Virus record (IMG/VR): IMGVR_UViG_3300025141_016375
Location: 9,895-73,894 of that record
Source: a virus
Reading direction: 5' to 3' (one strand)
Length of the DNA: 64,000 nucleotides
In this document: positions 1 through 64,000 of the stretch, piece by piece
Position numbering within the stretch: position 1 is the first letter of the stretch
How the letters are laid out: each line of letters opens with the position of its first letter
Notes under the pieces: model-generated
Databases searched by the model: none
What the model was told of the DNA's origin: nothing
What the model saw: the letters and a program-made list of their open reading frames with translations, nothing else
Made by a program: the position numbers and the translations under genes

Positions 1-2
1 CT

Positions 3-704
3 GCCCTGGCCCGATTTCTTAACGCCCACACTCCGCTTAAGCGTATTAATGGCGAACACAAGAAGGGAATGTGGGGAGTTAAGCCTCGCAATAAAGACCA
101 GATATTTGCACTGGACCTCCTTCAAGATCCTTCGGTTCATATCGTCACTTTGGTGGGGAAAGCGGGCTCTGGCAAAACACTATTGGCAATTGCGGCCGGG
201 TTATACCAAACTATGGAAACACAAGAATATAAAAGACTTGTCATCTCCCGGCCCATCCAGCCCATGGGAAGGGATATCGGCTTTCTCCCAGGTACGATGG
301 CAGAAAAAATGGCCCCATGGGTTGCGCCCATCCAAGATAATTTACAATTTTTGATGGGAAACGACAAAGAAACTTTGCGTATGTACATTGAAGATGGTAC
401 AATTGAAGTTGAAGCTCTAACATATATAAGAGGCCGTTCCATTTCCAACGCATTTATTATTGTGGATGAAGCCCAGAATCTGACTGCACATGAATTGAAA
501 ACAATCATCACTCGTGTAGGAGAAAATACTAAATTGGTTTTAACTGGCGACGTAGAACAAATAGACAATGTATATATCGATGAAACATCCAATGGCCTCA
601 CCCACGCCGTGGAAAGGTTTAAATCATACGATATATCAGGACACGTCACTCTTGTCAAAGGTGAACGATCAAAAATTGCTACACTCGCAGCAAAAATTCT
701 TTAA
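3..704 (+). CDS. phoH: PhoH-family ATPase, 5'-truncated by the window edge (possibly PIN-PhoH type)
   Basis: Walker A GKAGSGKT, plus GFLPG, YIRGRSI, IVDEAQN and GDVEQID motifs. The frame is open back to nt 3 (ALARFLNAHTPLKRINGEHKKG-MWG), so the gene starts upstream of the window. Confidence 0.95.
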   Translation, partial: ALARFLNAHTPLKRINGEHKKGMWGVKPRNKDQIFALDLLQDPSVHIVTLVGKAGSGKTLLAIAAGLYQTMETQEYKRLVISRPIQPMGRDIGFLPGTMAEKMAPWVAPIQDNLQFLMGNDKETLRMYIEDGTIEVEALTYIRGRSISNAFIIVDEAQNLTAHELKTIITRVGENTKLVLTGDVEQIDNVYIDETSNGLTHAVERFKSYDISGHVTLVKGERSKIATLAAKIL

Positions 705-745
705 AAATATATATATGTAATGTTATTATTGACATGGAGGCTATT

Positions 746-1033
746 ATGAGCTATAATGAAAATGAGAATCCTGACTTGCAAAAAGTCGTTGAGAAAGAGA
801 ACCCAATGAAAGGGTGGCTTGTTAGCTATGTTGGCGACAAGCTTAAACCTGAGAATGATGAAGTAACGGTAGAATTGATTATCGAAGCCATGGCAGATGA
901 ATTTCCTGAATTTATATTAGCCGTCGCCGAAGAAAACTTTATAAGAGGATACCGACAAGCTTTAGTGGATGTAGATGAAGAAGAAGCGCCTGCCGAAGAA
1001 ACACAGAATGAAAAACTATATAATCAAAAATAG
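746..1033 (+). CDS. Small acidic hypothetical phage protein
   Basis: ORF 734..1033. The ATG at 746 follows a GGAGG SD at 736-740. Confidence 0.75.
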   Translation: MSYNENENPDLQKVVEKENPMKGWLVSYVGDKLKPENDEVTVELIIEAMADEFPEFILAVAEENFIRGYRQALVDVDEEEAPAEETQNEKLYNQK

Positions 1034-1685
1034 CGAAATAATTCAAGAAAAACTGGCGTCTTCTTTTTATGATAAGCCAATTAACATTGTAAATCCCTTT
1101 ATTAACCCTATTAACTTTAAAAGTGTTTTATCCCAATTAGAGTCTTATATTCCTCTCCACTTGACCCATAATTTGGATGGGATTTATATTGGGGATTTCA
1201 AAGATTTTAAAAAGAACAACCGCGATGTAAATGCATCTTATAAAGACGGCGGCATTTTTGTTTCCAACGAGCAAGATGATGAAGCTGATTTAATAGACGA
1301 TATCATCCATGAGATTGGTCATTCTTTAGAAGGGCAATACAAAGATCATTTATATGGAGACGAAGTTTTAGAAGGGGAGTTTTTAAGCAAAAGACGGACC
1401 CTTTATCATCTTCTTGATGATAATAAAGAGAAAAGTCTGATGGACTTTTTGGATCCTGAATATAGTTTGGACTTTGATATGTTTTTGTACCAAACACTGG
1501 GCTATGACTATTTACGCCTTGCGTCTGCTAATCTGTTTTATTCTCCCTATGGAATCACTTCTCTGCGCGAATATTGGGCAGACGGATTTGAAAATTATTT
1601 CTTGGGCGACAGAAGAAAGTTAAAAGAATTAAGCCCCATACTGTATAATAAAATAAAAGCCTTAGTTGATAACGAAATAGAATAA
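1008..1685 (+). CDS. HExxH zincin-like metallopeptidase-fold protein
   Basis: IIHEIGHS plus a downstream REYWADGFENYF (third ligand Glu). Likely start is ATG 1008 within ORF 975..1685. Confidence 0.6.
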   Translation: MKNYIIKNSEIIQEKLASSFYDKPINIVNPFINPINFKSVLSQLESYIPLHLTHNLDGIYIGDFKDFKKNNRDVNASYKDGGIFVSNEQDDEADLIDDIIHEIGHSLEGQYKDHLYGDEVLEGEFLSKRRTLYHLLDDNKEKSLMDFLDPEYSLDFDMFLYQTLGYDYLRLASANLFYSPYGITSLREYWADGFENYFLGDRRKLKELSPILYNKIKALVDNEIE

Positions 1686-2468
1686 ATGACCCACATCTCA
1701 TATTCCGAATTAAAAGAGTGGACCGTGTGTCCATGGAAGCACAAATTAAATTACATTGATAGGATCAATGAATTTAAAGGAAACGAACATACAGCATTTG
1801 GCACCAGCATGCATACTGTATGTGAACATTTAGTTTCAGATGGCAAATTAGAGTCGACTGATTTTTTTGATAAAGAGTTTGTGAAAAATCTTTCCACTAT
1901 TAAAGAAAAAGACCCCAATATCGTTTTTAAGAAAGATTTAGTGGAACAGATGAGAGTACAAGGAGTGGCGCTCATCAAACATGTGCTCCCTGCTCTTCGC
2001 TCGTATTTTAGAAAGTTTGAGTTAATTTCAATAGAAGAAAAATTATACACCCCGATTGCAGATCAAGAGTTTAATTTTAAGGGCTTTGTAGATCTAGTTG
2101 TAAAAACCTCAGACGGTAAATACCACGTGGTCGATTGGAAAACATGCTCTTGGGGGTGGGATAGTAGAAAAAAGAACGACAAGATGATAACCTATCAGCT
2201 TACCCTCTATAAGCATTTTTGGAGTAAAAAACACAACGTTGACCCTAAAGACGTAATTACGCATTTTGCGTTGCTAAAGCGCACAGCGAAACACCATCAA
2301 GTAGAATTATTTAAAGTTACTAGCGGCCAGAAAAAAACACAAAACGCTCTTAAACTCTTAAATAAAGCCATATATAATATTCAAAAAGCCAATTTCATTA
2401 AAAATAAATTAGCGTGTTATGGAAGATATGGCACGTGCGAATACTATAAAACAACCCATTGCCCTTAA
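1686..2468 (+). CDS. PD-(D/E)XK Cas4/RecB-like exonuclease with putative Fe-S cluster
   Basis: ISYS..CP, FGT.MH and GFVDLV...VVDWKT...YQLTLY motifs. One N-terminal Cys plus three C-terminal Cys (CYGRYGTCEYYKTTHC). Confidence 0.85.
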   Translation: MTHISYSELKEWTVCPWKHKLNYIDRINEFKGNEHTAFGTSMHTVCEHLVSDGKLESTDFFDKEFVKNLSTIKEKDPNIVFKKDLVEQMRVQGVALIKHVLPALRSYFRKFELISIEEKLYTPIADQEFNFKGFVDLVVKTSDGKYHVVDWKTCSWGWDSRKKNDKMITYQLTLYKHFWSKKHNVDPKDVITHFALLKRTAKHHQVELFKVTSGQKKTQNALKLLNKAIYNIQKANFIKNKLACYGRYGTCEYYKTTHCP

Positions 2469-2476
2469 AGGTGACT

Positions 2477-3748
2477 ATGAATAAAAAAATCAAACTCCTA
2501 ACTTTAGGAGATATGCCGCTTTCTCCGAGCGGCGTGGGTACCCAAACCAAATACATTATTGAATCACTGTTGAGAACAGGCAAATATCAAGTAGTGAGTT
2601 TGGGCGGCGCTATTAAACACCCCAATCACAATCCTATTAAAACCGAAGAGTTTAAAGAAGATTGGGTGATTTATCCTGTGGATGGATATGGAAATCCTGA
2701 CTTGGTAAGATCACTAATACGCAATGAAAGGCCCGACATTTTGTGGTTTATGACCGACCCTAGATTTTGGGCATGGCTATGGCAAATGGAAAACGAGATT
2801 AGACCCTTAATACCGATGCTCTATTATCATGTATGGGATAATTACCCCTATCCACACTATAATAAAGTGTTTTATGACTCTAATGACATGATTGTGAGTA
2901 TTTCCAAGCTCACCCAAGACATTGTAGAAACGGTGGCTCCTAGTGTCAAATCAGTGTATTTGCCTCATGCCGTTAATACGGAAGTATTCACCCCGCGCGA
3001 CCCTCATAGCGACGAGATAGAAACAGCCAAAAGAACTCTCTTTGGAGAAAGTTATGATCCGGACAAATTTACTTTTTTTTGGAACAATAGAAATGCTCGC
3101 CGCAAGCAAAGTGGATCTTTGATTTTTTGGTTCAAGGCTTTTTTAGACAAAGTAGGCCACGACAAAGCTTGCTTAGTGATGCACACTGAAACAAGAGACC
3201 CACATGGCCAGGACCTTCAGGCTATAATTCAAGAGTTGGGACTAACGAACGGCGAAATATATTTTAGCCAGCACAAAGTGGATGCCGCACAATTGGCCTT
3301 GATCTACAATATGATGGATTGTACCATCAATATATCCGATGCGGAAGGTTTTGGTTTAGCCACGTTGGAATCTCTAGCATCGGGAGTGCCTATTATTGTT
3401 AATATGACAGGGGGCCTTCAAGAACAAGTGACTGACGGTGAAAAATGGTTTGGTATTGGACTCTCCCCAACATCTAAAGCTATAATTGGTTCCCAAGAGA
3501 TTCCTTATATATATGAAGATAGACTTTCGGAAGAAATAGTTGTACAAGCCTTATATGATATGTACACTAAATCGCCGGAAGAAAGAAAAAAACTAGGGGA
3601 GCAAGGCCGCCAGCACGTGCTTAAAAATTATAATTTCGAAAATTATGGGAAAGAGTGGGATAATATCTTAACTACGCTCTATGAGGAAGAGGGGTCATGG
3701 AATACTCGCAAACCTCACCAACGTTGGATATTTAAGGAGATAGTATGA
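2477..3748 (+). CDS. GT-B glycosyltransferase (GT4 / Glycos_transf_1)
   Basis: N-terminal SGVGT, NRNARRK, and the EGFGLATLES (E-x7-E) signature. Likely start is ATG 2477. Confidence 0.9.
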   Translation: MNKKIKLLTLGDMPLSPSGVGTQTKYIIESLLRTGKYQVVSLGGAIKHPNHNPIKTEEFKEDWVIYPVDGYGNPDLVRSLIRNERPDILWFMTDPRFWAWLWQMENEIRPLIPMLYYHVWDNYPYPHYNKVFYDSNDMIVSISKLTQDIVETVAPSVKSVYLPHAVNTEVFTPRDPHSDEIETAKRTLFGESYDPDKFTFFWNNRNARRKQSGSLIFWFKAFLDKVGHDKACLVMHTETRDPHGQDLQAIIQELGLTNGEIYFSQHKVDAAQLALIYNMMDCTINISDAEGFGLATLESLASGVPIIVNMTGGLQEQVTDGEKWFGIGLSPTSKAIIGSQEIPYIYEDRLSEEIVVQALYDMYTKSPEERKKLGEQGRQHVLKNYNFENYGKEWDNILTTLYEEEGSWNTRKPHQRWIFKEIV

Positions 3749-5766
3749 AAACTAAAGTAATAGTAAGGGCACCCGCCCTGACTCGTACCGGGTATGGAGA
3801 GCACGGCCGTTTTGTATTAAGAGCATTGCGCACAATGCAAGATGTTTTGGATATACATTTATTACCAGTTAATTGGGGAGCCTCTAATTGGATGTGGGAA
3901 GACACTGAGGAGCGCCGTTGGCTAGATGAGATCACGCATAAGACGGCCATTTATCACCAACAGGCTCAGCAAGCTGGCGTTCCCGTACATTACGACATGA
4001 GTGTTCAAGTGACTATCCCCAATGAATGGCAGAAGATGGCTGCGATTAATATAGGCGTAACTGCCGGTATTGAGAGTACTAAAGTTGCCCCTGTGTGGCT
4101 AGAAAAAGCCAATGAAATGGATAAAATAGTTACCGTATCCCAACATTCCAAAAATGTTTTTTTAAATACAGCTTATGATGGAACCCACAAGCACACTGGC
4201 GAACCTTTGCGGCTCAAATGTACTACCCCTGTAGAAGTGGTACATTACCCCATTAAAGACTGCGACGCAACTCCTTTAAATTTCCAATGCTCTACTTCAT
4301 TTAATTTTTTGACGATTGCACAATGGGGCCCTCGTAAAAATATAGATAACACGATTTGTTGGTTTGTAGAAGAATTTATCGATAATCCCGATGTAGGACT
4401 GGTAGTGAAAGTGTTTGGAAAAGGAGGGTCTCTCATAGACCGGCAGACTTCCCAACGCCAATTAGAAGCACTCTTGGCACCGTATAAAAATAGACAGTGT
4501 AAGGTTTATTTTTTACATGGTGATTTAAGCGAAGAAGAAATGCATGGTCTTTATAAACACCCGAGCATCAAGGCGTTTTTCTCGTTAAGCCATGGCGAAG
4601 GATTTGGGCTCCCGCATTTTGAAGCAGCATATTCTGGATTGCCTGTAATCGCTCCTGAGTGGAGTGGATATTTAGATTTCTTGTGCATGCCCAAAACGGA
4701 TAAAAAAGGAAGAAGTCGCATTAAGCCACATTTTATTTCCGTTGATTATGAATTGTTACCCATTAACCAAGAGGCCCACTGGGAAGGAGTACTAGAAAAG
4801 GATGCGATGTGGTGTTTTCCCACACAGGGATCATGTAAAATGAAATTGCGAGAAGTGGTCAAAGATTACGGCCGCTTTAAGAAACAAGCCAAAACCTTAC
4901 AGAAATGGATCTTGCAAAATTTTCAGCCTAATGTTCAATATGAAAAACTCGTTTCGAGCGTAGTGGGAAATTTAAAGGCTACGCCGGAGCCATGGCTTCC
5001 TCCTCAAAGTATTGGGGGGGTGAGTTTTTGTATTCCAACAAATGGAAAAAGATCCGAAAAAACCGATTTAACTATTAAAAGTATTCAGAACCAACCATGG
5101 GGCGAATTGCCTTATGAAATTATAGTATGCGGGGATGTGGAAAATTTTCAAAACTCTTCGGGTGCCAATATCGTTCTGGTGGAGAAGAAAGACGCATCCA
5201 CCACCGGCCATGTGGCCACTTTGCGAAATGGCGCAGTCGACCATGCTCAATATGATACCATTGTATTTTGCGATGATGACATTTTGTTAGATGCGGATTG
5301 GCTGGACGGCACAAGAGCCTATAACGAGAATAATGGCTGGCAGGTCTTAGGAAACGCTTTGCTCAACCCAGATGGTACTCGTCACTGGGACCGTGCTTTA
5401 TTGTCTCCGCATGTGTTGGTTAATTATAACCATCCAAGCACGGATAAAAATCTTATCCAAACATCAGGCTTTTTTATGATTCGACGTTCCCTCCACGAAA
5501 TAGTGCAGTGGAACGAAGAGTGCTTTGTTTATGCTGATCGAGAGAATAAGGGCGTACCCGAAGATGTGCAGTATAGTTTAGATTTACACGCCCATAACAT
5601 TCCTTTATCTTTTAATGATACAGTATGTGTGTGGCACAATGATGAGCGCTACACCCAGTTTAACAATCAAACATTATATAAAAATGTTATTCCTGATCAT
5701 CAAGAGCGAGGATTCTCTCCACTATTTGAACGGGCGACGATGGCGGCCACTTTCCAAAAGATATGA
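3745..5766 (+). CDS. Bifunctional glycosyltransferase: N-terminal GT4 (GT-B) fused to C-terminal GT2 (GT-A)
   Basis: TGYG, PRKN and GEGFGLPHFEA in the N-terminal part. SFCIPT, LRNGA, FCDDD (DxD) and PEDV in the C-terminal part. Confidence 0.85.
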   Translation: MKTKVIVRAPALTRTGYGEHGRFVLRALRTMQDVLDIHLLPVNWGASNWMWEDTEERRWLDEITHKTAIYHQQAQQAGVPVHYDMSVQVTIPNEWQKMAAINIGVTAGIESTKVAPVWLEKANEMDKIVTVSQHSKNVFLNTAYDGTHKHTGEPLRLKCTTPVEVVHYPIKDCDATPLNFQCSTSFNFLTIAQWGPRKNIDNTICWFVEEFIDNPDVGLVVKVFGKGGSLIDRQTSQRQLEALLAPYKNRQCKVYFLHGDLSEEEMHGLYKHPSIKAFFSLSHGEGFGLPHFEAAYSGLPVIAPEWSGYLDFLCMPKTDKKGRSRIKPHFISVDYELLPINQEAHWEGVLEKDAMWCFPTQGSCKMKLREVVKDYGRFKKQAKTLQKWILQNFQPNVQYEKLVSSVVGNLKATPEPWLPPQSIGGVSFCIPTNGKRSEKTDLTIKSIQNQPWGELPYEIIVCGDVENFQNSSGANIVLVEKKDASTTGHVATLRNGAVDHAQYDTIVFCDDDILLDADWLDGTRAYNENNGWQVLGNALLNPDGTRHWDRALLSPHVLVNYNHPSTDKNLIQTSGFFMIRRSLHEIVQWNEECFVYADRENKGVPEDVQYSLDLHAHNIPLSFNDTVCVWHNDERYTQFNNQTLYKNVIPDHQERGFSPLFERATMAATFQKI

Positions 5767-6539
5767 AATTATCTATTATAACCGCTGTTGGGCCCCTAAA
5801 GCACTATGAAAAATTTATTCCTCGATATATCGATAATGTAATGGCTCAAACTGTTTTTAGTGAATGCGAAATTATTGTAGTTTACATGGAATGGGATGAG
5901 AAATTTACACAGTTAAATAAACTAAATAATGTTAAGTATATTCTTGACGACCAAGAAAAAGGCGCCTATAATGCTTGGAATATGGGAATCCAAGCTAGCA
6001 ATGCACCCTATGTAACAAATTGGAATATTGACGACATTAGGCACCCCACTAGTTTGGAACGCCAAGCTACCATATTGGATAATAATTCTGATATTGATTT
6101 AATCTACAATTATCACATGATAACTAATGATTGGGAAGAAACGTTTAAGAATCTTAATCCACACACAGAGCGGCATGTTAAATTTTATCCCGATGATGGA
6201 CATGCAGTGGTCCATCAATGCTGCATGTGTGGACCAGATCCATTATGGAGGCGCGCCCTACACGATAAGGTAGGCTATTTTGATTATGAGAACTACCCTT
6301 CTATCGCGGATTGGGATATGTGGATTCGGATGGCCGACGCAGGGTGCAAGTTTAAACTTATTCCCTTACCACTGTGTCTTTTTTATGATGGTGATTCCAG
6401 CATTAGCCAACGTTTTCAATCTTCGCGAGAAGAAATAGAAAATAAAAAATTATACCAGCAGCACAAAGAGGGGTTTGATAACGTCTCTCCGGTTAAGTGG
6501 TCGATAGGACGCGTGTATATTAATGAAAAAAGTTATTAG
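5763..6539 (+). CDS. GT2-family glycosyltransferase
   Basis: LSIITA, YNAWNMGI, NIDD (DxD-like) and ADWDMWIR motifs. Confidence 0.9.
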   Translation: MKLSIITAVGPLKHYEKFIPRYIDNVMAQTVFSECEIIVVYMEWDEKFTQLNKLNNVKYILDDQEKGAYNAWNMGIQASNAPYVTNWNIDDIRHPTSLERQATILDNNSDIDLIYNYHMITNDWEETFKNLNPHTERHVKFYPDDGHAVVHQCCMCGPDPLWRRALHDKVGYFDYENYPSIADWDMWIRMADAGCKFKLIPLPLCLFYDGDSSISQRFQSSREEIENKKLYQQHKEGFDNVSPVKWSIGRVYINEKSY

Positions 6540-7176
6540 TTTTAGTTTGTGGGGCGACGATGAGAAATATACCATCGGCGCTATTCGCAATGCACAATTG
6601 GCCTCCCAAGTATATCCTGAATGGGAAGCGCGCTTTTATTGTGGGACGTCAGTCCCCGTTTCTATCATAGATCAATTGCGCGAATTACAGGCCCATGTGA
6701 TCATGATGGAAGAAGCAGGGGATTGGACTGGAATGTTCTGGCGCTTCCTCGCAATTGCCGACTCAGATGTAGAAATCATGATTTCGAGGGACACTGATTC
6801 ACGATTAAACACCAGAGAAAAAGCCGCAGTGGATGAATGGCTTGAAGGCCCCCAACTTTTTCATATTATGAGAGACCATCCATGGCATAATGCCCCCATT
6901 TTAGGCGGAATGTGGGGCGCCCGCAAACCCTTGCTTCAGGACATGGCTCAGTTAATAGCCGAATATCAAAAAGGAGATTTTTGGCAAGTAGATCAAAATT
7001 TTCTAAGAGAAGTGGTAGCTCCTCGGGTCGAACATACTTTACATATTCATGATGAATTTTTTTCACGGAGTCCTTTTCCTACGGCTCGCAATGGTGATGA
7101 ATTTGTAGGACAGGTATTTGACGAAAGTGAACAAACCATCCAAGAACATATCGAGATTTTAAGGAGATATTTATGA
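6523..7176 (+). CDS. Putative GT-A-like glycan-modifying protein
   Basis: ISFSLWG, WRFL, SRDTDSR (DxD), MRDHPWH..ILGGMWG and DQNFL motifs; lies inside the glycan cluster. Confidence 0.55.
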   Translation: MKKVISFSLWGDDEKYTIGAIRNAQLASQVYPEWEARFYCGTSVPVSIIDQLRELQAHVIMMEEAGDWTGMFWRFLAIADSDVEIMISRDTDSRLNTREKAAVDEWLEGPQLFHIMRDHPWHNAPILGGMWGARKPLLQDMAQLIAEYQKGDFWQVDQNFLREVVAPRVEHTLHIHDEFFSRSPFPTARNGDEFVGQVFDESEQTIQEHIEILRRYL

Positions 7177-7832
7177 AACATGAACCCTATGAATTATGGT
7201 GGGAAAATAATTTGGGAAAATCCTATGACCATGCAGGCACCCAACACGAAGCTCCCGATGAAGATGGGTTTATAACGTGGATGGGAGATCCTTTTGCTAT
7301 GGATCGCCAACAGGTAAGGAGACTCCTAGATCCCAATATTAAAACATTTTTGGATGTGGGTTGCGGTGCGGCCCCCGAGTATATCGGACTGCAGCAGAGC
7401 CACCCCGACATTGAATACCATGGCGTCGATATTACTCCACGTTTAGTTTCGTATTGCACCAATAAGGGAATTGATGTGGTTTTTGGCACGGCGCGAAATC
7501 TGCCCTTTGATGATGCATCGATGGATGCTGTACATGCGCGCCATGTTCTAGAGCACATGGCAGATTTTAAAGAACCCTTAGCAGAATTCATTAGAGTGGC
7601 CCGCCAAAAGGTTTATATAGCTTTTTTCATTTCTCCCATTTTAAGCCCCACCAGTCGCATTACTGATATATCACAATTGGACATTCCTTGTTATAATAAT
7701 GCATATAGTTTGTCGGAAATAAAAGATTTTTTAGCGAGTAGCACTAAAGTAAAAAGCTATGAATGGTATAGTTTGGGAGGGCATAGTAAATGTTTGCTAT
7801 CCATAGATATAATAGATATAAAGAAAGCGTAA
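7173..7832 (+). CDS. Class I SAM-dependent methyltransferase
   Basis: FLDVGCG, GVDIT, LPFDD and HVLEH motifs. Confidence 0.9.
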   Translation: MKHEPYELWWENNLGKSYDHAGTQHEAPDEDGFITWMGDPFAMDRQQVRRLLDPNIKTFLDVGCGAAPEYIGLQQSHPDIEYHGVDITPRLVSYCTNKGIDVVFGTARNLPFDDASMDAVHARHVLEHMADFKEPLAEFIRVARQKVYIAFFISPILSPTSRITDISQLDIPCYNNAYSLSEIKDFLASSTKVKSYEWYSLGGHSKCLLSIDIIDIKKA

Positions 7833-7892
7833 GCTGAATATTCAATACCCTCGCACTGTGTGAACAGCAACGAAAGAGAAGGAGTTATTAAA

Positions 7893-8435
7893 ATGATAAA
7901 TGGACAAACGAGATTCGTGTTAGACGAACTGGCACAAGAAGGTATCAAATCCGTCTTAAATATAGGATTCAGATATGATTCAGATAAAACTGTTAGAGAT
8001 TCGGTTCACTCTAGGGGAGGAACTTTTTCTGTTTTAGAAGCGTATGGGCCTAATTGCGCAGATATGCGTATAAAAAATACTGCGGATACTGTGTATGAAA
8101 AAGATGTGCGAAACATTGCGGAGTTAGATGCGGAGTGGGATGCTATTATTTGGCTTCATGGTCCCGAACATGTTTATTGGAATGAATTTGTGGAGATACG
8201 AGAAGAGATTGAGAAAAAAGCTAAAAAACTTGTGCTCTATCAAGCTCCCATTGGAGAATATCCTCAAGACGCTCTTTATGGCAACCCATATGAAAAACAT
8301 GTGGAGGCCCTAACCCCAGAAATGTTCTGGCACCTTGGATATGAAATAGTAGTCCACAATGGTAAAAAAACCCATGCGTATGATTTTGTTGAAGGAGAGT
8401 TGACGTTTTCCGCGGTACACAGAGTGGAGGGTTAA
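7893..8435 (+). CDS. Divergent SAM-dependent methyltransferase-like protein
   Basis: SVLNIG, LEAY, DVRN, WDAIIW.HGPEH and NPYEKH. The ATG at 7893 follows an AAGGAG SD. Confidence 0.6.
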   Translation: MINGQTRFVLDELAQEGIKSVLNIGFRYDSDKTVRDSVHSRGGTFSVLEAYGPNCADMRIKNTADTVYEKDVRNIAELDAEWDAIIWLHGPEHVYWNEFVEIREEIEKKAKKLVLYQAPIGEYPQDALYGNPYEKHVEALTPEMFWHLGYEIVVHNGKKTHAYDFVEGELTFSAVHRVEG

Positions 8436-9290
8436 TTGTCAAAACTTTTAATAATTCAAGAAAATGGTCGTCATGACGCCAATCGTCATATGCGAGAGTG
8501 TTTTTCACTTCAACATGGGCTCGCTTCGCATGGTATCGAATCGATTATTTGGGGTCTCGGCCACGACAATTTCTCTATTCCTTTTGAAGATATAGTTGCA
8601 GATTGTGATGCCATCTTATCAATTGAGAATTATGATACCGGGTGGATGCCAAGCTTGGCCGACATAAAAAAAACCAAGTTGTTTTGGAGCATCGACTCTC
8701 ATTGTGCGCTTCGACAACATCAACATTTTTGCCACCATGCTAAAATTGATATTCTTTTGAACTCTACGCCTCATTATAATCAATTTTATTCTAATTTAGT
8801 TAAAAAACGAGTGTGGTTTCCCAATGCAGTGGATTTAAGATGGTTTAGCCCGTTGGAGTGCGAAAAAAAGCACGATGTAGGGTTTTGCGGAAGCTTGATT
8901 CACGATAGAAAACAGTGGCTTAACACCATTCACCAGCAACTACCAGTACGCGTGGGTACGGGAATATTAGGCCGCGCAATGATTGAAGAGGTTAATTCTT
9001 ATCGGGTGTCACTTAATAAGTCAATTGATATAGACATACCATATAGAGTTTTTGAGATGACGGCATGCCGCTTACCTTTGGTGACAAATTATGTTCCCAA
9101 CTTGGAGAGACTCTATGAACTGGGAAAAGAAATCGAAGTATATCAAACAGTTGAGGAATTGATTGCGACGACGACACGATTATTAGAAAACGAGGAAGAG
9201 CGCCACGCATTGGCGCAAGCGGGATATGCTCGCACATTAAGAGACCATAACTATGAAATACGAGCGCGTCAATTAGTGGGACTTTTTTAA
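8436..9290 (+). CDS. CgeB-like glycosyltransferase (Glyco_trans_1_2)
   Basis: DVGFCGS, SLN...YRVFEMTAC and ALAQAGYARTLRDHNY..RA are typical of this family. TTG start after a GGAGG SD. Confidence 0.85.
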   Translation: MSKLLIIQENGRHDANRHMRECFSLQHGLASHGIESIIWGLGHDNFSIPFEDIVADCDAILSIENYDTGWMPSLADIKKTKLFWSIDSHCALRQHQHFCHHAKIDILLNSTPHYNQFYSNLVKKRVWFPNAVDLRWFSPLECEKKHDVGFCGSLIHDRKQWLNTIHQQLPVRVGTGILGRAMIEEVNSYRVSLNKSIDIDIPYRVFEMTACRLPLVTNYVPNLERLYELGKEIEVYQTVEELIATTTRLLENEEERHALAQAGYARTLRDHNYEIRARQLVGLF

Positions 9291-10093
9291 TGCCAGACTT
9301 TCATATTCAAGAAATATCTCATTTCGCCGAGGATGCACATTATTCATCCTCTTTGTTAGCCGTTCAACATCATATGGGCCTAGGCGATCATATACATTTA
9401 TCCGGGCTCGTGCGCTATACAGTGGTGGAATTGGGTTTCGAGGAAGTGCTTTTGTTTTGCAAAGAAGTTTATTATCAAACAATGACTAGGCTTTATGCGG
9501 ACGACGAACGGATAACAGTAGTATCAGTGGGAGACATTTATGGAGGCTTGTCGGAAACTGGTTTAGTAAGAAAACACCTTGAAAGTCTTGGCAGATCGTG
9601 TGTTTATCTGCGCTTAGGCTTTGAGCGCTATCCCGGGCAACTAGCTAACAAATTTGGCTATCCGAGTTTCATTTTTTATGATTTGGCTTGTATTTCTCGC
9701 GACGTACGATGGGAATATTTTAAATTTTCACGCAACCGTCGCGAAGAAAGCCGCCTTTATAAAAAATTGAATCCAAAGGACGTCCCTTATATTTTTGTAC
9801 ATGATGACCCATCTCGCGGCTTTAATATCCCCCTTGAAAGAGTGCTAAAAGCCTCCCCTTTTGCGGACGACAAGCTAGTAATTCGAAATGACATGTCCGA
9901 AAATATATTAGATTTTGGCGCTATTTTAGAGAATTCCGCGGAGATTCATTGTATGGGGAGCGCTCTATTTTGTTTGGCGGATATGTTATCTCTAGAGCAT
10001 CCAAGTTGTTTTTATCACAATATCCGGCCCGTATTCTCTGAATCAGAAATATTACACCAGGACACTCGAAACGAATGGAGTTGGGTACCGTAA
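9290..10093 (+). CDS. Putative GT-B-like glycan-modifying protein
   Basis: HHMGLGDHI N-terminal motif (GLGD as in GT9/GT11-like folds), YIFVHDD and EIHCMGS; cluster context. Confidence 0.5.
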   Translation: MPDFHIQEISHFAEDAHYSSSLLAVQHHMGLGDHIHLSGLVRYTVVELGFEEVLLFCKEVYYQTMTRLYADDERITVVSVGDIYGGLSETGLVRKHLESLGRSCVYLRLGFERYPGQLANKFGYPSFIFYDLACISRDVRWEYFKFSRNRREESRLYKKLNPKDVPYIFVHDDPSRGFNIPLERVLKASPFADDKLVIRNDMSENILDFGAILENSAEIHCMGSALFCLADMLSLEHPSCFYHNIRPVFSESEILHQDTRNEWSWVP

Positions 10094-10530
10094 TGGAGAA
10101 GCTACTTCAAATAGACGAAGGAAACAAGTCGTTGATCGAAGAGTTTCAGCGGACAGCCGGTTCCTCGTTAAAAACATTTAGATATTTTGAATCTCGGCCG
10201 GTGGACATCATCCAACAGCACTTGATAACATATATTATGACAGGTGAAAGTGGCGAAATCATCGGCTATGGCCATTTAGACCTGGAAGACAACGTTGTCT
10301 GGCTTGGAATATGTATAGTAGAAACTCAGTTGCGTTCCGGTTACGGGAAAAAAATGATGAAGGCTTTAATCGCTTTTGCTGATAACAACTCTGTTCAGAC
10401 GATCACTTTGTCGGTTGACAAAAAAAACGAAGCAGCGTACGCGCTATATAAAAGCTTAGGCTTCCAGAGAACCGGTCATGATAAAACAGTGTACTTTATG
10501 AAATTAGAATTAGGAGAAACAGATGGCTGA
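10093..10530 (+). CDS. GNAT-family acetyltransferase
   Basis: LGICIV...RSGYGKKMM (acetyl-CoA motif A) and LSV...NEAAYALYKSLGF (motif B). ATG 10093 overlaps the previous stop. Confidence 0.9.
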   Translation: MEKLLQIDEGNKSLIEEFQRTAGSSLKTFRYFESRPVDIIQQHLITYIMTGESGEIIGYGHLDLEDNVVWLGICIVETQLRSGYGKKMMKALIAFADNNSVQTITLSVDKKNEAAYALYKSLGFQRTGHDKTVYFMKLELGETDG

Positions 10531-10831
10531 TACATTGGGCGGTTTAATTGATAAACTAATCACGGTTGATATGAAGATGTGGAATAATCAGGAATTTCTT
10601 TATGAGGTAAGGAAAATGAGCTTTAAAGAATTTGAAAAAAAGTTTACCACCACGGAAAATGCACGAAATGAACTGTTTGAGTCTATAAAAAAATGCTGCG
10701 ATCTAAACGCACAAAGAAATCAACTCATTGATGAGGTAGATGAAAAAATTGTAGAAATGATGGGAGCTTATATCGCGGGGAAAGACTTAGATGACGGAAA
10801 ATACATTCAACGCAAACACAAGACCTATTAG
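10523..10831 (+). CDS. DUF4254-like helical protein
   Basis: TLGGLIDKL...KMW..QE and DLNAQRNQLIDEVD match the DUF4254 pattern as I recall it. Confidence 0.65.
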   Translation: MADTLGGLIDKLITVDMKMWNNQEFLYEVRKMSFKEFEKKFTTTENARNELFESIKKCCDLNAQRNQLIDEVDEKIVEMMGAYIAGKDLDDGKYIQRKHKTY

Positions 10832-10846
10832 GACAAAACACACGAA

Positions 10847-11521
10847 ATGAAAAAATGTTTTTATATACGTATAACTAAAAATGCCTGTCAAACGGTTTTT
10901 CATTTGTTTAAGAATGAAAGGGGCTTCATAAATCCCCATGCAGGCCCTACCCCGTATTATCGTAGTCCGATTGATGAATCTTTGGCACGCGAGAAAGATC
11001 GCAATTTATATCCTTTTGATTTTGAGCGGAGTGATGTGATTACGTTTAGTTTTGTGCGCAATCCTTATGATCGTGCCGTTTCTTCTTGGAAACATAGTCT
11101 TCGGGAAAACTGGACCACGTTGAAGTTTTTGGATTATTTAAAAAGGCTCCCGGCGTTAATTCCAGCCCAATCGGATTCTTTGAATGACAATGATTATGCA
11201 ATTAGACGCCATACAATGCCTCAATACCAATGGCTCAGTAATCAAGGGGGAGAGTATATTGTAGATTTTATTGGGCGGGTGGAGCACTTAACTGAACATG
11301 TACGCTTTTTTGGAAAAAAAATGGGGATGGAAACTTTTCCTTCTTCGCTGGGGCGACTTAACTCTTCGCGCCCTGTCAATGATGGGTATGTTAAATATTA
11401 TTCCTCTGAAGAAAAAAAATATGTAGAAGAAATTTATGGAAGGGATATCCATCAATTTGGATATGAGTTTGGCGCCCCCGAGCCGTCAAGTGTTTGTTAC
11501 TCGCGCCTAGGAGGAGAATAA
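10847..11521 (+). CDS. Carbohydrate sulfotransferase (Sulfotransfer_2 family)
   Basis: 5'-PSB-like YIRITKNACQT, 3'-PB FSFVRNPYDRAVSSW, H..PQY.WL and DFIGRVEHL. Confidence 0.85.
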   Translation: MKKCFYIRITKNACQTVFHLFKNERGFINPHAGPTPYYRSPIDESLAREKDRNLYPFDFERSDVITFSFVRNPYDRAVSSWKHSLRENWTTLKFLDYLKRLPALIPAQSDSLNDNDYAIRRHTMPQYQWLSNQGGEYIVDFIGRVEHLTEHVRFFGKKMGMETFPSSLGRLNSSRPVNDGYVKYYSSEEKKYVEEIYGRDIHQFGYEFGAPEPSSVCYSRLGGE

Positions 11522-11528
11522 GAGAAAT

Positions 11529-12764
11529 ATGACTATGCGAATTCCCGCTGCTTGTGTCGTACATGAGCTAGGATATGTGGTGTTAGACGATGAAACGAGA
11601 AAAGCCTATCGTGTGGTCACACACCCAGTGTTCGAGTTTATAACTTCAGAGGCTTATAAGAAGAAAGAAAATGAATATTGGCCAGCAACGCGACCCGTTT
11701 CTGTGACTCATGAATTATTTAAAGATGATGCCACTTACAAAACTGTTGAAGTGGACTACGTGGATCATATGGTATATTGGCCCGAAATGTCCGCGCGGGA
11801 TATTAAAATGTGTCTTTTGTTTTTGTGTGATGTTTCAAAATATTTGGCGCAAAACAATTTGTGTTTGGGATCCCACATGTGGAATATTACATTGACCGGT
11901 GGACGCCCCCTTCTTATAGATTTAGGTGATTTTTTTCATGGCGTAAACAAACAATATGTTTATCGCACCATCGTTAGTCATCTAGTTCCTCCTTTCACGG
12001 ATAATCATACCCCTTTGCGTCCCGAAAAATGGATGACAAACTATGATGAAATATTGGTTCAAATAAAGAACATTGAGGGTCTGGTTCGAACACCGTCAGC
12101 CAGCGGCGTTCAAATTGCCGAAGAATTAAAACGTTGCTTGTCCAATATTATCCCTCGCGAAGCTTCCCATATTTGGGATAGTTATCCGGCACAAAAAAAG
12201 ATGCCCACTGACATTGAAACTTTAGAAAGTTACGCCCAGAACATGCGTCCCAATTTGTGCGCTAGGATTAAGCAAAAAGCCCCCCAGACCCTTTTGGATT
12301 TGGGCTGCGCGCGAGGATTGTATTCTCTTTTCGCTGCAATTCAGGGCGCTTCGGTAGTAGGTCTTGATTATAGCCATGAAATGATAGGGGACGCCAATCA
12401 GAAAAGTGCCGCTTTAAAATTAAAATGCCACTTTGCTTTCATAGATTTGCTTGACATTAAAAAATGGGGGTTAGGAGGCGGTTATGGAGATTGTCTATCA
12501 CGCTTTAAAAGCGATGCGGTTATCGCCCCCGCGTTGATTCACCACGTGCATGGGAAAAATAAACCTCTCGAAATATTGATCACGGAGTGGGCAAACGCCG
12601 CCACGCAATGGATTATGGTAGAGTATATTCCTCTCGATGTTAATAATCAACCAATCGACTTAAACACGATAACGGACACTTTACATGACCTAGGATTTAA
12701 AAATATAGATATATTGAATTCTCATCCTGCCCCTAGGAAGTGGATTTTTGCAGAAAAGACTTAA
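11529..12764 (+). CDS. NoeA-like protein: kinase-like N-domain plus SAM methyltransferase C-domain
   Basis: N-domain HMWNI...PLLIDLGDF; C-domain LLDLGCARG, GLDYS, ALIHH and VEYIP. Confidence 0.7.
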   Translation: MTMRIPAACVVHELGYVVLDDETRKAYRVVTHPVFEFITSEAYKKKENEYWPATRPVSVTHELFKDDATYKTVEVDYVDHMVYWPEMSARDIKMCLLFLCDVSKYLAQNNLCLGSHMWNITLTGGRPLLIDLGDFFHGVNKQYVYRTIVSHLVPPFTDNHTPLRPEKWMTNYDEILVQIKNIEGLVRTPSASGVQIAEELKRCLSNIIPREASHIWDSYPAQKKMPTDIETLESYAQNMRPNLCARIKQKAPQTLLDLGCARGLYSLFAAIQGASVVGLDYSHEMIGDANQKSAALKLKCHFAFIDLLDIKKWGLGGGYGDCLSRFKSDAVIAPALIHHVHGKNKPLEILITEWANAATQWIMVEYIPLDVNNQPIDLNTITDTLHDLGFKNIDILNSHPAPRKWIFAEKT

Positions 12765-12777
12765 AGATATTTGACTT

Positions 12778-13878
12778 ATGATTCCTATTTATAAACCTTA
12801 TTTGCCTTCTCACTCGCTGAGACATGCGCATGCCGCGATTGACTCTACGTGGATCTCTTTTAACGGCCCATACGTGGAGCGCGCAACAGAGAAGTTGCGC
12901 GAATTATTAGGAGTGAAATATGTCCAGCTTGTCAACAATGGCACCGCAGCTACTCATTTAGTAGCGAAAGGGCTTTTTTATAAGCATCCCAATATCACTA
13001 AAGTTATTGTACCTAATAATGTGTATGTCGCTGCATGGAATGCTTTTGTTTATGATAAAAACTTTGATCTTGTGCCCATCGATGCTGATGTGGCAACCTG
13101 GAATATGAACATCGAGGCCGCAAGTCATTTATTAGATGACAATAATACAGCGCTGTACGCGGTACATAATTTAGGCAATACAATTAACATTCCGGCACTT
13201 AAGCGTAGATTTGGGAAGTGCGTCTTTGTAGAAGATAATTGCGAAGGGTTTATGGGAACCTACGAAGGAAAGTATTCTGGTACCGAATCTTTGGCCTCTT
13301 CAGTGTCTTTTTTTGGCAATAAAACAATCACTTCAGGAGAGGGCGGCGCCGTTATTACCAACGATGAAGACGTTTTTAAACATGTCAAATCCGTTCACGG
13401 CCAAGGACAGGCACCAACTAAAAAATACATTCATGATAGACTTGGCCATAACTATAGAATGACAAATGTGCAAGCTGCGATTTTATTAGGCCAGTTAGAA
13501 ATCTTACCAGAAATTTTAGAAAAGAAGAAGAATATATTTGATTTTTACAAAAAAGAATTTGCTCTGATGAGAAATGTTGAAGTTCAACAAGTCGAAGAGG
13601 GGTGCACTCCTTCCAACTGGATGATGGGAGTGCGCCTACGATCTAGGGGAGGTTACGCCTCTTTGCAGAATTTTCTCGCTGATAAGGGCATTGACTCACG
13701 ACCGATGTTTTATCCCATGTCTTCGCACTCTCATTTGAAACATGTTGCTTCCCCCACCAGGGAAAAGGGGGCTAAAATACTTCACAAAGAGGGTGCAATT
13801 CTCCCCTCCTTCCCTGAATTAACGCATAATGAACTTGTCCACATTGTGGCTTCTATTGAGGAATACGCCAACAAATGA
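12778..13878 (+). CDS. DegT/DnrJ/EryC1/StrS PLP sugar aminotransferase (perosamine synthase-like)
   Basis: NNGTAA, VEDNCEG, SFFGNKTITSGEGG (PLP Lys), GHNYRMTNVQAA and SRPMFYP. Confidence 0.92.
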   Translation: MIPIYKPYLPSHSLRHAHAAIDSTWISFNGPYVERATEKLRELLGVKYVQLVNNGTAATHLVAKGLFYKHPNITKVIVPNNVYVAAWNAFVYDKNFDLVPIDADVATWNMNIEAASHLLDDNNTALYAVHNLGNTINIPALKRRFGKCVFVEDNCEGFMGTYEGKYSGTESLASSVSFFGNKTITSGEGGAVITNDEDVFKHVKSVHGQGQAPTKKYIHDRLGHNYRMTNVQAAILLGQLEILPEILEKKKNIFDFYKKEFALMRNVEVQQVEEGCTPSNWMMGVRLRSRGGYASLQNFLADKGIDSRPMFYPMSSHSHLKHVASPTREKGAKILHKEGAILPSFPELTHNELVHIVASIEEYANK

Positions 13879-14846
13879 AAGCGATAATAACCGGAGTAAC
13901 AGGACAAGATGGGTCATATTTGGCGGAATTGTTATTAAAAAAAGGCTATGAGGTGATCGGATTAAAAAGGCGCTCTTCCACTATTTGTACCGAGCGTATC
14001 GATCCCATTTACGAGCATCCTAACTTCTATTTGCGTTATTTTAATTTAAACGATAGTGGGTGTTTTTGGAGACTTTTGCTGGAATATCAACCGGATGAAG
14101 TGTACAATTTGGGGGCCCAATCTCATGTGAAAGTCTCTTTCGAAACTCCCGAAGAAACCGTGAAGAGCATCGCTTTGGGAACTTTGCGCCAACTAGAAGC
14201 TATTCGTACGATCAATCCGGCCATTCGCTTCTATCAAGCCTCTTCCTCTGAGATGTTTGGAATTAATGTAAATTATCCTTATAACGAGGAATCGGTTTCG
14301 ATCCCAGCTTCCCCCTATGCATGTGCTAAAGTATTTGCGCACAATTTAGTTAAAAATTATAGAGCTAGTTATGGGCTTTATGCGTGTAGTGGTATTCTTT
14401 TCAACCATGAATCGCCCCGTCGAGGCGAAACCTTCGTCACTCGGAAAATTTCCTTAGCTGCAGCTAAAATTAAATTAGGACTACAGGATAAATTATATTT
14501 GGGGAACTTAGAAGGAAAGCGAGATTGGGGATTTGCAGGAGATTATGTAGAAGCAATGTGGCTCATGATGCAGCAACAACATCCCGAAGATTTTGTTATT
14601 GCCACGGGCATAATGAAGTCTGTACAAGATTTTGTAGAATGCGTTTTTGATTATGCTAAACTGGACTATAAAAAATATGTGGCAGTTGATGATCAGCTGA
14701 AACGTCCCCAAGAGGTACCGGCTCTACAAGGTGATTATTCTAAGGCCCAAAAAATATTGAAATGGGGCCCTCGCGTTACTTTTGAGGAATTAGCAGTGAT
14801 GATGTATGAATCGGACTTACAAAAGCTACAAAGGAAGACGAGATGA
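13875..14846 (+). CDS. gmd: GDP-mannose 4,6-dehydratase
   Basis: ITGVTGQDGSYLAE, NLGAQSHV, YQASSSEMFG, SPYACAK, LFNHESPRRGETFVTRKI and RDWG. Confidence 0.97.
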   Translation: MKAIITGVTGQDGSYLAELLLKKGYEVIGLKRRSSTICTERIDPIYEHPNFYLRYFNLNDSGCFWRLLLEYQPDEVYNLGAQSHVKVSFETPEETVKSIALGTLRQLEAIRTINPAIRFYQASSSEMFGINVNYPYNEESVSIPASPYACAKVFAHNLVKNYRASYGLYACSGILFNHESPRRGETFVTRKISLAAAKIKLGLQDKLYLGNLEGKRDWGFAGDYVEAMWLMMQQQHPEDFVIATGIMKSVQDFVECVFDYAKLDYKKYVAVDDQLKRPQEVPALQGDYSKAQKILKWGPRVTFEELAVMMYESDLQKLQRKTR

Positions 14847-15196
14847 GTGTTGAAATGAAAGAAATTTCCTATGAAATTAAAAAGAATACAATTGCTATTG
14901 ATTTTGATGGCGTTTTACATCAATATTCTAAAGGGTGGCAAGGGCTGTACAATGCTTATGACCCGCCTATGAAAGGGGCCGTTGCGGCCATTAAAAAACT
15001 GAAAGCCTCTGGCTATCGTCTGGTGATTTTTTCTAGTCGGGCAGTCCCGGTGATCCAAGAGTGGCTTCACAAATATGATTTAGATGATTGTTTCGAAGAG
15101 GTCACAAACACTAAAATCCCAGCCCGTGTTTATATAGATGATCGTGCTTATCATTTCGACACATGGGAAAAAACGATGGAGGACTTGTTTGATTGA
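14843..15196 (+). CDS. Small HAD-superfamily phosphatase
   Basis: Motif I IAIDFDGVL, motif II FSSR, motifs III/IV KIPA..YIDDRA. Confidence 0.8.
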   Translation: MSVEMKEISYEIKKNTIAIDFDGVLHQYSKGWQGLYNAYDPPMKGAVAAIKKLKASGYRLVIFSSRAVPVIQEWLHKYDLDDCFEEVTNTKIPARVYIDDRAYHFDTWEKTMEDLFD

Positions 15197-15923
15197 TTCG
15201 AGCAAAAGAAGCTGGAGCAAAGCCGGAAGTTGGAAAGTATTGGGGTTTCTCGTTCTTTCCTCTCTTGCTTATGCCGCCACAGGCTCTTTAAAGCAAACTT
15301 CTGTAGTGGCCATCGTTTATCAGTTGGTAATGCTAGCCCTATTTGTGATTCATGAAAAGGTATGGAATAAGATCCAGTGGGGAAAAACAAGTGGTTTATT
15401 TATCCAAATGACAGGTATGAGCGGCGCCGGTAAGACCACTTTGGCCAAAAGCGTAGGGCAAAATTTACAGAAACAAGGGATCAAAGTGGAGGTAATCGAT
15501 GGCGATGAATATAGAACAAATTTATGTCAAGATTTGGGATTTACACGGCAAGATAGAGAGGAAAATATACGAAGGCTATCGTTTGTGGGGAAAGTACTTG
15601 GCCGCAATAATGTAGTATGCATTATGTCGGCTATTAATCCCTATAATACAACGCGTAGCCATATTAAACAAGCCTCTCCTAATTCTAAATTAGTATATAT
15701 TAAATGCGATTTGGAAGAATTAAAAAAACGAGACACCAAAGGTCTTTACGAGAGAGCGCTCCTTCCCGATGGAGACCCAAATAAGGTTTATAATTTTACC
15801 GGGATTTCCGATCCCTTTGATGTCCCAGCCGACCCAGATTTAATTATTGAAACCGACAAAGAATCTTTAACTAATTCCATAATCAAATTGGAAAAATTAA
15901 TTTTAAAAAGTATTGGAGGATAA
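15189..15923 (+). CDS. cysC: Adenylyl-sulfate (APS) kinase with N-terminal DUF2061-like membrane domain
   Basis: MTGMSGAGKTT, DGDEYR..L..DLGF...DREENIRR, RDTKGLY and FTGISDPF. Hydrophobic N-terminus RSWSKA.SWK...HEKVWNKIQWG. Probable TTG start at 15189 after a GGAGG SD (track ORF starts at 15138). Confidence 0.9.
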   Translation: MIDSSKRSWSKAGSWKVLGFLVLSSLAYAATGSLKQTSVVAIVYQLVMLALFVIHEKVWNKIQWGKTSGLFIQMTGMSGAGKTTLAKSVGQNLQKQGIKVEVIDGDEYRTNLCQDLGFTRQDREENIRRLSFVGKVLGRNNVVCIMSAINPYNTTRSHIKQASPNSKLVYIKCDLEELKKRDTKGLYERALLPDGDPNKVYNFTGISDPFDVPADPDLIIETDKESLTNSIIKLEKLILKSIGG

Positions 15924-15924
15924 T

Positions 15925-16215
15925 ATGAGAGATATTACGATGACAGATCAAGCTGTAGGCGCTGTAATGATGGCGTTGCAGAAAAGTTTAATGGAACAAA
16001 GCGACATTGTTCCGGTACTCAAGGGCTTCAAATTTGCCGCTACACAAGAAGGGTTGACGGTGATTAACCCGCCTTTGGTTAAGTTTAATGAGGAGACAAC
16101 GGAGATTTTCCGCGAGGCCCAGCGCAATGAGTTGAGTGAAGTGTCCACTAGCGAAAGGGCGTCCGATCCCGGGGGCTTTGATGTTGTGACGACACAGCCT
16201 ACTACTTCGGATTAA
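15925..16215 (+). CDS. Hypothetical phage protein
   Basis: ORF 15913..16215; ATG 15925 follows a GGAGG SD. Confidence 0.7.
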   Translation: MRDITMTDQAVGAVMMALQKSLMEQSDIVPVLKGFKFAATQEGLTVINPPLVKFNEETTEIFREAQRNELSEVSTSERASDPGGFDVVTTQPTTSD

Positions 16216-16216
16216 G

Positions 16217-16465
16217 ATGCCCATATATTTATATGACTGTCGTGGGTGTAAAATTAGTTTTACAATAAGACATGGAATGGACGAGACATGCGCAGAATGC
16301 TTAACGTGCGGTTCTGATAATGTCGTACGCCTTCCTGCTGATTTTACCAATCGTTCTAAATCCATTGTGCGTTCTAAAAAAGTGGGAGATACAACTAAAG
16401 ATTTTATAGAAAGTGCGAGACAAGATTTAAAAACACAAAAAGAGGAACTAGAGGAACAAAGATGA
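16217..16465 (+). CDS. FmdB-family zinc-ribbon protein
   Basis: MPIYLYDCRGC...CLTCGS (two CxxC pairs). Confidence 0.8.
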   Translation: MPIYLYDCRGCKISFTIRHGMDETCAECLTCGSDNVVRLPADFTNRSKSIVRSKKVGDTTKDFIESARQDLKTQKEELEEQR

Positions 16466-16782
16466 ATTGGGCTATTTTTTATTTAAGCTTATCATTGATT
16501 TTTAATGTACTGTTTATTTGGTATATTATTAAAATGATCAAACGCGTTTTAGCCTTTCAAGATCGATTAGATGATTTTGTAGAGAGCTTAGAGACCTATG
16601 AAGGCCATGTGGATGTCATCTATAATCTGGAAACATATTATGGCGATGAAACATTGGGCAATCTTTTAAGGCACTCTAAAGCTGTTGTTGAAGAATGCCA
16701 AGAGTTCAGAGCGCTATATTATGGCGAAGAATCAGTCAAGTTTGATGATTATAATGAACTGGAGATCGTTGATGGCCCGTAA
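16462..16782 (+). CDS. Small membrane-anchored protein
   Basis: N-terminal hydrophobic helix (WAIFYLSLSLIFNVLFIWYII) followed by an acidic helical region. Confidence 0.7.
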   Translation: MNWAIFYLSLSLIFNVLFIWYIIKMIKRVLAFQDRLDDFVESLETYEGHVDVIYNLETYYGDETLGNLLRHSKAVVEECQEFRALYYGEESVKFDDYNELEIVDGP

Positions 16783-17458
16783 ACGAAAAAATTATTATTT
16801 CACTTTAGAGCACGAACAGGCAATTATAGATTACTGTTCTACGGAGGATTCTAAAAGCAGAAATGAATTGTACAAAGTTTGGATTGGTCCCGTTTTTGAT
16901 GAAATGGTGGACAAAATCGTTTATACCTATCGATTCACCACCCTTCCGAATATCGATGCCTTGCGTGACGACTGTAAAAATTGGTTAATTACTATATTAG
17001 ATAAATACGACCCCTCGAAAGGCTCTAAAGCCTTCACCTATTTCAGCGTGGTTACAAAAAATTGGTTTATTCATCAAGTTAAAAAAACGAGCAAAAAAGC
17101 CAAAAGAGAAGTTCTTTTGGAAGATTATTTTATTGATAGTACTACTATGCACCAGGCTCACGCTTTAATCGAACGCAATACTATTATTGAGGATCGGATT
17201 AAGGTTGAATTTTTTACTCATTTAAAAGAAGAAGTGGATTCATGGCATGAGTTACCTTTAAAGCCCAATGAAAAGAAAACCGTTCAAGCTATTCAAGTGC
17301 TATTTGATGAGTCCGAGAAAATAGATATTTTTAATAAAAAAGCTATTTACTTATATATAAGGGAAATTACTGGACTAAATACAAAACAAGTAGTAAGCTC
17401 CCTCAACAGAATTAGACGAAGATACAGAGAGTTTAAAAAAGAATGGGACGAAAAATAA
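16772..17458 (+). CDS. Putative phage late sigma factor (divergent sigma-70 region 2, gp55-like)
   Basis: KYDPSKGSKAFTYFSVVTKN resembles sigma region 2.3-2.4; C-terminal helical/HTH-like IREITGLNTKQVVSSL. Lies just before the structural block. ATG 16772 follows a GGAG SD. Confidence 0.65.
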   Translation: MARKRKNYYFTLEHEQAIIDYCSTEDSKSRNELYKVWIGPVFDEMVDKIVYTYRFTTLPNIDALRDDCKNWLITILDKYDPSKGSKAFTYFSVVTKNWFIHQVKKTSKKAKREVLLEDYFIDSTTMHQAHALIERNTIIEDRIKVEFFTHLKEEVDSWHELPLKPNEKKTVQAIQVLFDESEKIDIFNKKAIYLYIREITGLNTKQVVSSLNRIRRRYREFKKEWDEK

Positions 17459-17745
17459 ACGATCTTGAGGCTTATATTGATGAAGCCATCACTAATATTC
17501 GGGATGATAGAGCCATCACCTCGGCGCTTTTAACAGATATTTTTAATGAGCTACAACAAACTAAAGACATAGATATTCATCGTAATTTAGGCGCAATTGC
17601 GTCTAAATATGTGGAAACGCTTCAACGTTCTAACGAACAGTTGGTAAAAATTACCGCCATATTAAATAAAAGACAGGATGTTTCAGATTCTTTAGACGAA
17701 GACGACAAAAAAGAACTGTTTGATCTAATCCAAGGTAGCAATTAA
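17443..17745 (+). CDS. Hypothetical helical/coiled-coil phage protein
   Basis: 100-aa ORF overlapping both neighbours. Confidence 0.7.
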   Translation: MGRKINDLEAYIDEAITNIRDDRAITSALLTDIFNELQQTKDIDIHRNLGAIASKYVETLQRSNEQLVKITAILNKRQDVSDSLDEDDKKELFDLIQGSN

Positions 17746-19004
17746 TGGCCGACTGGAAGGAAACTTATAACGACGCAGTGAATCAAACGTTATATGATTA
17801 TAATGAAACTCGTCGCTTGATCGATCCAGATACGACTGAAGGCCTCAAGCAAGTAAGAGAGGCGATGATTGAAGCGTATACGCCCAATAAGTTATTAGCA
17901 CAAAAGTCTTTTAAGGCGATTTGTTTGCGTCAATTGGATACCGTGATTGTTGAGAAAGAGGGGGATTCTCAACAGGGCGGCCATATTTTACGGGTTAAAG
18001 CGCGCATCCCCGAAATTCATTCTTTTTTGCCTATTCCGACAGGTCCCGATGATTATACAACTTTGGCTTTTTATCCTACTTTTATTAGCCCCGCGGGACC
18101 CATGGGAGAACAAGTAATCACCCCGGGTTCCCCCATACAAGTAAGTTTTGGCAATATGACCAATTTTGCTGACCCCATTTTTGAAGGCGTCTATGATATA
18201 GGAAGTACTACTGATTCAGATTCGGGCGCACCCAACGCACCGAGTTCGAAAGAGTCTTACGATGTGAATGGTCGACCCGCGCCGGCGGGTGGACCAGCTG
18301 CATGCGAGTCGCCATGCTACGTCGGCGTCCACGAGCCTTACACAGGCGAACGTATCGCATGGAAGCGAGTGGAAACTACCAAGTATAAAAAGGGCTATGG
18401 AGGACTTACGCTGCGCAAAGATAGCGCCGAACGTTTACAAAAGGTGATAGCGATTGTGGAAAGTTATGGCGGAATAATCACTAGTTCTGGTGGCCGCCGC
18501 GGCCTAGGTGCCGCAGTGAGCCCAACGCGCTCTAAAACCTCCTTACATTATACGGGGCGCGCCATGGATTTATATTTAGGATCGGGAATGAAAGATCCCA
18601 AAATTGATCCTTATGTTATCGTTCTGGATGAATCGTCGCCAAGTGGCCGTCTCTTCCGCGTATATGTTGCGGTAGATGATGGTCCGCAGATAACGTTAGA
18701 TGCGTGGACGTATAAGACCCCCCTCACGAACAAAAAAGTAACAGTAACACGAAAATTGCGCGACCTTACGGCTATTTTCAAAAAGCACGGCTTCAGTCGT
18801 ATTCCTGCCATGAGGTCATTTATGGAGAAAGGCAATCGCCTTGGGGCTGAATGGTGGCATTTCCAAGATATTACAAATTTGAAGCGTGGAACTTCAACAC
18901 TTGGGGATGAGTTACAAAAGGTATGGGCGACTTCGACATTGATCAAGTCTCCGGTCTGGGCTTATAGGAATTATGTCTGGAAGAGCTATGGTTTTGGTAA
19001 GTAA
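17745..19004 (+). CDS. Putative baseplate hub protein with C-terminal M15 (LAS-type) zinc peptidoglycan peptidase
   Basis: SLHYTGRAMD (SxH-x6-D) and EWWH (ExxH) in the C-half. The N-half RVKARIPE..PG..IQVSF resembles a gp5-type OB fold (weak). Confidence 0.7.
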   Translation: MADWKETYNDAVNQTLYDYNETRRLIDPDTTEGLKQVREAMIEAYTPNKLLAQKSFKAICLRQLDTVIVEKEGDSQQGGHILRVKARIPEIHSFLPIPTGPDDYTTLAFYPTFISPAGPMGEQVITPGSPIQVSFGNMTNFADPIFEGVYDIGSTTDSDSGAPNAPSSKESYDVNGRPAPAGGPAACESPCYVGVHEPYTGERIAWKRVETTKYKKGYGGLTLRKDSAERLQKVIAIVESYGGIITSSGGRRGLGAAVSPTRSKTSLHYTGRAMDLYLGSGMKDPKIDPYVIVLDESSPSGRLFRVYVAVDDGPQITLDAWTYKTPLTNKKVTVTRKLRDLTAIFKKHGFSRIPAMRSFMEKGNRLGAEWWHFQDITNLKRGTSTLGDELQKVWATSTLIKSPVWAYRNYVWKSYGFGK

Positions 19005-19016
19005 AGGGTGTAAAGA

Positions 19017-20585
19017 ATGATCATTTCTTTTAAAGCTACGGCGAAATATACTCCTTATGCCTCGGCCGAAACCGGTACAGGAGAAGGCTTCACGGGTCCG
19101 CCGCGGCCAGCAGGACATAAGAAAGTGGTTGTAATTTTTGACATAATTAAAGATTACAAAGAAACCGAGACAAAAATATTTTTATTGCCCGACAAACAAG
19201 GCCAGTTTAAGACAACTTTATTAAAATTATTTGATACATATTCTAATATAATGCCCAAAGACCTCACCAAAGAGCGCTTTAAAAGCGACTTTGTGGAGTG
19301 GACTTTGAAGCAAAATTTTGCTACCGTCGATGTTAACGTACTTAATTCTCACTATGAATTATTATTTGAAGCTGACATCATCGACCCTCTTTCTGCCCAA
19401 CTCAAAAAAATGTATGAGTTATACGGAACCCTTCAAGGAAAAGCCGCTCAAAATATTGCTGCTTATGAGAAATCCAAAAGCGAAGGCGGCGCGGGAAGCG
19501 AACCAATGGAGTCAGCTTTGCGCGAGGCGCCCGATACCCCGGACACTTCCCCGCCGGATAAATTGACCGTGACTCCGGGCCCATCGCCAGCCAAGAGCGA
19601 TACTCAAAAACCCAAACGTGATGTTTCAAATTTATCTAGTGCGGCCAAGCAGCGCGTCGCAAGTCAGCCAGATGGCGGAGCGAGCCTCGCCGGTATTCTG
19701 GGGGATAAATTGCTAGAACCTTTTGCAGGGTTACGTCAATTTGATGGGGATGTTGTTATTAAAGGCTCAAACAACGCCTGGTGTTTGCTGACAAGGGATT
19801 TAGGAAGATATGGAGTCGACGGCTCTACTGGAGCTGGGGCTGTATGGCTCGGTGCCGGTCTAAGTCCTCATGATACTAAAACGGAAGTGGCTGATGGAAA
19901 TAGCGGACCCGGAAGCAATAAACCAGTAGAAAAAAGGCCTACTTTAACTGATGATGCTGCCTTTTTATATCTTTCTCAAAAAAGCGATCCCGATAGCTTA
20001 CTCGGCAAAGTCGCGGGGGGTACATATAAAAAAGTCTCCGGCCCTCGCACCGGCGAATCATTTGGCGCTCTGAAAGCTGACGGCGTGGCCATTATTGCAA
20101 GAAAGTCCGGGATAAGATTAATCACAGGAACCGATAGAAAAGCAACAGATGGAGGAAAGATGACTTCCACTTTTGGTATCGATTTGATAGCGGGAAACAG
20201 CGATAAAGATTTGCAACCTATGGTCAAGGGTGATAACTTAGTCACCTATCTTGCCCAACTATCCGATTCTGTTACAAAAGTGGGAGCGGTGCTATATAAT
20301 TTTATGACTGCTCAAAATACCTTCAATGCAAAGTTGATGGTCCATCAACATTATTGTCCCACAGGGGTGGGCTTAGCCTCCTTGGCCGGAAACCCAACGC
20401 TCCCAATATCAAAATCAATCCCCGACGAAAAATTAGTTGTTTCCGGAATGCAAAAGGTGCTACAAACTTTGCTAAATCAAATAAACGCCGTTAACCAAGC
20501 ATTGGGACAAATTAATAATGATTTCAATGCATTGCAGCGAATAGGCGCTTATAGCATTCGTAGCTCTAAAAATCGAGTTAATTAA
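19017..20585 (+). CDS. Putative baseplate central spike (gp5/gpV C-terminal-like)
   Basis: GDVVIKG.NN, AAFLYLSQKSD, KADGVAIIAR, LQPMVKGDNL and an HQH metal-site-like motif; position upstream of gp25. Confidence 0.55.
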   Translation: MIISFKATAKYTPYASAETGTGEGFTGPPRPAGHKKVVVIFDIIKDYKETETKIFLLPDKQGQFKTTLLKLFDTYSNIMPKDLTKERFKSDFVEWTLKQNFATVDVNVLNSHYELLFEADIIDPLSAQLKKMYELYGTLQGKAAQNIAAYEKSKSEGGAGSEPMESALREAPDTPDTSPPDKLTVTPGPSPAKSDTQKPKRDVSNLSSAAKQRVASQPDGGASLAGILGDKLLEPFAGLRQFDGDVVIKGSNNAWCLLTRDLGRYGVDGSTGAGAVWLGAGLSPHDTKTEVADGNSGPGSNKPVEKRPTLTDDAAFLYLSQKSDPDSLLGKVAGGTYKKVSGPRTGESFGALKADGVAIIARKSGIRLITGTDRKATDGGKMTSTFGIDLIAGNSDKDLQPMVKGDNLVTYLAQLSDSVTKVGAVLYNFMTAQNTFNAKLMVHQHYCPTGVGLASLAGNPTLPISKSIPDEKLVVSGMQKVLQTLLNQINAVNQALGQINNDFNALQRIGAYSIRSSKNRVN

Positions 20586-20600
20586 AAAGGATGGTTTCAA

Positions 20601-23600
20601 TTGCCTAAAGTAGAAGTTTTTAAAAACGCCCCCGATGTAAAAATGCATAATCCAGTGTCTAATGAAATTTTTAGATACGACCATGTGTTCTTTAAACGCC
20701 AACAGTCGTCCTTTGATGTCATTCACATTTATGGACTTTATGGAGTGAAGTCGGGAGGCCCCTCTTACTCTGATAACCCCGCCACTTCGGTATGGTGCAC
20801 GGCCCCCCCTGCCACCACTGGTCCAGCCGGCTATGATCGAAAGCCTCTATCTCAATGCTATGGGGGTACTCGCGCCAAAAATGAAATAGCCGAACATATC
20901 ATTAAATATGGAGTAAAAAACAAGTTTTTTAAAGCGGGCACTGTTGCTGCGCCTCTTCCCGAGGTTATCGATATCGCCAATGACCCCGCCAATCCTACTT
21001 CATTGACCCAGTTTTCCCAATGGCTTCAGCAGACAGAGAAGGAGCGCGGCACCCAAGCTCTTCCAATTTTTGTAGTTAAAGTTCTTCCTATCCCGGCTAA
21101 TAATTGGCCTCTCGCCTTCAAGGGGATGCGCCTCATACCCAAAGACTATAAATATGCATACTGTTTCCATGCCATGATTCCCATCGCCGCATTTCAAAAA
21201 CAAATGTCAGGAGACTGCACCATTCCCAAAACCGTCACTTCTGATTCTGCGGAGATCCAGAAAAAAGAGGTGGAGAAGGCAATGGACGCCGATAAAAAGG
21301 CAAAGAGCCCTAAGCCACCGGCTCAAGGAACCAAAGCAGAGCCAGGGACTGTAGCCACCACTGAGGGCCAACCTGATATAACAGAAGATAGCTCTACAAC
21401 ACGAGGAAGCGGCGAAACGTTACGATACGTCAGTACTTATAAAATTGATAACATTCCTCTATATGTAGATATTGTTGCTAAGGTACTGCAAAGAGTAGAC
21501 ACCAAAATGAAAGAATATGGGATTACTTTTCCCACTCGCCCTTTGAATCTGGGAGTTCAGATTAAAAACCTTGAATATTTTAAAGACAACATTAAATCAC
21601 AATTGGCTAAAGTTGCTTCTCCTGTCGATCCTAAAAAAAGAGTAATTTTGGCTTTTGATAAAAAGTTTAAGTTAACGGCGGTGCAATACGAAGATAAAAA
21701 ACATCCCGAGGTTCGAGTTTTAGCGGCACACGCACCCTATTTTTCGCAAACAGCAAATGCTTTAATCTATCATCTGATTCATATTTATAAAAAATATCAA
21801 ACCACTTATGGCTCCGCCGAATGGAATGCTCCGGAGGTAGAGATCAGAGCTTTTTTAAAAAAGTACATTTTTCCGACTCCCCTTATTTTAAACACAGCGG
21901 CCGGGGAATATATTGCCGAAAAATACCTTTTAGGAGATAAGCGCCTTTTAAACGAAAAGTTTTGGGATAAATATAAACAATTCCCCATGTCGGCTAACGT
22001 TAAAATGCAAATGAAAAACTTCGCCGGGGATTCCTATAAAATGATAGGGGACGCCTTGGGCTTCAAATATGCCAGCGGAGGTTTCCAACAGATTGATGAT
22101 TTTGATGATTTTTACGAACAATGTTTAGAATGGATCGATCTTTCTAAAATTATTCAAGTGGCTGCTGTATGTATGATGAAAGCGATTGGGGCTGATGAAT
22201 GGATCGATAAAATTTGTAAAGAGGTCGTCGACGAGTTTGAAAAACACCGGGATGCCATTATTGGTTGGTGTGAAAGCCAAGATGACCCCGCCACCAAAGC
22301 CTTTGCTAAAGAGCTAAAGGACCTGATGTTTGCAGGCGAAAATTGGATGCTTAAGCAAACAGAATCTATGCTGGTGCAAGGGGCCAAAAAACTCGCTGAA
22401 ATGGCCGTCACCGCTGCGGACCGAGAAACGTGGGCGTCTACTACAAGCTTGCGTAATTATTTGCAAAATCTTTCCCGGGAGGCCAACGCCCTGCAAGAAG
22501 AGTTGTCGGAGGCACCCCTTCACAAAGAACCTTCGGGCCTAGTCGATAAGATTGCCAATTTAAAGGATCAGTTGGAAGACATGAAAGAGGCTGTGGCCAA
22601 ACAGAAGCAGCGCCAAACGGATTTGGGCACTGCGCTCCCGGCCAATGAAACAAATTTATACGGACAGCTTTTAGATGAAAAGAATCGCATTAGCACAAAA
22701 ATAGGAAAACTACAAGGAGCCCAACGTTTACGGCAAGAACAGTTTACGATATACAATCTTCTGCTAGACGAGATTTTACCAGAACTAACTGTATTAAATC
22801 CCTATTTAAGCGAAACAACGAAGGGCTCCTCAACCGATAAAACTGAGATATATGACTGGTTTGAATCCGCACGTAATGCGACCCCCTCTAAGTTGAAAGA
22901 GACAGCAGCTGCTTCGTTAAACGAGGCGACACTCAGAACGCGCCTGGACGCCATTGCCATTGACGTTGCCGGGGGAACAGTGGTCGGTGGTGTCTCTTCT
23001 AAACTTTATTTTAATGTGGCATCTACCTACGTTGATATCTATCAGGATTATCATCTTTTTGCAGCGTCGACGGATGGAAAAGACAAAAATAACGCCCAAA
23101 TGATAGAAGACACTTTTGATTCTCTACTGGTCAAAGTAGGTTTATTACTTAAAATAATTCATGAAAAGGGAGCACAAACAGGCTCTTTTGGAAGTTTGTT
23201 AAAAGAAGGCGCATTCAAAGGGGGAAAAGCAGCCCTCTTAGAAATGTTCGACAAAGACCAGCGTAAAAGAGCAATGCTCTGCGCCGCCATTTTTGCTACT
23301 GTAGGTGCCGCCATTTATGGAATATATTACTTGATTGATAATTGGGATGAAGTTTCTGTGGCTATGACGGGGGATATGAAAAAATTAGCCGGAGCTATTG
23401 AAAAACGCTTCGCGCTGTTTATGCGCACTGATTATCCAGTTATGGACATCTTAGAGAGTCTTAAAGAGGCCGCCAAACAAATAGGCTTAAACTTATTGAA
23501 AGACTTAGTAGTAAATACCATAATGTGGCTCGTAGACGTTATGCAAGCTGCGTGTGCCGAAGAAGAATTGGTGGCGGCTCCTTATTCCCCATTTGGGCAA

Positions 23601-26600
23601 GTTAGCCTGGGTGACTTCATGGTTGCCAGCAAGACTAACAATAATTTGACCAGCGGCGAAGGTGTGATGGAGCGTACCAAAAGCTTTACGGCCCTCTCCA
23701 CACAAACTAATATAAGCTTAGAGACTTTTAACATCATTTTAAGTACCTTGTCTGCTGGCCTCAGTATCCGAGAAGTGTGCTCTCTCCTAGAGGAAACAGC
23801 CCCCGGAGGCACGTATAATCGTGCAATTCAAATATTACAGACCATTCCTCAATTACAAAATACTTCTTTTTATGATTATTACGTTAATATGGATGGCATT
23901 AAAACATTCTTTGAACTTATTTCTAAAGATATTAAACCTCAATATTGTATTTTGGCCAAACAGGCTTTTGAGCGAGAAAAAGAACTACTTTTAAATATAT
24001 GTGTCGATCCAGCCGACGACGTTTTGGCTGCTAATTTGGCCGATTACCTCAGTTCAGAAGATGTATTAGAAGCATTAGCCAATCGAAAAAAATCTAATTT
24101 GGATCGGGCAGGCGACGCGGCAAAGTTTTTAGGGCAAATTCTCGATGGACCGGAGGAAATTGATCCGATGTGCGGTGGCGGAGCAAATAGTATGAGCCCG
24201 CGGCACGAATCTCAACAATACGCGGCCAACCAGGCCGGTGACGCTATCTTTGCCGCCATTGAAAAAGTTTTTGAAGACGAGATCAGAAGGATAAAGTACA
24301 TTTATAGAGATGACGCCGCGTTAATGAACGCATGGGCGGCTCAACAGACGGCCGAAGGCGGGGACACCCCCTCCAATATGAAGCTTTTCTCGGATGCAAT
24401 TTTGGGCGCCCCCGCTCAATCGAAAGCAGCAGGCGACGCTGCCATGGCCGAGTTTGAGAGCATTGCCGGTATCGCCACCGCAGCGGATGTAGATTTTGTC
24501 GCCAATAAGATTAGAACCCAAATAAGAGGCCTCAACACTAGGAATGCTTTTGTGGTAAAATATGCCCAAGTCGATGCGGCCGACGACTTTGACACCACCA
24601 TCAAAACCAAGACAGAAATTGCGGAACTTATTAAGGGCTGGGCGTGGGCGGCCATCCATCCGCAGGATATGGCACAGAACCCCGAGATGTTCTTCGTGAT
24701 GTTGGAGTATGGGGATGTAGACGCATGGAGAGGAGTTTGGTACGAGGACAAGGGAAACCCCTTCGCTTCTGACCAAGAGTTTTGGAAAAGTTTTGGATAC
24801 CCAGATGGGCAACCCGAGCTGCCTGACGAGTCTGACGACAGTGAAGCCTACCTAGACTTGCAAAAGATACTGCAAGTAGTTGGAACCGCCACTATCATAC
24901 CAGCGTTTTCATTCGATTTAGGAACCGATGTGTCTTTGGATTGGGGCGCATATCACCCGCAACTCTTCGCCGGCCTAGATAGAATGATTAGATTTAGATA
25001 TAAACCCACGGCGCCGGGGAAGCCTAACGTCAGCTTGCAGGTATATATCCCGTCCACCGGCGAAATATTGGCTTCCTATAAAACGAGAAAAGTGGGACTC
25101 CCGTTTAATTTCTATATGCTTTATCAGGAACAAAACGGCTGGAATGACAAGGCTGCTTGGCTAAATAACGTTTTTCTTTATCAGTTTGCATGGCCCAACA
25201 ATACATATAATATTTTAATTAATAGTATTTTTGAAGATTTGCTACGTTATTCGGGCGATAATGGGCTGTATACACGCGAGAACTTCTCTGCATTACATTT
25301 AAATAAGTACAGCCCCTGGTCTACTTTAACAAACGGGGAGCCCAACCCAGAAAAATGTTTCCTTGGGTTCTTTAATAAAAACGTTTTAAATAACCAAACT
25401 CAGAAAATGATTGATGCACTGGCATGTTTCAATCCAGATTCTGTTAGTAAAAATTCTACTACAGTTTCTTTTATAAAAATGTTGGTGGATTGTTTGATCC
25501 GGGTGATCGTTGTAAAAGAGACGATGAAGACGTTGTTTACTTTTGGAATATTTAACAAGTCACAATTATACGTGAAAGACATAGAGGGGGAAGACGAAGA
25601 AGTTCCTTTTTTCCAGGTATATTTTAAAAAAGAAATTGAACGAGCCCTTCTAAAACAATTTGGAGTAATTGCTAGCCAGCTTTTTAATCCTCGCCAAGGC
25701 CTAGGATATAGCGGAAAGGTAGGCAAAGCCGTCAAAGTAGACAAAGAGGAAGAGGGTGCAGGCGATCCCGATGCCATCTTTGCAGATCCGTGTAGCATGG
25801 AGCCTGCCCTGGAAACGGCCAACTTTCAAGCCGCCGCCACCGAACTTCAAAAATTCAATGATGAGATTATAGCCGAGTGGGTAACGGGAGTAACGCGCGT
25901 TTTATTTCAAAACGAACAACTAACAGACGCCGAAGCCATTTCTATCAACATCAACCAGCAGATCGCTTATGTTCAAGAAGTGCTATATCGCGGCATTCCT
26001 GATAACGTCAAAGGAGAACAGTTAAGTGGCACCTTAGCAGCCTATCAACAGGCCGCGGCTAAAGCCTCTAAAAATACGTTTCTAGAGAATTTTGACCCCC
26101 ACACAGGAGGAAGCGAAACATGGGTAGCGGAAGCTAGCAATTTAATTAAATTGGAAAAATTAAATGCAAAGGCCAAGCTCTTAACAATTGAAAATGATGC
26201 ATTAGAAAGCTTTTTCAACCCTGCTCCTGTATTAGCGAGCAAGGGAGAAACTGAAACGATGCGCGCCGAGCGCTTATGGTTTCCCTACGACCGTCTCATG
26301 CTAAGCCCAGCTACGATCTATATGGAATGGCAACTTGTGGAGCAGAGGGAGGCAAAGGCGTCGCTGTGGCGGTATATCAACACCTCGGCGCAGTCGTACT
26401 GGACCGCAAAATACTCTGGAGTGGACGAGCTGGTCGAGTGGATCGAACAAGACCAGAGCGTCGTCGGTGCACACACCAATCCAGATAGGAACACCTGGAC
26501 TAAACTAGCTACATGGGCATATGGAGGTGCCAATGAGCTTGGGAGGGGCGGTGATTTCACCACCGGCCGATCCCCGACCGCAGTTTTATGGGCAGGCTTC

Positions 26601-29489
26601 CTCACAGCGCCCATCTCCGAAGGCTTTACTATACCAGGGGCACACAGCGCGGTTATAGACGAGAGCACCCTTACAACAGTCCAAAGCCAGGAAAGCATGC
26701 TTCAACTTGCAACCTTGTACCCTGGTGTAGATCTTGGGGCCGAGGTGCTCCAGGGACTTCCCAAGATAGAAGGGGGTAAAGGAGGAAGTTATTTTAAGTT
26801 TGATGTGCCAATGCCCCCCATCATTGAAAGAAGCGGTGAAATAGAATTTATATCTCACGGTGTCAATTCTGGTTTGGCGACGGACCCTTACGTAGAACTA
26901 AACTATGTCAAGAAATTTTACGACAATTTGGGTACCAATGGGCTTCATCCTGATATGGCAGAAAAAAACCGACAAGCTTTTAAAGACAGCCTCTATGGCA
27001 TGACTCGATGTTTTGCCGGAACCGCGTGGAGTGAGTTGGTGCAGCCCCTATCTAAATTTCTTTATGAAACAAAACTAATACTACTTTTCCCCCAAATGCA
27101 CGACTTTTTATTACCAGAGAATTTCGATTTAGTGAAAACATACTATGAATCACACATATTCTGGCACTTTTTCCAACACAATTTCATTGGAGGGGTAGAG
27201 CGGGCGTCCGACATTAAAGTTTATGGCGGTACGATAGATAGCAAGTATATCATGCAAAACTATGCTGCTATTGGATCCGCTCTGACATACCAAGGAAAAA
27301 TATATTTAAGCGACTGGTTGCTACTCACTGGCAAGTTTGAGCCCCCGACGCGTCGCGACTCAGACCTCAGTGGTTTTAACAAGGGCTGGCACTCTGGTTT
27401 TGCGCTGTGGGACGGCGGCCTTGCACCTCAAGGCGCCGACTACTATGGGAAACTGGGAAAAGACGCGCGCGCGCCAATCAACCCCGTCGTTTTTGATGAG
27501 TTTATGACGAATGGCATCCTGGCCCCCGAAGTAAAAGATGCAATTCCACACCATCCCTCGAATGCTCTAGATCCGGCTATAAGTTGGGGTAATTACCTTT
27601 ACAATGGCCTAGAGGCCACTTGGGAAAATACTGTCGGCGCCGGCAAAACGGTGACCGAAACGGGTGCCACGTACCAGGATCTCACGCCCGTTTGGCACCG
27701 CCTCGTTGATGGGACATTTAAGTGCGGCCCGGCCACAAACGCGCGGGTGTCGGAACAAGATCTATATACTGATAACTTTTTTGGTTGGCTTTATAGTCTG
27801 GAGTTAGCCGAGATCGTTGATATTGAATTCGGCTATAATATAACACAATATACTTTTGCCGGGACGGCTGTAACCAAGCAAGCGAAGAACGCCGCGCAAA
27901 ATGCTCCGGACTTACCGCATGCCGAAAAGATTTTCGATGATATAATTGAAAATTATTGGAAGGGGAGCGATTACACTGCGCGCTGGGACATTATCAATAC
28001 CCTGATCAAAGAAAAAGTGGGCAAAGTAAAGGTGGGGAGTAATAATTTTTATTATATAGCTTTTCCTATTTTCAATGTTGCCAAAAAAGCCCCTGGACGC
28101 CTGCGCTTTTTAGATTATATCTACCAGAGCAAATTTGACGATGCAGCTACACAGACCCAATGGATCTTTACATGGCCGGGCGAAACTCCTGTCACCCCAG
28201 CGGAGATAGGCGTAAATGTTCCACTTGAAGGCGCCCTCTCCCAGGCCGGCGACGGCGTACCTGTTGCGCGCAGCCATTATAATTTTGGCAAATGGGCTCC
28301 GCAGCCTATTCGTGTGAGAAACGGGGCTCTAAGTCAAAATCCGCGTAAAACGCGACCGGTGAACCCAAAAAACTTGGATTGGATTGGATTGCAAAAAACT
28401 CCCATTGGAAAATGCGTTGGTTTTGTTCATATATATAGAAGCGATAGCTATGAGACCCCGACCGACGCCAAATGGATTCATTACACATTGGGCCCAGCGA
28501 ACGTTGCGTTTACTCCCACACAGTTGCCTTGGCTGTACAACGATCTAAGGGCATTTAACTTAGTACCGGACGACAAAGATCCGGTCGATTACAAAAATGT
28601 AGGCGGTCGCCGGCGAGCCATATATGGGTCGAATTCATACTATGCGGCGCAAACAGCTGTGAAGTTGGCGAACTGGTATGAGGAACATACAAAAGGCCAA
28701 GCAGAGGCAATTGGAGAACATGGAATTCTCATCAGCAACGAGAAACATCTCAACGCTGCTTGTGAAGCCGTGGCCATTCCTAAGAATTACATGGGAACTT
28801 GGTGGGAATTTAGTGATGGCGTCTCAGTAACCGAAATAAAAGAAGATACTGTAGATGTTCTCTTTGGCAGTAAATACAATACTTTATATGCCTCTACTAT
28901 TCGCTTGGCCAATATAATAGGAGCGGAAGAAGACACCGATCCTTTATTTGCCTATGGGGAAACTTTTTTCGAGATGATGTCCGAGGATAAAAAAGTAGCT
29001 TTCGAGAGAATTATGAAAAGCTTCTTTTTGAAAGAACAAACCACCATTGTAAGCATCATGCATCGTATTCTCAGTCAAAAATACTACCCTGCCATTGAAT
29101 ATAATTTTGATTACTCCACCAGAAATATAACTAATGCTCTAATGACAGCTATAGCTGTGGCGGGTGGCGACTATCAATACGCCGCGCCGGGTACAGAAAC
29201 GGATATCCCATTTCCGCTAGATTTATCTAATGTCGATTGGTCAGAATTGGCTGAGATGGTTTTAAAAGCCCTTTTAGGTGCAATAGCTAGCGCATGCGAC
29301 CCCACATGGCAAACCCCTTGGTTCTTTCCCGGGCCTTTTACGCCCATTGGAGTGGCGGCTAAAATCTTAATCGGCAAAGACTGGTGGGGTGACGATGATG
29401 ATGGCGATGGAAGGGTACGAAAAACTTGTGAGGATGCCTTAACAGAACAAACAAAACTATTAGATTTAGGGCCTTTTTTCAATAAATAA
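20601..29489 (+). CDS. Giant (2962 aa) hypothetical virion-associated protein
   Basis: Uninterrupted 8.9-kb ORF between the spike and gp25, with coiled-coil and hydrophobic segments. Function unassigned. Confidence 0.8.
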   Translation: MPKVEVFKNAPDVKMHNPVSNEIFRYDHVFFKRQQSSFDVIHIYGLYGVKSGGPSYSDNPATSVWCTAPPATTGPAGYDRKPLSQCYGGTRAKNEIAEHIIKYGVKNKFFKAGTVAAPLPEVIDIANDPANPTSLTQFSQWLQQTEKERGTQALPIFVVKVLPIPANNWPLAFKGMRLIPKDYKYAYCFHAMIPIAAFQKQMSGDCTIPKTVTSDSAEIQKKEVEKAMDADKKAKSPKPPAQGTKAEPGTVATTEGQPDITEDSSTTRGSGETLRYVSTYKIDNIPLYVDIVAKVLQRVDTKMKEYGITFPTRPLNLGVQIKNLEYFKDNIKSQLAKVASPVDPKKRVILAFDKKFKLTAVQYEDKKHPEVRVLAAHAPYFSQTANALIYHLIHIYKKYQTTYGSAEWNAPEVEIRAFLKKYIFPTPLILNTAAGEYIAEKYLLGDKRLLNEKFWDKYKQFPMSANVKMQMKNFAGDSYKMIGDALGFKYASGGFQQIDDFDDFYEQCLEWIDLSKIIQVAAVCMMKAIGADEWIDKICKEVVDEFEKHRDAIIGWCESQDDPATKAFAKELKDLMFAGENWMLKQTESMLVQGAKKLAEMAVTAADRETWASTTSLRNYLQNLSREANALQEELSEAPLHKEPSGLVDKIANLKDQLEDMKEAVAKQKQRQTDLGTALPANETNLYGQLLDEKNRISTKIGKLQGAQRLRQEQFTIYNLLLDEILPELTVLNPYLSETTKGSSTDKTEIYDWFESARNATPSKLKETAAASLNEATLRTRLDAIAIDVAGGTVVGGVSSKLYFNVASTYVDIYQDYHLFAASTDGKDKNNAQMIEDTFDSLLVKVGLLLKIIHEKGAQTGSFGSLLKEGAFKGGKAALLEMFDKDQRKRAMLCAAIFATVGAAIYGIYYLIDNWDEVSVAMTGDMKKLAGAIEKRFALFMRTDYPVMDILESLKEAAKQIGLNLLKDLVVNTIMWLVDVMQAACAEEELVAAPYSPFGQVSLGDFMVASKTNNNLTSGEGVMERTKSFTALSTQTNISLETFNIILSTLSAGLSIREVCSLLEETAPGGTYNRAIQILQTIPQLQNTSFYDYYVNMDGIKTFFELISKDIKPQYCILAKQAFEREKELLLNICVDPADDVLAANLADYLSSEDVLEALANRKKSNLDRAGDAAKFLGQILDGPEEIDPMCGGGANSMSPRHESQQYAANQAGDAIFAAIEKVFEDEIRRIKYIYRDDAALMNAWAAQQTAEGGDTPSNMKLFSDAILGAPAQSKAAGDAAMAEFESIAGIATAADVDFVANKIRTQIRGLNTRNAFVVKYAQVDAADDFDTTIKTKTEIAELIKGWAWAAIHPQDMAQNPEMFFVMLEYGDVDAWRGVWYEDKGNPFASDQEFWKSFGYPDGQPELPDESDDSEAYLDLQKILQVVGTATIIPAFSFDLGTDVSLDWGAYHPQLFAGLDRMIRFRYKPTAPGKPNVSLQVYIPSTGEILASYKTRKVGLPFNFYMLYQEQNGWNDKAAWLNNVFLYQFAWPNNTYNILINSIFEDLLRYSGDNGLYTRENFSALHLNKYSPWSTLTNGEPNPEKCFLGFFNKNVLNNQTQKMIDALACFNPDSVSKNSTTVSFIKMLVDCLIRVIVVKETMKTLFTFGIFNKSQLYVKDIEGEDEEVPFFQVYFKKEIERALLKQFGVIASQLFNPRQGLGYSGKVGKAVKVDKEEEGAGDPDAIFADPCSMEPALETANFQAAATELQKFNDEIIAEWVTGVTRVLFQNEQLTDAEAISININQQIAYVQEVLYRGIPDNVKGEQLSGTLAAYQQAAAKASKNTFLENFDPHTGGSETWVAEASNLIKLEKLNAKAKLLTIENDALESFFNPAPVLASKGETETMRAERLWFPYDRLMLSPATIYMEWQLVEQREAKASLWRYINTSAQSYWTAKYSGVDELVEWIEQDQSVVGAHTNPDRNTWTKLATWAYGGANELGRGGDFTTGRSPTAVLWAGFLTAPISEGFTIPGAHSAVIDESTLTTVQSQESMLQLATLYPGVDLGAEVLQGLPKIEGGKGGSYFKFDVPMPPIIERSGEIEFISHGVNSGLATDPYVELNYVKKFYDNLGTNGLHPDMAEKNRQAFKDSLYGMTRCFAGTAWSELVQPLSKFLYETKLILLFPQMHDFLLPENFDLVKTYYESHIFWHFFQHNFIGGVERASDIKVYGGTIDSKYIMQNYAAIGSALTYQGKIYLSDWLLLTGKFEPPTRRDSDLSGFNKGWHSGFALWDGGLAPQGADYYGKLGKDARAPINPVVFDEFMTNGILAPEVKDAIPHHPSNALDPAISWGNYLYNGLEATWENTVGAGKTVTETGATYQDLTPVWHRLVDGTFKCGPATNARVSEQDLYTDNFFGWLYSLELAEIVDIEFGYNITQYTFAGTAVTKQAKNAAQNAPDLPHAEKIFDDIIENYWKGSDYTARWDIINTLIKEKVGKVKVGSNNFYYIAFPIFNVAKKAPGRLRFLDYIYQSKFDDAATQTQWIFTWPGETPVTPAEIGVNVPLEGALSQAGDGVPVARSHYNFGKWAPQPIRVRNGALSQNPRKTRPVNPKNLDWIGLQKTPIGKCVGFVHIYRSDSYETPTDAKWIHYTLGPANVAFTPTQLPWLYNDLRAFNLVPDDKDPVDYKNVGGRRRAIYGSNSYYAAQTAVKLANWYEEHTKGQAEAIGEHGILISNEKHLNAACEAVAIPKNYMGTWWEFSDGVSVTEIKEDTVDVLFGSKYNTLYASTIRLANIIGAEEDTDPLFAYGETFFEMMSEDKKVAFERIMKSFFLKEQTTIVSIMHRILSQKYYPAIEYNFDYSTRNITNALMTAIAVAGGDYQYAAPGTETDIPFPLDLSNVDWSELAEMVLKALLGAIASACDPTWQTPWFFPGPFTPIGVAAKILIGKDWWGDDDDGDGRVRKTCEDALTEQTKLLDLGPFFNK

Positions 29490-29499
29490 TAATAATTAG

Positions 29500-29506
29500 C
29501 TAATTA
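29500..29506 (+). promoter_or_regulatory. Candidate late promoter CTAATTA upstream of gp25-like gene
   Basis: gCTAATTAtt in the intergenic gap, 31 nt before the ATG; recurs before other structural genes. Confidence 0.55.
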
Positions 29507-29530
29507 TTATAATCAAGAGGATTTTAACTA

Positions 29531-29929
29531 ATGGCTTACGGATACTCAGCAGTTTTACCTTTACAAAGAAGTCAAGAGGATGGGTTTTATGCACTCACAA
29601 AAACTCTTGCTTCCAATATCAAACAAAATTTAATGAATATTTTATTGACGGGACCCGGTGAAAGAGTGATGCTTCCCAATTTTGGAGTAGGTCTGCGGCG
29701 CGTGCTTTTTATGCAGGCCCACGAAGCACTTGAAGCGGAGATAACCGAAAGGATTGAAGATCAAGTGGCGACTTATATGCCTTTTGTTTCTATTACCCGC
29801 ATCAAGTACTTCAAGTTTAATACCACCGTGGAAACATCCGAAAGAGAACACCAGTTTGACATCCAACTATTTTATGGAGTCCCCCAGTTGAATTTCTCTG
29901 ATTTGTTAGAGATTATTCGATTGCCATAA
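29531..29929 (+). CDS. Baseplate wedge subunit, gp25/GPW family
   Basis: IKQNL.NILLT.PGERVM.PNFGVGL..LF is the canonical gp25 signature. Confidence 0.93.
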   Translation: MAYGYSAVLPLQRSQEDGFYALTKTLASNIKQNLMNILLTGPGERVMLPNFGVGLRRVLFMQAHEALEAEITERIEDQVATYMPFVSITRIKYFKFNTTVETSEREHQFDIQLFYGVPQLNFSDLLEIIRLP

Positions 29930-29948
29930 CAGGAGGAAATAGCTACGC

Positions 29949-31742
29949 ATGCCTTATATTAAAAAACCGCTCATTAATTATACTAATAGAGAATTTGAAA
30001 CTATTAAAGCCGATTTAGTTAATTATGCGCAGAAGTATTATCCCGAAACCATGCAGGATTTCAATGAGGCTTCATTTGGTTCTTTGATGTTGGACATGGT
30101 AGCTTTAGTGGGCGATATGCTTTCCTTTTATATAGATTATCAAGCAAACGAATCATTTATTGAAACAGCCAACGAATACGAAAATGTTTTAAATCTTTCT
30201 AAACATTTTGGATATAAGTATAAGCCCAACGCCTCTTCTATGGGACAAGTGAGCTTTTTTGTACTGGTTCCAGCACTAGGAGGCTCTGTCGCCCCCAATT
30301 TAAATTTGGCGCCTATTATTCGCAAGGGCTCTCTTTTTTCTACCACAATTGGGACCCTTTTCACTTTAATGGAAGATATAAATTTTTCTCAATCTTCGGA
30401 TATTGTGGCAGGAGAAGTAAACGCAACTACTGGGGCGCCCACGAGCTATGCTATTAAAGCTCAAGGAATTGTAGTCTCTGGCGAATTACGAAGCAAAGAT
30501 TATACCATCGGCGCTTACGAAAAGTTTTTAAGGGTACAAATTGATGACAGTAATGTGACAGAAGTGGTAGCCGCCTTTGATTCCAATGGCAATAATTATT
30601 ATGAAGTAGACTATCTCACCCAAAATACCGTTTATGTGTCTGTTATCAATAATCAGTCCAATATGGATACCGTGAGAAATATTTTAAAACCTGTATCTGT
30701 GCCTCATCGCTTCGTGGTGGAGCACAATGAACTTTCTACAACTTTACAATTTGGGTTTGGCACACAAGATAATGAAGCAAAAATATTGGATCCGACCAAC
30801 ATTATCTTAAATGTTTTTGGAAAAGAACATTTTAGTGAGCCATCTTTTGACCCTACCGTGTTGATTAAGACGGATAAGTTGGGTGTTGTTCCTTCGGATA
30901 CCGTGCTAACAGTTATTTATCGTCGTAATACTACATCCAATGTCAATGCGGCCGCCAATTCTTTACGCAATACTGTTAATGCACAATTCCAGTTTCGTAA
31001 CGCCCAAACGTTGAACGCGGGATTGATGACAGGCGTACGTAATAGTTTAGAGCTTACTAACGAAAATCCGATTTTTGGGGATGTTTCGGCGATTAGCGCG
31101 GAGGAATTAAAATACCGCGCCTATGGGACATACGGCGCCCAAAATCGTGCCGTCACTAAAGAGGATTATATTACGATGATATATAATATGCCCGCTAATT
31201 TTGGTCAAGTAAAAAAAGCCACTATTGAACGCGACGTAGATTCTTTTAGCGGTAAAAATTTGAATTTATATGTTCTTTCAACAAACGATGGGGGCAAATT
31301 TGCGCCTACTAACCTCACTATTAAACAAAATTTAAAGACATGGATAAACCAATATAAAATGTTGGGCGATACTATTGATATCCTCGATGGTCGCGTGATC
31401 AACCTTGAAATAAAATTTACCGTCGTTGCCTTTGCAAATGTCAACAAATACGACGTGTTACAGCTGTGTCTCAATACTCTGACCAGCTTTTTTCAAGGCT
31501 CCTATTACGATCTTGGCGAGCCATTTAAAATTACAGATGTATATAAATTATTAAACAATATAAGCCAAGTATTAGATGTCAAAGATGTGACGGTAACACC
31601 CAAGCGTGGAGCGGGCTATTCGGATTATGCTCCTTCTTTTGACGAATTGGCCTCTGATGATGGGAGATTTTTAATGGCACCCCACGATACGGCATTTGAA
31701 ATACTGAGTCCAACCAACGATATTGATGGAGAAGTGATTTAA
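29949..31742 (+). CDS. Baseplate wedge subunit, T4 gp6 / baseplate J-like
   Basis: NYTNREFETIK.DL, LSFYIDYQANESF, LQFG.G and AQNRAVT.EDY; follows gp25. Confidence 0.88.
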   Translation: MPYIKKPLINYTNREFETIKADLVNYAQKYYPETMQDFNEASFGSLMLDMVALVGDMLSFYIDYQANESFIETANEYENVLNLSKHFGYKYKPNASSMGQVSFFVLVPALGGSVAPNLNLAPIIRKGSLFSTTIGTLFTLMEDINFSQSSDIVAGEVNATTGAPTSYAIKAQGIVVSGELRSKDYTIGAYEKFLRVQIDDSNVTEVVAAFDSNGNNYYEVDYLTQNTVYVSVINNQSNMDTVRNILKPVSVPHRFVVEHNELSTTLQFGFGTQDNEAKILDPTNIILNVFGKEHFSEPSFDPTVLIKTDKLGVVPSDTVLTVIYRRNTTSNVNAAANSLRNTVNAQFQFRNAQTLNAGLMTGVRNSLELTNENPIFGDVSAISAEELKYRAYGTYGAQNRAVTKEDYITMIYNMPANFGQVKKATIERDVDSFSGKNLNLYVLSTNDGGKFAPTNLTIKQNLKTWINQYKMLGDTIDILDGRVINLEIKFTVVAFANVNKYDVLQLCLNTLTSFFQGSYYDLGEPFKITDVYKLLNNISQVLDVKDVTVTPKRGAGYSDYAPSFDELASDDGRFLMAPHDTAFEILSPTNDIDGEVI

Positions 31743-33739
31743 TGGGAATTAAACGATGGGTTGCAAACCAAGACAATACAATTACGAATGCTTTTGCACC
31801 TAACTTGTTGACTCGCGGCGTCAGCGGCAACATGGGCCAATCCGATGTTCTAGAAGTCTTCTCTATTTTTGGACAAGCCTCATCTGCTTCTTCAGAACTA
31901 GAAAGAATATTAATTCAATTTCCAGTGTCCCAGATCTCTTCGTCTAGAGGTGCAGGCACCATTCCTGCTTCTGGTAGCGTAGATTTTTATTTAAGGATGT
32001 TCAATGCCAAGCATTCATGGACCACTCCCCGAGATTATACTTTAGATATTTGTCCCGTTTCACGCTCCTGGTGCGAAGGTTTGGGCTTGGATATGGAAGA
32101 TTATAGGGATTTAGATGCTTCTAATTGGCTCTACAGCTGCCCGGCCCCTGGCACCCAAGCATGCGCGACTATTACCATAGAAAACACCGATGGTGGCCCT
32201 GTCCCCGGCGCTAACAACCCGTTTATCAATCTAACCATCGATGCCGGAGCGGGCCCCCCTCCGGCCACCTATCAATTTCAAGGACTCCATGGCCCCTTAT
32301 GGTGGCCCAGTTCCTTTCGGATAGGCACAACGACGACAGCCATTGCCACCGATCTGGCGAATGTCATTAATGTATCAGCTAGCGACCACTTTACTGCTTC
32401 TTCAAATGGAAGTGTTGTGCGCATATGTGCGACAGGCTCTGGGGTATATGGAAATAATTATGCCGCAGTCGGCTTCCCATCAGTCGACGCCGACGCCGCC
32501 GGCAGGTGGGTGTTTGCGACGGTAACCGGCGCAGCTGCCACGGAGTATTTCTGTTCAATGGGGCCCGACATGAGTGGGCCCGCTGCCCCGGCACTCCCGG
32601 CCCTCTGTGGCGGGGCTCTCTACCCAGCGGGGAGCGCCTCTTTGGGAGGTGGAAGCGCCGCCGAGGGGTTTATTCGCTGGACAACAGAAGGCGGCGATTA
32701 TTTAAGCTCTCCATGTTTTTCTCAATACTTTGACACTGGTAATGAAAATCTAGAAGTTAACATAACTCCTCTCGTTGAAGAATGGATTAGCGGGACTGTC
32801 GCCCGGGGCACCCAGCGTGACGCCCTTCCTAATTATGGCGTCGGAATTAAATTAAGTGCCACCGACGAAGGAGATTCTTTTTCATATTATACTAAAATGT
32901 TTTTTGCCAGAGGTTCTCAATTCTTTTTTAAACGTCCAATTATTGAAGCACGTTGGAACAGCAGTATACTAGATGATCGGGGTAACTTCTTTTTAAGCTC
33001 ATCGCTTGTGCCTGCAACTGATAATTTAATGAACCTTTACCTTTATAATGTGGTAAGAGGGCAATTAACAAACATTCCTGCGGTCGGCACCGGTAAAATA
33101 CTAGTTAGTGTTTATTCTGGATCTAACGACAATTCGGCTCCTTTTGGCGCCAAATTGGAACTTCCAGCCGGTGGGGGTGTGGTGGCCGACGATGATGTGA
33201 ATATCACCGGTTCCTGGGTCGAAACAGGCGTCTATTCAGCTTCTTTTGCATATACTTCGTCAGCTATTACGACCATTTTTGATGTATGGCATAGTGCAAG
33301 TGTGGAATATCACACCGGCAGCGCCGTCACAGTAAGCACCTTTGACAGTCAAAACTTCAATTTTGACCGCCGATATGTTTCCAAAGTTATTAATTTGCGC
33401 CCCGTTTATTCCCCCGACGAAACGAGTAGATTTAGACTTTACGTTCGTGAAAAGGATTGGCAACCCACCATTTATACGGTGTCGTCCAATATCATGCCTA
33501 ATCAAATAATTTACAATGCGTATTATCAAGTGAGTAGAGTTTCCGACAATTTAAAAGTGATACCGTATGGCACGGGAAGTTCAAATCAGACCAAACTTTC
33601 TTATGATGTGAGCGGAAGTTATTTTGATTTGGACATGGCACTCTTTGATACTGACACGGTTTACTCATTAAAATTGGCTTATTTGATTAACGGTACGTAT
33701 ACAGAACAACCAGAAGAATTTAGATTTAGGGTCGAGTAA
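31742..33739 (+). CDS. Putative baseplate/virion structural protein with a Cys/Gly/Pro-rich central segment
   Basis: DNTI, RILIQF, SRSWCEG.G, W...GGDY and PIIEARW (DNRLRE-like pattern, recalled); position after gp6. Confidence 0.65.
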   Translation: MGIKRWVANQDNTITNAFAPNLLTRGVSGNMGQSDVLEVFSIFGQASSASSELERILIQFPVSQISSSRGAGTIPASGSVDFYLRMFNAKHSWTTPRDYTLDICPVSRSWCEGLGLDMEDYRDLDASNWLYSCPAPGTQACATITIENTDGGPVPGANNPFINLTIDAGAGPPPATYQFQGLHGPLWWPSSFRIGTTTTAIATDLANVINVSASDHFTASSNGSVVRICATGSGVYGNNYAAVGFPSVDADAAGRWVFATVTGAAATEYFCSMGPDMSGPAAPALPALCGGALYPAGSASLGGGSAAEGFIRWTTEGGDYLSSPCFSQYFDTGNENLEVNITPLVEEWISGTVARGTQRDALPNYGVGIKLSATDEGDSFSYYTKMFFARGSQFFFKRPIIEARWNSSILDDRGNFFLSSSLVPATDNLMNLYLYNVVRGQLTNIPAVGTGKILVSVYSGSNDNSAPFGAKLELPAGGGVVADDDVNITGSWVETGVYSASFAYTSSAITTIFDVWHSASVEYHTGSAVTVSTFDSQNFNFDRRYVSKVINLRPVYSPDETSRFRLYVREKDWQPTIYTVSSNIMPNQIIYNAYYQVSRVSDNLKVIPYGTGSSNQTKLSYDVSGSYFDLDMALFDTDTVYSLKLAYLINGTYTEQPEEFRFRVE

Positions 33740-33742
33740 TTT

Positions 33743-36700
33743 ATGTCTTTAAAAGATTTATTTAAAGAAGATGATAATCTTAGAAGTTTTGAACCCATTA
33801 CCAAAGCGGACATAGACGCTGATTTAGAGTCGTATGATTATTTAAAAGCCGTTCAAGAAAGGTCGCGCCGATTCCTCCCTTTAGAAAAGTTTGCGAAGCC
33901 CGAGACCTTTGCCAAATTTGGCTCCGCCGAGAAATATTATGAAGACTCCATTCGGCGCATATACAATACTTATCCTTATGATGGCTCTTTAAAGGAGAAA
34001 ATACAATGGGAGCTTTCCTCTTCTGTAATTGATATATTTCTTTTGGAGAACGGGTACCCGCGTACTACAGGGTATGCTACTTTTTCTTCGGCCAGCTTCG
34101 CAGCCACAGTATTAGTTAATGGCTATGGCGCCGTCCCCACTGCTTCTTACGAGTTTATTTCACTTCAAGGTGGCCCCCATAAGGGCACCGGCAAATCCCT
34201 TTATTATGATCAGTGGCAAGATACGACCACATATCGTAAAGATGCGAATATTTTGGATCGTAGCCAAAATAGAGAAAACAATTTAAAAATTGATGGTATA
34301 GATGGCAATACAGTAGAGTTTTGGCTTAAAAAGGAAGCTTTTTTGGTATTGGGAGACCCCGATTACACCAGCGAGAAAGAGGTTATAATTGATGTTTTTG
34401 TATCTGGTACCACACAAGTTGATCAGGAGTATGGGAGGTTAAGAGTAGAACTTACCGGGACCGCCGATGTAGGAGCGACTCCGTGGCTAGTCACTTTTTC
34501 CTCCGGCACCCTTAACGCAATGATGCAACAGCCCATTGGTAGAAACATTACGACTGCCTCGGTGGCGGATGGCCAATGGCATCACTATGCATTTATATTT
34601 CAAAATAATGCCGATAACCCTGGTAACGCGGTGCAGTGCGATCTTTTTATAGATGGCGCTCATAATAGCAGAGCCGTAGGAACCGGGGAGGTTTTTTATG
34701 TTAGCGGCGCCCTCGAAGCCACCGTTGGAGCGCTCGGGTCTGCCGATCCTCCCGAAACGGGCGTCACGGCACTCAACGGCGCCCTCAAGGGGTATGCCAA
34801 ACTGTCGGGGTCTCTCGATGAAGTACGTTATTGGAAAACTGCTCGGACATCAAAAAAGATTCAACAATATTGGTTTGATCAGGTTGGAGGGGGAACCAAT
34901 AGTGATCTTGCCAATACCCATTTGGGTGTTTATTATAAATTTAATGAAGGGATCACCACTAATGTCGCCATCGACGCGAATGTATTAGATTATTCCGGAC
35001 GTATTTCGAATGGAACGTGGACTGGCTATAATCCGCTTTTTTCTCGCTCAACAGGGTCTGCAATGATAGAATCTTCGGCTAGCGCGATAGAATTTAGAGA
35101 TCCCATTATTTATCCTTCTCATCTTGACGTAGTGAGCTTTTTAAATACCCAAAAGGGCATCGGAAAGGATTACGACACTACTAATGTCAACTCTCTCGTT
35201 TCCTATATGCCCACCTGGATGCTAGAAATTAATGAAACCGCGGAGGCAGATGCCAACAAGAACGTGTTAATGAATTTGTTACAGATACTTTCAAGTTATT
35301 TTGACAATGCGTCGCTTTTGATCGATAAAATCCCTTCTCTAAGTGAACCCAAATATTACACCTCGGGCACTTTTCCGCCTCCCTTTAATAAGAGGCTTTT
35401 AGAATCCCGCGGCTTTGTAGCGCCCGACATTTTTATGGATCTCAGCTTGCTTGAACAGTTTGCACAGCGGGACAATACTCTTTTATTCCAGGAGAGCGTA
35501 GAACATGTTAAAAGAACGATTTATCAAAATATCTATAATAATTTAATTTATTTATATAAATCAAAAGGCACCGAAAAATCTTTTAGAAACTTAATTAGAT
35601 GTTTTGGTATTGACGATGAAGTATTAAAATTTAACATTTATACTAAAAACAATACATTTAAAATACAAGACAACACCAAATATGTCACTAAAACAAAACA
35701 ATACGCTAATTTCAATGAAGTAGAAAATGGCGACGCAACGGTATATCAGCATACAGCGTCGGACGATACCAATGCCACTTCCTTTCTTACCATGGGCCCG
35801 GGCCTTGTGGGCGGTGATGTTCCTACTTTCAGTTCGGGCACTGCTTTTACTTTAGCAGCCGACGTAATTTTGCCAAATCATGTAACTATTGCGGAATACG
35901 CCACAGTTAAAGAAAACTATGATGGTAAAGTACAAAATCATTATCCTTTGATAGTGTCTTCATCTTTATTTGGCCTTCATGACGTAACTTCAGTTGAAAA
36001 TGTTGGAACGTGGATCAATCCGGACTGGGCGAATTTTCAAGTTTATGCTGTAAAAGAAAATAATGATAAGTTTTCAACCACAGCTAAATTTGTTTTGAGC
36101 AGCGTGCCAAGCGCTCCCGCGGGACCAATAGAGACTATATTACCTATTGAATCGCCTTTTTTTGAAGATATTTATGACGATCAAAAGTGGACTTTAGCAG
36201 TATCCGTCTTTCCAGAAAAACAGGGAGTGAACCAAGTTGGAGGAACTAGTGGTTCCGACATGGGCGTCCCAACCTCACCCGACCAATCAGATTATATAAT
36301 AAGATTTTATGGGTGTAATCATATCTCCGATATAAAATATCAAAGCTTTGAAGTTAGTGCGACGATTCCACAACAGGCTGGCGATTGGGGAGGCGCCTTC
36401 TTCTGGCACTGGCCCAACAAAAGAATATTCGCCGGCGCCCACCGCACTGATTTTAATGGAAGTCTAAGAGAGTTCTCGGATGCCAAGATATCCGCAGTCA
36501 AAGCGTGGTACGCGAATATTCCCACCTCTTCTATAGATCAGCATAACAAAAAAGCTGGGAATTATGGCGCAGCAGCCCCCACAAAAAATGCTTTTCTTTA
36601 CGAGGAAGCTTACAATTCAGTTAATATACCTGAAATAGGAACGCTCGCTCTTCACTGGGATTTTACCACTGTAAGCTCTTCCGATGCATCGGGCCAATTT

Positions 36701-39700
36701 TTTGTTGAAGACGTTACATCCGGGAGCAACACCGATAATCGTTACGGTGATTTTAGCACGGGTGTATCTCGAAGACATCCGGGCCGCGGCGATTTCTTCC
36801 AAGCTTCTTCAACAGATGCGGTTCAAAATATTGCGCGCGCCACACTTAAACAACAAGTACCTGAAGTGTTGATAGATTCTAACCTCACAAAAATCTTAAC
36901 TCAAGACGATGAGTTTTTTAATCGCGCCGCGCGTCCCATTACTTATTATTTCTCTATAGAAAAAAATCTGTTCCAAAGCATTTCTGAAGAGATGCTCGAT
37001 ATGTTTGCTTCTATTAAGTATTTAAATAATCTAATTGGGGAACCTGTAAATCTTTATCGATCCGAATACAAAGAATTGGGCAAGTTGCGCGAACTCTTTT
37101 TTGAAAAAGTTGGGAATGATTACGATTTTGATAAATATGTAGAATACTACAAGTACATTGATTACGCGATTGGCCAATATATTGAAAAACTCATTCCTGC
37201 TTCAATGTCTACTTTTCGCAAAGGGATCACAACTACAGTTGAAAACTTTGCATTAGACAGAAACAAATATGCGAATAAGTTTCCAATTATTAAAGATAAG
37301 ATGCCACCCATTCTTCAGGCCCAAGCGCTGGGAATTAATGAACTTTTATATGATTGGGAGTTTGGCCATGCGCCTTCTTCTTCTGCCGGTTTTGGGACTC
37401 CGGAGTCGGTAGCTTGTCTTTGGTGGAAAGAACGAGCCGAACGAACAGGGTCCTTATCTATTGTAAGCAGCGACAATGCCGTCAATATCGACAAGCAAAC
37501 AATGCTGGATTCTATTGTAAATGAGACAAATGCGAGCGCTCCAACGGTAAGTCAAACGAGTTCAGCTGGAACATCGATGTATTCTGGTTCCACTTATGTG
37601 ACGCGACGATTGGCGAAACCTTATAGGCTTACGAGCGATCAGTCTCCATATTACCATGGAGGATCCAATTTTTATCAAAACAAGAAATATGATATTGTTA
37701 ATGCGATGGGAGGTCTAAACCTTTTTCCGAACAATATGCTAGAAATAAGCAATGTCGAAGCTTTTGAAGAATGCACCGATGGACTAGATTTAGGGAAAAA
37801 ACGGAAATATAAATACGAGGCGGCAATAGTAAATTTAGCAGGCGCCGGAGAACAAAATTATTTTAGAGCGAAGGGCGATTTGTTTGCTCCGTTCAGCCTA
37901 TATAGTGCATCCATCGCAGGAGGATACCATGATGAAATAGCTGCACAATTTATGGTCGGCGCGGACATCACCAACTTTCATGATGATACATATGGCCCGG
38001 CCTATGAAGTACCAATGCAAGGTCCCTTTACTGAAAAATATGTTGGCGGATATCAGTATAGACACATTGATTTAAATTATAGTGGGACAGACCATCCTTT
38101 GGATACGGCCGTCACCCGTCCGGAAGGAAGGCTCGTGGAACTTAGTTCCGGCGAGATAGAGATTTTGGGCCAGTGGCTTTCGACCGACCGCGATCCCCCA
38201 GCTTGGTCTTTACGAGAGCCATTAGCCAAACGCCCCGTAAACATTGCGAACATTCTCCAAACAACCGGCTCCAGTCCAACTAAAATTGGTAACTATGAAC
38301 ACGATTATGATATTGTGCAGACTAGTGGCCGAACAATTAATAATTTGTTCTTTGTTGAAAGCGAAGGCATTGAGGTCATACCACAGACTTCACTTGTAAT
38401 ATTCTCCCCTGGCGCCACCCCTCCTGGCGCGCCCCTTGTGGATTATACTCTACCAGATCGTAGCATCAGCGGATCAAACAAATTTGTTTTTGTCAATCGC
38501 TTTTCTGCACCAGGCGGCCCTGAAGTCTCGTCTCTCGGCTTCATGGATGTAGAAGCTGCAGAGTTCTCTGTTTATAATGCGCTACCCTTTAGAAACTTAA
38601 CTGTACGATTGCCATTACAAGAATTATTAACAGATCATTGCAAACAATTTGGCTATTTCAGCGACGCTCAGAACTCTGCCAGTTACGTTTTGGCTGGAGT
38701 CGCTTATCCCGGTACCAGCGGTTCGGTCAACACAGGATCTTATTATGCAACAGCGGGATATACAGACGCTACAGCTTCTTTCCATAAAGTTAATAGAAAC
38801 ACCAGGTTACAACCATTTATAGCAAACACTGGCTCGTTCTTTAACACTCTTTGTGCATCTTTGGTTAAAGCGACACCCGACTATATAGCCAATCTGGGCA
38901 CGGCGGCCACTGACGGGTTGACCATTTGCACCTATTCTATGTGGGTCAACCCTATTGGAACTTTGTCTCCCACTTTAGACATGGCTATGAACCTAGGTGG
39001 TGCGCAACGCACTATTGATATTCGCGGCAATACTCCGGCCACACGATTCGTCCGTTTCGGCGCGGATTTTTCTACTACGGACGGTGTGTGGGACACAGAC
39101 GAGGGAAGTATTATAGTGGGGGAATGGCACAATGTTGTGGTGGTGTATGATGGCTCGCTCACCACTAATGTTCCCGTCATTTACATTAATGGCGCACCCA
39201 TGAACGTTACCACTTTTACGGAGCCGCAGGGAACATTAGTGATCTCCTATACTGCCCCCTATACTATTCTGGGGATAGACGCCAGTATAGGTGCGCTTTT
39301 TGCATTTGATGGATTTATAGATGAGGTGAGTTTGTGGAATAAAGCCCTAACTGCTGGCGAAGTACAAGAAATTTTTAATTCAACCGATGATTATTGTTAT
39401 GGGGGCCCTAGCAACCTCTTTCAACACTCAGCAGTGGCATCTTTAATAAACTGGTGGCGCATGGGCGATGAACCCGGCGATGCCCTTCCCGCGGGCCCAA
39501 TTATAGATCTCATTGGGGGCATTAATTTAACCACAATCGGAGGCGCCCCAACCCTTTCCGCTGATGTGCTCTCTGCATATTGTTATGCTATTAAGACCAA
39601 ACCCGCCTACGACAACGCTTACATACAACATCAAATCCCCCAAACAGATGTACAATACGCTTGGATTAAAGCAAGCTTAATTGAAGGATATACGGGATCT

Positions 39701-42700
39701 GCACTTTATGGATTTGAAGAGCCGAATTACAGTCTTGCAAGCATGGCCTCTACGGATCTGACGTTTTGTAGTGCGAGTGATGTGGGAAGCAATTTATTCC
39801 GCGACGGTGGTTTTGTAGAATATGGCCGCATGCTTGGAGCACAGTACGGAAACCCGGTGTGCACGGTTGTATCACACCCAGAGACTTTTTTACCAACAGA
39901 TTTTGTTGGTTTAAATTCTAATATTGTGGAACCTATAAGTTCTTCGACGAATATACTTGGATATCCCTCTCTCGTCGCCTCCTTCCATCCAGGCTGCATG
40001 GCTGAAGTAAATTATGTTAATACTACTTTTTGCGATGCGGAAGGCGCCAACGGCAACACTAACAGCCCAATGGGCCTCGCATCAGTTCTTAGCGCATTAA
40101 TTGGCCACCGCCAAGGTCCATACGGTTGGCCCACTTGGAAACAAATTAGAGGCGGGATACACCCAATTGCGCGATACCAACGAAATCATAACATTATTCA
40201 GTATATAGATTTTGTTCAAACATGGACGGTTCAGCCCTTCCAGGGGGTGTCGATGCTGATGCCAGGCGGGACGGCCAAAACAATTATTTCCACAACAGAG
40301 CCCCCCTTATCTTCAAAATATAAGCCGCTCACCTTTGTAATGCCCTCTCATTCTCCTGCTAAGTTCGAGGAAAGCTTTGCCACAGTGGCATATGGAAACG
40401 CTCTCGTTAAGTTTACCGATCATCGTACTGAATTTGTACCTTCGCCGCTTGTCGGCTCCACGGCTTTAGATCTAGATGCTAAATTGAATACGGTTGCCAC
40501 TAATACTTATTCTAACTTTGGGGCGATGAGAACTTTATTAGCCAAAAGCAATTATGCTGCAAACCCTGACGATTTTATTAAGGTTTCTTATAGTGAAACC
40601 ATTTATCCCAAAGGCCAATACACTTATTTAAGCGGATCGCGTAAAAGAACGAGTTTTACCAATACGTTTTGGCGAACACACCGTTTTGATCGCACCATTC
40701 GTGATCTGCCTAATTCTTTGAGTGATTCACTGGGCGGCGGAGTTGTGCTTATTCCCACGGCAAGCATGTGGAAATTAGACGGGCATCTAAATTTTACAGA
40801 CAATGCAGATTTTTGGACCAGCGGAAGTACCAATTTCAGAGCAGATGGCGCCGGTGAGCTACAAAATAATTATTGCTTATGGCGTAATAGTTTAGAGCCG
40901 GGTCATGTAAGCTGGGTGACCAATCCCGTGGACCCTGGAGCGTTTGTATATAATGCCGAGGGCTGCCAATTAACACCGTTGCCCCGAGCCGCCAGCGAAT
41001 ATGCGAGAAGAATACCTTATGTAGACATCAATGAAGATAACGGCCCACAAGCACGTAGCGGAAGTTACCGTCCTAATTATACGGCTGGTGGAGGCCTCGG
41101 CGAATGCAATGCTATTCCCATCCTGGGCAAACCCGCTTACTTAGCTGAATATTCTTTCCCAGATTTTGAGGGCTTTACAGGGGGCTCCACTGAATATTTT
41201 GTTTATGACACTATCATTAATGGCGATACCAAATGGACAGCAGCCGAGGAAAGCCCTTTAAATTATCAACCTTTTTATGATAGTTACGATGACTATATTG
41301 AAGATTTGTTTAGAGCTTCTAAGGACGCGACGATTGTACCTGAGTTTAGAATAAGTGAAAATATAAACTTTTACTTTAGCAATAATCCCAATATTTTCTT
41401 TGACGAAACGGGATTAAACTGGGCTCATGGCAACATCACAACGAATCAGTTGCTTACTTTGACAGGTTCGAGTTATGAGCCAAGTACGGGCAATTATGAC
41501 GACTTTTTGAAAAGGTATGTCTTCTCGGATTTCTTAGAATATTTTACAATTGTAAAAGACACCTATGAGGATGGCCGCAACAAACTTCCGCCTGGAAGTA
41601 ATCAAACGGAAGCTAAGACCGATTCGTTCGGCAACACTGTTTACGTAGAGACCTTACCTCCTCCTTTAGAAAGTACGCGTTTTAAAATTGTATGCGAAGC
41701 CGGAATCAAATTTCTTCCCTACGATGGATTTTACCCTGCCGAAAGGTGCGTTCAATTAGGAACTTTATTTTCACAGTCGGCCACGACCACGTTTGCGGGG
41801 ACAGAAGCCAATTTTAGAACTCTGATGCAGCCTTTCTTTGCGCCTGGCATTGTATATAACAGTATTAAATCGGGCCTCGCGGTTGACTATCCGATCTATA
41901 CTGCCGGTACGACTCCTCTTACGGCTGCATATAGTGCATCGACCAACACGGTGGCGTACAACATGGACGAGTTCGTCACGAACACTCTTTTATGGCAGGC
42001 CCAATTAGATGGCACGCCGTTTGATACTAGGATTCCTTTTGAGACCTTGTACGAGGCGGTTCCTCTTCCTACAACTATTTTAGATTTTGAACCAGCATGC
42101 CGTGCCCACATTGATTCTACTGCTTCTTTGAGCACCATCAATAGTAACTTTAGAGCGGCAATGGATAATTTCTTAGCAGAAAGTGTGAATACCTTTTTGG
42201 AAGGTGGAAATGTTACCCAACTTAAAAGCAATGTTTTCGTTAAAAACCTAGGGGACGGCGTTCCCATGGTCACAGTGCCTGGAAGCCCCTCCGCCACTAA
42301 AACTTATTCAATGGATGTGGTGTTAAATAATTCAACCAACATCAACAGTCTAAGTGATTTTAAGACGGCTGTGGAATTGCTTACCTATGACAGCGGCGAT
42401 CCGGCCTCGTTAGGGAGCAACCCCCAATCGTGTAGTTTAAATGTAAATTCTTCTTCCATTATCATGTATTCGCGTGCCACCACGGGATATAGTATCGATC
42501 CCCATCTTTATGGTTCATCTTTTGGCATGCCCATGACGGCGTTCACGGCACAAACTATTCATGGCTCCAATGGTCTTTTAAGTCCACAGTGTACATACGG
42601 TACATGGTACAAGCTGGCCAGTTTCGAGCCCTATACACCTCCTTATTATGACGGTTTTGCAGCAGTTAGAATCTCCGTAGAACTACCGGGAGGCGAAGCT

Positions 42701-44074
42701 AGCATTACTCAGATTGCCAAAGATTTGCAATATACTTATTATCGTATGCCCACTTTCCACTCTTCTACGACTGATAATAAGGCATGGGCAAACGCGATGC
42801 ATATGAGTGCATCTATTAATTTAGGCGGCGACAATTCGGAGAAAATTATTTTTGAAGGATACACTCCCAATAACCAGCACTATCATCAACAAATAATCTT
42901 TTCTCCCAAGTGGGAATGTCCTATTCTTGATTTTACAGATAAGACACCCGAGAAACCTTTTTACTCTACTATTGATGGGGGTGTAGCAAAAGGAATGTGG
43001 CATCAATATGGAGAAATCCCCTCTAGTGTCACATCGTCCCCTTTCGAACCCACCGGAAAGAAGGGGATTCAATTAAGTGTCCAACAAAGCGCAGAATCAC
43101 GAACGCAGGAACATGGAGATCTGGCTACGTTACTGGGGTTTGTTGGGCCCGAGGTCACCCCTCAGACATTAGGAACGTTGGGTGAATACAGCACTGTTCA
43201 AACCCAGGCCAAGAAAAATACTCTAAGCGAAGCTCTAGTGGCTATTCCTTTCAAATTTGATAAAAACAATAATACTACTCAGACTTATCAGATCCTTCAG
43301 AGCGCTCTGGATGGCAAATCTGCGCCAAATGCTCAAACGTTCACAAATAGCAATGGCGTTACTACCGAAGTTCCTCCACGACTTAAGGGGGCGCGCGACT
43401 TATTCTTAGATGAGAATGGCCAGGTCATAGATTACGCTAATTTATTACCTCCCACTTTTAAAGAATTTTATACTAAATGGCCCGCAGAAAAAGACGTTCT
43501 TGATGATATTGATCCTGAAGTATATGCGTTGCTACAAAAAATGCACAAATACGTGGTGCCGCCCGAATTAGACTTTTTGCATAACCCTTCTATTTCTCCT
43601 TTTGTCATGTATATGTGGGAGTTTGAAGTAGACTTAAGCACACAAGATCTACAGAATATTTGGCAAAATATTGCACCCCCATTAGTTCAAGATGATGGAA
43701 ATGCTAGCGGCGGATTTCTCAAGGTCGCAGGCACACCAATTGAACATGTGATGCCCACAACGGCGGCTCAGGCTATGTTGGGGGACCATCACAATTTCTT
43801 TTATGATATCTTTGATGAAGAAATAACCCGTTGGGCTGTCTTTAAAGTCAAAAAAAGGGCGCGCAATAACTATAATAATATAATAGGGCGCCCAAAAGAT
43901 GGTGATAATTTCTTGATCCGACGCGATCTTTATTCCAAAGGAGTGGGGCCGAAAGATTATCCCTATTCATATAATTGGCCTCATGATTTTTATTCTTTGA
44001 TTGAGCTAGTAAAAATTGACACCAGCACCACTTTTTCTAAACGAGTAGCCGAAATGCGCACAGAGGAAGACTAA
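33743..44074 (+). CDS. Giant (3443 aa) baseplate/tail protein with LamG (concanavalin A-like) domains
   Basis: LamG motifs TVEFW...WHHYAF...GSLDEVRYW and TYSMWV...WHNVVVVYDG...GFIDEVSLWNKALT. YKSKGTEKSFRNLIRCFG resembles the gp7/P2 gpI wedge motif. Confidence 0.8.
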   Translation: MSLKDLFKEDDNLRSFEPITKADIDADLESYDYLKAVQERSRRFLPLEKFAKPETFAKFGSAEKYYEDSIRRIYNTYPYDGSLKEKIQWELSSSVIDIFLLENGYPRTTGYATFSSASFAATVLVNGYGAVPTASYEFISLQGGPHKGTGKSLYYDQWQDTTTYRKDANILDRSQNRENNLKIDGIDGNTVEFWLKKEAFLVLGDPDYTSEKEVIIDVFVSGTTQVDQEYGRLRVELTGTADVGATPWLVTFSSGTLNAMMQQPIGRNITTASVADGQWHHYAFIFQNNADNPGNAVQCDLFIDGAHNSRAVGTGEVFYVSGALEATVGALGSADPPETGVTALNGALKGYAKLSGSLDEVRYWKTARTSKKIQQYWFDQVGGGTNSDLANTHLGVYYKFNEGITTNVAIDANVLDYSGRISNGTWTGYNPLFSRSTGSAMIESSASAIEFRDPIIYPSHLDVVSFLNTQKGIGKDYDTTNVNSLVSYMPTWMLEINETAEADANKNVLMNLLQILSSYFDNASLLIDKIPSLSEPKYYTSGTFPPPFNKRLLESRGFVAPDIFMDLSLLEQFAQRDNTLLFQESVEHVKRTIYQNIYNNLIYLYKSKGTEKSFRNLIRCFGIDDEVLKFNIYTKNNTFKIQDNTKYVTKTKQYANFNEVENGDATVYQHTASDDTNATSFLTMGPGLVGGDVPTFSSGTAFTLAADVILPNHVTIAEYATVKENYDGKVQNHYPLIVSSSLFGLHDVTSVENVGTWINPDWANFQVYAVKENNDKFSTTAKFVLSSVPSAPAGPIETILPIESPFFEDIYDDQKWTLAVSVFPEKQGVNQVGGTSGSDMGVPTSPDQSDYIIRFYGCNHISDIKYQSFEVSATIPQQAGDWGGAFFWHWPNKRIFAGAHRTDFNGSLREFSDAKISAVKAWYANIPTSSIDQHNKKAGNYGAAAPTKNAFLYEEAYNSVNIPEIGTLALHWDFTTVSSSDASGQFFVEDVTSGSNTDNRYGDFSTGVSRRHPGRGDFFQASSTDAVQNIARATLKQQVPEVLIDSNLTKILTQDDEFFNRAARPITYYFSIEKNLFQSISEEMLDMFASIKYLNNLIGEPVNLYRSEYKELGKLRELFFEKVGNDYDFDKYVEYYKYIDYAIGQYIEKLIPASMSTFRKGITTTVENFALDRNKYANKFPIIKDKMPPILQAQALGINELLYDWEFGHAPSSSAGFGTPESVACLWWKERAERTGSLSIVSSDNAVNIDKQTMLDSIVNETNASAPTVSQTSSAGTSMYSGSTYVTRRLAKPYRLTSDQSPYYHGGSNFYQNKKYDIVNAMGGLNLFPNNMLEISNVEAFEECTDGLDLGKKRKYKYEAAIVNLAGAGEQNYFRAKGDLFAPFSLYSASIAGGYHDEIAAQFMVGADITNFHDDTYGPAYEVPMQGPFTEKYVGGYQYRHIDLNYSGTDHPLDTAVTRPEGRLVELSSGEIEILGQWLSTDRDPPAWSLREPLAKRPVNIANILQTTGSSPTKIGNYEHDYDIVQTSGRTINNLFFVESEGIEVIPQTSLVIFSPGATPPGAPLVDYTLPDRSISGSNKFVFVNRFSAPGGPEVSSLGFMDVEAAEFSVYNALPFRNLTVRLPLQELLTDHCKQFGYFSDAQNSASYVLAGVAYPGTSGSVNTGSYYATAGYTDATASFHKVNRNTRLQPFIANTGSFFNTLCASLVKATPDYIANLGTAATDGLTICTYSMWVNPIGTLSPTLDMAMNLGGAQRTIDIRGNTPATRFVRFGADFSTTDGVWDTDEGSIIVGEWHNVVVVYDGSLTTNVPVIYINGAPMNVTTFTEPQGTLVISYTAPYTILGIDASIGALFAFDGFIDEVSLWNKALTAGEVQEIFNSTDDYCYGGPSNLFQHSAVASLINWWRMGDEPGDALPAGPIIDLIGGINLTTIGGAPTLSADVLSAYCYAIKTKPAYDNAYIQHQIPQTDVQYAWIKASLIEGYTGSALYGFEEPNYSLASMASTDLTFCSASDVGSNLFRDGGFVEYGRMLGAQYGNPVCTVVSHPETFLPTDFVGLNSNIVEPISSSTNILGYPSLVASFHPGCMAEVNYVNTTFCDAEGANGNTNSPMGLASVLSALIGHRQGPYGWPTWKQIRGGIHPIARYQRNHNIIQYIDFVQTWTVQPFQGVSMLMPGGTAKTIISTTEPPLSSKYKPLTFVMPSHSPAKFEESFATVAYGNALVKFTDHRTEFVPSPLVGSTALDLDAKLNTVATNTYSNFGAMRTLLAKSNYAANPDDFIKVSYSETIYPKGQYTYLSGSRKRTSFTNTFWRTHRFDRTIRDLPNSLSDSLGGGVVLIPTASMWKLDGHLNFTDNADFWTSGSTNFRADGAGELQNNYCLWRNSLEPGHVSWVTNPVDPGAFVYNAEGCQLTPLPRAASEYARRIPYVDINEDNGPQARSGSYRPNYTAGGGLGECNAIPILGKPAYLAEYSFPDFEGFTGGSTEYFVYDTIINGDTKWTAAEESPLNYQPFYDSYDDYIEDLFRASKDATIVPEFRISENINFYFSNNPNIFFDETGLNWAHGNITTNQLLTLTGSSYEPSTGNYDDFLKRYVFSDFLEYFTIVKDTYEDGRNKLPPGSNQTEAKTDSFGNTVYVETLPPPLESTRFKIVCEAGIKFLPYDGFYPAERCVQLGTLFSQSATTTFAGTEANFRTLMQPFFAPGIVYNSIKSGLAVDYPIYTAGTTPLTAAYSASTNTVAYNMDEFVTNTLLWQAQLDGTPFDTRIPFETLYEAVPLPTTILDFEPACRAHIDSTASLSTINSNFRAAMDNFLAESVNTFLEGGNVTQLKSNVFVKNLGDGVPMVTVPGSPSATKTYSMDVVLNNSTNINSLSDFKTAVELLTYDSGDPASLGSNPQSCSLNVNSSSIIMYSRATTGYSIDPHLYGSSFGMPMTAFTAQTIHGSNGLLSPQCTYGTWYKLASFEPYTPPYYDGFAAVRISVELPGGEASITQIAKDLQYTYYRMPTFHSSTTDNKAWANAMHMSASINLGGDNSEKIIFEGYTPNNQHYHQQIIFSPKWECPILDFTDKTPEKPFYSTIDGGVAKGMWHQYGEIPSSVTSSPFEPTGKKGIQLSVQQSAESRTQEHGDLATLLGFVGPEVTPQTLGTLGEYSTVQTQAKKNTLSEALVAIPFKFDKNNNTTQTYQILQSALDGKSAPNAQTFTNSNGVTTEVPPRLKGARDLFLDENGQVIDYANLLPPTFKEFYTKWPAEKDVLDDIDPEVYALLQKMHKYVVPPELDFLHNPSISPFVMYMWEFEVDLSTQDLQNIWQNIAPPLVQDDGNASGGFLKVAGTPIEHVMPTTAAQAMLGDHHNFFYDIFDEEITRWAVFKVKKRARNNYNNIIGRPKDGDNFLIRRDLYSKGVGPKDYPYSYNWPHDFYSLIELVKIDTSTTFSKRVAEMRTEED

Positions 44075-44076
44075 TT

Positions 44077-45267
44077 ATGGAGTTTTTTGATAAAAAACAA
44101 GATGTGCTTGATATTAAATTAACTCGTTATGGACGCCAACTCCTTTCTCGCGGAAAATTTAAGCCAGCTTATTATAGTTTTTCGGATGATGACGTCATTT
44201 ACGATCAGCGATGGATATCGGGCACCGTTGCTCTAGAACCCCAATCCCAAGTGGAAGGGCGTATCCAGGAAGGAACACCGCGTGTTGAAACTCTCAGTTC
44301 TAAAGTAGGGGCAGAAGTCACCGTTTTTAATAGCAACAATGGTTCTCAACTTCAAAATCTTATCGACCTCTATAACATTAGTACCGATATGGCACAAATG
44401 ATAGCGGTGCAAGAGGACCCCAAGAAAGGAGGTCCAGAGGAAAAAGAGTTTCAAGAAATTTTAAATTCAATAGTTCTTGACGTGGACTTTGCCGATGCAG
44501 AAAAATTAGTACGCCATCACTTGGGGACAAAAAGATATTTTACTAATTTTGCTCCTGGTTGGAATGTAGTGTTTTATCATGGTTATATTTCTGGTTCATC
44601 TCCAACTTATTTCAAGAAAGACATCAATAAAAAAGTACCTCAAATCGACACTACCCTGAGAGATAGTTTTTCTCGATATCACGATGATCAAGATGCATTT
44701 GAGCTAAACCCGGCACTTAGGAATGTAATTGAAAAATATAATAAATATGGCAGCCTCGGAACAGTAACGGAAGAAACTGTTGGCGCCTACAGCGATGTTT
44801 TTGGGGAGGATGAGGGGATTGATTATTTAAACACCTACTATGAAAGTTTCCCTCTGCAAGAAGGCTCTGTGTTTGTGGAAAAGGATTTTCTTTTATTGTC
44901 GTTTGAGGAATCGGGGGTGGATTTTACTCACGAAAACTTTTCCTTAGAAGTATTTGAAATTGTTGAGCCTTTTGCTGAAGGGACCCCAGCGTCGGCTAGC
45001 ACCGAACAATTAAATCGTTTAATGTTTGGAGACTTGGCGGAACAAGCCACCACCACCTCTAGAATGGTGGATGCCTATTTCGACGTGGAGTTCGACACGG
45101 AAATTAATAAAATCCTAGGATGTACTTTAACGGGCAAGAAACAACTTAAAACCAAGAACATATACAATACTAATGTTTTTAATTGCGAGCCCATAGACAA
45201 CAAAGCCGAGTCTACGAGCACAGATATATACGATTTGGACCCAGTTGAAACAGAGGAGGTTTGTTGA
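44077..45267 (+). CDS. Virion structural protein; N-terminus paralogous to 52724..53713
   Basis: LDIKLTRYGRQLLSRG.F....YSFSDDDVIYD. Confidence 0.7.
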   Translation: MEFFDKKQDVLDIKLTRYGRQLLSRGKFKPAYYSFSDDDVIYDQRWISGTVALEPQSQVEGRIQEGTPRVETLSSKVGAEVTVFNSNNGSQLQNLIDLYNISTDMAQMIAVQEDPKKGGPEEKEFQEILNSIVLDVDFADAEKLVRHHLGTKRYFTNFAPGWNVVFYHGYISGSSPTYFKKDINKKVPQIDTTLRDSFSRYHDDQDAFELNPALRNVIEKYNKYGSLGTVTEETVGAYSDVFGEDEGIDYLNTYYESFPLQEGSVFVEKDFLLLSFEESGVDFTHENFSLEVFEIVEPFAEGTPASASTEQLNRLMFGDLAEQATTTSRMVDAYFDVEFDTEINKILGCTLTGKKQLKTKNIYNTNVFNCEPIDNKAESTSTDIYDLDPVETEEVC

Positions 45268-48200
45268 TGGCGAAAGGATTAAATTATGTACCTAGGCCTT
45301 TTGTTTCGCGGATTTTGGTAGAAACTGCCACCAATACGACATCCAATGCACAGCAATGGATAGACCTTTACACAGAACAAACGGATACCGACTTCGGCAA
45401 TGATAAAGCCAACAAGTTAAAGATTACGTTTAATTTCGCCTTTAAAAGCCTTTACCCTTCGTATGGGAATTGCGTTGCCCTAGAAGAAACCTCAACTGTG
45501 ATCTCCAAGCTGGGCATCACGGGCTATCGTGTAAGAGATCCAAAATTGCTTAAGGAGTTTTTAGATTTTAAAGTCGAAGTGGGGTTCGGGAAAAGAGAAT
45601 GGGCCGAGGCAAATTTTGGCATAGGCGCCTCCCACCCCATGCCCTACATATTAAAAGAAGATCTTCCAGATTATATTGTGCGCCAAAATGGTACCAATAT
45701 TTTAACCCTTCCCCATTATATATTTGATATATATGAATATAACGACACAGCGGCCACGCCTAATGGAAACCCAGAGTTTCTTGCTTATGTGTTTTTTATC
45801 ACTGATAAATCTATTACCCCCAACGTTTTTACTAGTGAAATTGTTTTTAGAGGCGGCGCTTTGGTAAACACTACATCTTATTTTGTAATTGGGGATCATT
45901 ATGAAAAAGGGGGAAAGATGTATAGCCTTGTGGAAGAAAATCTCGACGTTGATACTGGCGTAAGCTTAACTGCACAAGTAAAAAAATCCTATGGGGCCCC
46001 CGGTCAATTGTGGTGCGGCAGCGTACATAAACATGGTGCTAAATTGATGGCGGGCCTGGAAAAGAATGGCGCACAACCTGTTCTTAAGATGTACACGGCG
46101 CGGAATGATAAAATAGTGGATGTTAGAGCCGCACAAGCGGTGGACAAAACATATGCTTATGAAGGATCTCAATATGAGAAGTCGCTTTCTTTTATCACTA
46201 CTCCCACATTTGCCAATTATCAACAGTACAAAGTTACGGACTATCTTATTCCCCAAAGCAATGGTGTTTTTACAGAGGTAGATTATTCCATTCGGACTTT
46301 CACCTCTGCAGATGATTATAGCATGGCCCTCTCCATGCCACCTGCGGCTAAAGTTTGCTTGTTCTTTGGAATGGATAAGGTGCGTTTATTAAAGCAAGGC
46401 ACAGCACTTCCCGGGCTTTTGGATAGGCTGACGGCCTTCAATCCTGACTTTTTATCGTATTTTACGGCTAAAATTAACATTACGCGCTTTGAAATTGCGC
46501 GTCTCAATGTTGAGACGGGCCAAGCTCAAATTCTTTTAATCGGAAATAATGGTGATTATTTTGACGATGCAGCAACTGCCGACCCTGATAATAAACCTGT
46601 TGCTCGTCGAGCAAAAGGGCATCGTCTTCGCCGCGTAGGAGCAGCTGGAACCAATATTAAATTCGCCAATGATGACGGTACTATAAGCTTTTATGAGTTT
46701 AGAGACGGCGAATTAAATGCCGATAGTTATGATAATGGGATGTATAAGTATTCGGTAAAAGTAAGCTTTAGAGACCCTATATGGGATTATCTCAATGGCC
46801 ATTTAACCACCCTTACCAAGATCACAGAAGATTTAGACGATTTGTTGTTTAAAACTTCTTTAAAGTTTCTCGATACTTCCGTCAATAAAACAGTAGCGGT
46901 TTTTGATAAATATTATCAAAAAATGAATCCCGTTTTTGTTGAAAAGGCACTAGCTGGAACAGCACTAGTGGGATTTACTTTTGCAACTGAGGGCGCATAT
47001 GAGGGAGTCCCTCAAAGCATCGTCACCGCCTTTGCCCCTTATCACGTGACGGAGACAACCAAATATAATAATTTAACTTTATTGTTACATGCAATTTCTG
47101 GAGATATGACCGCGTTGGTAGCGATAGACGATTATTATCAACAAACCGAATTGCAAGCTGCTTACGGCAATTCTTATCATAGCGATATTCGCGATTATTT
47201 AATTAATTCTACAAAACTTGCCACTACCACTCCCATTTTGTTGGAAAAGGCTCGTTCCATTCTGGCTCTTTTGAGCGATAAAATCGCAAAGGTAGTGAGC
47301 ATCTATAGTCGCGAGATTAAAAACAAAAACAGCGACGTAGGCGCCGATCCTTATACAGATTTTCTTAAGGGCCAAGGCGACTTTGCGAGCCCGAGTACGG
47401 TAAACGAAATTGAAATGAAACACACTTTCAAAAAGGACATTGACCTTGCCAAAGTGAAAGATCGTTTTGACTGGCTACAGAATATGGGCCCTTCTACGCA
47501 GCCATTTTATAGTTTAAAAGTGGTTAGAAGTGGCGATTATATAGATACGATTGCCACTAGTTTTAGTTATTTGCTAAATGAAGATACGACTTATGATCCA
47601 TTGGCCATCGGAGTTGATTATTGGTTTTTGCCCTCTTACACAATGAGGTTCGAGTGGGGGCAGGGATATGTGATGTGGGGAGATACCCCTCGTGCAGGCA
47701 CAGAAACTTTTAAACTTTTTAACTATAAAGATCAGCCGCAAGGAACATTTGCAGGGGATTTTGAAAATAAGTTCTATCAAGCCATGAGGAAAAAAGTATT
47801 GGGAGGCTCTACGGATACACAAAAGAACGTATCGATGCTGGAGATTCTCGCTTTTTTTGGAATTAAAGGTCCCACTAAGTTTTTTGAATTGACCTTCCTC
47901 GGCCTAACCCCCGTCCTTTCCGAAGAACAGAAGACAACCATAAGCTTAATTGCATCAGCATTAGATTTTAAAAAAGCAGGCGAGTCCGGAGACCAGGAAC
48001 AAGAAACCGACGTAGATTCCAACCCAACAGGCAAATTGGTAACAAAATCAGGGGGTGTCACAGAAAAAGATACGGCATCGGGTGCCCCCCATGAATGGGG
48101 GGGCCTCTCGGCAAAAATGTGGGATATAAATGCCGCTAAAAAAATCCTTGCGTTGCTTTTTTCGGATAATTCCAAAAAGAATAACTATAGGAATCTTAAT

Positions 48201-49016
48201 CTTTTTCAAGATGATACACCTTTCATTCAAAAAACGCTTCACAAAACTGTTGCCGGTGTTTCTTTGGACAATCCGGGATTTACGCAAGGTATCCCCGTAA
48301 CAATGAACCTCTTGCTCCGCTTGGCTAATGCCGGGAATTATGCTGCGACTGTTTCTCCCTTTATGGAACAAAACATATTCGATGCTAATGGAACTTTAAT
48401 GCTTGAAAATTATTATTTGTATATTTTGTTTTTGTGTCTGCTGGGACGGGTAGAATATTTAACGGGGTTTACTCAAAGGCCCGGGATGGGCACTTTAACC
48501 CCCACTTCTTTTCATTATAGAAATCAAGTTAGATCCCCCCAATGGGCCAAGCTTACACCAATCGCGATTGGAAGCCTTAAAGATGATGAATTTTTGTATT
48601 GTCGGGTGAGTCTATACGATGAAGGCCCCCTTATCGATAATTCCTATATACGCTTATTTAGAGCCTATTTTACTAATGATCAATATTTTTACATGGGAGC
48701 AGGCACAACCTATACTATGGCTCCCGAAGATGCCGCGGGGCCCTTAACTACTTCTACGCCCAATCTTACGACTGCCACCGGTTTAAATGTCCTCCCCGCT
48801 GGTGCGCTAGCCACACCGGGCGGCGCCACTAATTCAGTGACACAGGGCTTGTCCATTGGCTTTGGGGCTTCCGGCGCGCCAACACCAGCACTGCCGGGAG
48901 GTGCACCACTACCGTCAGCTGCAGGGAAACGCGCGCCCAAGGGGAAAAATAAAAAGAATAAGGGAAGCGCCAAAGGAAAGAAAAAGAAGCCCCTGCGGCG
49001 GCGGAAGAAGATATAG
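45261..49016 (+). CDS. Large hypothetical virion protein with low-complexity linker and Lys/Arg-rich C-tail
   Basis: 1251-aa ORF in the structural block; the true start may be ATG 45267. Confidence 0.75.
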   Translation: MLMAKGLNYVPRPFVSRILVETATNTTSNAQQWIDLYTEQTDTDFGNDKANKLKITFNFAFKSLYPSYGNCVALEETSTVISKLGITGYRVRDPKLLKEFLDFKVEVGFGKREWAEANFGIGASHPMPYILKEDLPDYIVRQNGTNILTLPHYIFDIYEYNDTAATPNGNPEFLAYVFFITDKSITPNVFTSEIVFRGGALVNTTSYFVIGDHYEKGGKMYSLVEENLDVDTGVSLTAQVKKSYGAPGQLWCGSVHKHGAKLMAGLEKNGAQPVLKMYTARNDKIVDVRAAQAVDKTYAYEGSQYEKSLSFITTPTFANYQQYKVTDYLIPQSNGVFTEVDYSIRTFTSADDYSMALSMPPAAKVCLFFGMDKVRLLKQGTALPGLLDRLTAFNPDFLSYFTAKINITRFEIARLNVETGQAQILLIGNNGDYFDDAATADPDNKPVARRAKGHRLRRVGAAGTNIKFANDDGTISFYEFRDGELNADSYDNGMYKYSVKVSFRDPIWDYLNGHLTTLTKITEDLDDLLFKTSLKFLDTSVNKTVAVFDKYYQKMNPVFVEKALAGTALVGFTFATEGAYEGVPQSIVTAFAPYHVTETTKYNNLTLLLHAISGDMTALVAIDDYYQQTELQAAYGNSYHSDIRDYLINSTKLATTTPILLEKARSILALLSDKIAKVVSIYSREIKNKNSDVGADPYTDFLKGQGDFASPSTVNEIEMKHTFKKDIDLAKVKDRFDWLQNMGPSTQPFYSLKVVRSGDYIDTIATSFSYLLNEDTTYDPLAIGVDYWFLPSYTMRFEWGQGYVMWGDTPRAGTETFKLFNYKDQPQGTFAGDFENKFYQAMRKKVLGGSTDTQKNVSMLEILAFFGIKGPTKFFELTFLGLTPVLSEEQKTTISLIASALDFKKAGESGDQEQETDVDSNPTGKLVTKSGGVTEKDTASGAPHEWGGLSAKMWDINAAKKILALLFSDNSKKNNYRNLNLFQDDTPFIQKTLHKTVAGVSLDNPGFTQGIPVTMNLLLRLANAGNYAATVSPFMEQNIFDANGTLMLENYYLYILFLCLLGRVEYLTGFTQRPGMGTLTPTSFHYRNQVRSPQWAKLTPIAIGSLKDDEFLYCRVSLYDEGPLIDNSYIRLFRAYFTNDQYFYMGAGTTYTMAPEDAAGPLTTSTPNLTTATGLNVLPAGALATPGGATNSVTQGLSIGFGASGAPTPALPGGAPLPSAAGKRAPKGKNKKNKGSAKGKKKKPLRRRKKI

Positions 49017-49064
49017 ACCTAAAGACTTCAGAGCATTAACAGTGCATGAATAAAAGGAATTATA

Positions 49065-49071
49065 CTAATTA
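49065..49071 (+). promoter_or_regulatory. Candidate late promoter CTAATTA
   Basis: aCTAATTAtt, 31 nt before ATG 49096, followed by an AAGGAG SD. Confidence 0.55.
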
Positions 49072-49095
49072 TTAATGGATTTTAAGGAGAAATAG

Positions 49096-49299
49096 ATGCC
49101 CCCTACTGGATACAATAGCGATTATTATAGCAGTGCTTATTTACTATATATGGATGACTCTGCCCCCTCCGTCGATAACGTGGTAAGTGATTACGATTTT
49201 TCCATATATTATGATTCAACAGACACCGCAGGTGCAAATACAACACCACCGACCGGAGAGACGGACGACAGCGCCGCTCCGCTCACATATACTTCATAG
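49096..49299 (+). CDS. Small acidic Tyr/Ser/Thr-rich protein
   Basis: Strong AAGGAG SD; fills the gap between two large genes. Confidence 0.6.
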   Translation: MPPTGYNSDYYSSAYLLYMDDSAPSVDNVVSDYDFSIYYDSTDTAGANTTPPTGETDDSAAPLTYTS

Positions 49300-49311
49300 G
49301 CATTATTAATA

Positions 49312-52300
49312 ATGGGAATAAAAACTGAAATAGCAGTAGAAAAGCCGCCGGACCCACCAGTAGCGTACGCCTTTGTAGATGGCTGGCACGGGCACGATCC
49401 AAATGCAGTATCCCCGTCGTCTTACACTTTGATAGACAATTTTGATAAATTTGATCTCGATACTTATAGCCGTTATATATCTATTGCGACGGTGACGGAA
49501 ACCACCGCTCCTTTAATGCGAAGTGTGATACAAAACCTCGAAACAGTAGAGATGCCCAATTACACGCGCCCCTTTGCTTATAGATGGGAAATAAGGCCCG
49601 ATCTGCTGCGCTTTTTTACCAATAGGCGATTTTATTTGAATCAAGACAATGTAGTGAGCTATCCTCCCCAGACGTATTTATGGCCCGCCTGCACAGGCCA
49701 AGCTTGCGTATCGGCTACGGATCTTATGCCCTATACGTTTGCTGCGAAAAAGGCCGCCATCGGCATGGTCTCGAAACAATATCCTTATGAAGGTACAGAA
49801 TTTTTAACAAGCTTGATCCCTGTTTATGACGAGGGCTGGAGGTCTTCTCCAATTAATGAAAAACTAAACAATAATTTTTCTCTGACCAATTCTAAGATAA
49901 AGTGGATAGATTACTTTATAGGAGGCAACAGGGGTCCCCACGGAGAGACTTATAGCATCCCCCAACATCAATTGGGATACGCTCAGCTGGAGCGCCGAGT
50001 ACCGCAAGCTCCGCAGACCTCTGAGGCGTTTTTAGAGGTGCTAGAATATCTCAGAAAGTTGCTGAGTTCCGGTGTCCACCAATCCGGGAATCAATACGTT
50101 CTCGACGAGCATCACGCGAGCCAAGATTTGTCGGATTATCGAGGTATATATACAAACATGGTCCGCTACAGTTCTGGTCCCAACTATCCCGAGGGCGCGC
50201 TGGCGGAGCCTTTGCTGCAGCTCCAAATGTTCACTCGCATGGGCTACTTACCAGGCCTGGATAGTGGAGGGGATTGGCCCTGGGCATATGATGCCGCTTA
50301 CAGGCTCCTAATGCGTTTGACCAGTTTTCAGTATGTATCTTTTTGGGAAGGGTCCTCCCAAGATCCTCATCTGGCCAATGGCTATAAATTTCCTAAGCAC
50401 ACTTACTTTGTTGCAGACTTCCCTATAGGTCGCCCCTCTGCTTTTGGCTCCCAAAAGGAAGATCTTTACACGGGTACTCGTAAGGATCTACTTGGTTGTG
50501 TTCCTACTTATAATTATTTTTCTCCTTTGACCGAGGATTTTACACCAGAGGTTGTAACCACCGAACGACAGCTTCCCAATATCTATACTTTTTATTCTTA
50601 TAAGGCGAATACCACCACTTCCCAATTAGCTTATTACAAGGCTCTGATTCATTTGGGGAAGAACTCTTCTACTAGCACGGCAGCTGCTAATTTTCAATTG
50701 AATGATTATTATACGACCATCAAGACCATGGCACCGGAGGGCTCTGAAGCTGCCCCATCGGTCCTTGACCGCTATAAAAAAGTAGTCTTTGGCGCCAATC
50801 TCGAAATCTTAAAGGATGTTAAAGCAATACGAGATTATTTTCCTTATAGCATAGAAATTAATTTGCCCAATGCTCATTTTTCAGAGGCTATGCAAAAATT
50901 TGAAGAGAAGGGGGCGGTAGATTATTTCACCAGCTTGTTAGCAAATTATTCCGTAGATCCTGCTGCTTCCAGACGTCGAACGGCGATTCATAAGTACATT
51001 TTGCTTGATAGGTCCAGGCAGCACCCCAGCCATGGCGGAGGCGACATTAAGTTGTCCGACCTCCAAATTTTAAATCTTTCTCATTTTATGAGAAATACTC
51101 AATCGGAATTTGTAGAGCATATTGATGATCACAGATGTGTCAAATTTGGGTCGATTCTTGCACCCAATCAAGACGCAGAAGGGTCGGAAGCTACCGACAC
51201 CGCCTTCGATTTATATGCCACTAAATTCAACAATGTTTTTCTCAGCGGCTATACAGGCGACACCCCCCCGCAATATTTAGAAGGTCTGGACAACTATATT
51301 AAAGCAAAAGCGTTAAGCTTCTGGGGTGTATATGAGGGTAGAAAATGCCACACAGAAATTCTAGTTTTTGAGATAGTGAAGTTTAAAATTAATCAATATG
51401 GAAAGAAAGAATTGGTGCAAAGTATTTTTATACCGAATGTTTCTAGTTTTAAAGACGTATTTTCCTATGTTGATACGCAGGTATTTCCCAATCATTCTTA
51501 TACTTATGAAGTTTTTACACACACGTTGCTTGTAGGCAATGTTTATGAAATTTTACGAAAGCATGATAGTCCGGAGACCGAAGCCAAAAAACAAGGCACT
51601 GATGATATTTTGTGGTATGGCTACCCCCCAACGTCGGGTGAGTGGCCAGGTTGGCGCCCCACTGAGTTTAACTTAACCAAGTTAGATGGCGCCGCCGAAG
51701 ACGCTGACTACGAACCAACAGGCGTTAGAAACATGCCCACGGCTTTGATTGTGAGGGCACCGTATTACAACAATGAATCACTAGGGGCCCAAAGCGAAAC
51801 CATTGTTACATCCCGACCTCCACTGGTTCCCGATGTTGCTTTTTATTCTTATAAAGACGTGGCGGATAAAGTTTTAGTGCTTCTTAATCAAAACTTTGGG
51901 ACCAAAACCATGTTGCCCATCCCCATTTTTCCGGATGATGAAGATAAAATACAAAAACAATTCAATGCCCAGCAATACGATGATAAGCCCCCTGGTTATC
52001 TTATTTATGCATCTGATGATTATCGGGGAAGGTGGGAAATATATCGCACGACACGTCAGCCCTTAGAGTTAACCGATTTTGATAAGGTGGTGCCCCGCAC
52101 GATTGAAACACGCGAGCGCTCAGGATATGAAGACGCCATATTGCCCAATACTGATTATTATTATATGGTACGTTTTGTAGACTTGCATGAGAACATTTCC
52201 AATCCCACTAGCATCTTTTATTTAAGGATGGTTGAAGAAGAGGGGTTTCCCCCTTATTTGCTCGTGAAGGCGCATAGTATAACTGATTTTCATCGCAACA

Positions 52301-52635
52301 TTATCACCAAACGATTTAAAAAGTTTGTTAAAATTAAACTAAAAGACACTCTAAGAACGGTAATAGGAGAATCCGCTACGTCTGCGCAAATAAGCTATGA
52401 TGTGGGAGGCTCTAAGAAATTAAACAAATATAAATTTAGAATCACCTCTCTCAAAACCGGGAAGCAAATAGATATCAATGTTGGCTTTAGCCACATTGTG
52501 CATGCGGCTCCGCTTGTTGCTCCTAATGCTTTATTGGGTGACGATTGGTCCGAAGTTACGGAAGCCATGGCAGCCAAAGCTGAAGAGGCTCTCAACGTTA
52601 AAGTGGAGAACAATTCGGATGCGTCGTGCGATTAA
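49312..52635 (+). CDS. Large hypothetical virion protein with FN3-like segments
   Basis: YVDTQVFPNHSYTYEV and YEDAILPNTDYYYMVRFVD..NIS resemble fibronectin-III strand signatures. Confidence 0.65.
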   Translation: MGIKTEIAVEKPPDPPVAYAFVDGWHGHDPNAVSPSSYTLIDNFDKFDLDTYSRYISIATVTETTAPLMRSVIQNLETVEMPNYTRPFAYRWEIRPDLLRFFTNRRFYLNQDNVVSYPPQTYLWPACTGQACVSATDLMPYTFAAKKAAIGMVSKQYPYEGTEFLTSLIPVYDEGWRSSPINEKLNNNFSLTNSKIKWIDYFIGGNRGPHGETYSIPQHQLGYAQLERRVPQAPQTSEAFLEVLEYLRKLLSSGVHQSGNQYVLDEHHASQDLSDYRGIYTNMVRYSSGPNYPEGALAEPLLQLQMFTRMGYLPGLDSGGDWPWAYDAAYRLLMRLTSFQYVSFWEGSSQDPHLANGYKFPKHTYFVADFPIGRPSAFGSQKEDLYTGTRKDLLGCVPTYNYFSPLTEDFTPEVVTTERQLPNIYTFYSYKANTTTSQLAYYKALIHLGKNSSTSTAAANFQLNDYYTTIKTMAPEGSEAAPSVLDRYKKVVFGANLEILKDVKAIRDYFPYSIEINLPNAHFSEAMQKFEEKGAVDYFTSLLANYSVDPAASRRRTAIHKYILLDRSRQHPSHGGGDIKLSDLQILNLSHFMRNTQSEFVEHIDDHRCVKFGSILAPNQDAEGSEATDTAFDLYATKFNNVFLSGYTGDTPPQYLEGLDNYIKAKALSFWGVYEGRKCHTEILVFEIVKFKINQYGKKELVQSIFIPNVSSFKDVFSYVDTQVFPNHSYTYEVFTHTLLVGNVYEILRKHDSPETEAKKQGTDDILWYGYPPTSGEWPGWRPTEFNLTKLDGAAEDADYEPTGVRNMPTALIVRAPYYNNESLGAQSETIVTSRPPLVPDVAFYSYKDVADKVLVLLNQNFGTKTMLPIPIFPDDEDKIQKQFNAQQYDDKPPGYLIYASDDYRGRWEIYRTTRQPLELTDFDKVVPRTIETRERSGYEDAILPNTDYYYMVRFVDLHENISNPTSIFYLRMVEEEGFPPYLLVKAHSITDFHRNIITKRFKKFVKIKLKDTLRTVIGESATSAQISYDVGGSKKLNKYKFRITSLKTGKQIDINVGFSHIVHAAPLVAPNALLGDDWSEVTEAMAAKAEEALNVKVENNSDASCD

Positions 52636-52699
52636 TTTTAAAATAGCAAATGAAAAAAAGTTCTAATGTTAATAAATATAATAGATTGTAAAGAATGGA

Positions 52700-52706
52700 C
52701 TAATTA
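52700..52706 (+). promoter_or_regulatory. Candidate late promoter CTAATTA
   Basis: aCTAATTAat in an AT-rich gap, 24 nt before ATG 52724, followed by AAGGAG. Confidence 0.55.
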
Positions 52707-52723
52707 ATAAAAGGAGTTAAGTT

Positions 52724-53713
52724 ATGGGTTTTTTAGATAATTCGGGCGATATTATTTTAGACGCGGTTCTCACCGATACTGGTCGAATGAGAATGGCAAA
52801 GGGCGATGGAACCTTTAAAATAGCTAAATATGCGTTTGGCGATGATGAAATTGATTATGGAAACTATAACGCCACTAATCCTAGTGGATCCGCTTATTAC
52901 GATTTAGAGATTTTACAAACTCCAATTCTTGAAGCATTTACAAACAATCGCTCTTCTTTAAAGCACAAATTAGTTACAATGACTAACAACAACCTTCTCT
53001 TTTTGCCTGAAATTGTATTAAATGATAATGTATCCATTGGATACAAGGGCAAGTTGCCGCCCCCCACAGATTTGGCCACGGGGAGTTTTATTGTGGCCGT
53101 TGATGCCACTACTGTTAACACCCTTACGGGACAGGACGGCGGTATAGGGCAGCTGAACGGAAGATTTATTGTGGGCACTGCCCCCCAAACGACTGCTAGT
53201 CCTTTTATTCGAGTCGACCAGGGTTTAAACACTACTAAATTGTCCGCGGAACAACAACTAAGTGCAGAATTGCGCGAACAGCAATATTTAGTTCAAATTG
53301 ATAACCGCCTAGGCCGCCTCACCGATCCCCGCGGCCAGTCAGCTACTTCACCAGCTTTTATCGACGACGATCAAATTGCTTCTTATTATTTTACATTGGG
53401 CGTCGGCGGTTTTGTAGAGTTATGCACAACCGGCCCACGCAACGCCATTACGGCTGTTGGCGATAGCGAGGGCACCGGTGGATCAGCGGGAGATTTCCAA
53501 GTCTTGGATGGGCCGCGGGGCACCAACCTTTTATTTTCCATCCAAGCCCAAAGCAATGTACAAGCCAGCACCTTTTTGTTTGAAACGTTGGGTACAACCA
53601 AAAACTTTGAGGGCGTGGACTATTTTGTTATTGATTCCACCGTCAAAGTAACCGGCGTTACTACAGGATATACAATAGACCTTCCCGTACGATACGTAAA
53701 ACAACAGACTTAA
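52724..53713 (+). CDS. Virion structural protein (tail-collar-like N-terminus)
   Basis: ILDAVLTDTGR..MAKG...KIAKYAFGDDEIDY. Confidence 0.7.
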   Translation: MGFLDNSGDIILDAVLTDTGRMRMAKGDGTFKIAKYAFGDDEIDYGNYNATNPSGSAYYDLEILQTPILEAFTNNRSSLKHKLVTMTNNNLLFLPEIVLNDNVSIGYKGKLPPPTDLATGSFIVAVDATTVNTLTGQDGGIGQLNGRFIVGTAPQTTASPFIRVDQGLNTTKLSAEQQLSAELREQQYLVQIDNRLGRLTDPRGQSATSPAFIDDDQIASYYFTLGVGGFVELCTTGPRNAITAVGDSEGTGGSAGDFQVLDGPRGTNLLFSIQAQSNVQASTFLFETLGTTKNFEGVDYFVIDSTVKVTGVTTGYTIDLPVRYVKQQT

Positions 53714-53728
53714 AATTAGGAGAGCATA

Positions 53729-54802
53729 ATGGCTAACACTTTTAAAACATTTTTACCCGAAGACATTGCGACCACGCGGACGCTACTTCACGAGGCAATT
53801 CCGATCACGGGAACGATTGTTTCTGGTACTTATGAAGATTTAAATATTAAAAACTTTACACACGCTATGTTTCAATCAGTGTATGATTATCCTTTTTTAA
53901 GTTCTTCGGCTAATCACATCTTTGACATAACTTGGGGCTATTCTGTTAACAGCCCTCAAAGTGCAAGTACTGGGCTTAAAGTGCAGCAAGACAAAAAGAT
54001 TAATATCTATAATCAAATGGCGCTGGTTTTAAATGAGTTGGACATCTCAGGGAATATCCGAGATTTTGATAGAGATGGGGAGATAGATGTTGATATAGAC
54101 GATGACATGCAATCCGTCTTTTTCCTTAATTTTACTCGTTTGTTGATGAAAGATGAGATAAAGAAAAATTCCTTTAGAATGACAATCTTTACAGGCTCAA
54201 CGGTACCTGTAAAACTTGGCGCTGTTGCCCTACAGCCAGTAATTGGCGATTATGGAGCAACGACTAATTACAAAATTAATTCGCCTGCGGGAGAATACGG
54301 CCTTCTCTTTACTTCGTCCCTTTTTACTGGTCACGCCACAAATCCTCCTGTGGGCCATTTATATTATCAAGCGGGCATCGCAGTTATCACTTCTTCTATT
54401 TTTACTAATCAATTTGGAGATAATGCTGCAGCGGTGGCATCCGAACCGTGGATTGGCTCCATCGGCGAAGCTTTGACTGGCGCCACCATCCCGCAATTGG
54501 CGGATGGCCTCAGATTTACTATTGACAACATCCAATTCAATAACACTACAGAGCTTAATTCAACTATTTATTTCTGCCGGGCACATAATACGGATTTTAA
54601 TTATTCTTCAAATCCAACGTATTTATCTTCTTCTCAAATTGTAGTTAAAAATAATAATCCGATGGCAAATCCGGTCTCTTATATGACTACGGTTGGGCTT
54701 TATTCTCCCGATAACGAGTTGATGGCCGTAGCGAAAGTGTCCGAACCACTTAAAAAGTCGCCCGCTAACGAGCTTACTTTACGAGTGAGACTCGATTATT
54801 AA
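53729..54802 (+). CDS. Virion structural protein (tail-collar-like C-terminus)
   Basis: FNYSSNPT...YMTTVGLY...ELMAVAKVSEPLKK...LRVRLDY. Confidence 0.7.
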   Translation: MANTFKTFLPEDIATTRTLLHEAIPITGTIVSGTYEDLNIKNFTHAMFQSVYDYPFLSSSANHIFDITWGYSVNSPQSASTGLKVQQDKKINIYNQMALVLNELDISGNIRDFDRDGEIDVDIDDDMQSVFFLNFTRLLMKDEIKKNSFRMTIFTGSTVPVKLGAVALQPVIGDYGATTNYKINSPAGEYGLLFTSSLFTGHATNPPVGHLYYQAGIAVITSSIFTNQFGDNAAAVASEPWIGSIGEALTGATIPQLADGLRFTIDNIQFNNTTELNSTIYFCRAHNTDFNYSSNPTYLSSSQIVVKNNNPMANPVSYMTTVGLYSPDNELMAVAKVSEPLKKSPANELTLRVRLDY

Positions 54803-54807
54803 AAAAA

Positions 54808-56016
54808 ATGCCCTATTATGAATTTAAACCAGAGGATTTATTTTATAATACAATCGAAACGTGGCCTACAGTACAATTTGATGTCAATATCAACACTGTT
54901 TATCTAAATAATAAAAATGAAATTACAGGTGCCCACGTTCTTAACGCCGGTTGTATTCCCACGGGGTTTATAAGCCTTTATGAATTGAATGTGGACAGGG
55001 ACTTTTCTGCACAAACCTATGATCCCAAAACTAATCCAGATGGTATACAGAGTAAAATATTTCCATTCGTAACCAAAGATGGAAGTTTTGAAGCCATTGG
55101 AAATGTATCGGTAAAAGACTACTTTAATACTTTTGAATATGGGGACGTTATCACCGGGTCGTATCCTATGTCGGCCAGTTTGATTCGCTCTGGAACCGCC
55201 CCGGGCGGACAATTTGTCATGGCACTGAGGAACACTTTAAATTATTATACGCCTGTAAGTCCTCATTATGCTTTTTCTTCGTCGATCTTTCAACGAGACT
55301 TCGGAACGGACGATGTAAATCTTTTAAACATACCTTCTATTTTTTATGGTTCCCAACTCAGAAAGGGAACGGTACGTTTAAAATTTTATATTTCGGGCAC
55401 GCTAGTGGCAGAACTTAATGATAGAGATTTTAATGGAGAGTTGATCCAAGTGGACGGCGACGCCTTTGCCACAGCGGCTTCTAATGATGTGGTTGCAGGT
55501 GTAGTTTTATATAAAGAAGGGATCATCATGTTGACTGGCAGTCGCAATCTTACCCTTGAGACATATGAATTTGGAATCGGCGCGGCACATGAGGGCCGAT
55601 GGCTCGACTTTGCGGCGGGCGCCAACGATGGAGTGGATCCAGTTACTCCAAGCGCCAGTTTCTCTGTGAACTTTGAAGGAATAAACAATGTACAAACTTT
55701 AACAATGTTTGCAAACGCTCCCAAGTCAAATTTAAATTTCTCTTCTAACCCAACCTTTTTAAATCATTCTTCTTCATTAATAACACAACCCGTAACGAGT
55801 AGTGTACAATATAAAGAATCCGAAGAGACAGAAATCTTTAATACAGTCAGTAGCTCGTACTTCAATTTTGACGAAAGATTTAAACATCAGACATTTATTA
55901 GTAAAATAGGTATATACGATTATCAAAAAAATCTTATAGCCGTCGCCAATTTGGCCACACCCATTAAAAAGAATAGTGAACGCGATTTCACTTTTAAATT
56001 AAAACTAGATCTTTAG
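54808..56016 (+). CDS. Virion structural protein, paralogue of 53729..54802
   Basis: LNFSSNPT...FISKIGIYD...LIAVANLATPIKK...FKLKLDL. Confidence 0.7.
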   Translation: MPYYEFKPEDLFYNTIETWPTVQFDVNINTVYLNNKNEITGAHVLNAGCIPTGFISLYELNVDRDFSAQTYDPKTNPDGIQSKIFPFVTKDGSFEAIGNVSVKDYFNTFEYGDVITGSYPMSASLIRSGTAPGGQFVMALRNTLNYYTPVSPHYAFSSSIFQRDFGTDDVNLLNIPSIFYGSQLRKGTVRLKFYISGTLVAELNDRDFNGELIQVDGDAFATAASNDVVAGVVLYKEGIIMLTGSRNLTLETYEFGIGAAHEGRWLDFAAGANDGVDPVTPSASFSVNFEGINNVQTLTMFANAPKSNLNFSSNPTFLNHSSSLITQPVTSSVQYKESEETEIFNTVSSSYFNFDERFKHQTFISKIGIYDYQKNLIAVANLATPIKKNSERDFTFKLKLDL

Positions 56017-56027
56017 GAAATAAAAAA

Positions 56028-56570
56028 ATGATTTTAGGGCTGGACGTAAGTACCAGCATCACCGGGTTCTGTATCTTGGATGCAAGCTCAGAAATTATAC
56101 GTTGTGATGCGTGGGACTTCAGAAATAAAAATAAGTACAATTCAGAGTTTAAAAAAGCGGCTCTGATAAAAGAACAGCTTTGTTCGATTAAAGCGCAATA
56201 TCCAATTGAAAAGGTGTACATTGAAAAACCTTTTGTGTTTTTTAAAGGAGGTGGCTCCTCTGGCAAAACAATGGCCACTCTCCAACGATTCAATGGAATG
56301 GTCTCTTGGATTGCCAAAGAAACCTTTGACAGGGACCCTCTTTATTTTACAGCGCAAGCGGCGCGCAAGCTTTTAAATATTAAAGTCCCTCGCGGTTCCC
56401 GAGCAAAAGAAGAGGTAATCAAATGGTTGCTTGACAATGCACCTTCTTTTAGTGTAGAATATACTAAGTTTGGTAATCCCAAACCAAAGTATTTCGACAT
56501 GGCAGACGCAATTATCGTCGCCAAAGCAGGGCTCACTACATTAAATGCAAACCAAAATCCAAATTCTTAG
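56028..56570 (+). CDS. RuvC-like Holliday junction resolvase
   Basis: ILGLDVST..TG, VYIEK and DMADA catalytic pattern. Confidence 0.85.
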   Translation: MILGLDVSTSITGFCILDASSEIIRCDAWDFRNKNKYNSEFKKAALIKEQLCSIKAQYPIEKVYIEKPFVFFKGGGSSGKTMATLQRFNGMVSWIAKETFDRDPLYFTAQAARKLLNIKVPRGSRAKEEVIKWLLDNAPSFSVEYTKFGNPKPKYFDMADAIIVAKAGLTTLNANQNPNS

Positions 56571-57468
56571 AGACGCTTTCGGATCATATTACAAATCAAA
56601 AAATGAATATTTATTTAAATGTCCATTTTGCGAACATCATAAGAAAAAACTTTCAATCAACTTAAAGTCAAATGTCTATAAATGCTGGGTTTGTGACAGC
56701 AAAGGCAAAAGCATTCAATATCTTATAAAGAGATTTGCTTCTAGAACAGCTTTAAAAGAGTGGCAGCTGTTAGATGAAAAAGTTGATATGTCTTTGGCGG
56801 ACAATTTATTTGACGCTCCCCGGGAAGAAGAACAAACTATCGAACTCCCTTCTGAGTTTGTTTGCTTGGCGAATGGTAACCTTCCATTAACAGCTAAAAA
56901 ACCTTTAAATTATTTAAAAAAACGAGGTATAATAGAGAAGGACATTAAATATTTTAAAATAGGCTTTTGTGAAGAGGGCGAGTACAAGAGCAGAATAATC
57001 ATACCCTCATTTAATGAAGACGGATATTGCAATTATTTTGTTGCACGAACCTATACCAACAATTGGTCAAAATACAAAAACCCACAAGTATCTAAAGATA
57101 TTATATTTAACGATTTGCTAATTGATTGGAACCAGCCTGTTGCGATAGTTGAAGGAATCTTTGATGCCATTAAAGCTCCAAATGCCATTCCTTTACTTGG
57201 ATCAACTTTAAATAAAAAATCTAAACTTTTTTGTAAGCTAGCACAAAACACCAAACGTGTTTATCTAGCATTAGATAAAGATGCATTAAAAAAGTCTTTT
57301 CTAATCATTAAGGATCTGTTAGAGTATGGGTTGGAGGTCTATAGGATAGATACATCAAAAATAGATGATATTGGTAGTATTTCTAAAGTAGAAGCGCTTG
57401 AATTGAGAAATGCGGCCCTGCCTATGACCTTTGAGAATTATATCGATATAGGGTATAAAATTAGTTAA
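56545..57468 (+). CDS. DNA primase (Zn finger plus TOPRIM; DnaG/gp61-like)
   Basis: CPFC..H...CWVC, YLKKRGI, RIIIP, KYKNP, VEGIFDA and LDKDA. Confidence 0.92.
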   Translation: MQTKIQILRDAFGSYYKSKNEYLFKCPFCEHHKKKLSINLKSNVYKCWVCDSKGKSIQYLIKRFASRTALKEWQLLDEKVDMSLADNLFDAPREEEQTIELPSEFVCLANGNLPLTAKKPLNYLKKRGIIEKDIKYFKIGFCEEGEYKSRIIIPSFNEDGYCNYFVARTYTNNWSKYKNPQVSKDIIFNDLLIDWNQPVAIVEGIFDAIKAPNAIPLLGSTLNKKSKLFCKLAQNTKRVYLALDKDALKKSFLIIKDLLEYGLEVYRIDTSKIDDIGSISKVEALELRNAALPMTFENYIDIGYKIS

Positions 57469-57483
57469 ATACTGGAGGAACCA

Positions 57484-60400
57484 ATGCGATTTGCGCATTT
57501 AGCTGACACACACATCAAAAACCTAAAGTATCATTACGAATACAAAGAAGTTTTTAAAAAATTATACGAGACTTTGCGAAAAGAAAAAGTGGATTATATT
57601 ATTCATTGCGGTGACATAGCCCATACAAAGACTCAACTTTCTCCTGAATTTGTGGACCTTTGTTCTAACTTTCTTTCGCAACTTGCTGCTATAGCACCTA
57701 CTTACCTAATTCTTGGGAACCACGATGGCAACCTTAAAAACAGTAGCAGGCAGGATGCCATTACCCCTATTGTAGAGGCGTTAAACAATCCAAACTTATT
57801 CTTGTTAAAGAGTAGTGGAGAGGAGAATTTAAATGGAAATTATAGCCTTAATGTTCTTAGTGTCTTTGATCGTGATAATTGGGTTCCACCTTCCGACAAT
57901 CGAAAAATTAATATTGCTCTTTATCATGGCGCTATTTCTAATAGTCGGACTGACTTGGGTTGGGTTATGGAACATGGCGAAGACGACCTTTCAATCTTTG
58001 AAGGACACGATTTCGCGTTTCTGGGCGACATTCACAAAACCAATCAGACGCTAGACCACAAGGGACGAATTCGTTATGCCGGATCCACCATTCAACAAAA
58101 TCATGGCGAAACAAATGACAAAGGATTTCTGATTTGGGATATCCAAGATACCGATAATTGGGATGTAAAACATGTCCAGTTAAAAAATCCCAAACCTTTC
58201 ATCACTATAGAGTTAACGCCCAAGGGAAGAATGCCCAATAAAATTCAAGTTCCTACCGGTGCCCGTTTGCGTTTGGTTTCCAATAACAATCTTCCTCTGG
58301 ATGTTATGAAGAAAGCAGTGGAGATTGCGAAGCATCGCTTCAAGCCCGAAAGTATTACATTTTTAAATCGGGCTGCAGGAGAGCGTGGAAATATAGAAGA
58401 ATTCGCTGATGGATTGGCCAGTGACAATTTAAGAGACCCGGTGGTGCAAGAGGAGTTGATCGAAGAGTATTTAAAAGACTTTCAGGCAGAGGAAGATTTA
58501 TTACAGCGTGTTAAACGACTCAACTCTAAATACAATAGGACAGTAGAGGCGCAAGAAGAAGTCGGAAGAAACGTTAATTGGAAACTAGAATCACTAGAAT
58601 GGGAAAACTTATTTAATTATGGAACTGGGAATAGGATCAGCTTTAGTAAGCTTAATGGAATCGTGGGAGTCTTTGGAAAAAACTTCAGCGGAAAGTCTAG
58701 TATTATTGACAGCATGCTCTACGCTCTCTTCAATTCTACTAGTAAAAATGAGAGGAAAAATCTCAACATCATTAATCAAAATAAAGAAACTGGCTTGGGG
58801 AAAGTAAAGATTTCCATAGGCAATAAATTATATACAGTCGAAAGGTCCTCTGAAAAATATGTTAGAAAGCTCAAGGGAGAAGAGACCTTAGAAGCCAAAA
58901 CTGATCTTAATTTTGAATGTTATGACGCCGCCACCGACGAGGTTCAAAGCCTCAATGGTCTAACGCGCAATGAAACCGATAAGATTGTAAGAAAGCATTT
59001 TGGAACTCTCGAAGACTTTCTTTTAACTTCGATGGCCTCTCAGCTTGGTTCTCTCCAGTTTATTAGCGAAGGTTCAACCAGACGAAAAGAAATTCTTGCT
59101 AAGTTTCTTGACCTAGAAATGTTTGAAAAGAAATATAAAATGGCCAAAGAAGATGCGTCTGATTTGCGAGGGGCCCTCAAGCGATTGGAGGGAAAAGAAT
59201 TTGCCGAAGATATTTTATTAACTGAGAATTGTATCCTCTCCAATGAAAAAGAGATGGGAATGCACGTTAAAAAATGCGAGGGTTTAAAGGTTGAACTAAC
59301 TAACTTCACCACCGAATTAAATGATTTGATTAAAAAAATTGACTCCATCCCCACGGAGATCATCAATATTGCAGAAATCACCACTCAACTCGGTACCAAA
59401 GAGAAAGAAGTTGCCAATTTAATTGCTCACAATATACAATTAAATGAAGAACTGTTTAGCAATAAAGAGGTTTTAGTTAAAATTGTTAACTTTGTTTCTG
59501 AATTTGATGTTACCGAGGTACAAAAAAACAAAACTATACTAATTGAGAAACAAGAAAAGTTTAATCAACTTGTCGGCGAGATTAAAAACGAAGAAATAAG
59601 ACTACAGAACCAACATAAGAAAACTCAATTGCTTAAAGAAGTTCCGTGCGGTTCGGAGTTTTCTCATTGCAAATTTATAAAAGATGCTTATGCTGCAGCC
59701 GATCAATTGACTCTTACAAAACATTCTTGTGCGAAATTAATGACCAACAAGGATCGAGTGGACAAGGAGATCATAAAATTAAATCCCGAAAAGATAGAGG
59801 AGCATTTACATAACTATGATCAATTGCTCGATAAGCAATCCACTTTAGAAGCGGAGACAAGACATGCGACCCTTACCATAGAAAAAAATGATATCGCCTA
59901 TCAATCTTTAAATAAAGAAATTGAACATTTATATGAAAAGCAGAATACCTATCATAAAAATAAAAATACCATTGAAGGGAAAGAAATGTTAGTGCGCCAG
60001 TCACTATCCATCGAGAAAGATATCAAGAACAAGAAGAAGGCTGTTCAAAAGTGCGAAAACCAAAAGCTTGAACTGTATAAAGAGCACGGCTCTTTAGAAC
60101 AAAAGCTCACTTCTCTTGAAGAGCAGAAACAAGAGTTGGCTGATCTCCGAGAAGATTATGCTGCATATGATTTATTTATGCAATGTATGCATAGCAATGG
60201 GATTTCATACGACATCATTAAAAGAAAGCTTCCTGTGATTAATAATGAAATTGCCAAAGTGCTTGCGAACGTTGTTAGCTTTGAAATCTTTTTTGAAAAT
60301 GAGGGCAGGCACCTAAAAATATTAATTAAGCACCCCAGCCACGAACCTCGTCCCATAGAAATGGGAAGCGGAGCCGAAAAGACGATTGCGGCAATGGCAA

Positions 60401-60639
60401 TTCGTCTGGCCCTTCTATCTGTTTCTAATTTGCCCAAATCAAACATCTTTATTCTCGATGAACCCGGTACCGCCCTGGATGCCGATAATATGGATGGCTT
60501 TGTACGCATCCTTGATTTAGTCAAATCTTATTTTAAAACTGTATTGTTAGTGTCCCATCTGGAGTCTCTCAAAGATTGTGTGGACATGCAAATAACAATC
60601 GATAAAAAAGATAAATATGCGTATGTAATGGAGGCGTAA
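57484..60639 (+). CDS. Single-chain Mre11/SbcD nuclease - Rad50/SbcC ATPase fusion (gp47-gp46-like)
   Basis: Nuclease motifs ADTH, GDIAH, GNHD, YHG and GDIH. Then Walker A GKNFSGKSS, a long coiled coil, signature GSGAEK, Walker B ILDEP, D-loop ALD and VSH. Confidence 0.93.
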   Translation: MRFAHLADTHIKNLKYHYEYKEVFKKLYETLRKEKVDYIIHCGDIAHTKTQLSPEFVDLCSNFLSQLAAIAPTYLILGNHDGNLKNSSRQDAITPIVEALNNPNLFLLKSSGEENLNGNYSLNVLSVFDRDNWVPPSDNRKINIALYHGAISNSRTDLGWVMEHGEDDLSIFEGHDFAFLGDIHKTNQTLDHKGRIRYAGSTIQQNHGETNDKGFLIWDIQDTDNWDVKHVQLKNPKPFITIELTPKGRMPNKIQVPTGARLRLVSNNNLPLDVMKKAVEIAKHRFKPESITFLNRAAGERGNIEEFADGLASDNLRDPVVQEELIEEYLKDFQAEEDLLQRVKRLNSKYNRTVEAQEEVGRNVNWKLESLEWENLFNYGTGNRISFSKLNGIVGVFGKNFSGKSSIIDSMLYALFNSTSKNERKNLNIINQNKETGLGKVKISIGNKLYTVERSSEKYVRKLKGEETLEAKTDLNFECYDAATDEVQSLNGLTRNETDKIVRKHFGTLEDFLLTSMASQLGSLQFISEGSTRRKEILAKFLDLEMFEKKYKMAKEDASDLRGALKRLEGKEFAEDILLTENCILSNEKEMGMHVKKCEGLKVELTNFTTELNDLIKKIDSIPTEIINIAEITTQLGTKEKEVANLIAHNIQLNEELFSNKEVLVKIVNFVSEFDVTEVQKNKTILIEKQEKFNQLVGEIKNEEIRLQNQHKKTQLLKEVPCGSEFSHCKFIKDAYAAADQLTLTKHSCAKLMTNKDRVDKEIIKLNPEKIEEHLHNYDQLLDKQSTLEAETRHATLTIEKNDIAYQSLNKEIEHLYEKQNTYHKNKNTIEGKEMLVRQSLSIEKDIKNKKKAVQKCENQKLELYKEHGSLEQKLTSLEEQKQELADLREDYAAYDLFMQCMHSNGISYDIIKRKLPVINNEIAKVLANVVSFEIFFENEGRHLKILIKHPSHEPRPIEMGSGAEKTIAAMAIRLALLSVSNLPKSNIFILDEPGTALDADNMDGFVRILDLVKSYFKTVLLVSHLESLKDCVDMQITIDKKDKYAYVMEA

Positions 60640-60640
60640 T

Positions 60641-60850
60641 GTGCCAGTATACGATTTTAAATGCAGTACATGCGAACATATTTTTGAATTAATTCAAAAG
60701 TATCTCGACCCCCACCCCTCCTGTGAAAAGTGCGGAGAACCCACAATTAAAATTATATCTAGCACCACCTTTATTTTAAAAGGGGGCGGCTGGTATAAAG
60801 ACGGATATTCTGCCGAACCCCCTGATTCTAAAAAAGTTTCAGATAAATAA
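60641..60850 (+). CDS. FmdB-family zinc-ribbon protein
   Basis: MPVYDFKCSTC...CEKCG...FILKGGGWYKDGY; GTG start after a GGAGG SD. Confidence 0.9.
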   Translation: MPVYDFKCSTCEHIFELIQKYLDPHPSCEKCGEPTIKIISSTTFILKGGGWYKDGYSAEPPDSKKVSDK

Positions 60851-60870
60851 AGATAATAAGAACAAAATGA

Positions 60871-60877
60871 CTAATTA
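60871..60877 (+). promoter_or_regulatory. Candidate late promoter CTAATTA
   Basis: aCTAATTAta, 30 nt before ATG 60901, followed by AAGGAG, where structural genes resume. Confidence 0.55.
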
Positions 60878-60900
60878 TACTGAAAAGCAAGGAGTTTATA

Positions 60901-61365
60901 ATGGCAGATCCGCAAGGTTATTTTGTAGGAACACAGGTTCCCGCAGTTGGTTTAAGAAATGTAGGTTCATATCAGGTCTCTGGTCACCCCTTTATCACTG
61001 GTTCGCTTCTCAGCACGACGCAAGAGCTACAAGTAGATTTTCCCTTTGTCACCAAAGAGTTTACAGTGGTTTCGTCAGGGAGCACAGATGGAGGCCCCAT
61101 TTTACGCGTCCACTTTAATACGAGTAGTGACGGAAATGTTATGGCAGACGGTGCAAGTGCAGGCGGTCATCATTTTGTATCGGTTGGCCCCGGCGGTGTC
61201 TCGGCAACGTTTGATGTTAAATGCACACGAGTTTTTATTACTTGTTTTTCTGGTGGTATTGAACAGGTAGCCAATAGCGATAATGGGTTTGAGCTTTTAG
61301 CATCTTTAACTAACATTCCCACCTCAAGTATGTATCCCCTGACCGGTTCGGGGTTGACGACTTAA
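60901..61365 (+). CDS. Small beta-rich putative virion protein
   Basis: AAGGAG SD; GLRNVGSYQVSG.PFITGS; Gly/Ser rich. Confidence 0.7.
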   Translation: MADPQGYFVGTQVPAVGLRNVGSYQVSGHPFITGSLLSTTQELQVDFPFVTKEFTVVSSGSTDGGPILRVHFNTSSDGNVMADGASAGGHHFVSVGPGGVSATFDVKCTRVFITCFSGGIEQVANSDNGFELLASLTNIPTSSMYPLTGSGLTT

Positions 61366-61388
61366 TATTATAAAGGAGACCGTTTTTC

Positions 61389-63071
61389 ATGACAGATTAT
61401 AAGGGCTCTCCCGCTGATCAGATTGCTGCAAGTCTCACAGCCGGTGGGCTAGTATGTTCTCCCACAGCATCGGGCTGCAGTACTGTTGCCATTGGTGCTG
61501 ATGGAAGCTCATTGGTTTTAACTCCGATGGGCGCCGGCGGTGGCGGCGGCGGCGGTGGTGGCCTCATCACCACTTATTCGAATCCGGGAAATGATAGAAT
61601 GATAACTTCGGTTAATGGCAGCACCATTAACGGCGAAGCAAATTTTACTTTCGATGGAACAGAAATGACTATAGGCGCCAGTACCGCAGCCGATATTCAT
61701 ATCACCGGGACTATGCGCATCAGCGGTACCGTTCCTAATTCCGCTAGTCTTTTCCTGACTGGCACCGGGCCTTTTCCCGCCATTACAGCAGACGATCCTT
61801 ATTTTTGCCTCTTGGCTGATGAAGATAAAGATTCTGCTGCTATTATTGGCCAAGCTTATATGGGCTATGGCGGCTTTCTTGATCGTGCAGTTTTTGGCCA
61901 TAAAGATTCTCAAGCTGTGCCTACAGCTTTTGCTTTTATGCAAAAAGGCTTAACAGGAGGTGCCATTGAAGCGGGCTCTGTTTCTATTAATGCGCCTTCA
62001 ACGGGCTATTTATCGTTTGCTATTTCTTCTGCCCATAAAGCACGCTTTTCGGTTATGAATTTGGGCGGAGTCGCAGCAGCCCAACTTGCGGATCCTCCCG
62101 CACCGGGTAATAATCCGCAGTCTGGGTTTGCAATTGGCACCAATTATTTTCCTAGTTACCCCCTAGACGTTTCAGGCGGAATACGCGTTGGTGTATTTAC
62201 CGATAAAATGCAAACGAATGTGGATGGCGGGGGGGGTTTTGTCCCCTCGATGCACTATATCACCGGCACCATCTTACATACAGGCTCTTATATTTTACGG
62301 GGGGCCCCGGGCGGCTTCGGCACCGCCGGAGCAGACGCAGGCCTCTTGATTGTTTCAGCTTCTGGCCCATGCGCCACGGGCATTGATGTTTCGGGGTCCA
62401 TTACAGCATCCTGCGGAATCTCTGCTAGTTTTTTCCAGGGTGATGGATCACAATTAGCAAATCTTCCAGGCGGTGGGGCTTCTGCGGGCAGCGATACTCA
62501 AATCCAATATAGCATCGGCGGCGGAAACTTTGGAGCCAATTCTAATCTTACATATGAATACGGAGCAACTCCAAACTTCCTCTCTTTAACCGGTACGTTG
62601 CTGCACACTGGTTCTTACGAATTAAGCGGCGGATTAAAGATATTATCAAGTAGCATGGGTGAATACCCCGCCAACGGCTGCGCCTTCGACCAACTAAATG
62701 GTGGCCATAAATTACCTTATATAGAACTTCTAAACGACGGCTTCGGCCCCACCAATAATTATTATACGGCTTCTTTAGATTATTATTATATGGTTCTGAA
62801 AGATAATACTGGCAATCCGGCCCCAACCGGGATTCGAGTGGCGTTGCCTGACGCGGCCTCCGCAGGTGCGGGTAGGACTTTGGTCATTAAAAGAGGGATG
62901 GATACTGCCAATGTGGCTGGGTGCGCTGGCCCCGCATTGTGTTCGGACTTGGTTTATCATCCTCAATCTCACAATTACCTCGATTTGAGCCAAGACGATA
63001 AGCCCCTCAACGGCTCATTTGAGTCTGTTACGGTAATGTCGGATGGCAACGACGGGTGGTGGACAGTATAA
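61389..63071 (+). CDS. Putative tail-fibre/decoration protein
   Basis: GEANFTFDG, FQGDGSQLANL, AGSDTQIQY..GGNFGA..NL and LPDA..AG.GRTLVIK...SDG..WW are common fibre motifs; poly-Gly linker. Confidence 0.75.
   Translation: MTDYKGSPADQIAASLTAGGLVCSPTASGCSTVAIGADGSSLVLTPMGAGGGGGGGGGLITTYSNPGNDRMITSVNGSTINGEANFTFDGTEMTIGASTAADIHITGTMRISGTVPNSASLFLTGTGPFPAITADDPYFCLLADEDKDSAAIIGQAYMGYGGFLDRAVFGHKDSQAVPTAFAFMQKGLTGGAIEAGSVSINAPSTGYLSFAISSAHKARFSVMNLGGVAAAQLADPPAPGNNPQSGFAIGTNYFPSYPLDVSGGIRVGVFTDKMQTNVDGGGGFVPSMHYITGTILHTGSYILRGAPGGFGTAGADAGLLIVSASGPCATGIDVSGSITASCGISASFFQGDGSQLANLPGGGASAGSDTQIQYSIGGGNFGANSNLTYEYGATPNFLSLTGTLLHTGSYELSGGLKILSSSMGEYPANGCAFDQLNGGHKLPYIELLNDGFGPTNNYYTASLDYYYMVLKDNTGNPAPTGIRVALPDAASAGAGRTLVIKRGMDTANVAGCAGPALCSDLVYHPQSHNYLDLSQDDKPLNGSFESVTVMSDGNDGWWTV
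61536..61562 (+). repeat. (GGC/GGT)9 tract encoding a poly-Gly linker
   Basis: ggcggtggcggcggcggcggtggtggc. Confidence 0.9.
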
Positions 63072-63099
63072 AATGGAACACAAAGGAGAAACAGTTTAA

Positions 63100-63870
63100 A
63101 TGTCATACAAATCGGTATCCGGAGCTGTATATAAGCTAGGCCCTACCCATTGGTCGAATGCCACTACCGCGTCAGTTGCATTCATCAATCCTGATTTGGG
63201 ATCTTATCTTTTCAATAGTGAGGTGGGGGCAAGTTCCTCCTTCACTATTTCCGGCAGCGTACAAATTACTGGCTCCGCCGCCGGGGGGGGGCCTGATGGT
63301 ACCCTATTTACGATTGAAGCAGGCGGATCCGGACGCGACGTCGACGGCAAAGTCGCTTTACACGTCCAAGCTAGCGGCGGCTTTGGCCGAGTTGGAATTG
63401 GTAAATCGAGCCCTAAAGTTGAATTGGATGTGGGATACGACAGCGTAAGCGATCCCAATAATTTCGCTCCGGACAGCGGCGGCGGCGAAGTGGTATTTTT
63501 TGCATCTTCATCGCACCCGACCCTCACCGCAGGTGCTCTCTATTATATGAACGATACTAGCAGTTGGCAAAGCGCCTCGGCCCATTCAACAGGCTCCGGC
63601 GCAGATCGCTTGCTTGCTATCTCCTTGGGAACTTCTCCTCAAGACCATGGGATGCTAATTCGAGGCTGGTTTAACGCCACTACTTTCTTTACAGGCGCAT
63701 TTAGCTCAGGTGCAGCCGTCTACATTCACTCAGGAACAGCCGGTTACATGAACGGCTCGCCACCCACGGGAGAGAGTAGTTATTCCCGTATTGTCGGCTA
63801 CGGCAGTGCCAATAGCAACTTAATTTATTTCAATCCTAGTTCAAACTGGATTGAACTCACCGGAAGTTAA
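63100..63870 (+). CDS. Putative tail-fibre/decoration protein
   Basis: GRVGIGKSSP...LDV fibre motif; AAAGGAG SD; Gly/Ser rich. Confidence 0.7.
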   Translation: MSYKSVSGAVYKLGPTHWSNATTASVAFINPDLGSYLFNSEVGASSSFTISGSVQITGSAAGGGPDGTLFTIEAGGSGRDVDGKVALHVQASGGFGRVGIGKSSPKVELDVGYDSVSDPNNFAPDSGGGEVVFFASSSHPTLTAGALYYMNDTSSWQSASAHSTGSGADRLLAISLGTSPQDHGMLIRGWFNATTFFTGAFSSGAAVYIHSGTAGYMNGSPPTGESSYSRIVGYGSANSNLIYFNPSSNWIELTGS

Positions 63871-63872
63871 TC

Positions 63873-64000
63873 GTGGCTCTAGGATCTTCTAAGCCAGTCT
63901 GTTATTATCAATTCGAAAACAATGCATATGATGATTCTCTTGCTGGTAATATGATGGACGGTACCGTCGCGACAGGCGCTTCTTTTTCAACTCTTCAGAA
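63873..64000 (+). CDS. Start of a probable LamG-type virion protein, truncated by the window end
   Basis: GTG at 63873 opens MALGSSKPVCYYQFENNAYDDSLAGNMMDGTV..., open to the window end. YYxFENNA..D..GN..DGT is a usual lead-in to LamG domains. Confidence 0.5.
   Translation, partial: MALGSSKPVCYYQFENNAYDDSLAGNMMDGTVATGASFSTLQ

Follow-up and report, generated by a model that had tools for sequence, protein, structure and literature searches.

What does a lytic phage decorate with a glycan whose genes take up about 13.5 kb of its genome? The question is raised by an uncultured marine T4-like phage, from which we analysed a window of 64,000 nucleotides. The underlying record is a 74-kb piece of a lytic phage genome of ~185 kb, and because 41% of that genome is in hand, absences of genes were judged in relatives. 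Sixteen plus-strand ORFs fill positions 2459-15923 of the window, all co-oriented and close-packed, with gaps of at most 28 nt and many overlaps between neighbours. The initial annotation had described 16 contiguous co-oriented genes from position 2477, which falls in the opening codons of the first ORF; this ORF begins at 2459 with a TTG start codon. The island encodes:

2459..3748 (+), GT4a, core GT-B glycosyltransferase of the lineage (PF00534, E 7.5e-11)
3745..5766 (+), GT4b fused to a GT2 (GT-A) domain (PF00534, residues 188-314; PF00535, residues 487-584)
5763..6539 (+), GT2 glycosyltransferase, variable cassette (PF00535, E 4.8e-9)
6523..7176 (+), GT-A fold glycosyltransferase without Pfam match (AF2 pLDDT 90.1)
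7173..7832 (+), SAM methyltransferase (PF08241, Methyltransf_11, E 1.5e-14)
7860..8435 (+), small candidate methyltransferase (Atlas feature neighbours)
8436..9290 (+), CgeB-like glycosyltransferase (Glyco_trans_1_2, PF13524, E 5.3e-24)
9290..10093 (+), virus-specific compact GT-B/GT9-like protein (AF2 pLDDT 79.6)
10075..10530 (+), GNAT N-acetyltransferase (PF00583, E 2.6e-13)
10523..10831 (+), small protein without assigned family (PF14063 below cut-off, E 0.0028)
10847..11521 (+), sulfotransferase, carbohydrate type (PF03567, Sulfotransfer_2, E 4e-12, 47 bits against a cut-off of 22)
11529..12764 (+), N-terminal domain without family (residues 1-~210) and SAM methyltransferase (PF13847/PF13649, residues 250-350)
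12778..13878 (+), PLP aminotransferase, DegT (PF01041, E 1e-63)
13875..14846 (+), GDP-mannose 4,6-dehydratase, Gmd (TIGR01472, 427.5 bits against a cut-off of 415)
14843..15196 (+), cap-less minimal HAD phosphatase (PF00702, E 5e-8)
15138..15923 (+), APS kinase (CysC) with N-terminal DUF2061 membrane anchor (TIGR00455, 162 bits against a cut-off of 138.7)

Pfam and NCBIfam matches confirmed the GT4, GT4+GT2, GT2 and CgeB-like domains called initially and equally upheld the GNAT, sulfotransferase, aminotransferase, Gmd, HAD and APS kinase assignments. GT4a additionally matches phrog_2170 (E 6e-27), and its closest solved structure is the chlorovirus glycosyltransferase B736L (3oy2). Two further proteins had been listed as GT-like unknowns, and both calls held. 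The product of 6523-7176 has a predicted GT-A fold with an invariant DxD motif (D90xD92); the best PDB fold matches are structures of A64R, the capsid-glycosylating GT of PBCV-1 (2p73, 2p6w, 2p72; E 5e-9; TM 0.54-0.59), followed by glycogenin. In relatives this gene travels with the GT2 gene and with 9290-10093. The latter encodes a probable glycosyltransferase with a weaker GT-B/GT9-like fold, which falls in a virus-only family (Atlas); DUF6165 proteins and GNAT-DUF6165 fusions of Nucleocytoviricota are its structure neighbours (TM ~0.75), and PDB matches are weak (GT9 3tov, TM 0.49; TibC; EarP). The island total is six or seven GT domains.

All three methyltransferase-like genes were retained, the third (7860-8435) from language-model features: it gave no match in Pfam, NCBIfam or PHROG, and its Atlas feature neighbours are Methyltransf_11 clusters (0.96, 10/10 agreeing), so that we treat the small methyltransferase as a lead only. 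For 11529-12764, a PDB search returned weak O-methyltransferase and WbdD motif matches. The GNAT has a weak PseH-like match. Assignment of 10523-10831 to DUF4254 was rejected, as the score of 18 bits lies under the family cut-off of 27; a homologue with 63% identity forms one block with GNAT and DegT genes in one relative (L160). The best solved relatives of the aminotransferase are perosamine synthetases (3bn1, 3dr7, 3dr4; E ~3e-47), which makes it a probable GDP-perosamine synthase. The sulfotransferase matches phrog_3347, "galactose-3-O-sulfotransferase" (E 2e-13), and co-occurs one-to-one with APS kinase in relatives. The HAD protein keeps its DxDG, S and DD motifs intact and adjoins APS kinase in three relatives (L088, L097, L120; identity 51-77%). 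When all island proteins were checked, a membrane helix was predicted at the N-terminus of APS kinase only (PF09834 at residues 28-77, hydrophobic segment at residues 54-72), and the remaining enzymes are predicted to be soluble.

Judged by sequence, enzymes for perosamine synthesis, N-acylation, chain assembly, methylation and sulfation are all present. Host GDP-mannose would be converted to GDP-4-amino-4,6-dideoxymannose (GDP-perosamine) by Gmd and the perosamine-synthase-like aminotransferase, and the GNAT would N-acylate the resulting 4-amino sugar. The chain would be assembled by the glycosyltransferase domains, methylated by two or three methyltransferases and sulfated by the sulfotransferase, PAPS being supplied from host APS via the membrane-anchored APS kinase of the phage. 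More speculatively, the HAD phosphatase may clear the inhibitory by-product PAP.

The island sits between conserved neighbours:

1686..2468 (+), PD-(D/E)XK nuclease, conserved left flank (PF12705, E 2e-18)
15913..16782 (+), three small conserved right-flank genes (unassigned, FmdB zinc ribbon at 16217-16465 with TIGR02605, unassigned)
16685..17458 (+), gp55-like late sigma factor, right anchor (phrog_234, E 2.5e-5)

In hundreds of marine relatives the locus is fixed between the nuclease, which has 555 relatives in IMG/VR, and the gp55-like sigma factor, which has 146; the three right-flank genes are kept in 59-75 relatives. GT4a lies immediately 3' of the nuclease in 63 of 69 relatives, with up to 74% identity, and the GT4 half of GT4b was found in 60 of 61, a conservation that equals that of the flanking core genes. 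Every relative compared carries the GT pair, and there is thus no natural knock-out contrast. Fusion of GT4b to a GT2 domain occurs in 1 of 60 relatives only. The central genes are hypervariable, fall into 367 protein clusters of mostly sugar-nucleotide and tailoring families, and form a mosaic of exchangeable cassettes: Gmd is present in 39 of 65 relatives, and homologues of the GT2 protein 5763-6539 were found at 16 loci with at most 36% identity. Two cultured phages, Flavobacterium phage immuto and Microcystis phage Mel-JY01, share the order nuclease-GT4a-GT4b at ~30% identity (GT4a and immuto gp181, 32% over the full length, E 7e-72; GT4b, ~30% to immuto gp180 and to the Mel-JY01 homologue). 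After their GT pair come genes of the GT2, aminotransferase and methyltransferase types, in cassettes that differ from those of the window and lack sulfation genes. These GT genes are annotated merely as generic glycosyltransferases, and a literature search found no paper on the function of the island genes of either phage. The fixed locus, the core GT pair, the swappable middle and the sulfotransferase-APS kinase linkage are new here.

Since the contig comes from a metagenome assembly, and the gene content resembles a bacterial locus and is mosaic relative to the islands of relatives, the island might be an assembly error in which bacterial DNA was attached to a phage contig or co-occurring phages were merged. 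Both island junctions, however, are kept in at least 60 independent contigs, GC is even, and a source-like run covers positions 1-17353 with zero mismatches and even depth. Zero-mismatch pieces over every part of the island also occur in two independent runs (2017 and 2023), and because identical pieces along the whole island are present in independent samples, the contig is not chimeric. As far as contig-level data reach (conserved junctions, read runs), the phage-encoded nature of the island stands, and an artefact has a vanishingly small probability.

The initial annotation had concluded from missing export genes that the glycan is not exported as host LPS or capsule. The absence was borne out: Wzx, Wzy, ABC-2 permease, WbaP-type and WecA-type initiating transferases and GtrA were found neither in the island nor in four CheckV-complete relatives, in which control profiles for the export and lysogeny searches gave matches, and none of 1419 island ORFs from ~150 relatives encodes a multi-pass membrane protein (at least four helices). 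The conclusion was too strong by itself, because soluble glycosyltransferases can act on host undecaprenyl-linked intermediates and rely on host exporters. Soluble phage enzymes might feed sugars or transfers into a host undecaprenyl-linked O-antigen, capsule or S-layer glycan pathway, borrowing the host initiating transferase, flippase and ligase, in order to block superinfection or to keep progeny from sticking to debris. Such a role has long been attributed to the "LPS genes" that T4-like cyanophages carry in hypervariable islands. Gmd and perosamine synthase are well known from O-antigen synthesis, and together with GT2/GT4 proteins and methyltransferases they are typical of O-antigen/capsule loci; peripheral glycosyltransferases of such lipid-linked pathways equally lack membrane helices, making the solubility of the island enzymes compatible with this use. 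Both points speak against a virion target. On the other hand, the GT pair and locus are common to phages of Bacteroidota and Cyanobacteria, whose surface glycans are unrelated, the four complete relatives lack exporter, polymerase and initiating enzyme, and 11-28 kb invested by a lytic phage in a doomed cell needs a special rationale. An integrase was likewise not found in these four relatives; with neither integrase nor GtrA, there is no lysogenic conversion. We consider host surface remodelling unlikely, albeit a serious contender. Because the GT pair and nuclease synteny span phages of hosts in different phyla, a phage-encoded acceptor is favoured. This also weighs against another cytoplasmic acceptor, such as host flagellin, pilin or adhesin, a phage protein outside the virion, a lipid or a small molecule, modified for takeover or defence evasion. 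Nonulosonic-acid-type genes in relatives' cassettes (CTP_transf_3, Polysacc_synt_2, DegT) often serve flagellin/pilin O-glycosylation in bacteria, and one GT4 model match is "GT4 in conflict systems", with a score about at cut-off. Yet no host target can be named and the motif enrichment described below points toward virion proteins, which leaves this class of acceptors decidedly unlikely.

Virion proteins or DNA had been proposed as substrates initially, and the DNA half of this claim is disfavoured. Glycosyltransferases could modify hydroxylated bases against restriction, as in T4 (a/b-GT), RB69 and DLP3 (arabinosyl-5hoC; PMC13326640) or 5mYOX/GT clusters (10.1101/2023.12.21.572611), and there are phage GT-A/GT-B enzymes, akin to those of LPS synthesis, that glycosylate 5hmC/5hoC DNA (10.1101/2023.12.21.572611; PMC13326640). 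Like the island, such clusters combine GT-A/GT-B enzymes and sugar-nucleotide genes without export machinery. They differ in that they cannot do without an enzyme that hydroxylates or hydroxymethylates the base: the known routes depend either on a ThyA homologue or on a C5-methyltransferase together with a 5mYOX, and in the four complete relatives neither a ThyA homologue nor a cytosine-C5 methyltransferase was found; a Tet/JBP oxygenase search, run without positive control, gave no match. DpdA was also not found in complete relatives. LC-MS of DNA from immuto, the nearest cultured relative, which has the homologous GT pair and island, detected dA, dC, dT and fdPreQ1 fully replacing dG, with no glycosyl-nucleoside reported (PMC10516641). 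Moreover, sulfation, N-acylation and this number of GT domains far exceed any known DNA glycan. DNA hypermodification is therefore highly improbable.

For virion proteins, we counted the motif hydrophobic-[ST]-[GAS]-S against expectation in each ORF. Within the window, enrichment is limited to distal tail ORFs (z 5.6-8.3), which are candidate acceptors:

31742..33739 (+), distal baseplate/tail protein (9 motifs against 1.3 expected, z 7.7)
33743..44074 (+), 3443-aa virion protein (14 motifs against 3.5 expected, z 5.8)
53729..56016 (+), two adjacent ORFs (z 7.7 and 8.3)
61389..63071 (+), 560-aa ORF (z 5.6)

Enrichment in the first of these is retained in 21 of 23 homologues in relatives, and tail proteins of the two cultured phages are enriched as well, with z reaching 12.1 in immuto and 9.6 in Mel-JY01, whereas those of T4 and S-SM2 are not. 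Motif and GT pair count as one evolutionary event, because the proteins that carry the motif are homologues of one another throughout the clade, and the Ser-rich motif could instead be a structural repeat. A promoter-like motif, CTAWTTA, lies upstream of virion genes and of the operon running from PhoH to the island, and shows an 18:1 strand bias. At least 55 of 79 relatives have it in front of PhoH as well; by its position it would be a late-type promoter class. GT-A/GT-B fold matches do not disclose the acceptor; still, the neighbours A64R and B736L belong to viruses that glycosylate their own capsids, which suggests a virion target by analogy.

Given the missing export, lysogeny and DNA-precursor genes, the immuto DNA without glycosylated base and the clade-specific tail motif, virion-protein glycosylation is the best reading, to which we assign about an even chance, and DNA is disfavoured. 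This half of the initial claim is suggested by the GT pair across host phyla, the late-type promoter motif and the distal-tail Ser-rich motif. The island may well be a self-contained cytoplasmic glycosylation factory acting on the phage's own distal tail proteins, a proposal that we hold with equal measures of confidence and doubt. Late in infection, from the promoter class common to virion genes, the clade-wide GT4 pair at the left end would build a conserved inner glycan straight onto the Ser/Thr residues of the hydrophobic-S/T-G/A/S-S motif in distal baseplate and tail-fibre proteins. The swappable cassettes would add a different outer sugar in each phage, here N-acyl-perosamine with methyl and sulfate.

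Sugar synthesis in the island resembles that of GDP-(N-acetyl)perosamine O-antigens, as in Caulobacter crescentus (Per, 3bn1, 3dr4), where a GDP-perosamine synthase of the DegT family comes after Gmd; such pathways also occur in E. coli O157 and Vibrio cholerae O1. Bacterial perosamine loci, however, also encode export by Wzx/Wzy or an ABC system and an enzyme that starts the glycan on a lipid carrier, all of which the island lacks. The N-acetyltransferase PerB is a left-handed beta-helix enzyme, whereas that of the island is a GNAT with N-acyl-perosamine as predicted product. Mycobacteriophages that glycosylate their virions have a few GTs each. The enzymatic logic matches that of the Mimivirus fibril cluster, with dehydratase R141, aminotransferase L136, acetyltransferase-GT L142, methyltransferase R132 and several GTs (PMC9614988). 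Mimivirus and PBCV-1 autonomously make a cytoplasmic 4-amino-4,6-dideoxyhexose, N-acetylated and O-methylated, which viral GTs move to virion proteins (PMC9614988). A64R and the DUF6165 and GNAT-DUF6165 proteins, the neighbours of 6523-7176 and 9290-10093, come from such giant viruses. These are eukaryotic viruses that convert UDP-glucose to viosamine rather than GDP-mannose to perosamine, sequence kinship is remote, and the review mentions no sulfation for them (PMC9614988), in contrast to the island with its sulfotransferase. Among phages, the O-glycosylation of Che8/Corndog/Myrna-type mycobacteriophages (Freeman et al. 2023, as cited in PMC12619734) is likewise ascribed there to phage-encoded soluble GTs without export genes, proposed to decorate the phages' own structural proteins (PMC12619734). 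In that account, the GTs lie inside the structural operon and modify C-termini of capsid or tail-tube subunits, whereas the island lies outside it and its candidate acceptors are distal tail proteins recognised from sequence. Compared with the systems summarised in that source, the island is set apart by 16 genes with full sugar-nucleotide synthesis, methylation and sulfation.

The island, described in the initial annotation as a run of sixteen phage-borne genes for glycan assembly, proved to be real, phage-borne and correctly described. Its 16 ORFs all lie on the + strand between 2459 and 15923, neighbours overlapping or being separated by at most 28 nt, and sugar-nucleotide synthesis genes share this one operon with several glycosyltransferase (GT) genes. 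Most enzyme calls were upheld by Pfam and NCBIfam, i.e. GT4, GT4+GT2 fusion, GT2, CgeB-like GT, GNAT, Sulfotransfer_2, DegT aminotransferase, Gmd, small HAD and APS kinase. The features considered here are as follows.

Upstream of the island: PIN-PhoH fusion gene and PD-(D/E)XK nuclease gene (1686-2468)
2459-3748, + strand: GT4 gene, designated GT4a
3745-5766, + strand: GT4+GT2 fusion gene, its GT4 half designated GT4b
6523-7176, + strand: GT-like gene, no Pfam match; best PDB folds are the capsid-glycosylating transferase A64R of PBCV-1, then glycogenin
7860-8435, + strand: methyltransferase-like gene
9290-10093, + strand: GT-like gene of a virus-only family; predicted-structure neighbours are giant-virus DUF6165 and GNAT-DUF6165 proteins
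10523-10831, + strand: gene for a protein without family assignment
11529-12764, + strand: gene for a protein whose N-terminal domain is likewise without family assignment
12778-13878, + strand: aminotransferase gene
14843-15196, + strand: small HAD gene
15138-15923, + strand: APS kinase gene
Downstream of the island: three small conserved genes, then the gp55-like late sigma factor gene (16685-17458), gp25 and gp6 baseplate genes and very large virion ORFs

Among the three genes thought to be methyltransferase-like, two are clear by Pfam and NCBIfam, the third (7860-8435) being so by language-model features only. The assignment of 10523-10831 to DUF4254 was dropped, as the match falls below the family cut-off. 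One of the two GT-like unknowns, 6523-7176, can now be placed among the GTs by a GT-A model with a pLDDT of 90 and an invariant DxD, while for 9290-10093 the evidence consists of weak GT9/TibC/EarP-like GT-B matches. According to hydropathy, all island proteins are soluble with the exception of the N-terminus of the APS kinase.

A bacterial contig joined to phage DNA by mis-assembly, considered in the initial annotation as a possible source of the island, is contradicted by junctions, GC content and sequencing runs, which all indicate true phage DNA. GC is even over the island and its flanks, and each of the two junctions is found again in dozens of independent contigs. A source-like sequencing run tiles positions 1-17353 with zero mismatch and even depth, and two independent runs (2017 and 2023) contain zero-mismatch pieces in each part of the island. 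At 16937-17500 word depth rises to ~1256 in the source-like run and to 338 in an independent run, compared to 14-22 elsewhere, and many alternative joints are present at 17073-17327. Many co-occurring relatives share the gp55 region, within or beside which a variable segment lies.

Relatives of the PD-(D/E)XK gene number 555 in IMG/VR, those of the sigma gene 146. In 15 contigs the nuclease-to-sigma interval, read from the contig coordinates in the tables of relatives, ranges from 11.4 to 28.5 kb, measuring 14.2 kb here. Of 69 loci, 63 have GT4a directly after the nuclease, and GT4b, the GT4 half of the second gene, was found in 60 of 61; both show identities (58-74%) comparable to those of flanking core genes. 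The GT4-GT2 fusion occurs in a single one of 60 loci, the other 59 possessing the GT4 half alone and any GT2 gene separately. The nearest cultured relatives, Flavobacterium phage vB_FspM_immuto (Immutovirus, 160 kb; subsequently immuto) and Microcystis phage Mel-JY01 (190 kb), have a gp6 homologue that is ~30% identical in both and show the same order of nuclease, GT4a and GT4b, with genes for GT2, aminotransferase and methyltransferase behind them. The immuto homologues of GT4a and GT4b are gp181 and gp180. Between the GT4 half and GT2, immuto has an ORF of 152 aa.

Gmd is found in 39 of 65 islands, and the other genes, patchy in distribution, travel in blocks: GT2 with 6523-like and 9290-like genes (contigs L029, L055 and L072), GNAT with the small ORF and DegT (L160), and HAD with APS kinase (L088, L097 and L120). 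The islands of relatives hold 1381 non-overlapping ORFs, which form 367 clusters, represented mostly by epimerase/dehydratase, RmlD, GT1 and GT2 enzymes, many methyltransferases, CMP-sugar cytidylyltransferases, Polysacc_synt_2, DegT, radical SAM/B12 and CgeB-like proteins. Thus, conserved ends flank a hypervariable middle for glycan tailoring, an arrangement much like that of an O-antigen locus. Direct evidence for cassette exchange at a gene boundary comes from a 2024 seawater run (X6): a 3-kb contig is ~98% identical to the block of methyltransferase, 7860 ORF and CgeB-like gene (6973-9257), and past 9257 continues with 622 unrelated letters, making the cassette boundary visible.

What sugar might be made? 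Gmd matches the equivalog model TIGR01472 with 427.5 bits (cut-off 415). The best solved-structure relatives of the aminotransferase (12778-13878) are perosamine synthetases (E ~3e-47); it passed no equivalog model, the LegC-like one scoring 208 bits against a cut-off of 420. The combination of both enzymes predicts GDP-perosamine as product, and GNAT is predicted to N-acylate the sugar, both of which we presume from knowledge of the families. The sulfation module is better supported than these predictions. The APS kinase (TIGR00455) and the sulfotransferase (PF03567) both score above their cut-offs, and therefore the phage provides its own PAPS step. Among 24 relatives, four possess APS kinase; sulfotransferases (PF03567, PF13469 or PF00685) occur in these same four and in none of the other 20. 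As two different sulfotransferase families are involved, the pairing with APS kinase appears to have arisen independently more than once. No ATP sulfurylase was seen among the ORFs scanned in the 74-kb contig, and APS is assumed to come from the host. The HAD protein has intact catalytic motifs and its nearest homologues always adjoin APS kinase; our guess is a PAP phosphatase. With these activities, the island would divert host sulfur (APS to PAPS) and GDP-mannose. The N-terminal DUF2061 domain of the APS kinase, with one or two hydrophobic helices, is kept in the copies of three relatives. To our knowledge a membrane-anchored CysC is unusual in a phage; the anchor may put PAPS synthesis beside host sulfate uptake and activation.

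Regarding the acceptor, the initial annotation had noted the lack of export genes and placed glycan assembly in the cytoplasm, directly on virion proteins or DNA. Indeed, initiating transferases of the WbaP/Bac_transf and WecA/Glycos_transf_4 types are missing from the island, and PF02397 and PF00953 were found neither in four complete relatives nor in one that is 84% complete, positive controls being detected. Likewise, flippase (PF01943), polymerase (PF04932) and ABC-2 exporter (PF01061) are absent from the four complete relatives and GtrA (PF04138) from complete relatives, again with controls detected, and no ORF in the islands of ~150 relatives has as many as four membrane helices. These absences rest on relatives (185-200 kb when complete), the linear 73,894-bp contig, classified as viral in IMG/VR and containing the window as its bases 9895-73894, representing 41% of this phage's genome according to CheckV. 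The immuto record lists an LptF permease and a HisP ATPase (L195, 65939-66274 and 72433-72645), but with ORFs of only 111 and 70 aa these labels are almost certainly over-annotation and not export genes. The absence of exporter, polymerase and initiating genes removes a phage-autonomous export route; however, it leaves the machinery of the host usable, and remodelling of the host surface through that machinery is an unlikely, though not negligible, alternative. Conservation of GT4a and GT4b (the GT pair) across phages of hosts in different phyla fits an acceptor encoded by the phage.

DNA as the acceptor is highly improbable. A search for base-modification genes of the dCMP hydroxymethylase kind, which the initial annotation had proposed, detected neither ThyA homologues (PF00303) nor C5-methyltransferase (PF00145) in complete relatives, with controls. 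DpdA was not found in relatives and neither was Tet/JBP (PF12851), the latter a weak negative as the search had no positive control. In immuto, LC-MS of the DNA revealed canonical dA, dC and dT, while dG is wholly replaced by fdPreQ1 (PMC10516641). It is the lack of base-hydroxylating enzymes together with these LC-MS data that argues against DNA. Another cytoplasmic acceptor we consider rather improbable.

We therefore turn to virion proteins. Phage-encoded GTs without export genes, one feature of virion protein glycosylation of the mycobacteriophage type, are present here. Moreover, a Ser-rich motif, [VILFMYW][ST][GAS]S, which is a candidate glycosylation sequon, is enriched in five ORFs that lie downstream of gp6 when compared with residue shuffles (z 5.6-8.3), and none of the enzymes shows such enrichment. 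Enrichment is kept in 21 of 23 homologues of one motif-rich ORF, and the motif persists in G006, the relative with the smallest island seen (11.4 kb). Tail-fibre, tail-spike and baseplate-distal proteins are enriched in immuto, where they lie among gp101-gp111 (z up to 12.1), and in Mel-JY01 (up to 9.6), and no enrichment exists in T4 gp34-37 or in gp7, VrlC and fibre proteins of cyanophage S-SM2, phages that lack this GT pair. Since motif and GT pair are both clade-wide, their co-occurrence counts as about one evolutionary observation; no relative without the GT pair was found, so that GT loss cannot be correlated with motif loss, and the motif could be a fold feature.

Expression timing was addressed through promoter motifs. 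CTAWTTA lies in the intergenic gaps that precede gp25 and three further virion genes, and also before PIN-PhoH, which heads the operon of the island, and is absent within the island. Counted in window coordinates between -633 and 62005, RCTAWTTA has 18 copies on the + strand and a single one on the - strand; most are in short intergenic gaps (e.g. 29499, 49064, 52699 and 60870). At least 55 of 79 relatives retain CTAWTTA upstream of PhoH. We regard RCTAWTTA as a candidate late promoter recognised by the gp55-like sigma factor; its sequence differs from that of the T4 late promoter TATAAATA, which is not enriched. Expression timing is given modest weight only, because the exact heptamer CTAATTA is not over-represented overall (11 observed vs 9.1 expected) and only 12 of 79 relatives retain it ahead of PhoH, CTAWTTA being the conserved form.

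Taken together, the most likely role of the island, at about even odds, is autonomous O-glycosylation, within the cytoplasm, of distal tail proteins of the phage itself; the glycan would be methylated and sulfated and would contain N-acyl-perosamine. More tentatively, a whole clade of aquatic T4-like phages with hosts from Flavobacteria to Microcystis might bear an O-glycan coat on the distal tail, the inner core being added by the GT4 pair at the hydrophobic-S/T-G/A/S-S sequon and the outer part being diversified by swappable cassettes (perosamine, nonulosonic acids, methylation, radical-SAM tailoring and sulfation).

Phage glycosylation is at present known mainly from a few mycobacteriophages. 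Should the tail carry the glycan, glycosylation would be widespread and quick to diversify among abundant marine and freshwater phages, with bearing on host recognition, on escape from grazers and from phage-binding enzymes or receptors, and on particle stickiness, carbon export and the reading of virion proteins in proteomics. A clade-wide tail glycan, if true, would be a viral analogue of O-antigen, and the virions of the present phage would bear a sulfated glycan, which no paper found in our literature search describes for a bacterial virus particle. This search also yielded no description for a bacterial virus of a system of such scale, with core-plus-cassette architecture or with a sulfation module. 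Precedents of this kind of system are mycobacteriophages (as cited in PMC12619734) and giant viruses (PMC9614988). Immuto and Mel-JY01 share the homologous core GT pair and the candidate sequon, which makes the acceptor question directly approachable.

The lineage looks strictly lytic, as a profile search did not find tyrosine integrase (PF00589) in complete relatives. Megablast of positions 1-20000 against cultured phages gave no match. Upstream of the nuclease gene, the ORF at 975-1685 (236 aa) is kept in all relatives; the anthrax lethal factor N/C-domain family matches it only below threshold (E 0.002, 18 bits vs cut-off 27), probably without meaning. Further upstream, the part of the contig preceding the window (L002) contains a weakly tubulin/FtsZ-like ORF at 5396-6520 (E 3e-5, below cut-off) and, at 1599-3683, an ORF of 694 aa with a weak cytidylyltransferase-like region.

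Follow-up and report, generated by a model that had tools for sequence, protein, structure and literature searches.

A hydrophobic-[S/T]-[G/A/S]-S motif in distal-tail proteins of an uncultured marine T4-like phage is plausibly an attachment site for phage-encoded sugars

Results

An uncultured marine T4-like phage, of which a window of 64,000 nt was analysed, carries a short protein motif in a subset of its virion proteins. The motif is confirmed to be a real, protein-level feature. Plausibly, not provably, it marks the sites at which the phage's own sugars are attached, as the one related sub-lineage in which the sugar-enzyme island has shrunk no longer carries it in three unrelated proteins.

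Enrichment of the motif in distal-tail proteins

Proteins were named by their start coordinate in the window (e.g. 31742, 33743), and the number of [ST][GAS][ST] tripeptides in each was tested against 1000 composition-preserving shuffles. In 31742, 33743, 53729, 54808, and 61389, counts were 2–4 times those of shuffled sequences, whether shuffling was global or local (z 3.6–6.6), and a weaker excess was seen in 60901, 44077, and 63100 (Table 1). A sequence-only reading of this DNA had described such tripeptides as dense in a subset of virion proteins, and this is borne out, as every example that it quoted was found in the sequence; from its list of carriers, 60901 stands with weaker support and 63100 does not reach significance. 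The excess persists when shuffling is confined to blocks of 15 or 30 residues and therefore local composition is not its source; under local shuffles z reaches 3.3–4.5 for 60901 and drops to 1.5–2.0 for 44077.

Table 1. Features of the window, with [ST][GAS][ST] sites observed and expected from shuffles.
Feature	Position	Strand	Length (aa)	Sites observed/expected	z	Description
PD-(D/E)XK nuclease	1686..2468	+				Adjoins the GT4 pair on its left, conserved; Pfam PF12705, E 2e-18
GT4 #1	2459..3748	+				Clade-hallmark glycosyltransferase, island core; Pfam Glycos_transf_1, GT4-conflict
GT4 #2 fused to GT2 domain	3745..5766	+				Island core; Pfam Glycos_transf_1 (188-314), Glycos_transf_2 (487-584)
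Sugar-tailoring cassette	5763..15923	+				Hypervariable; Pfam matches
Motif carrier 1	31742..33739	+	665	18/6.5	4.7	gp7 position; C-terminal half of tandem Ig-like beta-sandwiches
Motif carrier 2	33743..44074	+	3443	51/21.9	6.6	Giant distal-tail protein; Laminin_G_3 domain (Pfam PF13385)
Weak carrier	44077..45267	+	396	4/1.3	2.5	
Motif carrier 3	53729..54802	+	357	8/2.3	3.8	Paralogue of 54808
Motif carrier 4	54808..56016	+	402	10/2.4	5.2	Very abundant marine virus-only family; beta-sandwich core
Motif carrier 5	60901..61365	+	154	6/2.2	2.7	
Motif carrier 6	61389..63071	+	560	15/6.3	3.6	Fibre-like protein with hexad runs
Ser/Gly-rich protein	63100..63870	+	256	10/5.9	1.8	Not significant

The order of residues matters, with [ST][GA][ST] enriched 2.9-fold (z 10) and all permuted orders of the same classes flat. 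Ser is preferred at the third position (3.5-fold versus 1.25-fold for Thr) and a preceding hydrophobic residue or His is associated with a 4.2-fold excess (z 13), in line with the earlier remark that the motif usually follows a hydrophobic residue. The stringent form, hydrophobic-[S/T]-[G/A/S]-S, is enriched about sevenfold in the window (31 observed versus 4.4 expected) and is likewise in excess in the relative G002 (21 versus 2.9), in Flavobacterium phage immuto (40 versus 5.2), in Microcystis phage Mel-JY01 (17 versus 2.3), and in Rhodothermus phage RM378 (9 versus 0.7). The 122 sites are encoded by 110 distinct 9-mers in which all six Ser codons are present, so that a DNA repeat, already discounted in the sequence-only reading, is not involved.

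Proteins that had been judged by eye to be poor in the motif indeed have counts near or below expectation, namely the 2962-aa giant (5 sites versus 8.5 expected), gp6 (0 versus 2.4), 45261 (5 versus 5.9), and 49312 (5 versus 4.1), and the motif is flat in every enzyme of the window. In G002, a relative of 138 kb, enrichment is confined to the same small set of baseplate-distal orthologues and one island open reading frame (ORF), with approximately 100 other ORFs showing none, which indicates that proteins of the capsid and sheath type are not among the carriers. The suggestion that a glycan coat covers the exposed virion surface is thus not upheld. The motif is absent from the baseplate and fibre proteins of T4 and from the fibre of HTVC111P, and the P8625 fibre has the bare tripeptide only, without the hydrophobic prefix.

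Fixed sites, predicted structures, and a structural reading

The carriers differ in fold, as had been claimed, since the two best-sampled families have no detectable domain in common (hhalign probability 0.1); 53729 and 54808 are related to each other (BLASTP, 25% identity, E 3e-7). Among 36 IMG/VR homologues of 31742, most have z values of 3–5.9 and 12–14 motif columns are conserved in position, and in the 54808 family (>4000 homologues) 9–11 columns are near-invariant. When the conserved columns of these two families are masked, the remainder has a ratio of only 1.2–1.3, so the excess consists almost wholly of fixed sites, with 8–14 near-invariant sites per protein, each keeping its own Ser or Thr identity. 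A spacing of 6 residues between sites is strongly in excess (13 pairs versus 0.4 expected, z 20), and these hexad pairs hold 22 of the 122 sites (18%).

An AlphaFold2 (AF2) model of 31742 (pLDDT 62), with Ig-like Foldseek matches, places most sites at predicted strand ends and three in mid-strand. For 54808 (pLDDT 66), a protein with neither fold nor sequence match in the PDB, sites are modelled in a hairpin turn or at strand ends: S196-G197 would form a two-residue hairpin turn, T243-G-S would follow a strand, and S282-A-S would begin one.

These results suit a structural element and raise a strong rival to any reading as a modification site, namely that the motif is purely structural and belongs to strand ends, to tight turns of hairpins (Gly-Ser type II'-like), and to short strand-turn repeats with a hexad period, all in clade-specific beta-sandwich and fibre domains, the sugar-enzyme island serving another target. 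The small middle residue would allow close packing, and the hydroxyls would serve as strand caps or face the interfaces between subunits. The moderate-confidence models with sites at strand/turn junctions, the fixed Ser or Thr identities, the spacing peak, and the near-neutral remainder after masking all favor this reading, as does the lack of motif avoidance in proteins other than the carriers (observed/expected 1.02–1.03). However, the motif is common to unrelated folds and missing from T4 analogues, and roughly half of the sites are SAS or SSS, for which Gly-dependent turns cannot account. Generic beta-hairpin and Ig-like patterns (Gly-Ser/Thr type II' turns) do resemble the hydrophobic-[S/T]-G-[S/T]-hydrophobic stretches found where strands meet turns, but such patterns explain neither the SAS and SSS sites nor the absence from T4 tails nor the coordinated, lineage-specific loss described below. 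For the giant 33743, z is 5.5–9.9 in 18 orthologues (window included, G006 excluded), 26–37 motif columns are conserved, a further lineage-specific excess is present, and the stringent form also occurs in lineage-specific inserts (12 versus 3.7). In L039, the giant keeps only 10 of 26 conserved columns and yet has 71 sites versus 24 expected, suggesting that motif density was maintained through positional turnover, which also argues against a purely structural role. On balance, we regard that role as somewhat less likely than an acceptor site.

The sugar-enzyme island

In the window lineage and three cultured relatives, the island has two parts, a conserved nuclease-GT4-GT4 core and, after it, a hypervariable cassette. 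The nuclease has an identical position in immuto, Mel-JY01, and LR756508 and was found by tblastn in G002, G006, G012, and G013. GT4 #1 has an EX7E motif that is invariant in the alignment, and a search of 50,697 phage records gave full-length orthologues (≥89% of the query) only in immuto, Mel-JY01, LR756508, and RM378, with one weak partial match to MT835496 (20.5% identity, E 1e-7); at least 576 relatives are present in IMG/VR. In GT4 #2, EX7E (E285...E293) is invariant across 7 orthologues and the GT4 domain is conserved in G002, G006, G011–G013, immuto, and Mel-JY01. Judged from these residues, both GT4s appear catalytically intact. The cassette encodes GT2, methyltransferases, Glyco_trans_1_2, GNAT, sulfotransferase, DegT aminotransferase, GDP-mannose 4,6-dehydratase, HAD, and APS kinase, and has almost no gene in common with those of G002, G011, G012, immuto, and Mel-JY01.

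The motif occurs in the window's lineage and in immuto, Mel-JY01, and RM378, which all keep the GT4-GT4-GT2 core, whereas LR756508, with a different island (GT4, GT29, GT25), is motif-poor, a point against the motif being a glycan acceptor. Co-occurrence of island and motif is confounded by common descent, all cases falling within one clade. It is therefore conceivable that the link is a phylogenetic coincidence and that the island targets a non-virion substrate, such as host envelope precursors (superinfection exclusion) or phage DNA. Cassettes of sugar genes with such strong variation are a typical feature of loci following the surface glycans of the host, and the PD-(D/E)XK nuclease always adjoins the GT4 pair. 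Nevertheless, we consider this decidedly improbable: nuclease-GT4-GT4-GT2 synteny is kept in phages of Flavobacterium, of Microcystis, and of an unknown marine host, and the presence of the conserved pair in phages whose hosts belong to three phyla favors a substrate intrinsic to the phage. In addition, LC-MS of immuto DNA detected canonical dA, dC, and dT plus fdPreQ1 and no glycosylated base (bioRxiv 10.1101/2023.04.13.536721), and coincidence leaves motif loss alongside cassette reduction unexplained.

Coordinated loss of the motif in G006

In the G006 sub-lineage, the cassette is shrunk to a 194-aa ORF and a sulfotransferase, while both GT4 genes and the GT2 domain are retained. Its orthologue of the giant has a z of 0.2, its gp7-like protein retains 1 of 12 conserved motif sites, and its 54808-like protein retains 3 of 9. 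Near-invariant sites are swapped for unrelated residues (ISG to DEG, LTGSW to LNNTD, VSSSF to VPSEQ) and no replacement motif was found in G006. This is the only clear loss event, and the G006 contig is estimated to be 44% complete; the loss holds across the whole sub-lineage. The equally divergent G011, G012, and G013 have long islands and are motif-rich. Simultaneous loss from three unrelated proteins points to a shared trans-acting cause and speaks against a purely structural motif. As the GT4 pair of G006 is intact, the pair alone is not what maintains the motif.

Coordinated loss requires a common factor without identifying it, and the motif might be read by something other than a glycosyltransferase: an assembly chaperone or cementing partner, an enzyme of another Ser modification (phosphorylation, acylation, direct sulfation), or a common ligand displayed by the host surface. 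The GT4 pair left in motif-poor G006, and the constancy of the motif beside a hypervariable cassette, would fit such a reader. However, no candidate gene for a kinase, chaperone, or partner was seen to vary together with the motif, and the reduced sugar cassette is the sole gene-content difference seen at the syntenic locus, which makes this explanation improbable.

Discussion

We infer, tentatively and with less than even confidence, that virion proteins are glycosylated, that the motif is the O-glycosylation acceptor for the phage's own glycan island, and that island enzymes read it. The stringent motif on baseplate-distal tail proteins would be recognized in trans, most likely as acceptor for the cytoplasmic glycan island; the pathway would have the two conserved GT4 enzymes as its fixed core, and the downstream cassette would make a glycan particular to each lineage, in this phage one with perosamine-type, methylated, and sulfated components. 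Acceptor sites would be strand ends and turns of folded beta-sandwich domains. This proposal, of which the acceptor role was already put forward in the sequence-only reading, is supported by the presence of the motif in unrelated proteins of one virion module, the distal tail, by its clade distribution, and by its coordinated loss; it is weakened by the insufficiency of the GT4 pair and its persistence, with GT2 domain and sulfotransferase, in motif-poor G006, by sites that look fixed and structural, by the lack of avoidance elsewhere, and by capsid and sheath proteins that are not enriched. We know of no GT4 that reads a motif of this kind.

Streptococcal GtfA/GtfB, which glycosylate serine-rich repeat adhesins, likewise form an adjacent GT4-type pair, and Ser lies in S-[A/G/S]-S-like contexts in both cases. 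However, GtfB is non-catalytic and both phage GT4s retain EX7E, similarity to Gtf1 (4pqg) does not go beyond E 1.5e-3, and the streptococcal serine-rich repeat regions are long stretches of disordered, low-complexity sequence, whereas the phage sites are isolated in folded beta domains and the carriers have no serine-rich repeat domain. The analogy drawn earlier thus fails on defining features. Aah and TibC, autotransporter heptosyltransferases acting on the beta-helix repeats of AIDA-I and TibA, offer the closest mechanistic analogy for strand-end sites: cytoplasmic O-glycosylation of many Ser in a strand-short loop-strand context of a beta-rich surface protein, as is proposed for the candidate here. 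They are GT9-like, transfer heptose, and have bacterial adhesins as substrates; no homology of the phage enzymes to them was found.

Mycobacteriophage virion O-glycosylation by phage-encoded glycosyltransferases (Freeman et al., 2023, Cell Host Microbe, cited in PMC12619734 and PMC11256854) resembles the present proposal in that cytoplasmic phage enzymes would decorate the phage's own structural proteins. As far as those citing accounts describe it, the glycans are carried C-terminally by capsid and tail-tube subunits of actinobacteriophage siphoviruses, without a defined tripeptide sequon, whereas here the candidate sites are internal to folded distal-tail proteins of T4-like marine myoviruses, and capsid- and tube-type proteins are not enriched.

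Chloroviruses encode host-independent glycosylation machinery, as is proposed for the phage. Their capsid glycans are N-linked and their hosts are eukaryotic. Among solved structures, GT4 #1 matches chlorovirus B736L (PDB 3oy2) best, albeit weakly (E 1e-6), and 61389, which aligns to P0002 and P0004, has a module in common with a related protein carrying PF06598, the Vp260-type "Chlorovirus glycoprotein repeat".

Gene Content and Affiliation of the Window

The 64-kb window lies in a 73.9-kb IMG/VR virus fragment estimated to be 41% complete, and all of its genes are carried by the + strand. The window's closest relatives in culture are Flavobacterium phage immuto and Microcystis phage Mel-JY01, whose gp6 proteins are about 30% identical to that of the window, and the same clade also holds Rhodothermus phage RM378 and the uncultured 484-kb jumbo phage LR756508. 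The orthologues of the first island glycosyltransferase (GT4 #1) in these four phages are 27–35% identical to the window protein. The gp6/gp25 baseplate, the GT4 #1 orthologue and the synteny of baseplate, primase and SbcCD genes are all common to this clade, which we take to be the RM378-like T4-related myoviruses ('Far-T4'). The distal-tail proteins that carry the tripeptide [ST][GAS][ST], here named by gene start, received no functional name in searches of Pfam, PHROGs, PDB (sequence and profile), Foldseek and the ESM Atlas; the sole domain or fold matches were Laminin_G_3 in the 33743 giant and an Ig-like fold in 31742.

Features of the window and of related stretches, with tripeptide counts as observed versus expected
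Feature	Position	Strand	Remarks
PhoH		+
PD-(D/E)XK nuclease	1686–2468	+	just upstream of the GT4 genes
Sugar island, 13 kb		+	Pfam: GT4, GT4-GT2 fusion, GT2, methyltransferases, Glyco_trans_1_2, GNAT, sulfotransferase, DegT aminotransferase, GDP-mannose 4,6-dehydratase, HAD, APS kinase
GT4 #1	2459–3748	+
GT4 #2 (GT2 fusion)	3745–5766	+
gp55-like late sigma factor		+
2962-aa giant	20601–29489	+	upstream of gp25; 5 vs 8.5–10.6
gp25, T4-type baseplate	from 29531	+
gp6, T4-type baseplate	from 29949	+	large uncharacterised proteins follow
31742	from 31742	+	18 vs 6.5, z 4.7
33743	from 33743	+	51 vs 21.9, z 6.6
44077	from 44077	+	z 2.5
53729	from 53729	+	8 vs 2.3, z 3.8
54808	from 54808	+	10 vs 2.4, z 5.2
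Primase, SbcCD-like nuclease		+	then three further fibre-like genes
60901	from 60901	+	z 2.7
61389, fibre-like	61389–63071	+	15 vs 6.3, z 3.6
63100	from 63100	+	z 1.8
ACTAATTA or GCTAATTA	29499–29506, 52699–52706, 60870–60877		upstream of late genes 29531, 52724, 60901
immuto nuclease	L055:4816–5757
Mel-JY01 nuclease	L056:3932–4828
LR756508 nuclease	L073:7256–8266
LR756508 island genes	L073:11626–15654		cytidylyltransferase, GT29 sialyltransferase-like protein, GT25
330–340-aa protein, G006 sub-lineage	e.g. L067:1–945, L063:3–992		stringent sites 2 vs 0.2, z 4–5
Island-distal ORF, G002	G002:C1:107214–108077	-	287 aa; 4 vs 0.6, z 4.9
Island-distal ORF, G012	L173:17155–18021	+	288 aa; 5 vs 1.0, z 4.1
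HTVC111P fibre and GT9-like genes	L053:24562–27878		MN698245.1

The Tripeptide Is Over-Represented in Distal-Tail Proteins

Counts of [ST][GAS][ST] were tested for each protein against 1000 composition-preserving shuffles. The sequence-only reading had held that the tripeptide saturates a subset of virion proteins, and this was borne out for 31742, 33743, 53729, 54808 and 61389 (z 3.6–6.6), with weaker enrichment in 60901 and 44077; for 63100, which it had also named, enrichment in the shuffle test was not significant. Its remark that the motif is scarce elsewhere likewise held, as no excess was detected in any enzyme, gp6, the 2962-aa giant, 45261 or 49312, all being flat or slightly depleted. 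Block shuffles of 15 or 30 residues left the enrichment unchanged. The form [ST][GA][ST] was 2.9-fold enriched (z 10) and all permutations of the same residue classes were flat; at position 3 the enrichment was 3.5-fold for Ser versus 1.25-fold for Thr, and it reached 4.2-fold (z 13) when the preceding residue was hydrophobic or His. The stringent form hydrophobic-[S/T]-[G/A/S]-S was about 7-fold enriched in the pooled proteins. In keeping with the earlier claim of varying codons, the 122 sites represent 110 distinct 9-mers and make use of all six Ser codons. A spacing of six residues between sites occurred in 13 pairs versus 0.4 expected (z 20), as in the run ITGTMR-ISGTVP-NSASLF-LTGTGP of 61389, and such pairs take in only 22 of the 122 sites.

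Unlike the 3443-aa giant downstream of gp6, which is motif-rich, the 2962-aa giant is motif-poor, and its counterparts in relatives are also low (1 vs 4.5 expected in L034, 4 vs 5.9 in G011), which would fit an internal, tape-measure or hub-like location. Within residues 49–58 and 60–100 the fibre-like 61389 contains a run of ten glycines and has the modules 'TTYSN..DR.ITSV..STI.GEANFTFDG' and 'SAS.F.GDGS.L.N' in common with metagenomic proteins, one of which (P0004) carries PF06598, a Chlorovirus glycoprotein repeat.

Sites Are Positionally Conserved

Most of the 36 homologues in the 31742 family gave z values of 3–5.9, and the median for the 62 scored homologues in the 54808 family was 4.7. 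In both families about 10 positionally conserved sites per protein carry the enrichment, and after masking of the conserved columns the remainder was near neutral (ratio 1.2–1.3). No common domain was detectable between the two families (hhalign probability 0.1), in agreement with the earlier statement that the carriers have different folds. PDB sequence and profile searches found no solved homologue of either family, and AF2 models were of moderate quality, with a pLDDT of 62 for 31742 and 66 for 54808. In these models DSSP places the sites chiefly in turns and at the ends of strands in beta-sandwich domains; S196-G197 of 54808 forms a two-residue hairpin turn, and the C-terminal half of 31742 consists of Ig-like domains in tandem according to Foldseek. 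The positional fixity of the sites, like the hexad runs, looks structural. If the motif were structural, it would be a minor curiosity of one protein set.

The Motif and the Glycosyltransferases in Related Phages

No enrichment was observed in T4 gp5–gp12, gp34–gp37 and other structural proteins (z about 0; highest values 2.4 for gp18 and 2.1 for gp48), and this control rules out a generic feature of tail-fibre beta-structure. In the metagenomic relative G002 (138 kb, 114 ORFs), enrichment was seen in the orthologues of the motif-rich giant (z 6.6), of 54808 (z 5.3) and of 53729 (z 3.2), as well as in a pair of small ORFs with z 3.3 and 4.9; the gp7-like orthologue reached z 1.7. Apart from one island ORF, all enriched ORFs of G002 fall in the baseplate-distal set, and none was found in the rest of the virion module. 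A glycan coat over the whole exposed virion surface, as had been envisaged, is therefore not supported, capsid and sheath not being carriers. Distal-tail proteins are also motif-rich in immuto (z up to 6.6), Mel-JY01 (5.2) and RM378 (about 4), and the stringent form is about 7-fold enriched in each; a partial scan had suggested RM378 as a discordant case, and the full scan found enriched proteins.

Motif and GT4 enzymes occur together in the window lineage, G002, three further metagenomic relatives (G011–G013), immuto, Mel-JY01 and RM378, and T4 lacks both. In one metagenomic sub-lineage described below the motif is lost and the GT4 pair persists. Co-occurrence by itself proves little because all carriers form one clade. 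Small phages that have fibre modules in common with the immuto spike proved uninformative as cases of motif without glycosyltransferase: the P8625 fibre is enriched for the bare tripeptide only and the HTVC111P fibre is not enriched. Counting against a sequon, the remaining proteins do not avoid the motif, with observed/expected ratios of 1.03 in the window and 1.02 in G002, as in T4 (1.01).

Coordinated Loss of the Motif in One Sub-Lineage

The low-scoring 31742 homologues (L034, L035, L037) come from one sub-lineage, represented at greatest length by the 79-kb contig G006. Synteny is unchanged in G006 and the GT4 pair is intact, but of the tailoring cassette there are only a 194-aa ORF and a sulfotransferase; the cassette measures at least 10 kb in 55 of 55 main-lineage loci with enough flank. 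The G006 giant contains 25 sites versus 24 expected (z 0.2), as compared to z 5.5–9.9 in 18 other orthologues, and only 1 of 12 conserved sites in the gp7-like protein and 3 of 9 in the 54808-like protein are kept. Substitutions lead to unrelated residues (ISG to DEG, LTGSW to LNNTD, VSSSF to VPSEQ), no replacement motif appears, and the sub-lineage is motif-poor in each of its eight contigs. The loss is not accounted for by divergence alone, since the L039 giant, 29% identical to the window giant and with 10 of 26 conserved columns kept, nevertheless has 71 sites versus 24 expected, and since G011, G012 and G013, as distant as G006 by sigma factor (55–59% identity), combine long cassettes with strong enrichment.

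Judged from these sequences, a loss that strikes three unrelated proteins together suggests a common factor acting in trans. Fold constraints hardly explain such a loss, and in spite of the positional fixity of the sites we consider it somewhat unlikely that the motif is purely structural. The shared factor might also be a trans-acting reader other than a glycosylation system, which the same loss would suit and which we regard as quite unlikely. The loss represents only one event, on a contig estimated to be 44% complete, which limits the sequon reading. No island gene was found to occur in every motif-rich genome and to be missing from G006, because the cassette is hypervariable, and no further short-island lineage was detected among the 55 main-lineage loci or the GT4 relatives of G006. 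In all members of this otherwise motif-poor sub-lineage, the gene directly upstream of the first giant codes for a protein of 330–340 aa that retains two stringent sites.

A Conserved Glycosyltransferase Core with a Hypervariable Cassette

A search of 50,697 phage records revealed full-length orthologues of GT4 #1 only in immuto, Mel-JY01, LR756508 and RM378, with an additional weak partial match in MT835496 (E 1e-7); IMG/VR contains at least 576 relatives. The order PD-(D/E)XK nuclease-GT4-GT4-GT2-methyltransferase is the same in the window, immuto and Mel-JY01, and the EX7E motif is invariant in both GT4s. In a tblastn matrix the island matches between lineages were confined to the nuclease and the two GT4 domains, the tailoring cassette downstream of this core being hypervariable. 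Of the at least 576 relatives of GT4 #1 (compared here: L074–L159), the best 80 are 61–72% identical to it, whereas identities of the gp7-like protein range over 37–68%; an 'auxiliary' gene is not usually conserved better than structural proteins, and an essential role is suggested. The nuclease is placed just upstream of the GT4 gene(s) in the three phages and also in LR756508, despite its otherwise different island. That island, with a single GT4, a cytidylyltransferase, a GT29-like protein and a GT25, suggests a nonulosonic-acid-type glycan in a phage; LR756508 is motif-poor in the region scanned, which counts against the sequon.

That the island serves a non-virion target appears improbable. 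Its DNA-modification version is weakened since LC-MS of immuto DNA revealed dA, dC, dT and fdPreQ1 and no glycosylated nucleoside (bioRxiv 10.1101/2023.04.13.536721), and the retention of the core in phages whose hosts are Bacteroidota, Cyanobacteria or a Rhodothermus speaks for an acceptor intrinsic to the phage. The candidate late-promoter motif RCTAWTTA occurs 11 times versus 14 expected, hence without excess, and the island contains no copy of it, so that it gives no evidence of co-regulation. The sequences ACTAATTA or GCTAATTA stand 25–32 nt upstream of three late genes.

A Candidate Sequon for Virion O-Glycosylation

The sequence-only reading had taken the tripeptide for the acceptor of a glycan made by the island, and this interpretation finds partial support. 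The motif itself is real and was lost in a coordinated way where the cassette is reduced, but G006 is motif-poor in spite of its GT4 pair, and the GT4 pair as reader of the tripeptide is unsupported as stated. We tentatively favor the possibility that a glycosylation system encoded by the phage itself uses the motif as acceptor or as part of the element that it recognizes. The conserved and presumably active GT4 pair might then be the fixed core of a sequon-directed virion O-glycosylation in aquatic T4-related phages, with glycan attached to the Ser of the stringent form at strand ends of folded distal-tail proteins; the hypervariable cassette would diversify this glycan, like an O-antigen locus, and each lineage would thereby have a 'glyco-serotype' on its host-recognition apparatus. 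That this whole scheme operates in the abundant marine and freshwater clade is conceivable but doubtful.

To our knowledge, virion glycosylation in phages is documented only for mycobacteriophages, without a defined sequon. Like these, the window encodes glycosyltransferases (GT4, GT4-GT2 fusion, GT2, Glyco_trans_1_2). However, mycobacteriophage acceptors are C-terminal tails of major capsid and tail-tube proteins, whereas the sites described here are internal to folded domains and the enrichment in G002 is confined to the baseplate-distal set and one island ORF. The proposed analogy to GtfA did not hold either: GtfA/GtfB combines one catalytic GT4 with a non-catalytic GT4-like partner and modifies long serine-rich dipeptide repeats, whereas both phage enzymes keep EX7E and the phage sites are isolated, with tandems of at most 3–4 hexads. 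Literature searches found neither proteomic data for the clade nor a glycan on any of its members, and a review lists no bacterial O-glycosylation system with such a motif (PMC12645811).

If the sequon reading is true, no O-glycosylation sequon would have been defined for a phage before this one, and globally abundant aquatic myoviruses would sugar-coat their host-recognition machinery with lineage-specific glycans; besides the GT4 #1 relatives there are more than 4000 homologues of 54808, some of them from Tara Oceans. This would bear on host range, on resistance to proteases and decoys, and on what the numerous unexplained 'LPS-like' gene islands of marine phages are for. As immuto, Mel-JY01 and RM378 are in culture, the idea is directly testable.

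Island-distal ORFs of similar size are motif-enriched in G002 and G012; the island may here encode a carrier or substrate of its own, or the enrichment may be due to chance. In Pelagibacter phage HTVC111P a GT9-like 'putative glycosyl transferase' gene (heptosyltransferase family, weak Pfam match, E 6e-4) lies directly downstream of the tail-fibre gene, whose product has a Peptidase_S74 chaperone domain, and this may represent another pairing of fibre and glycosyltransferase.
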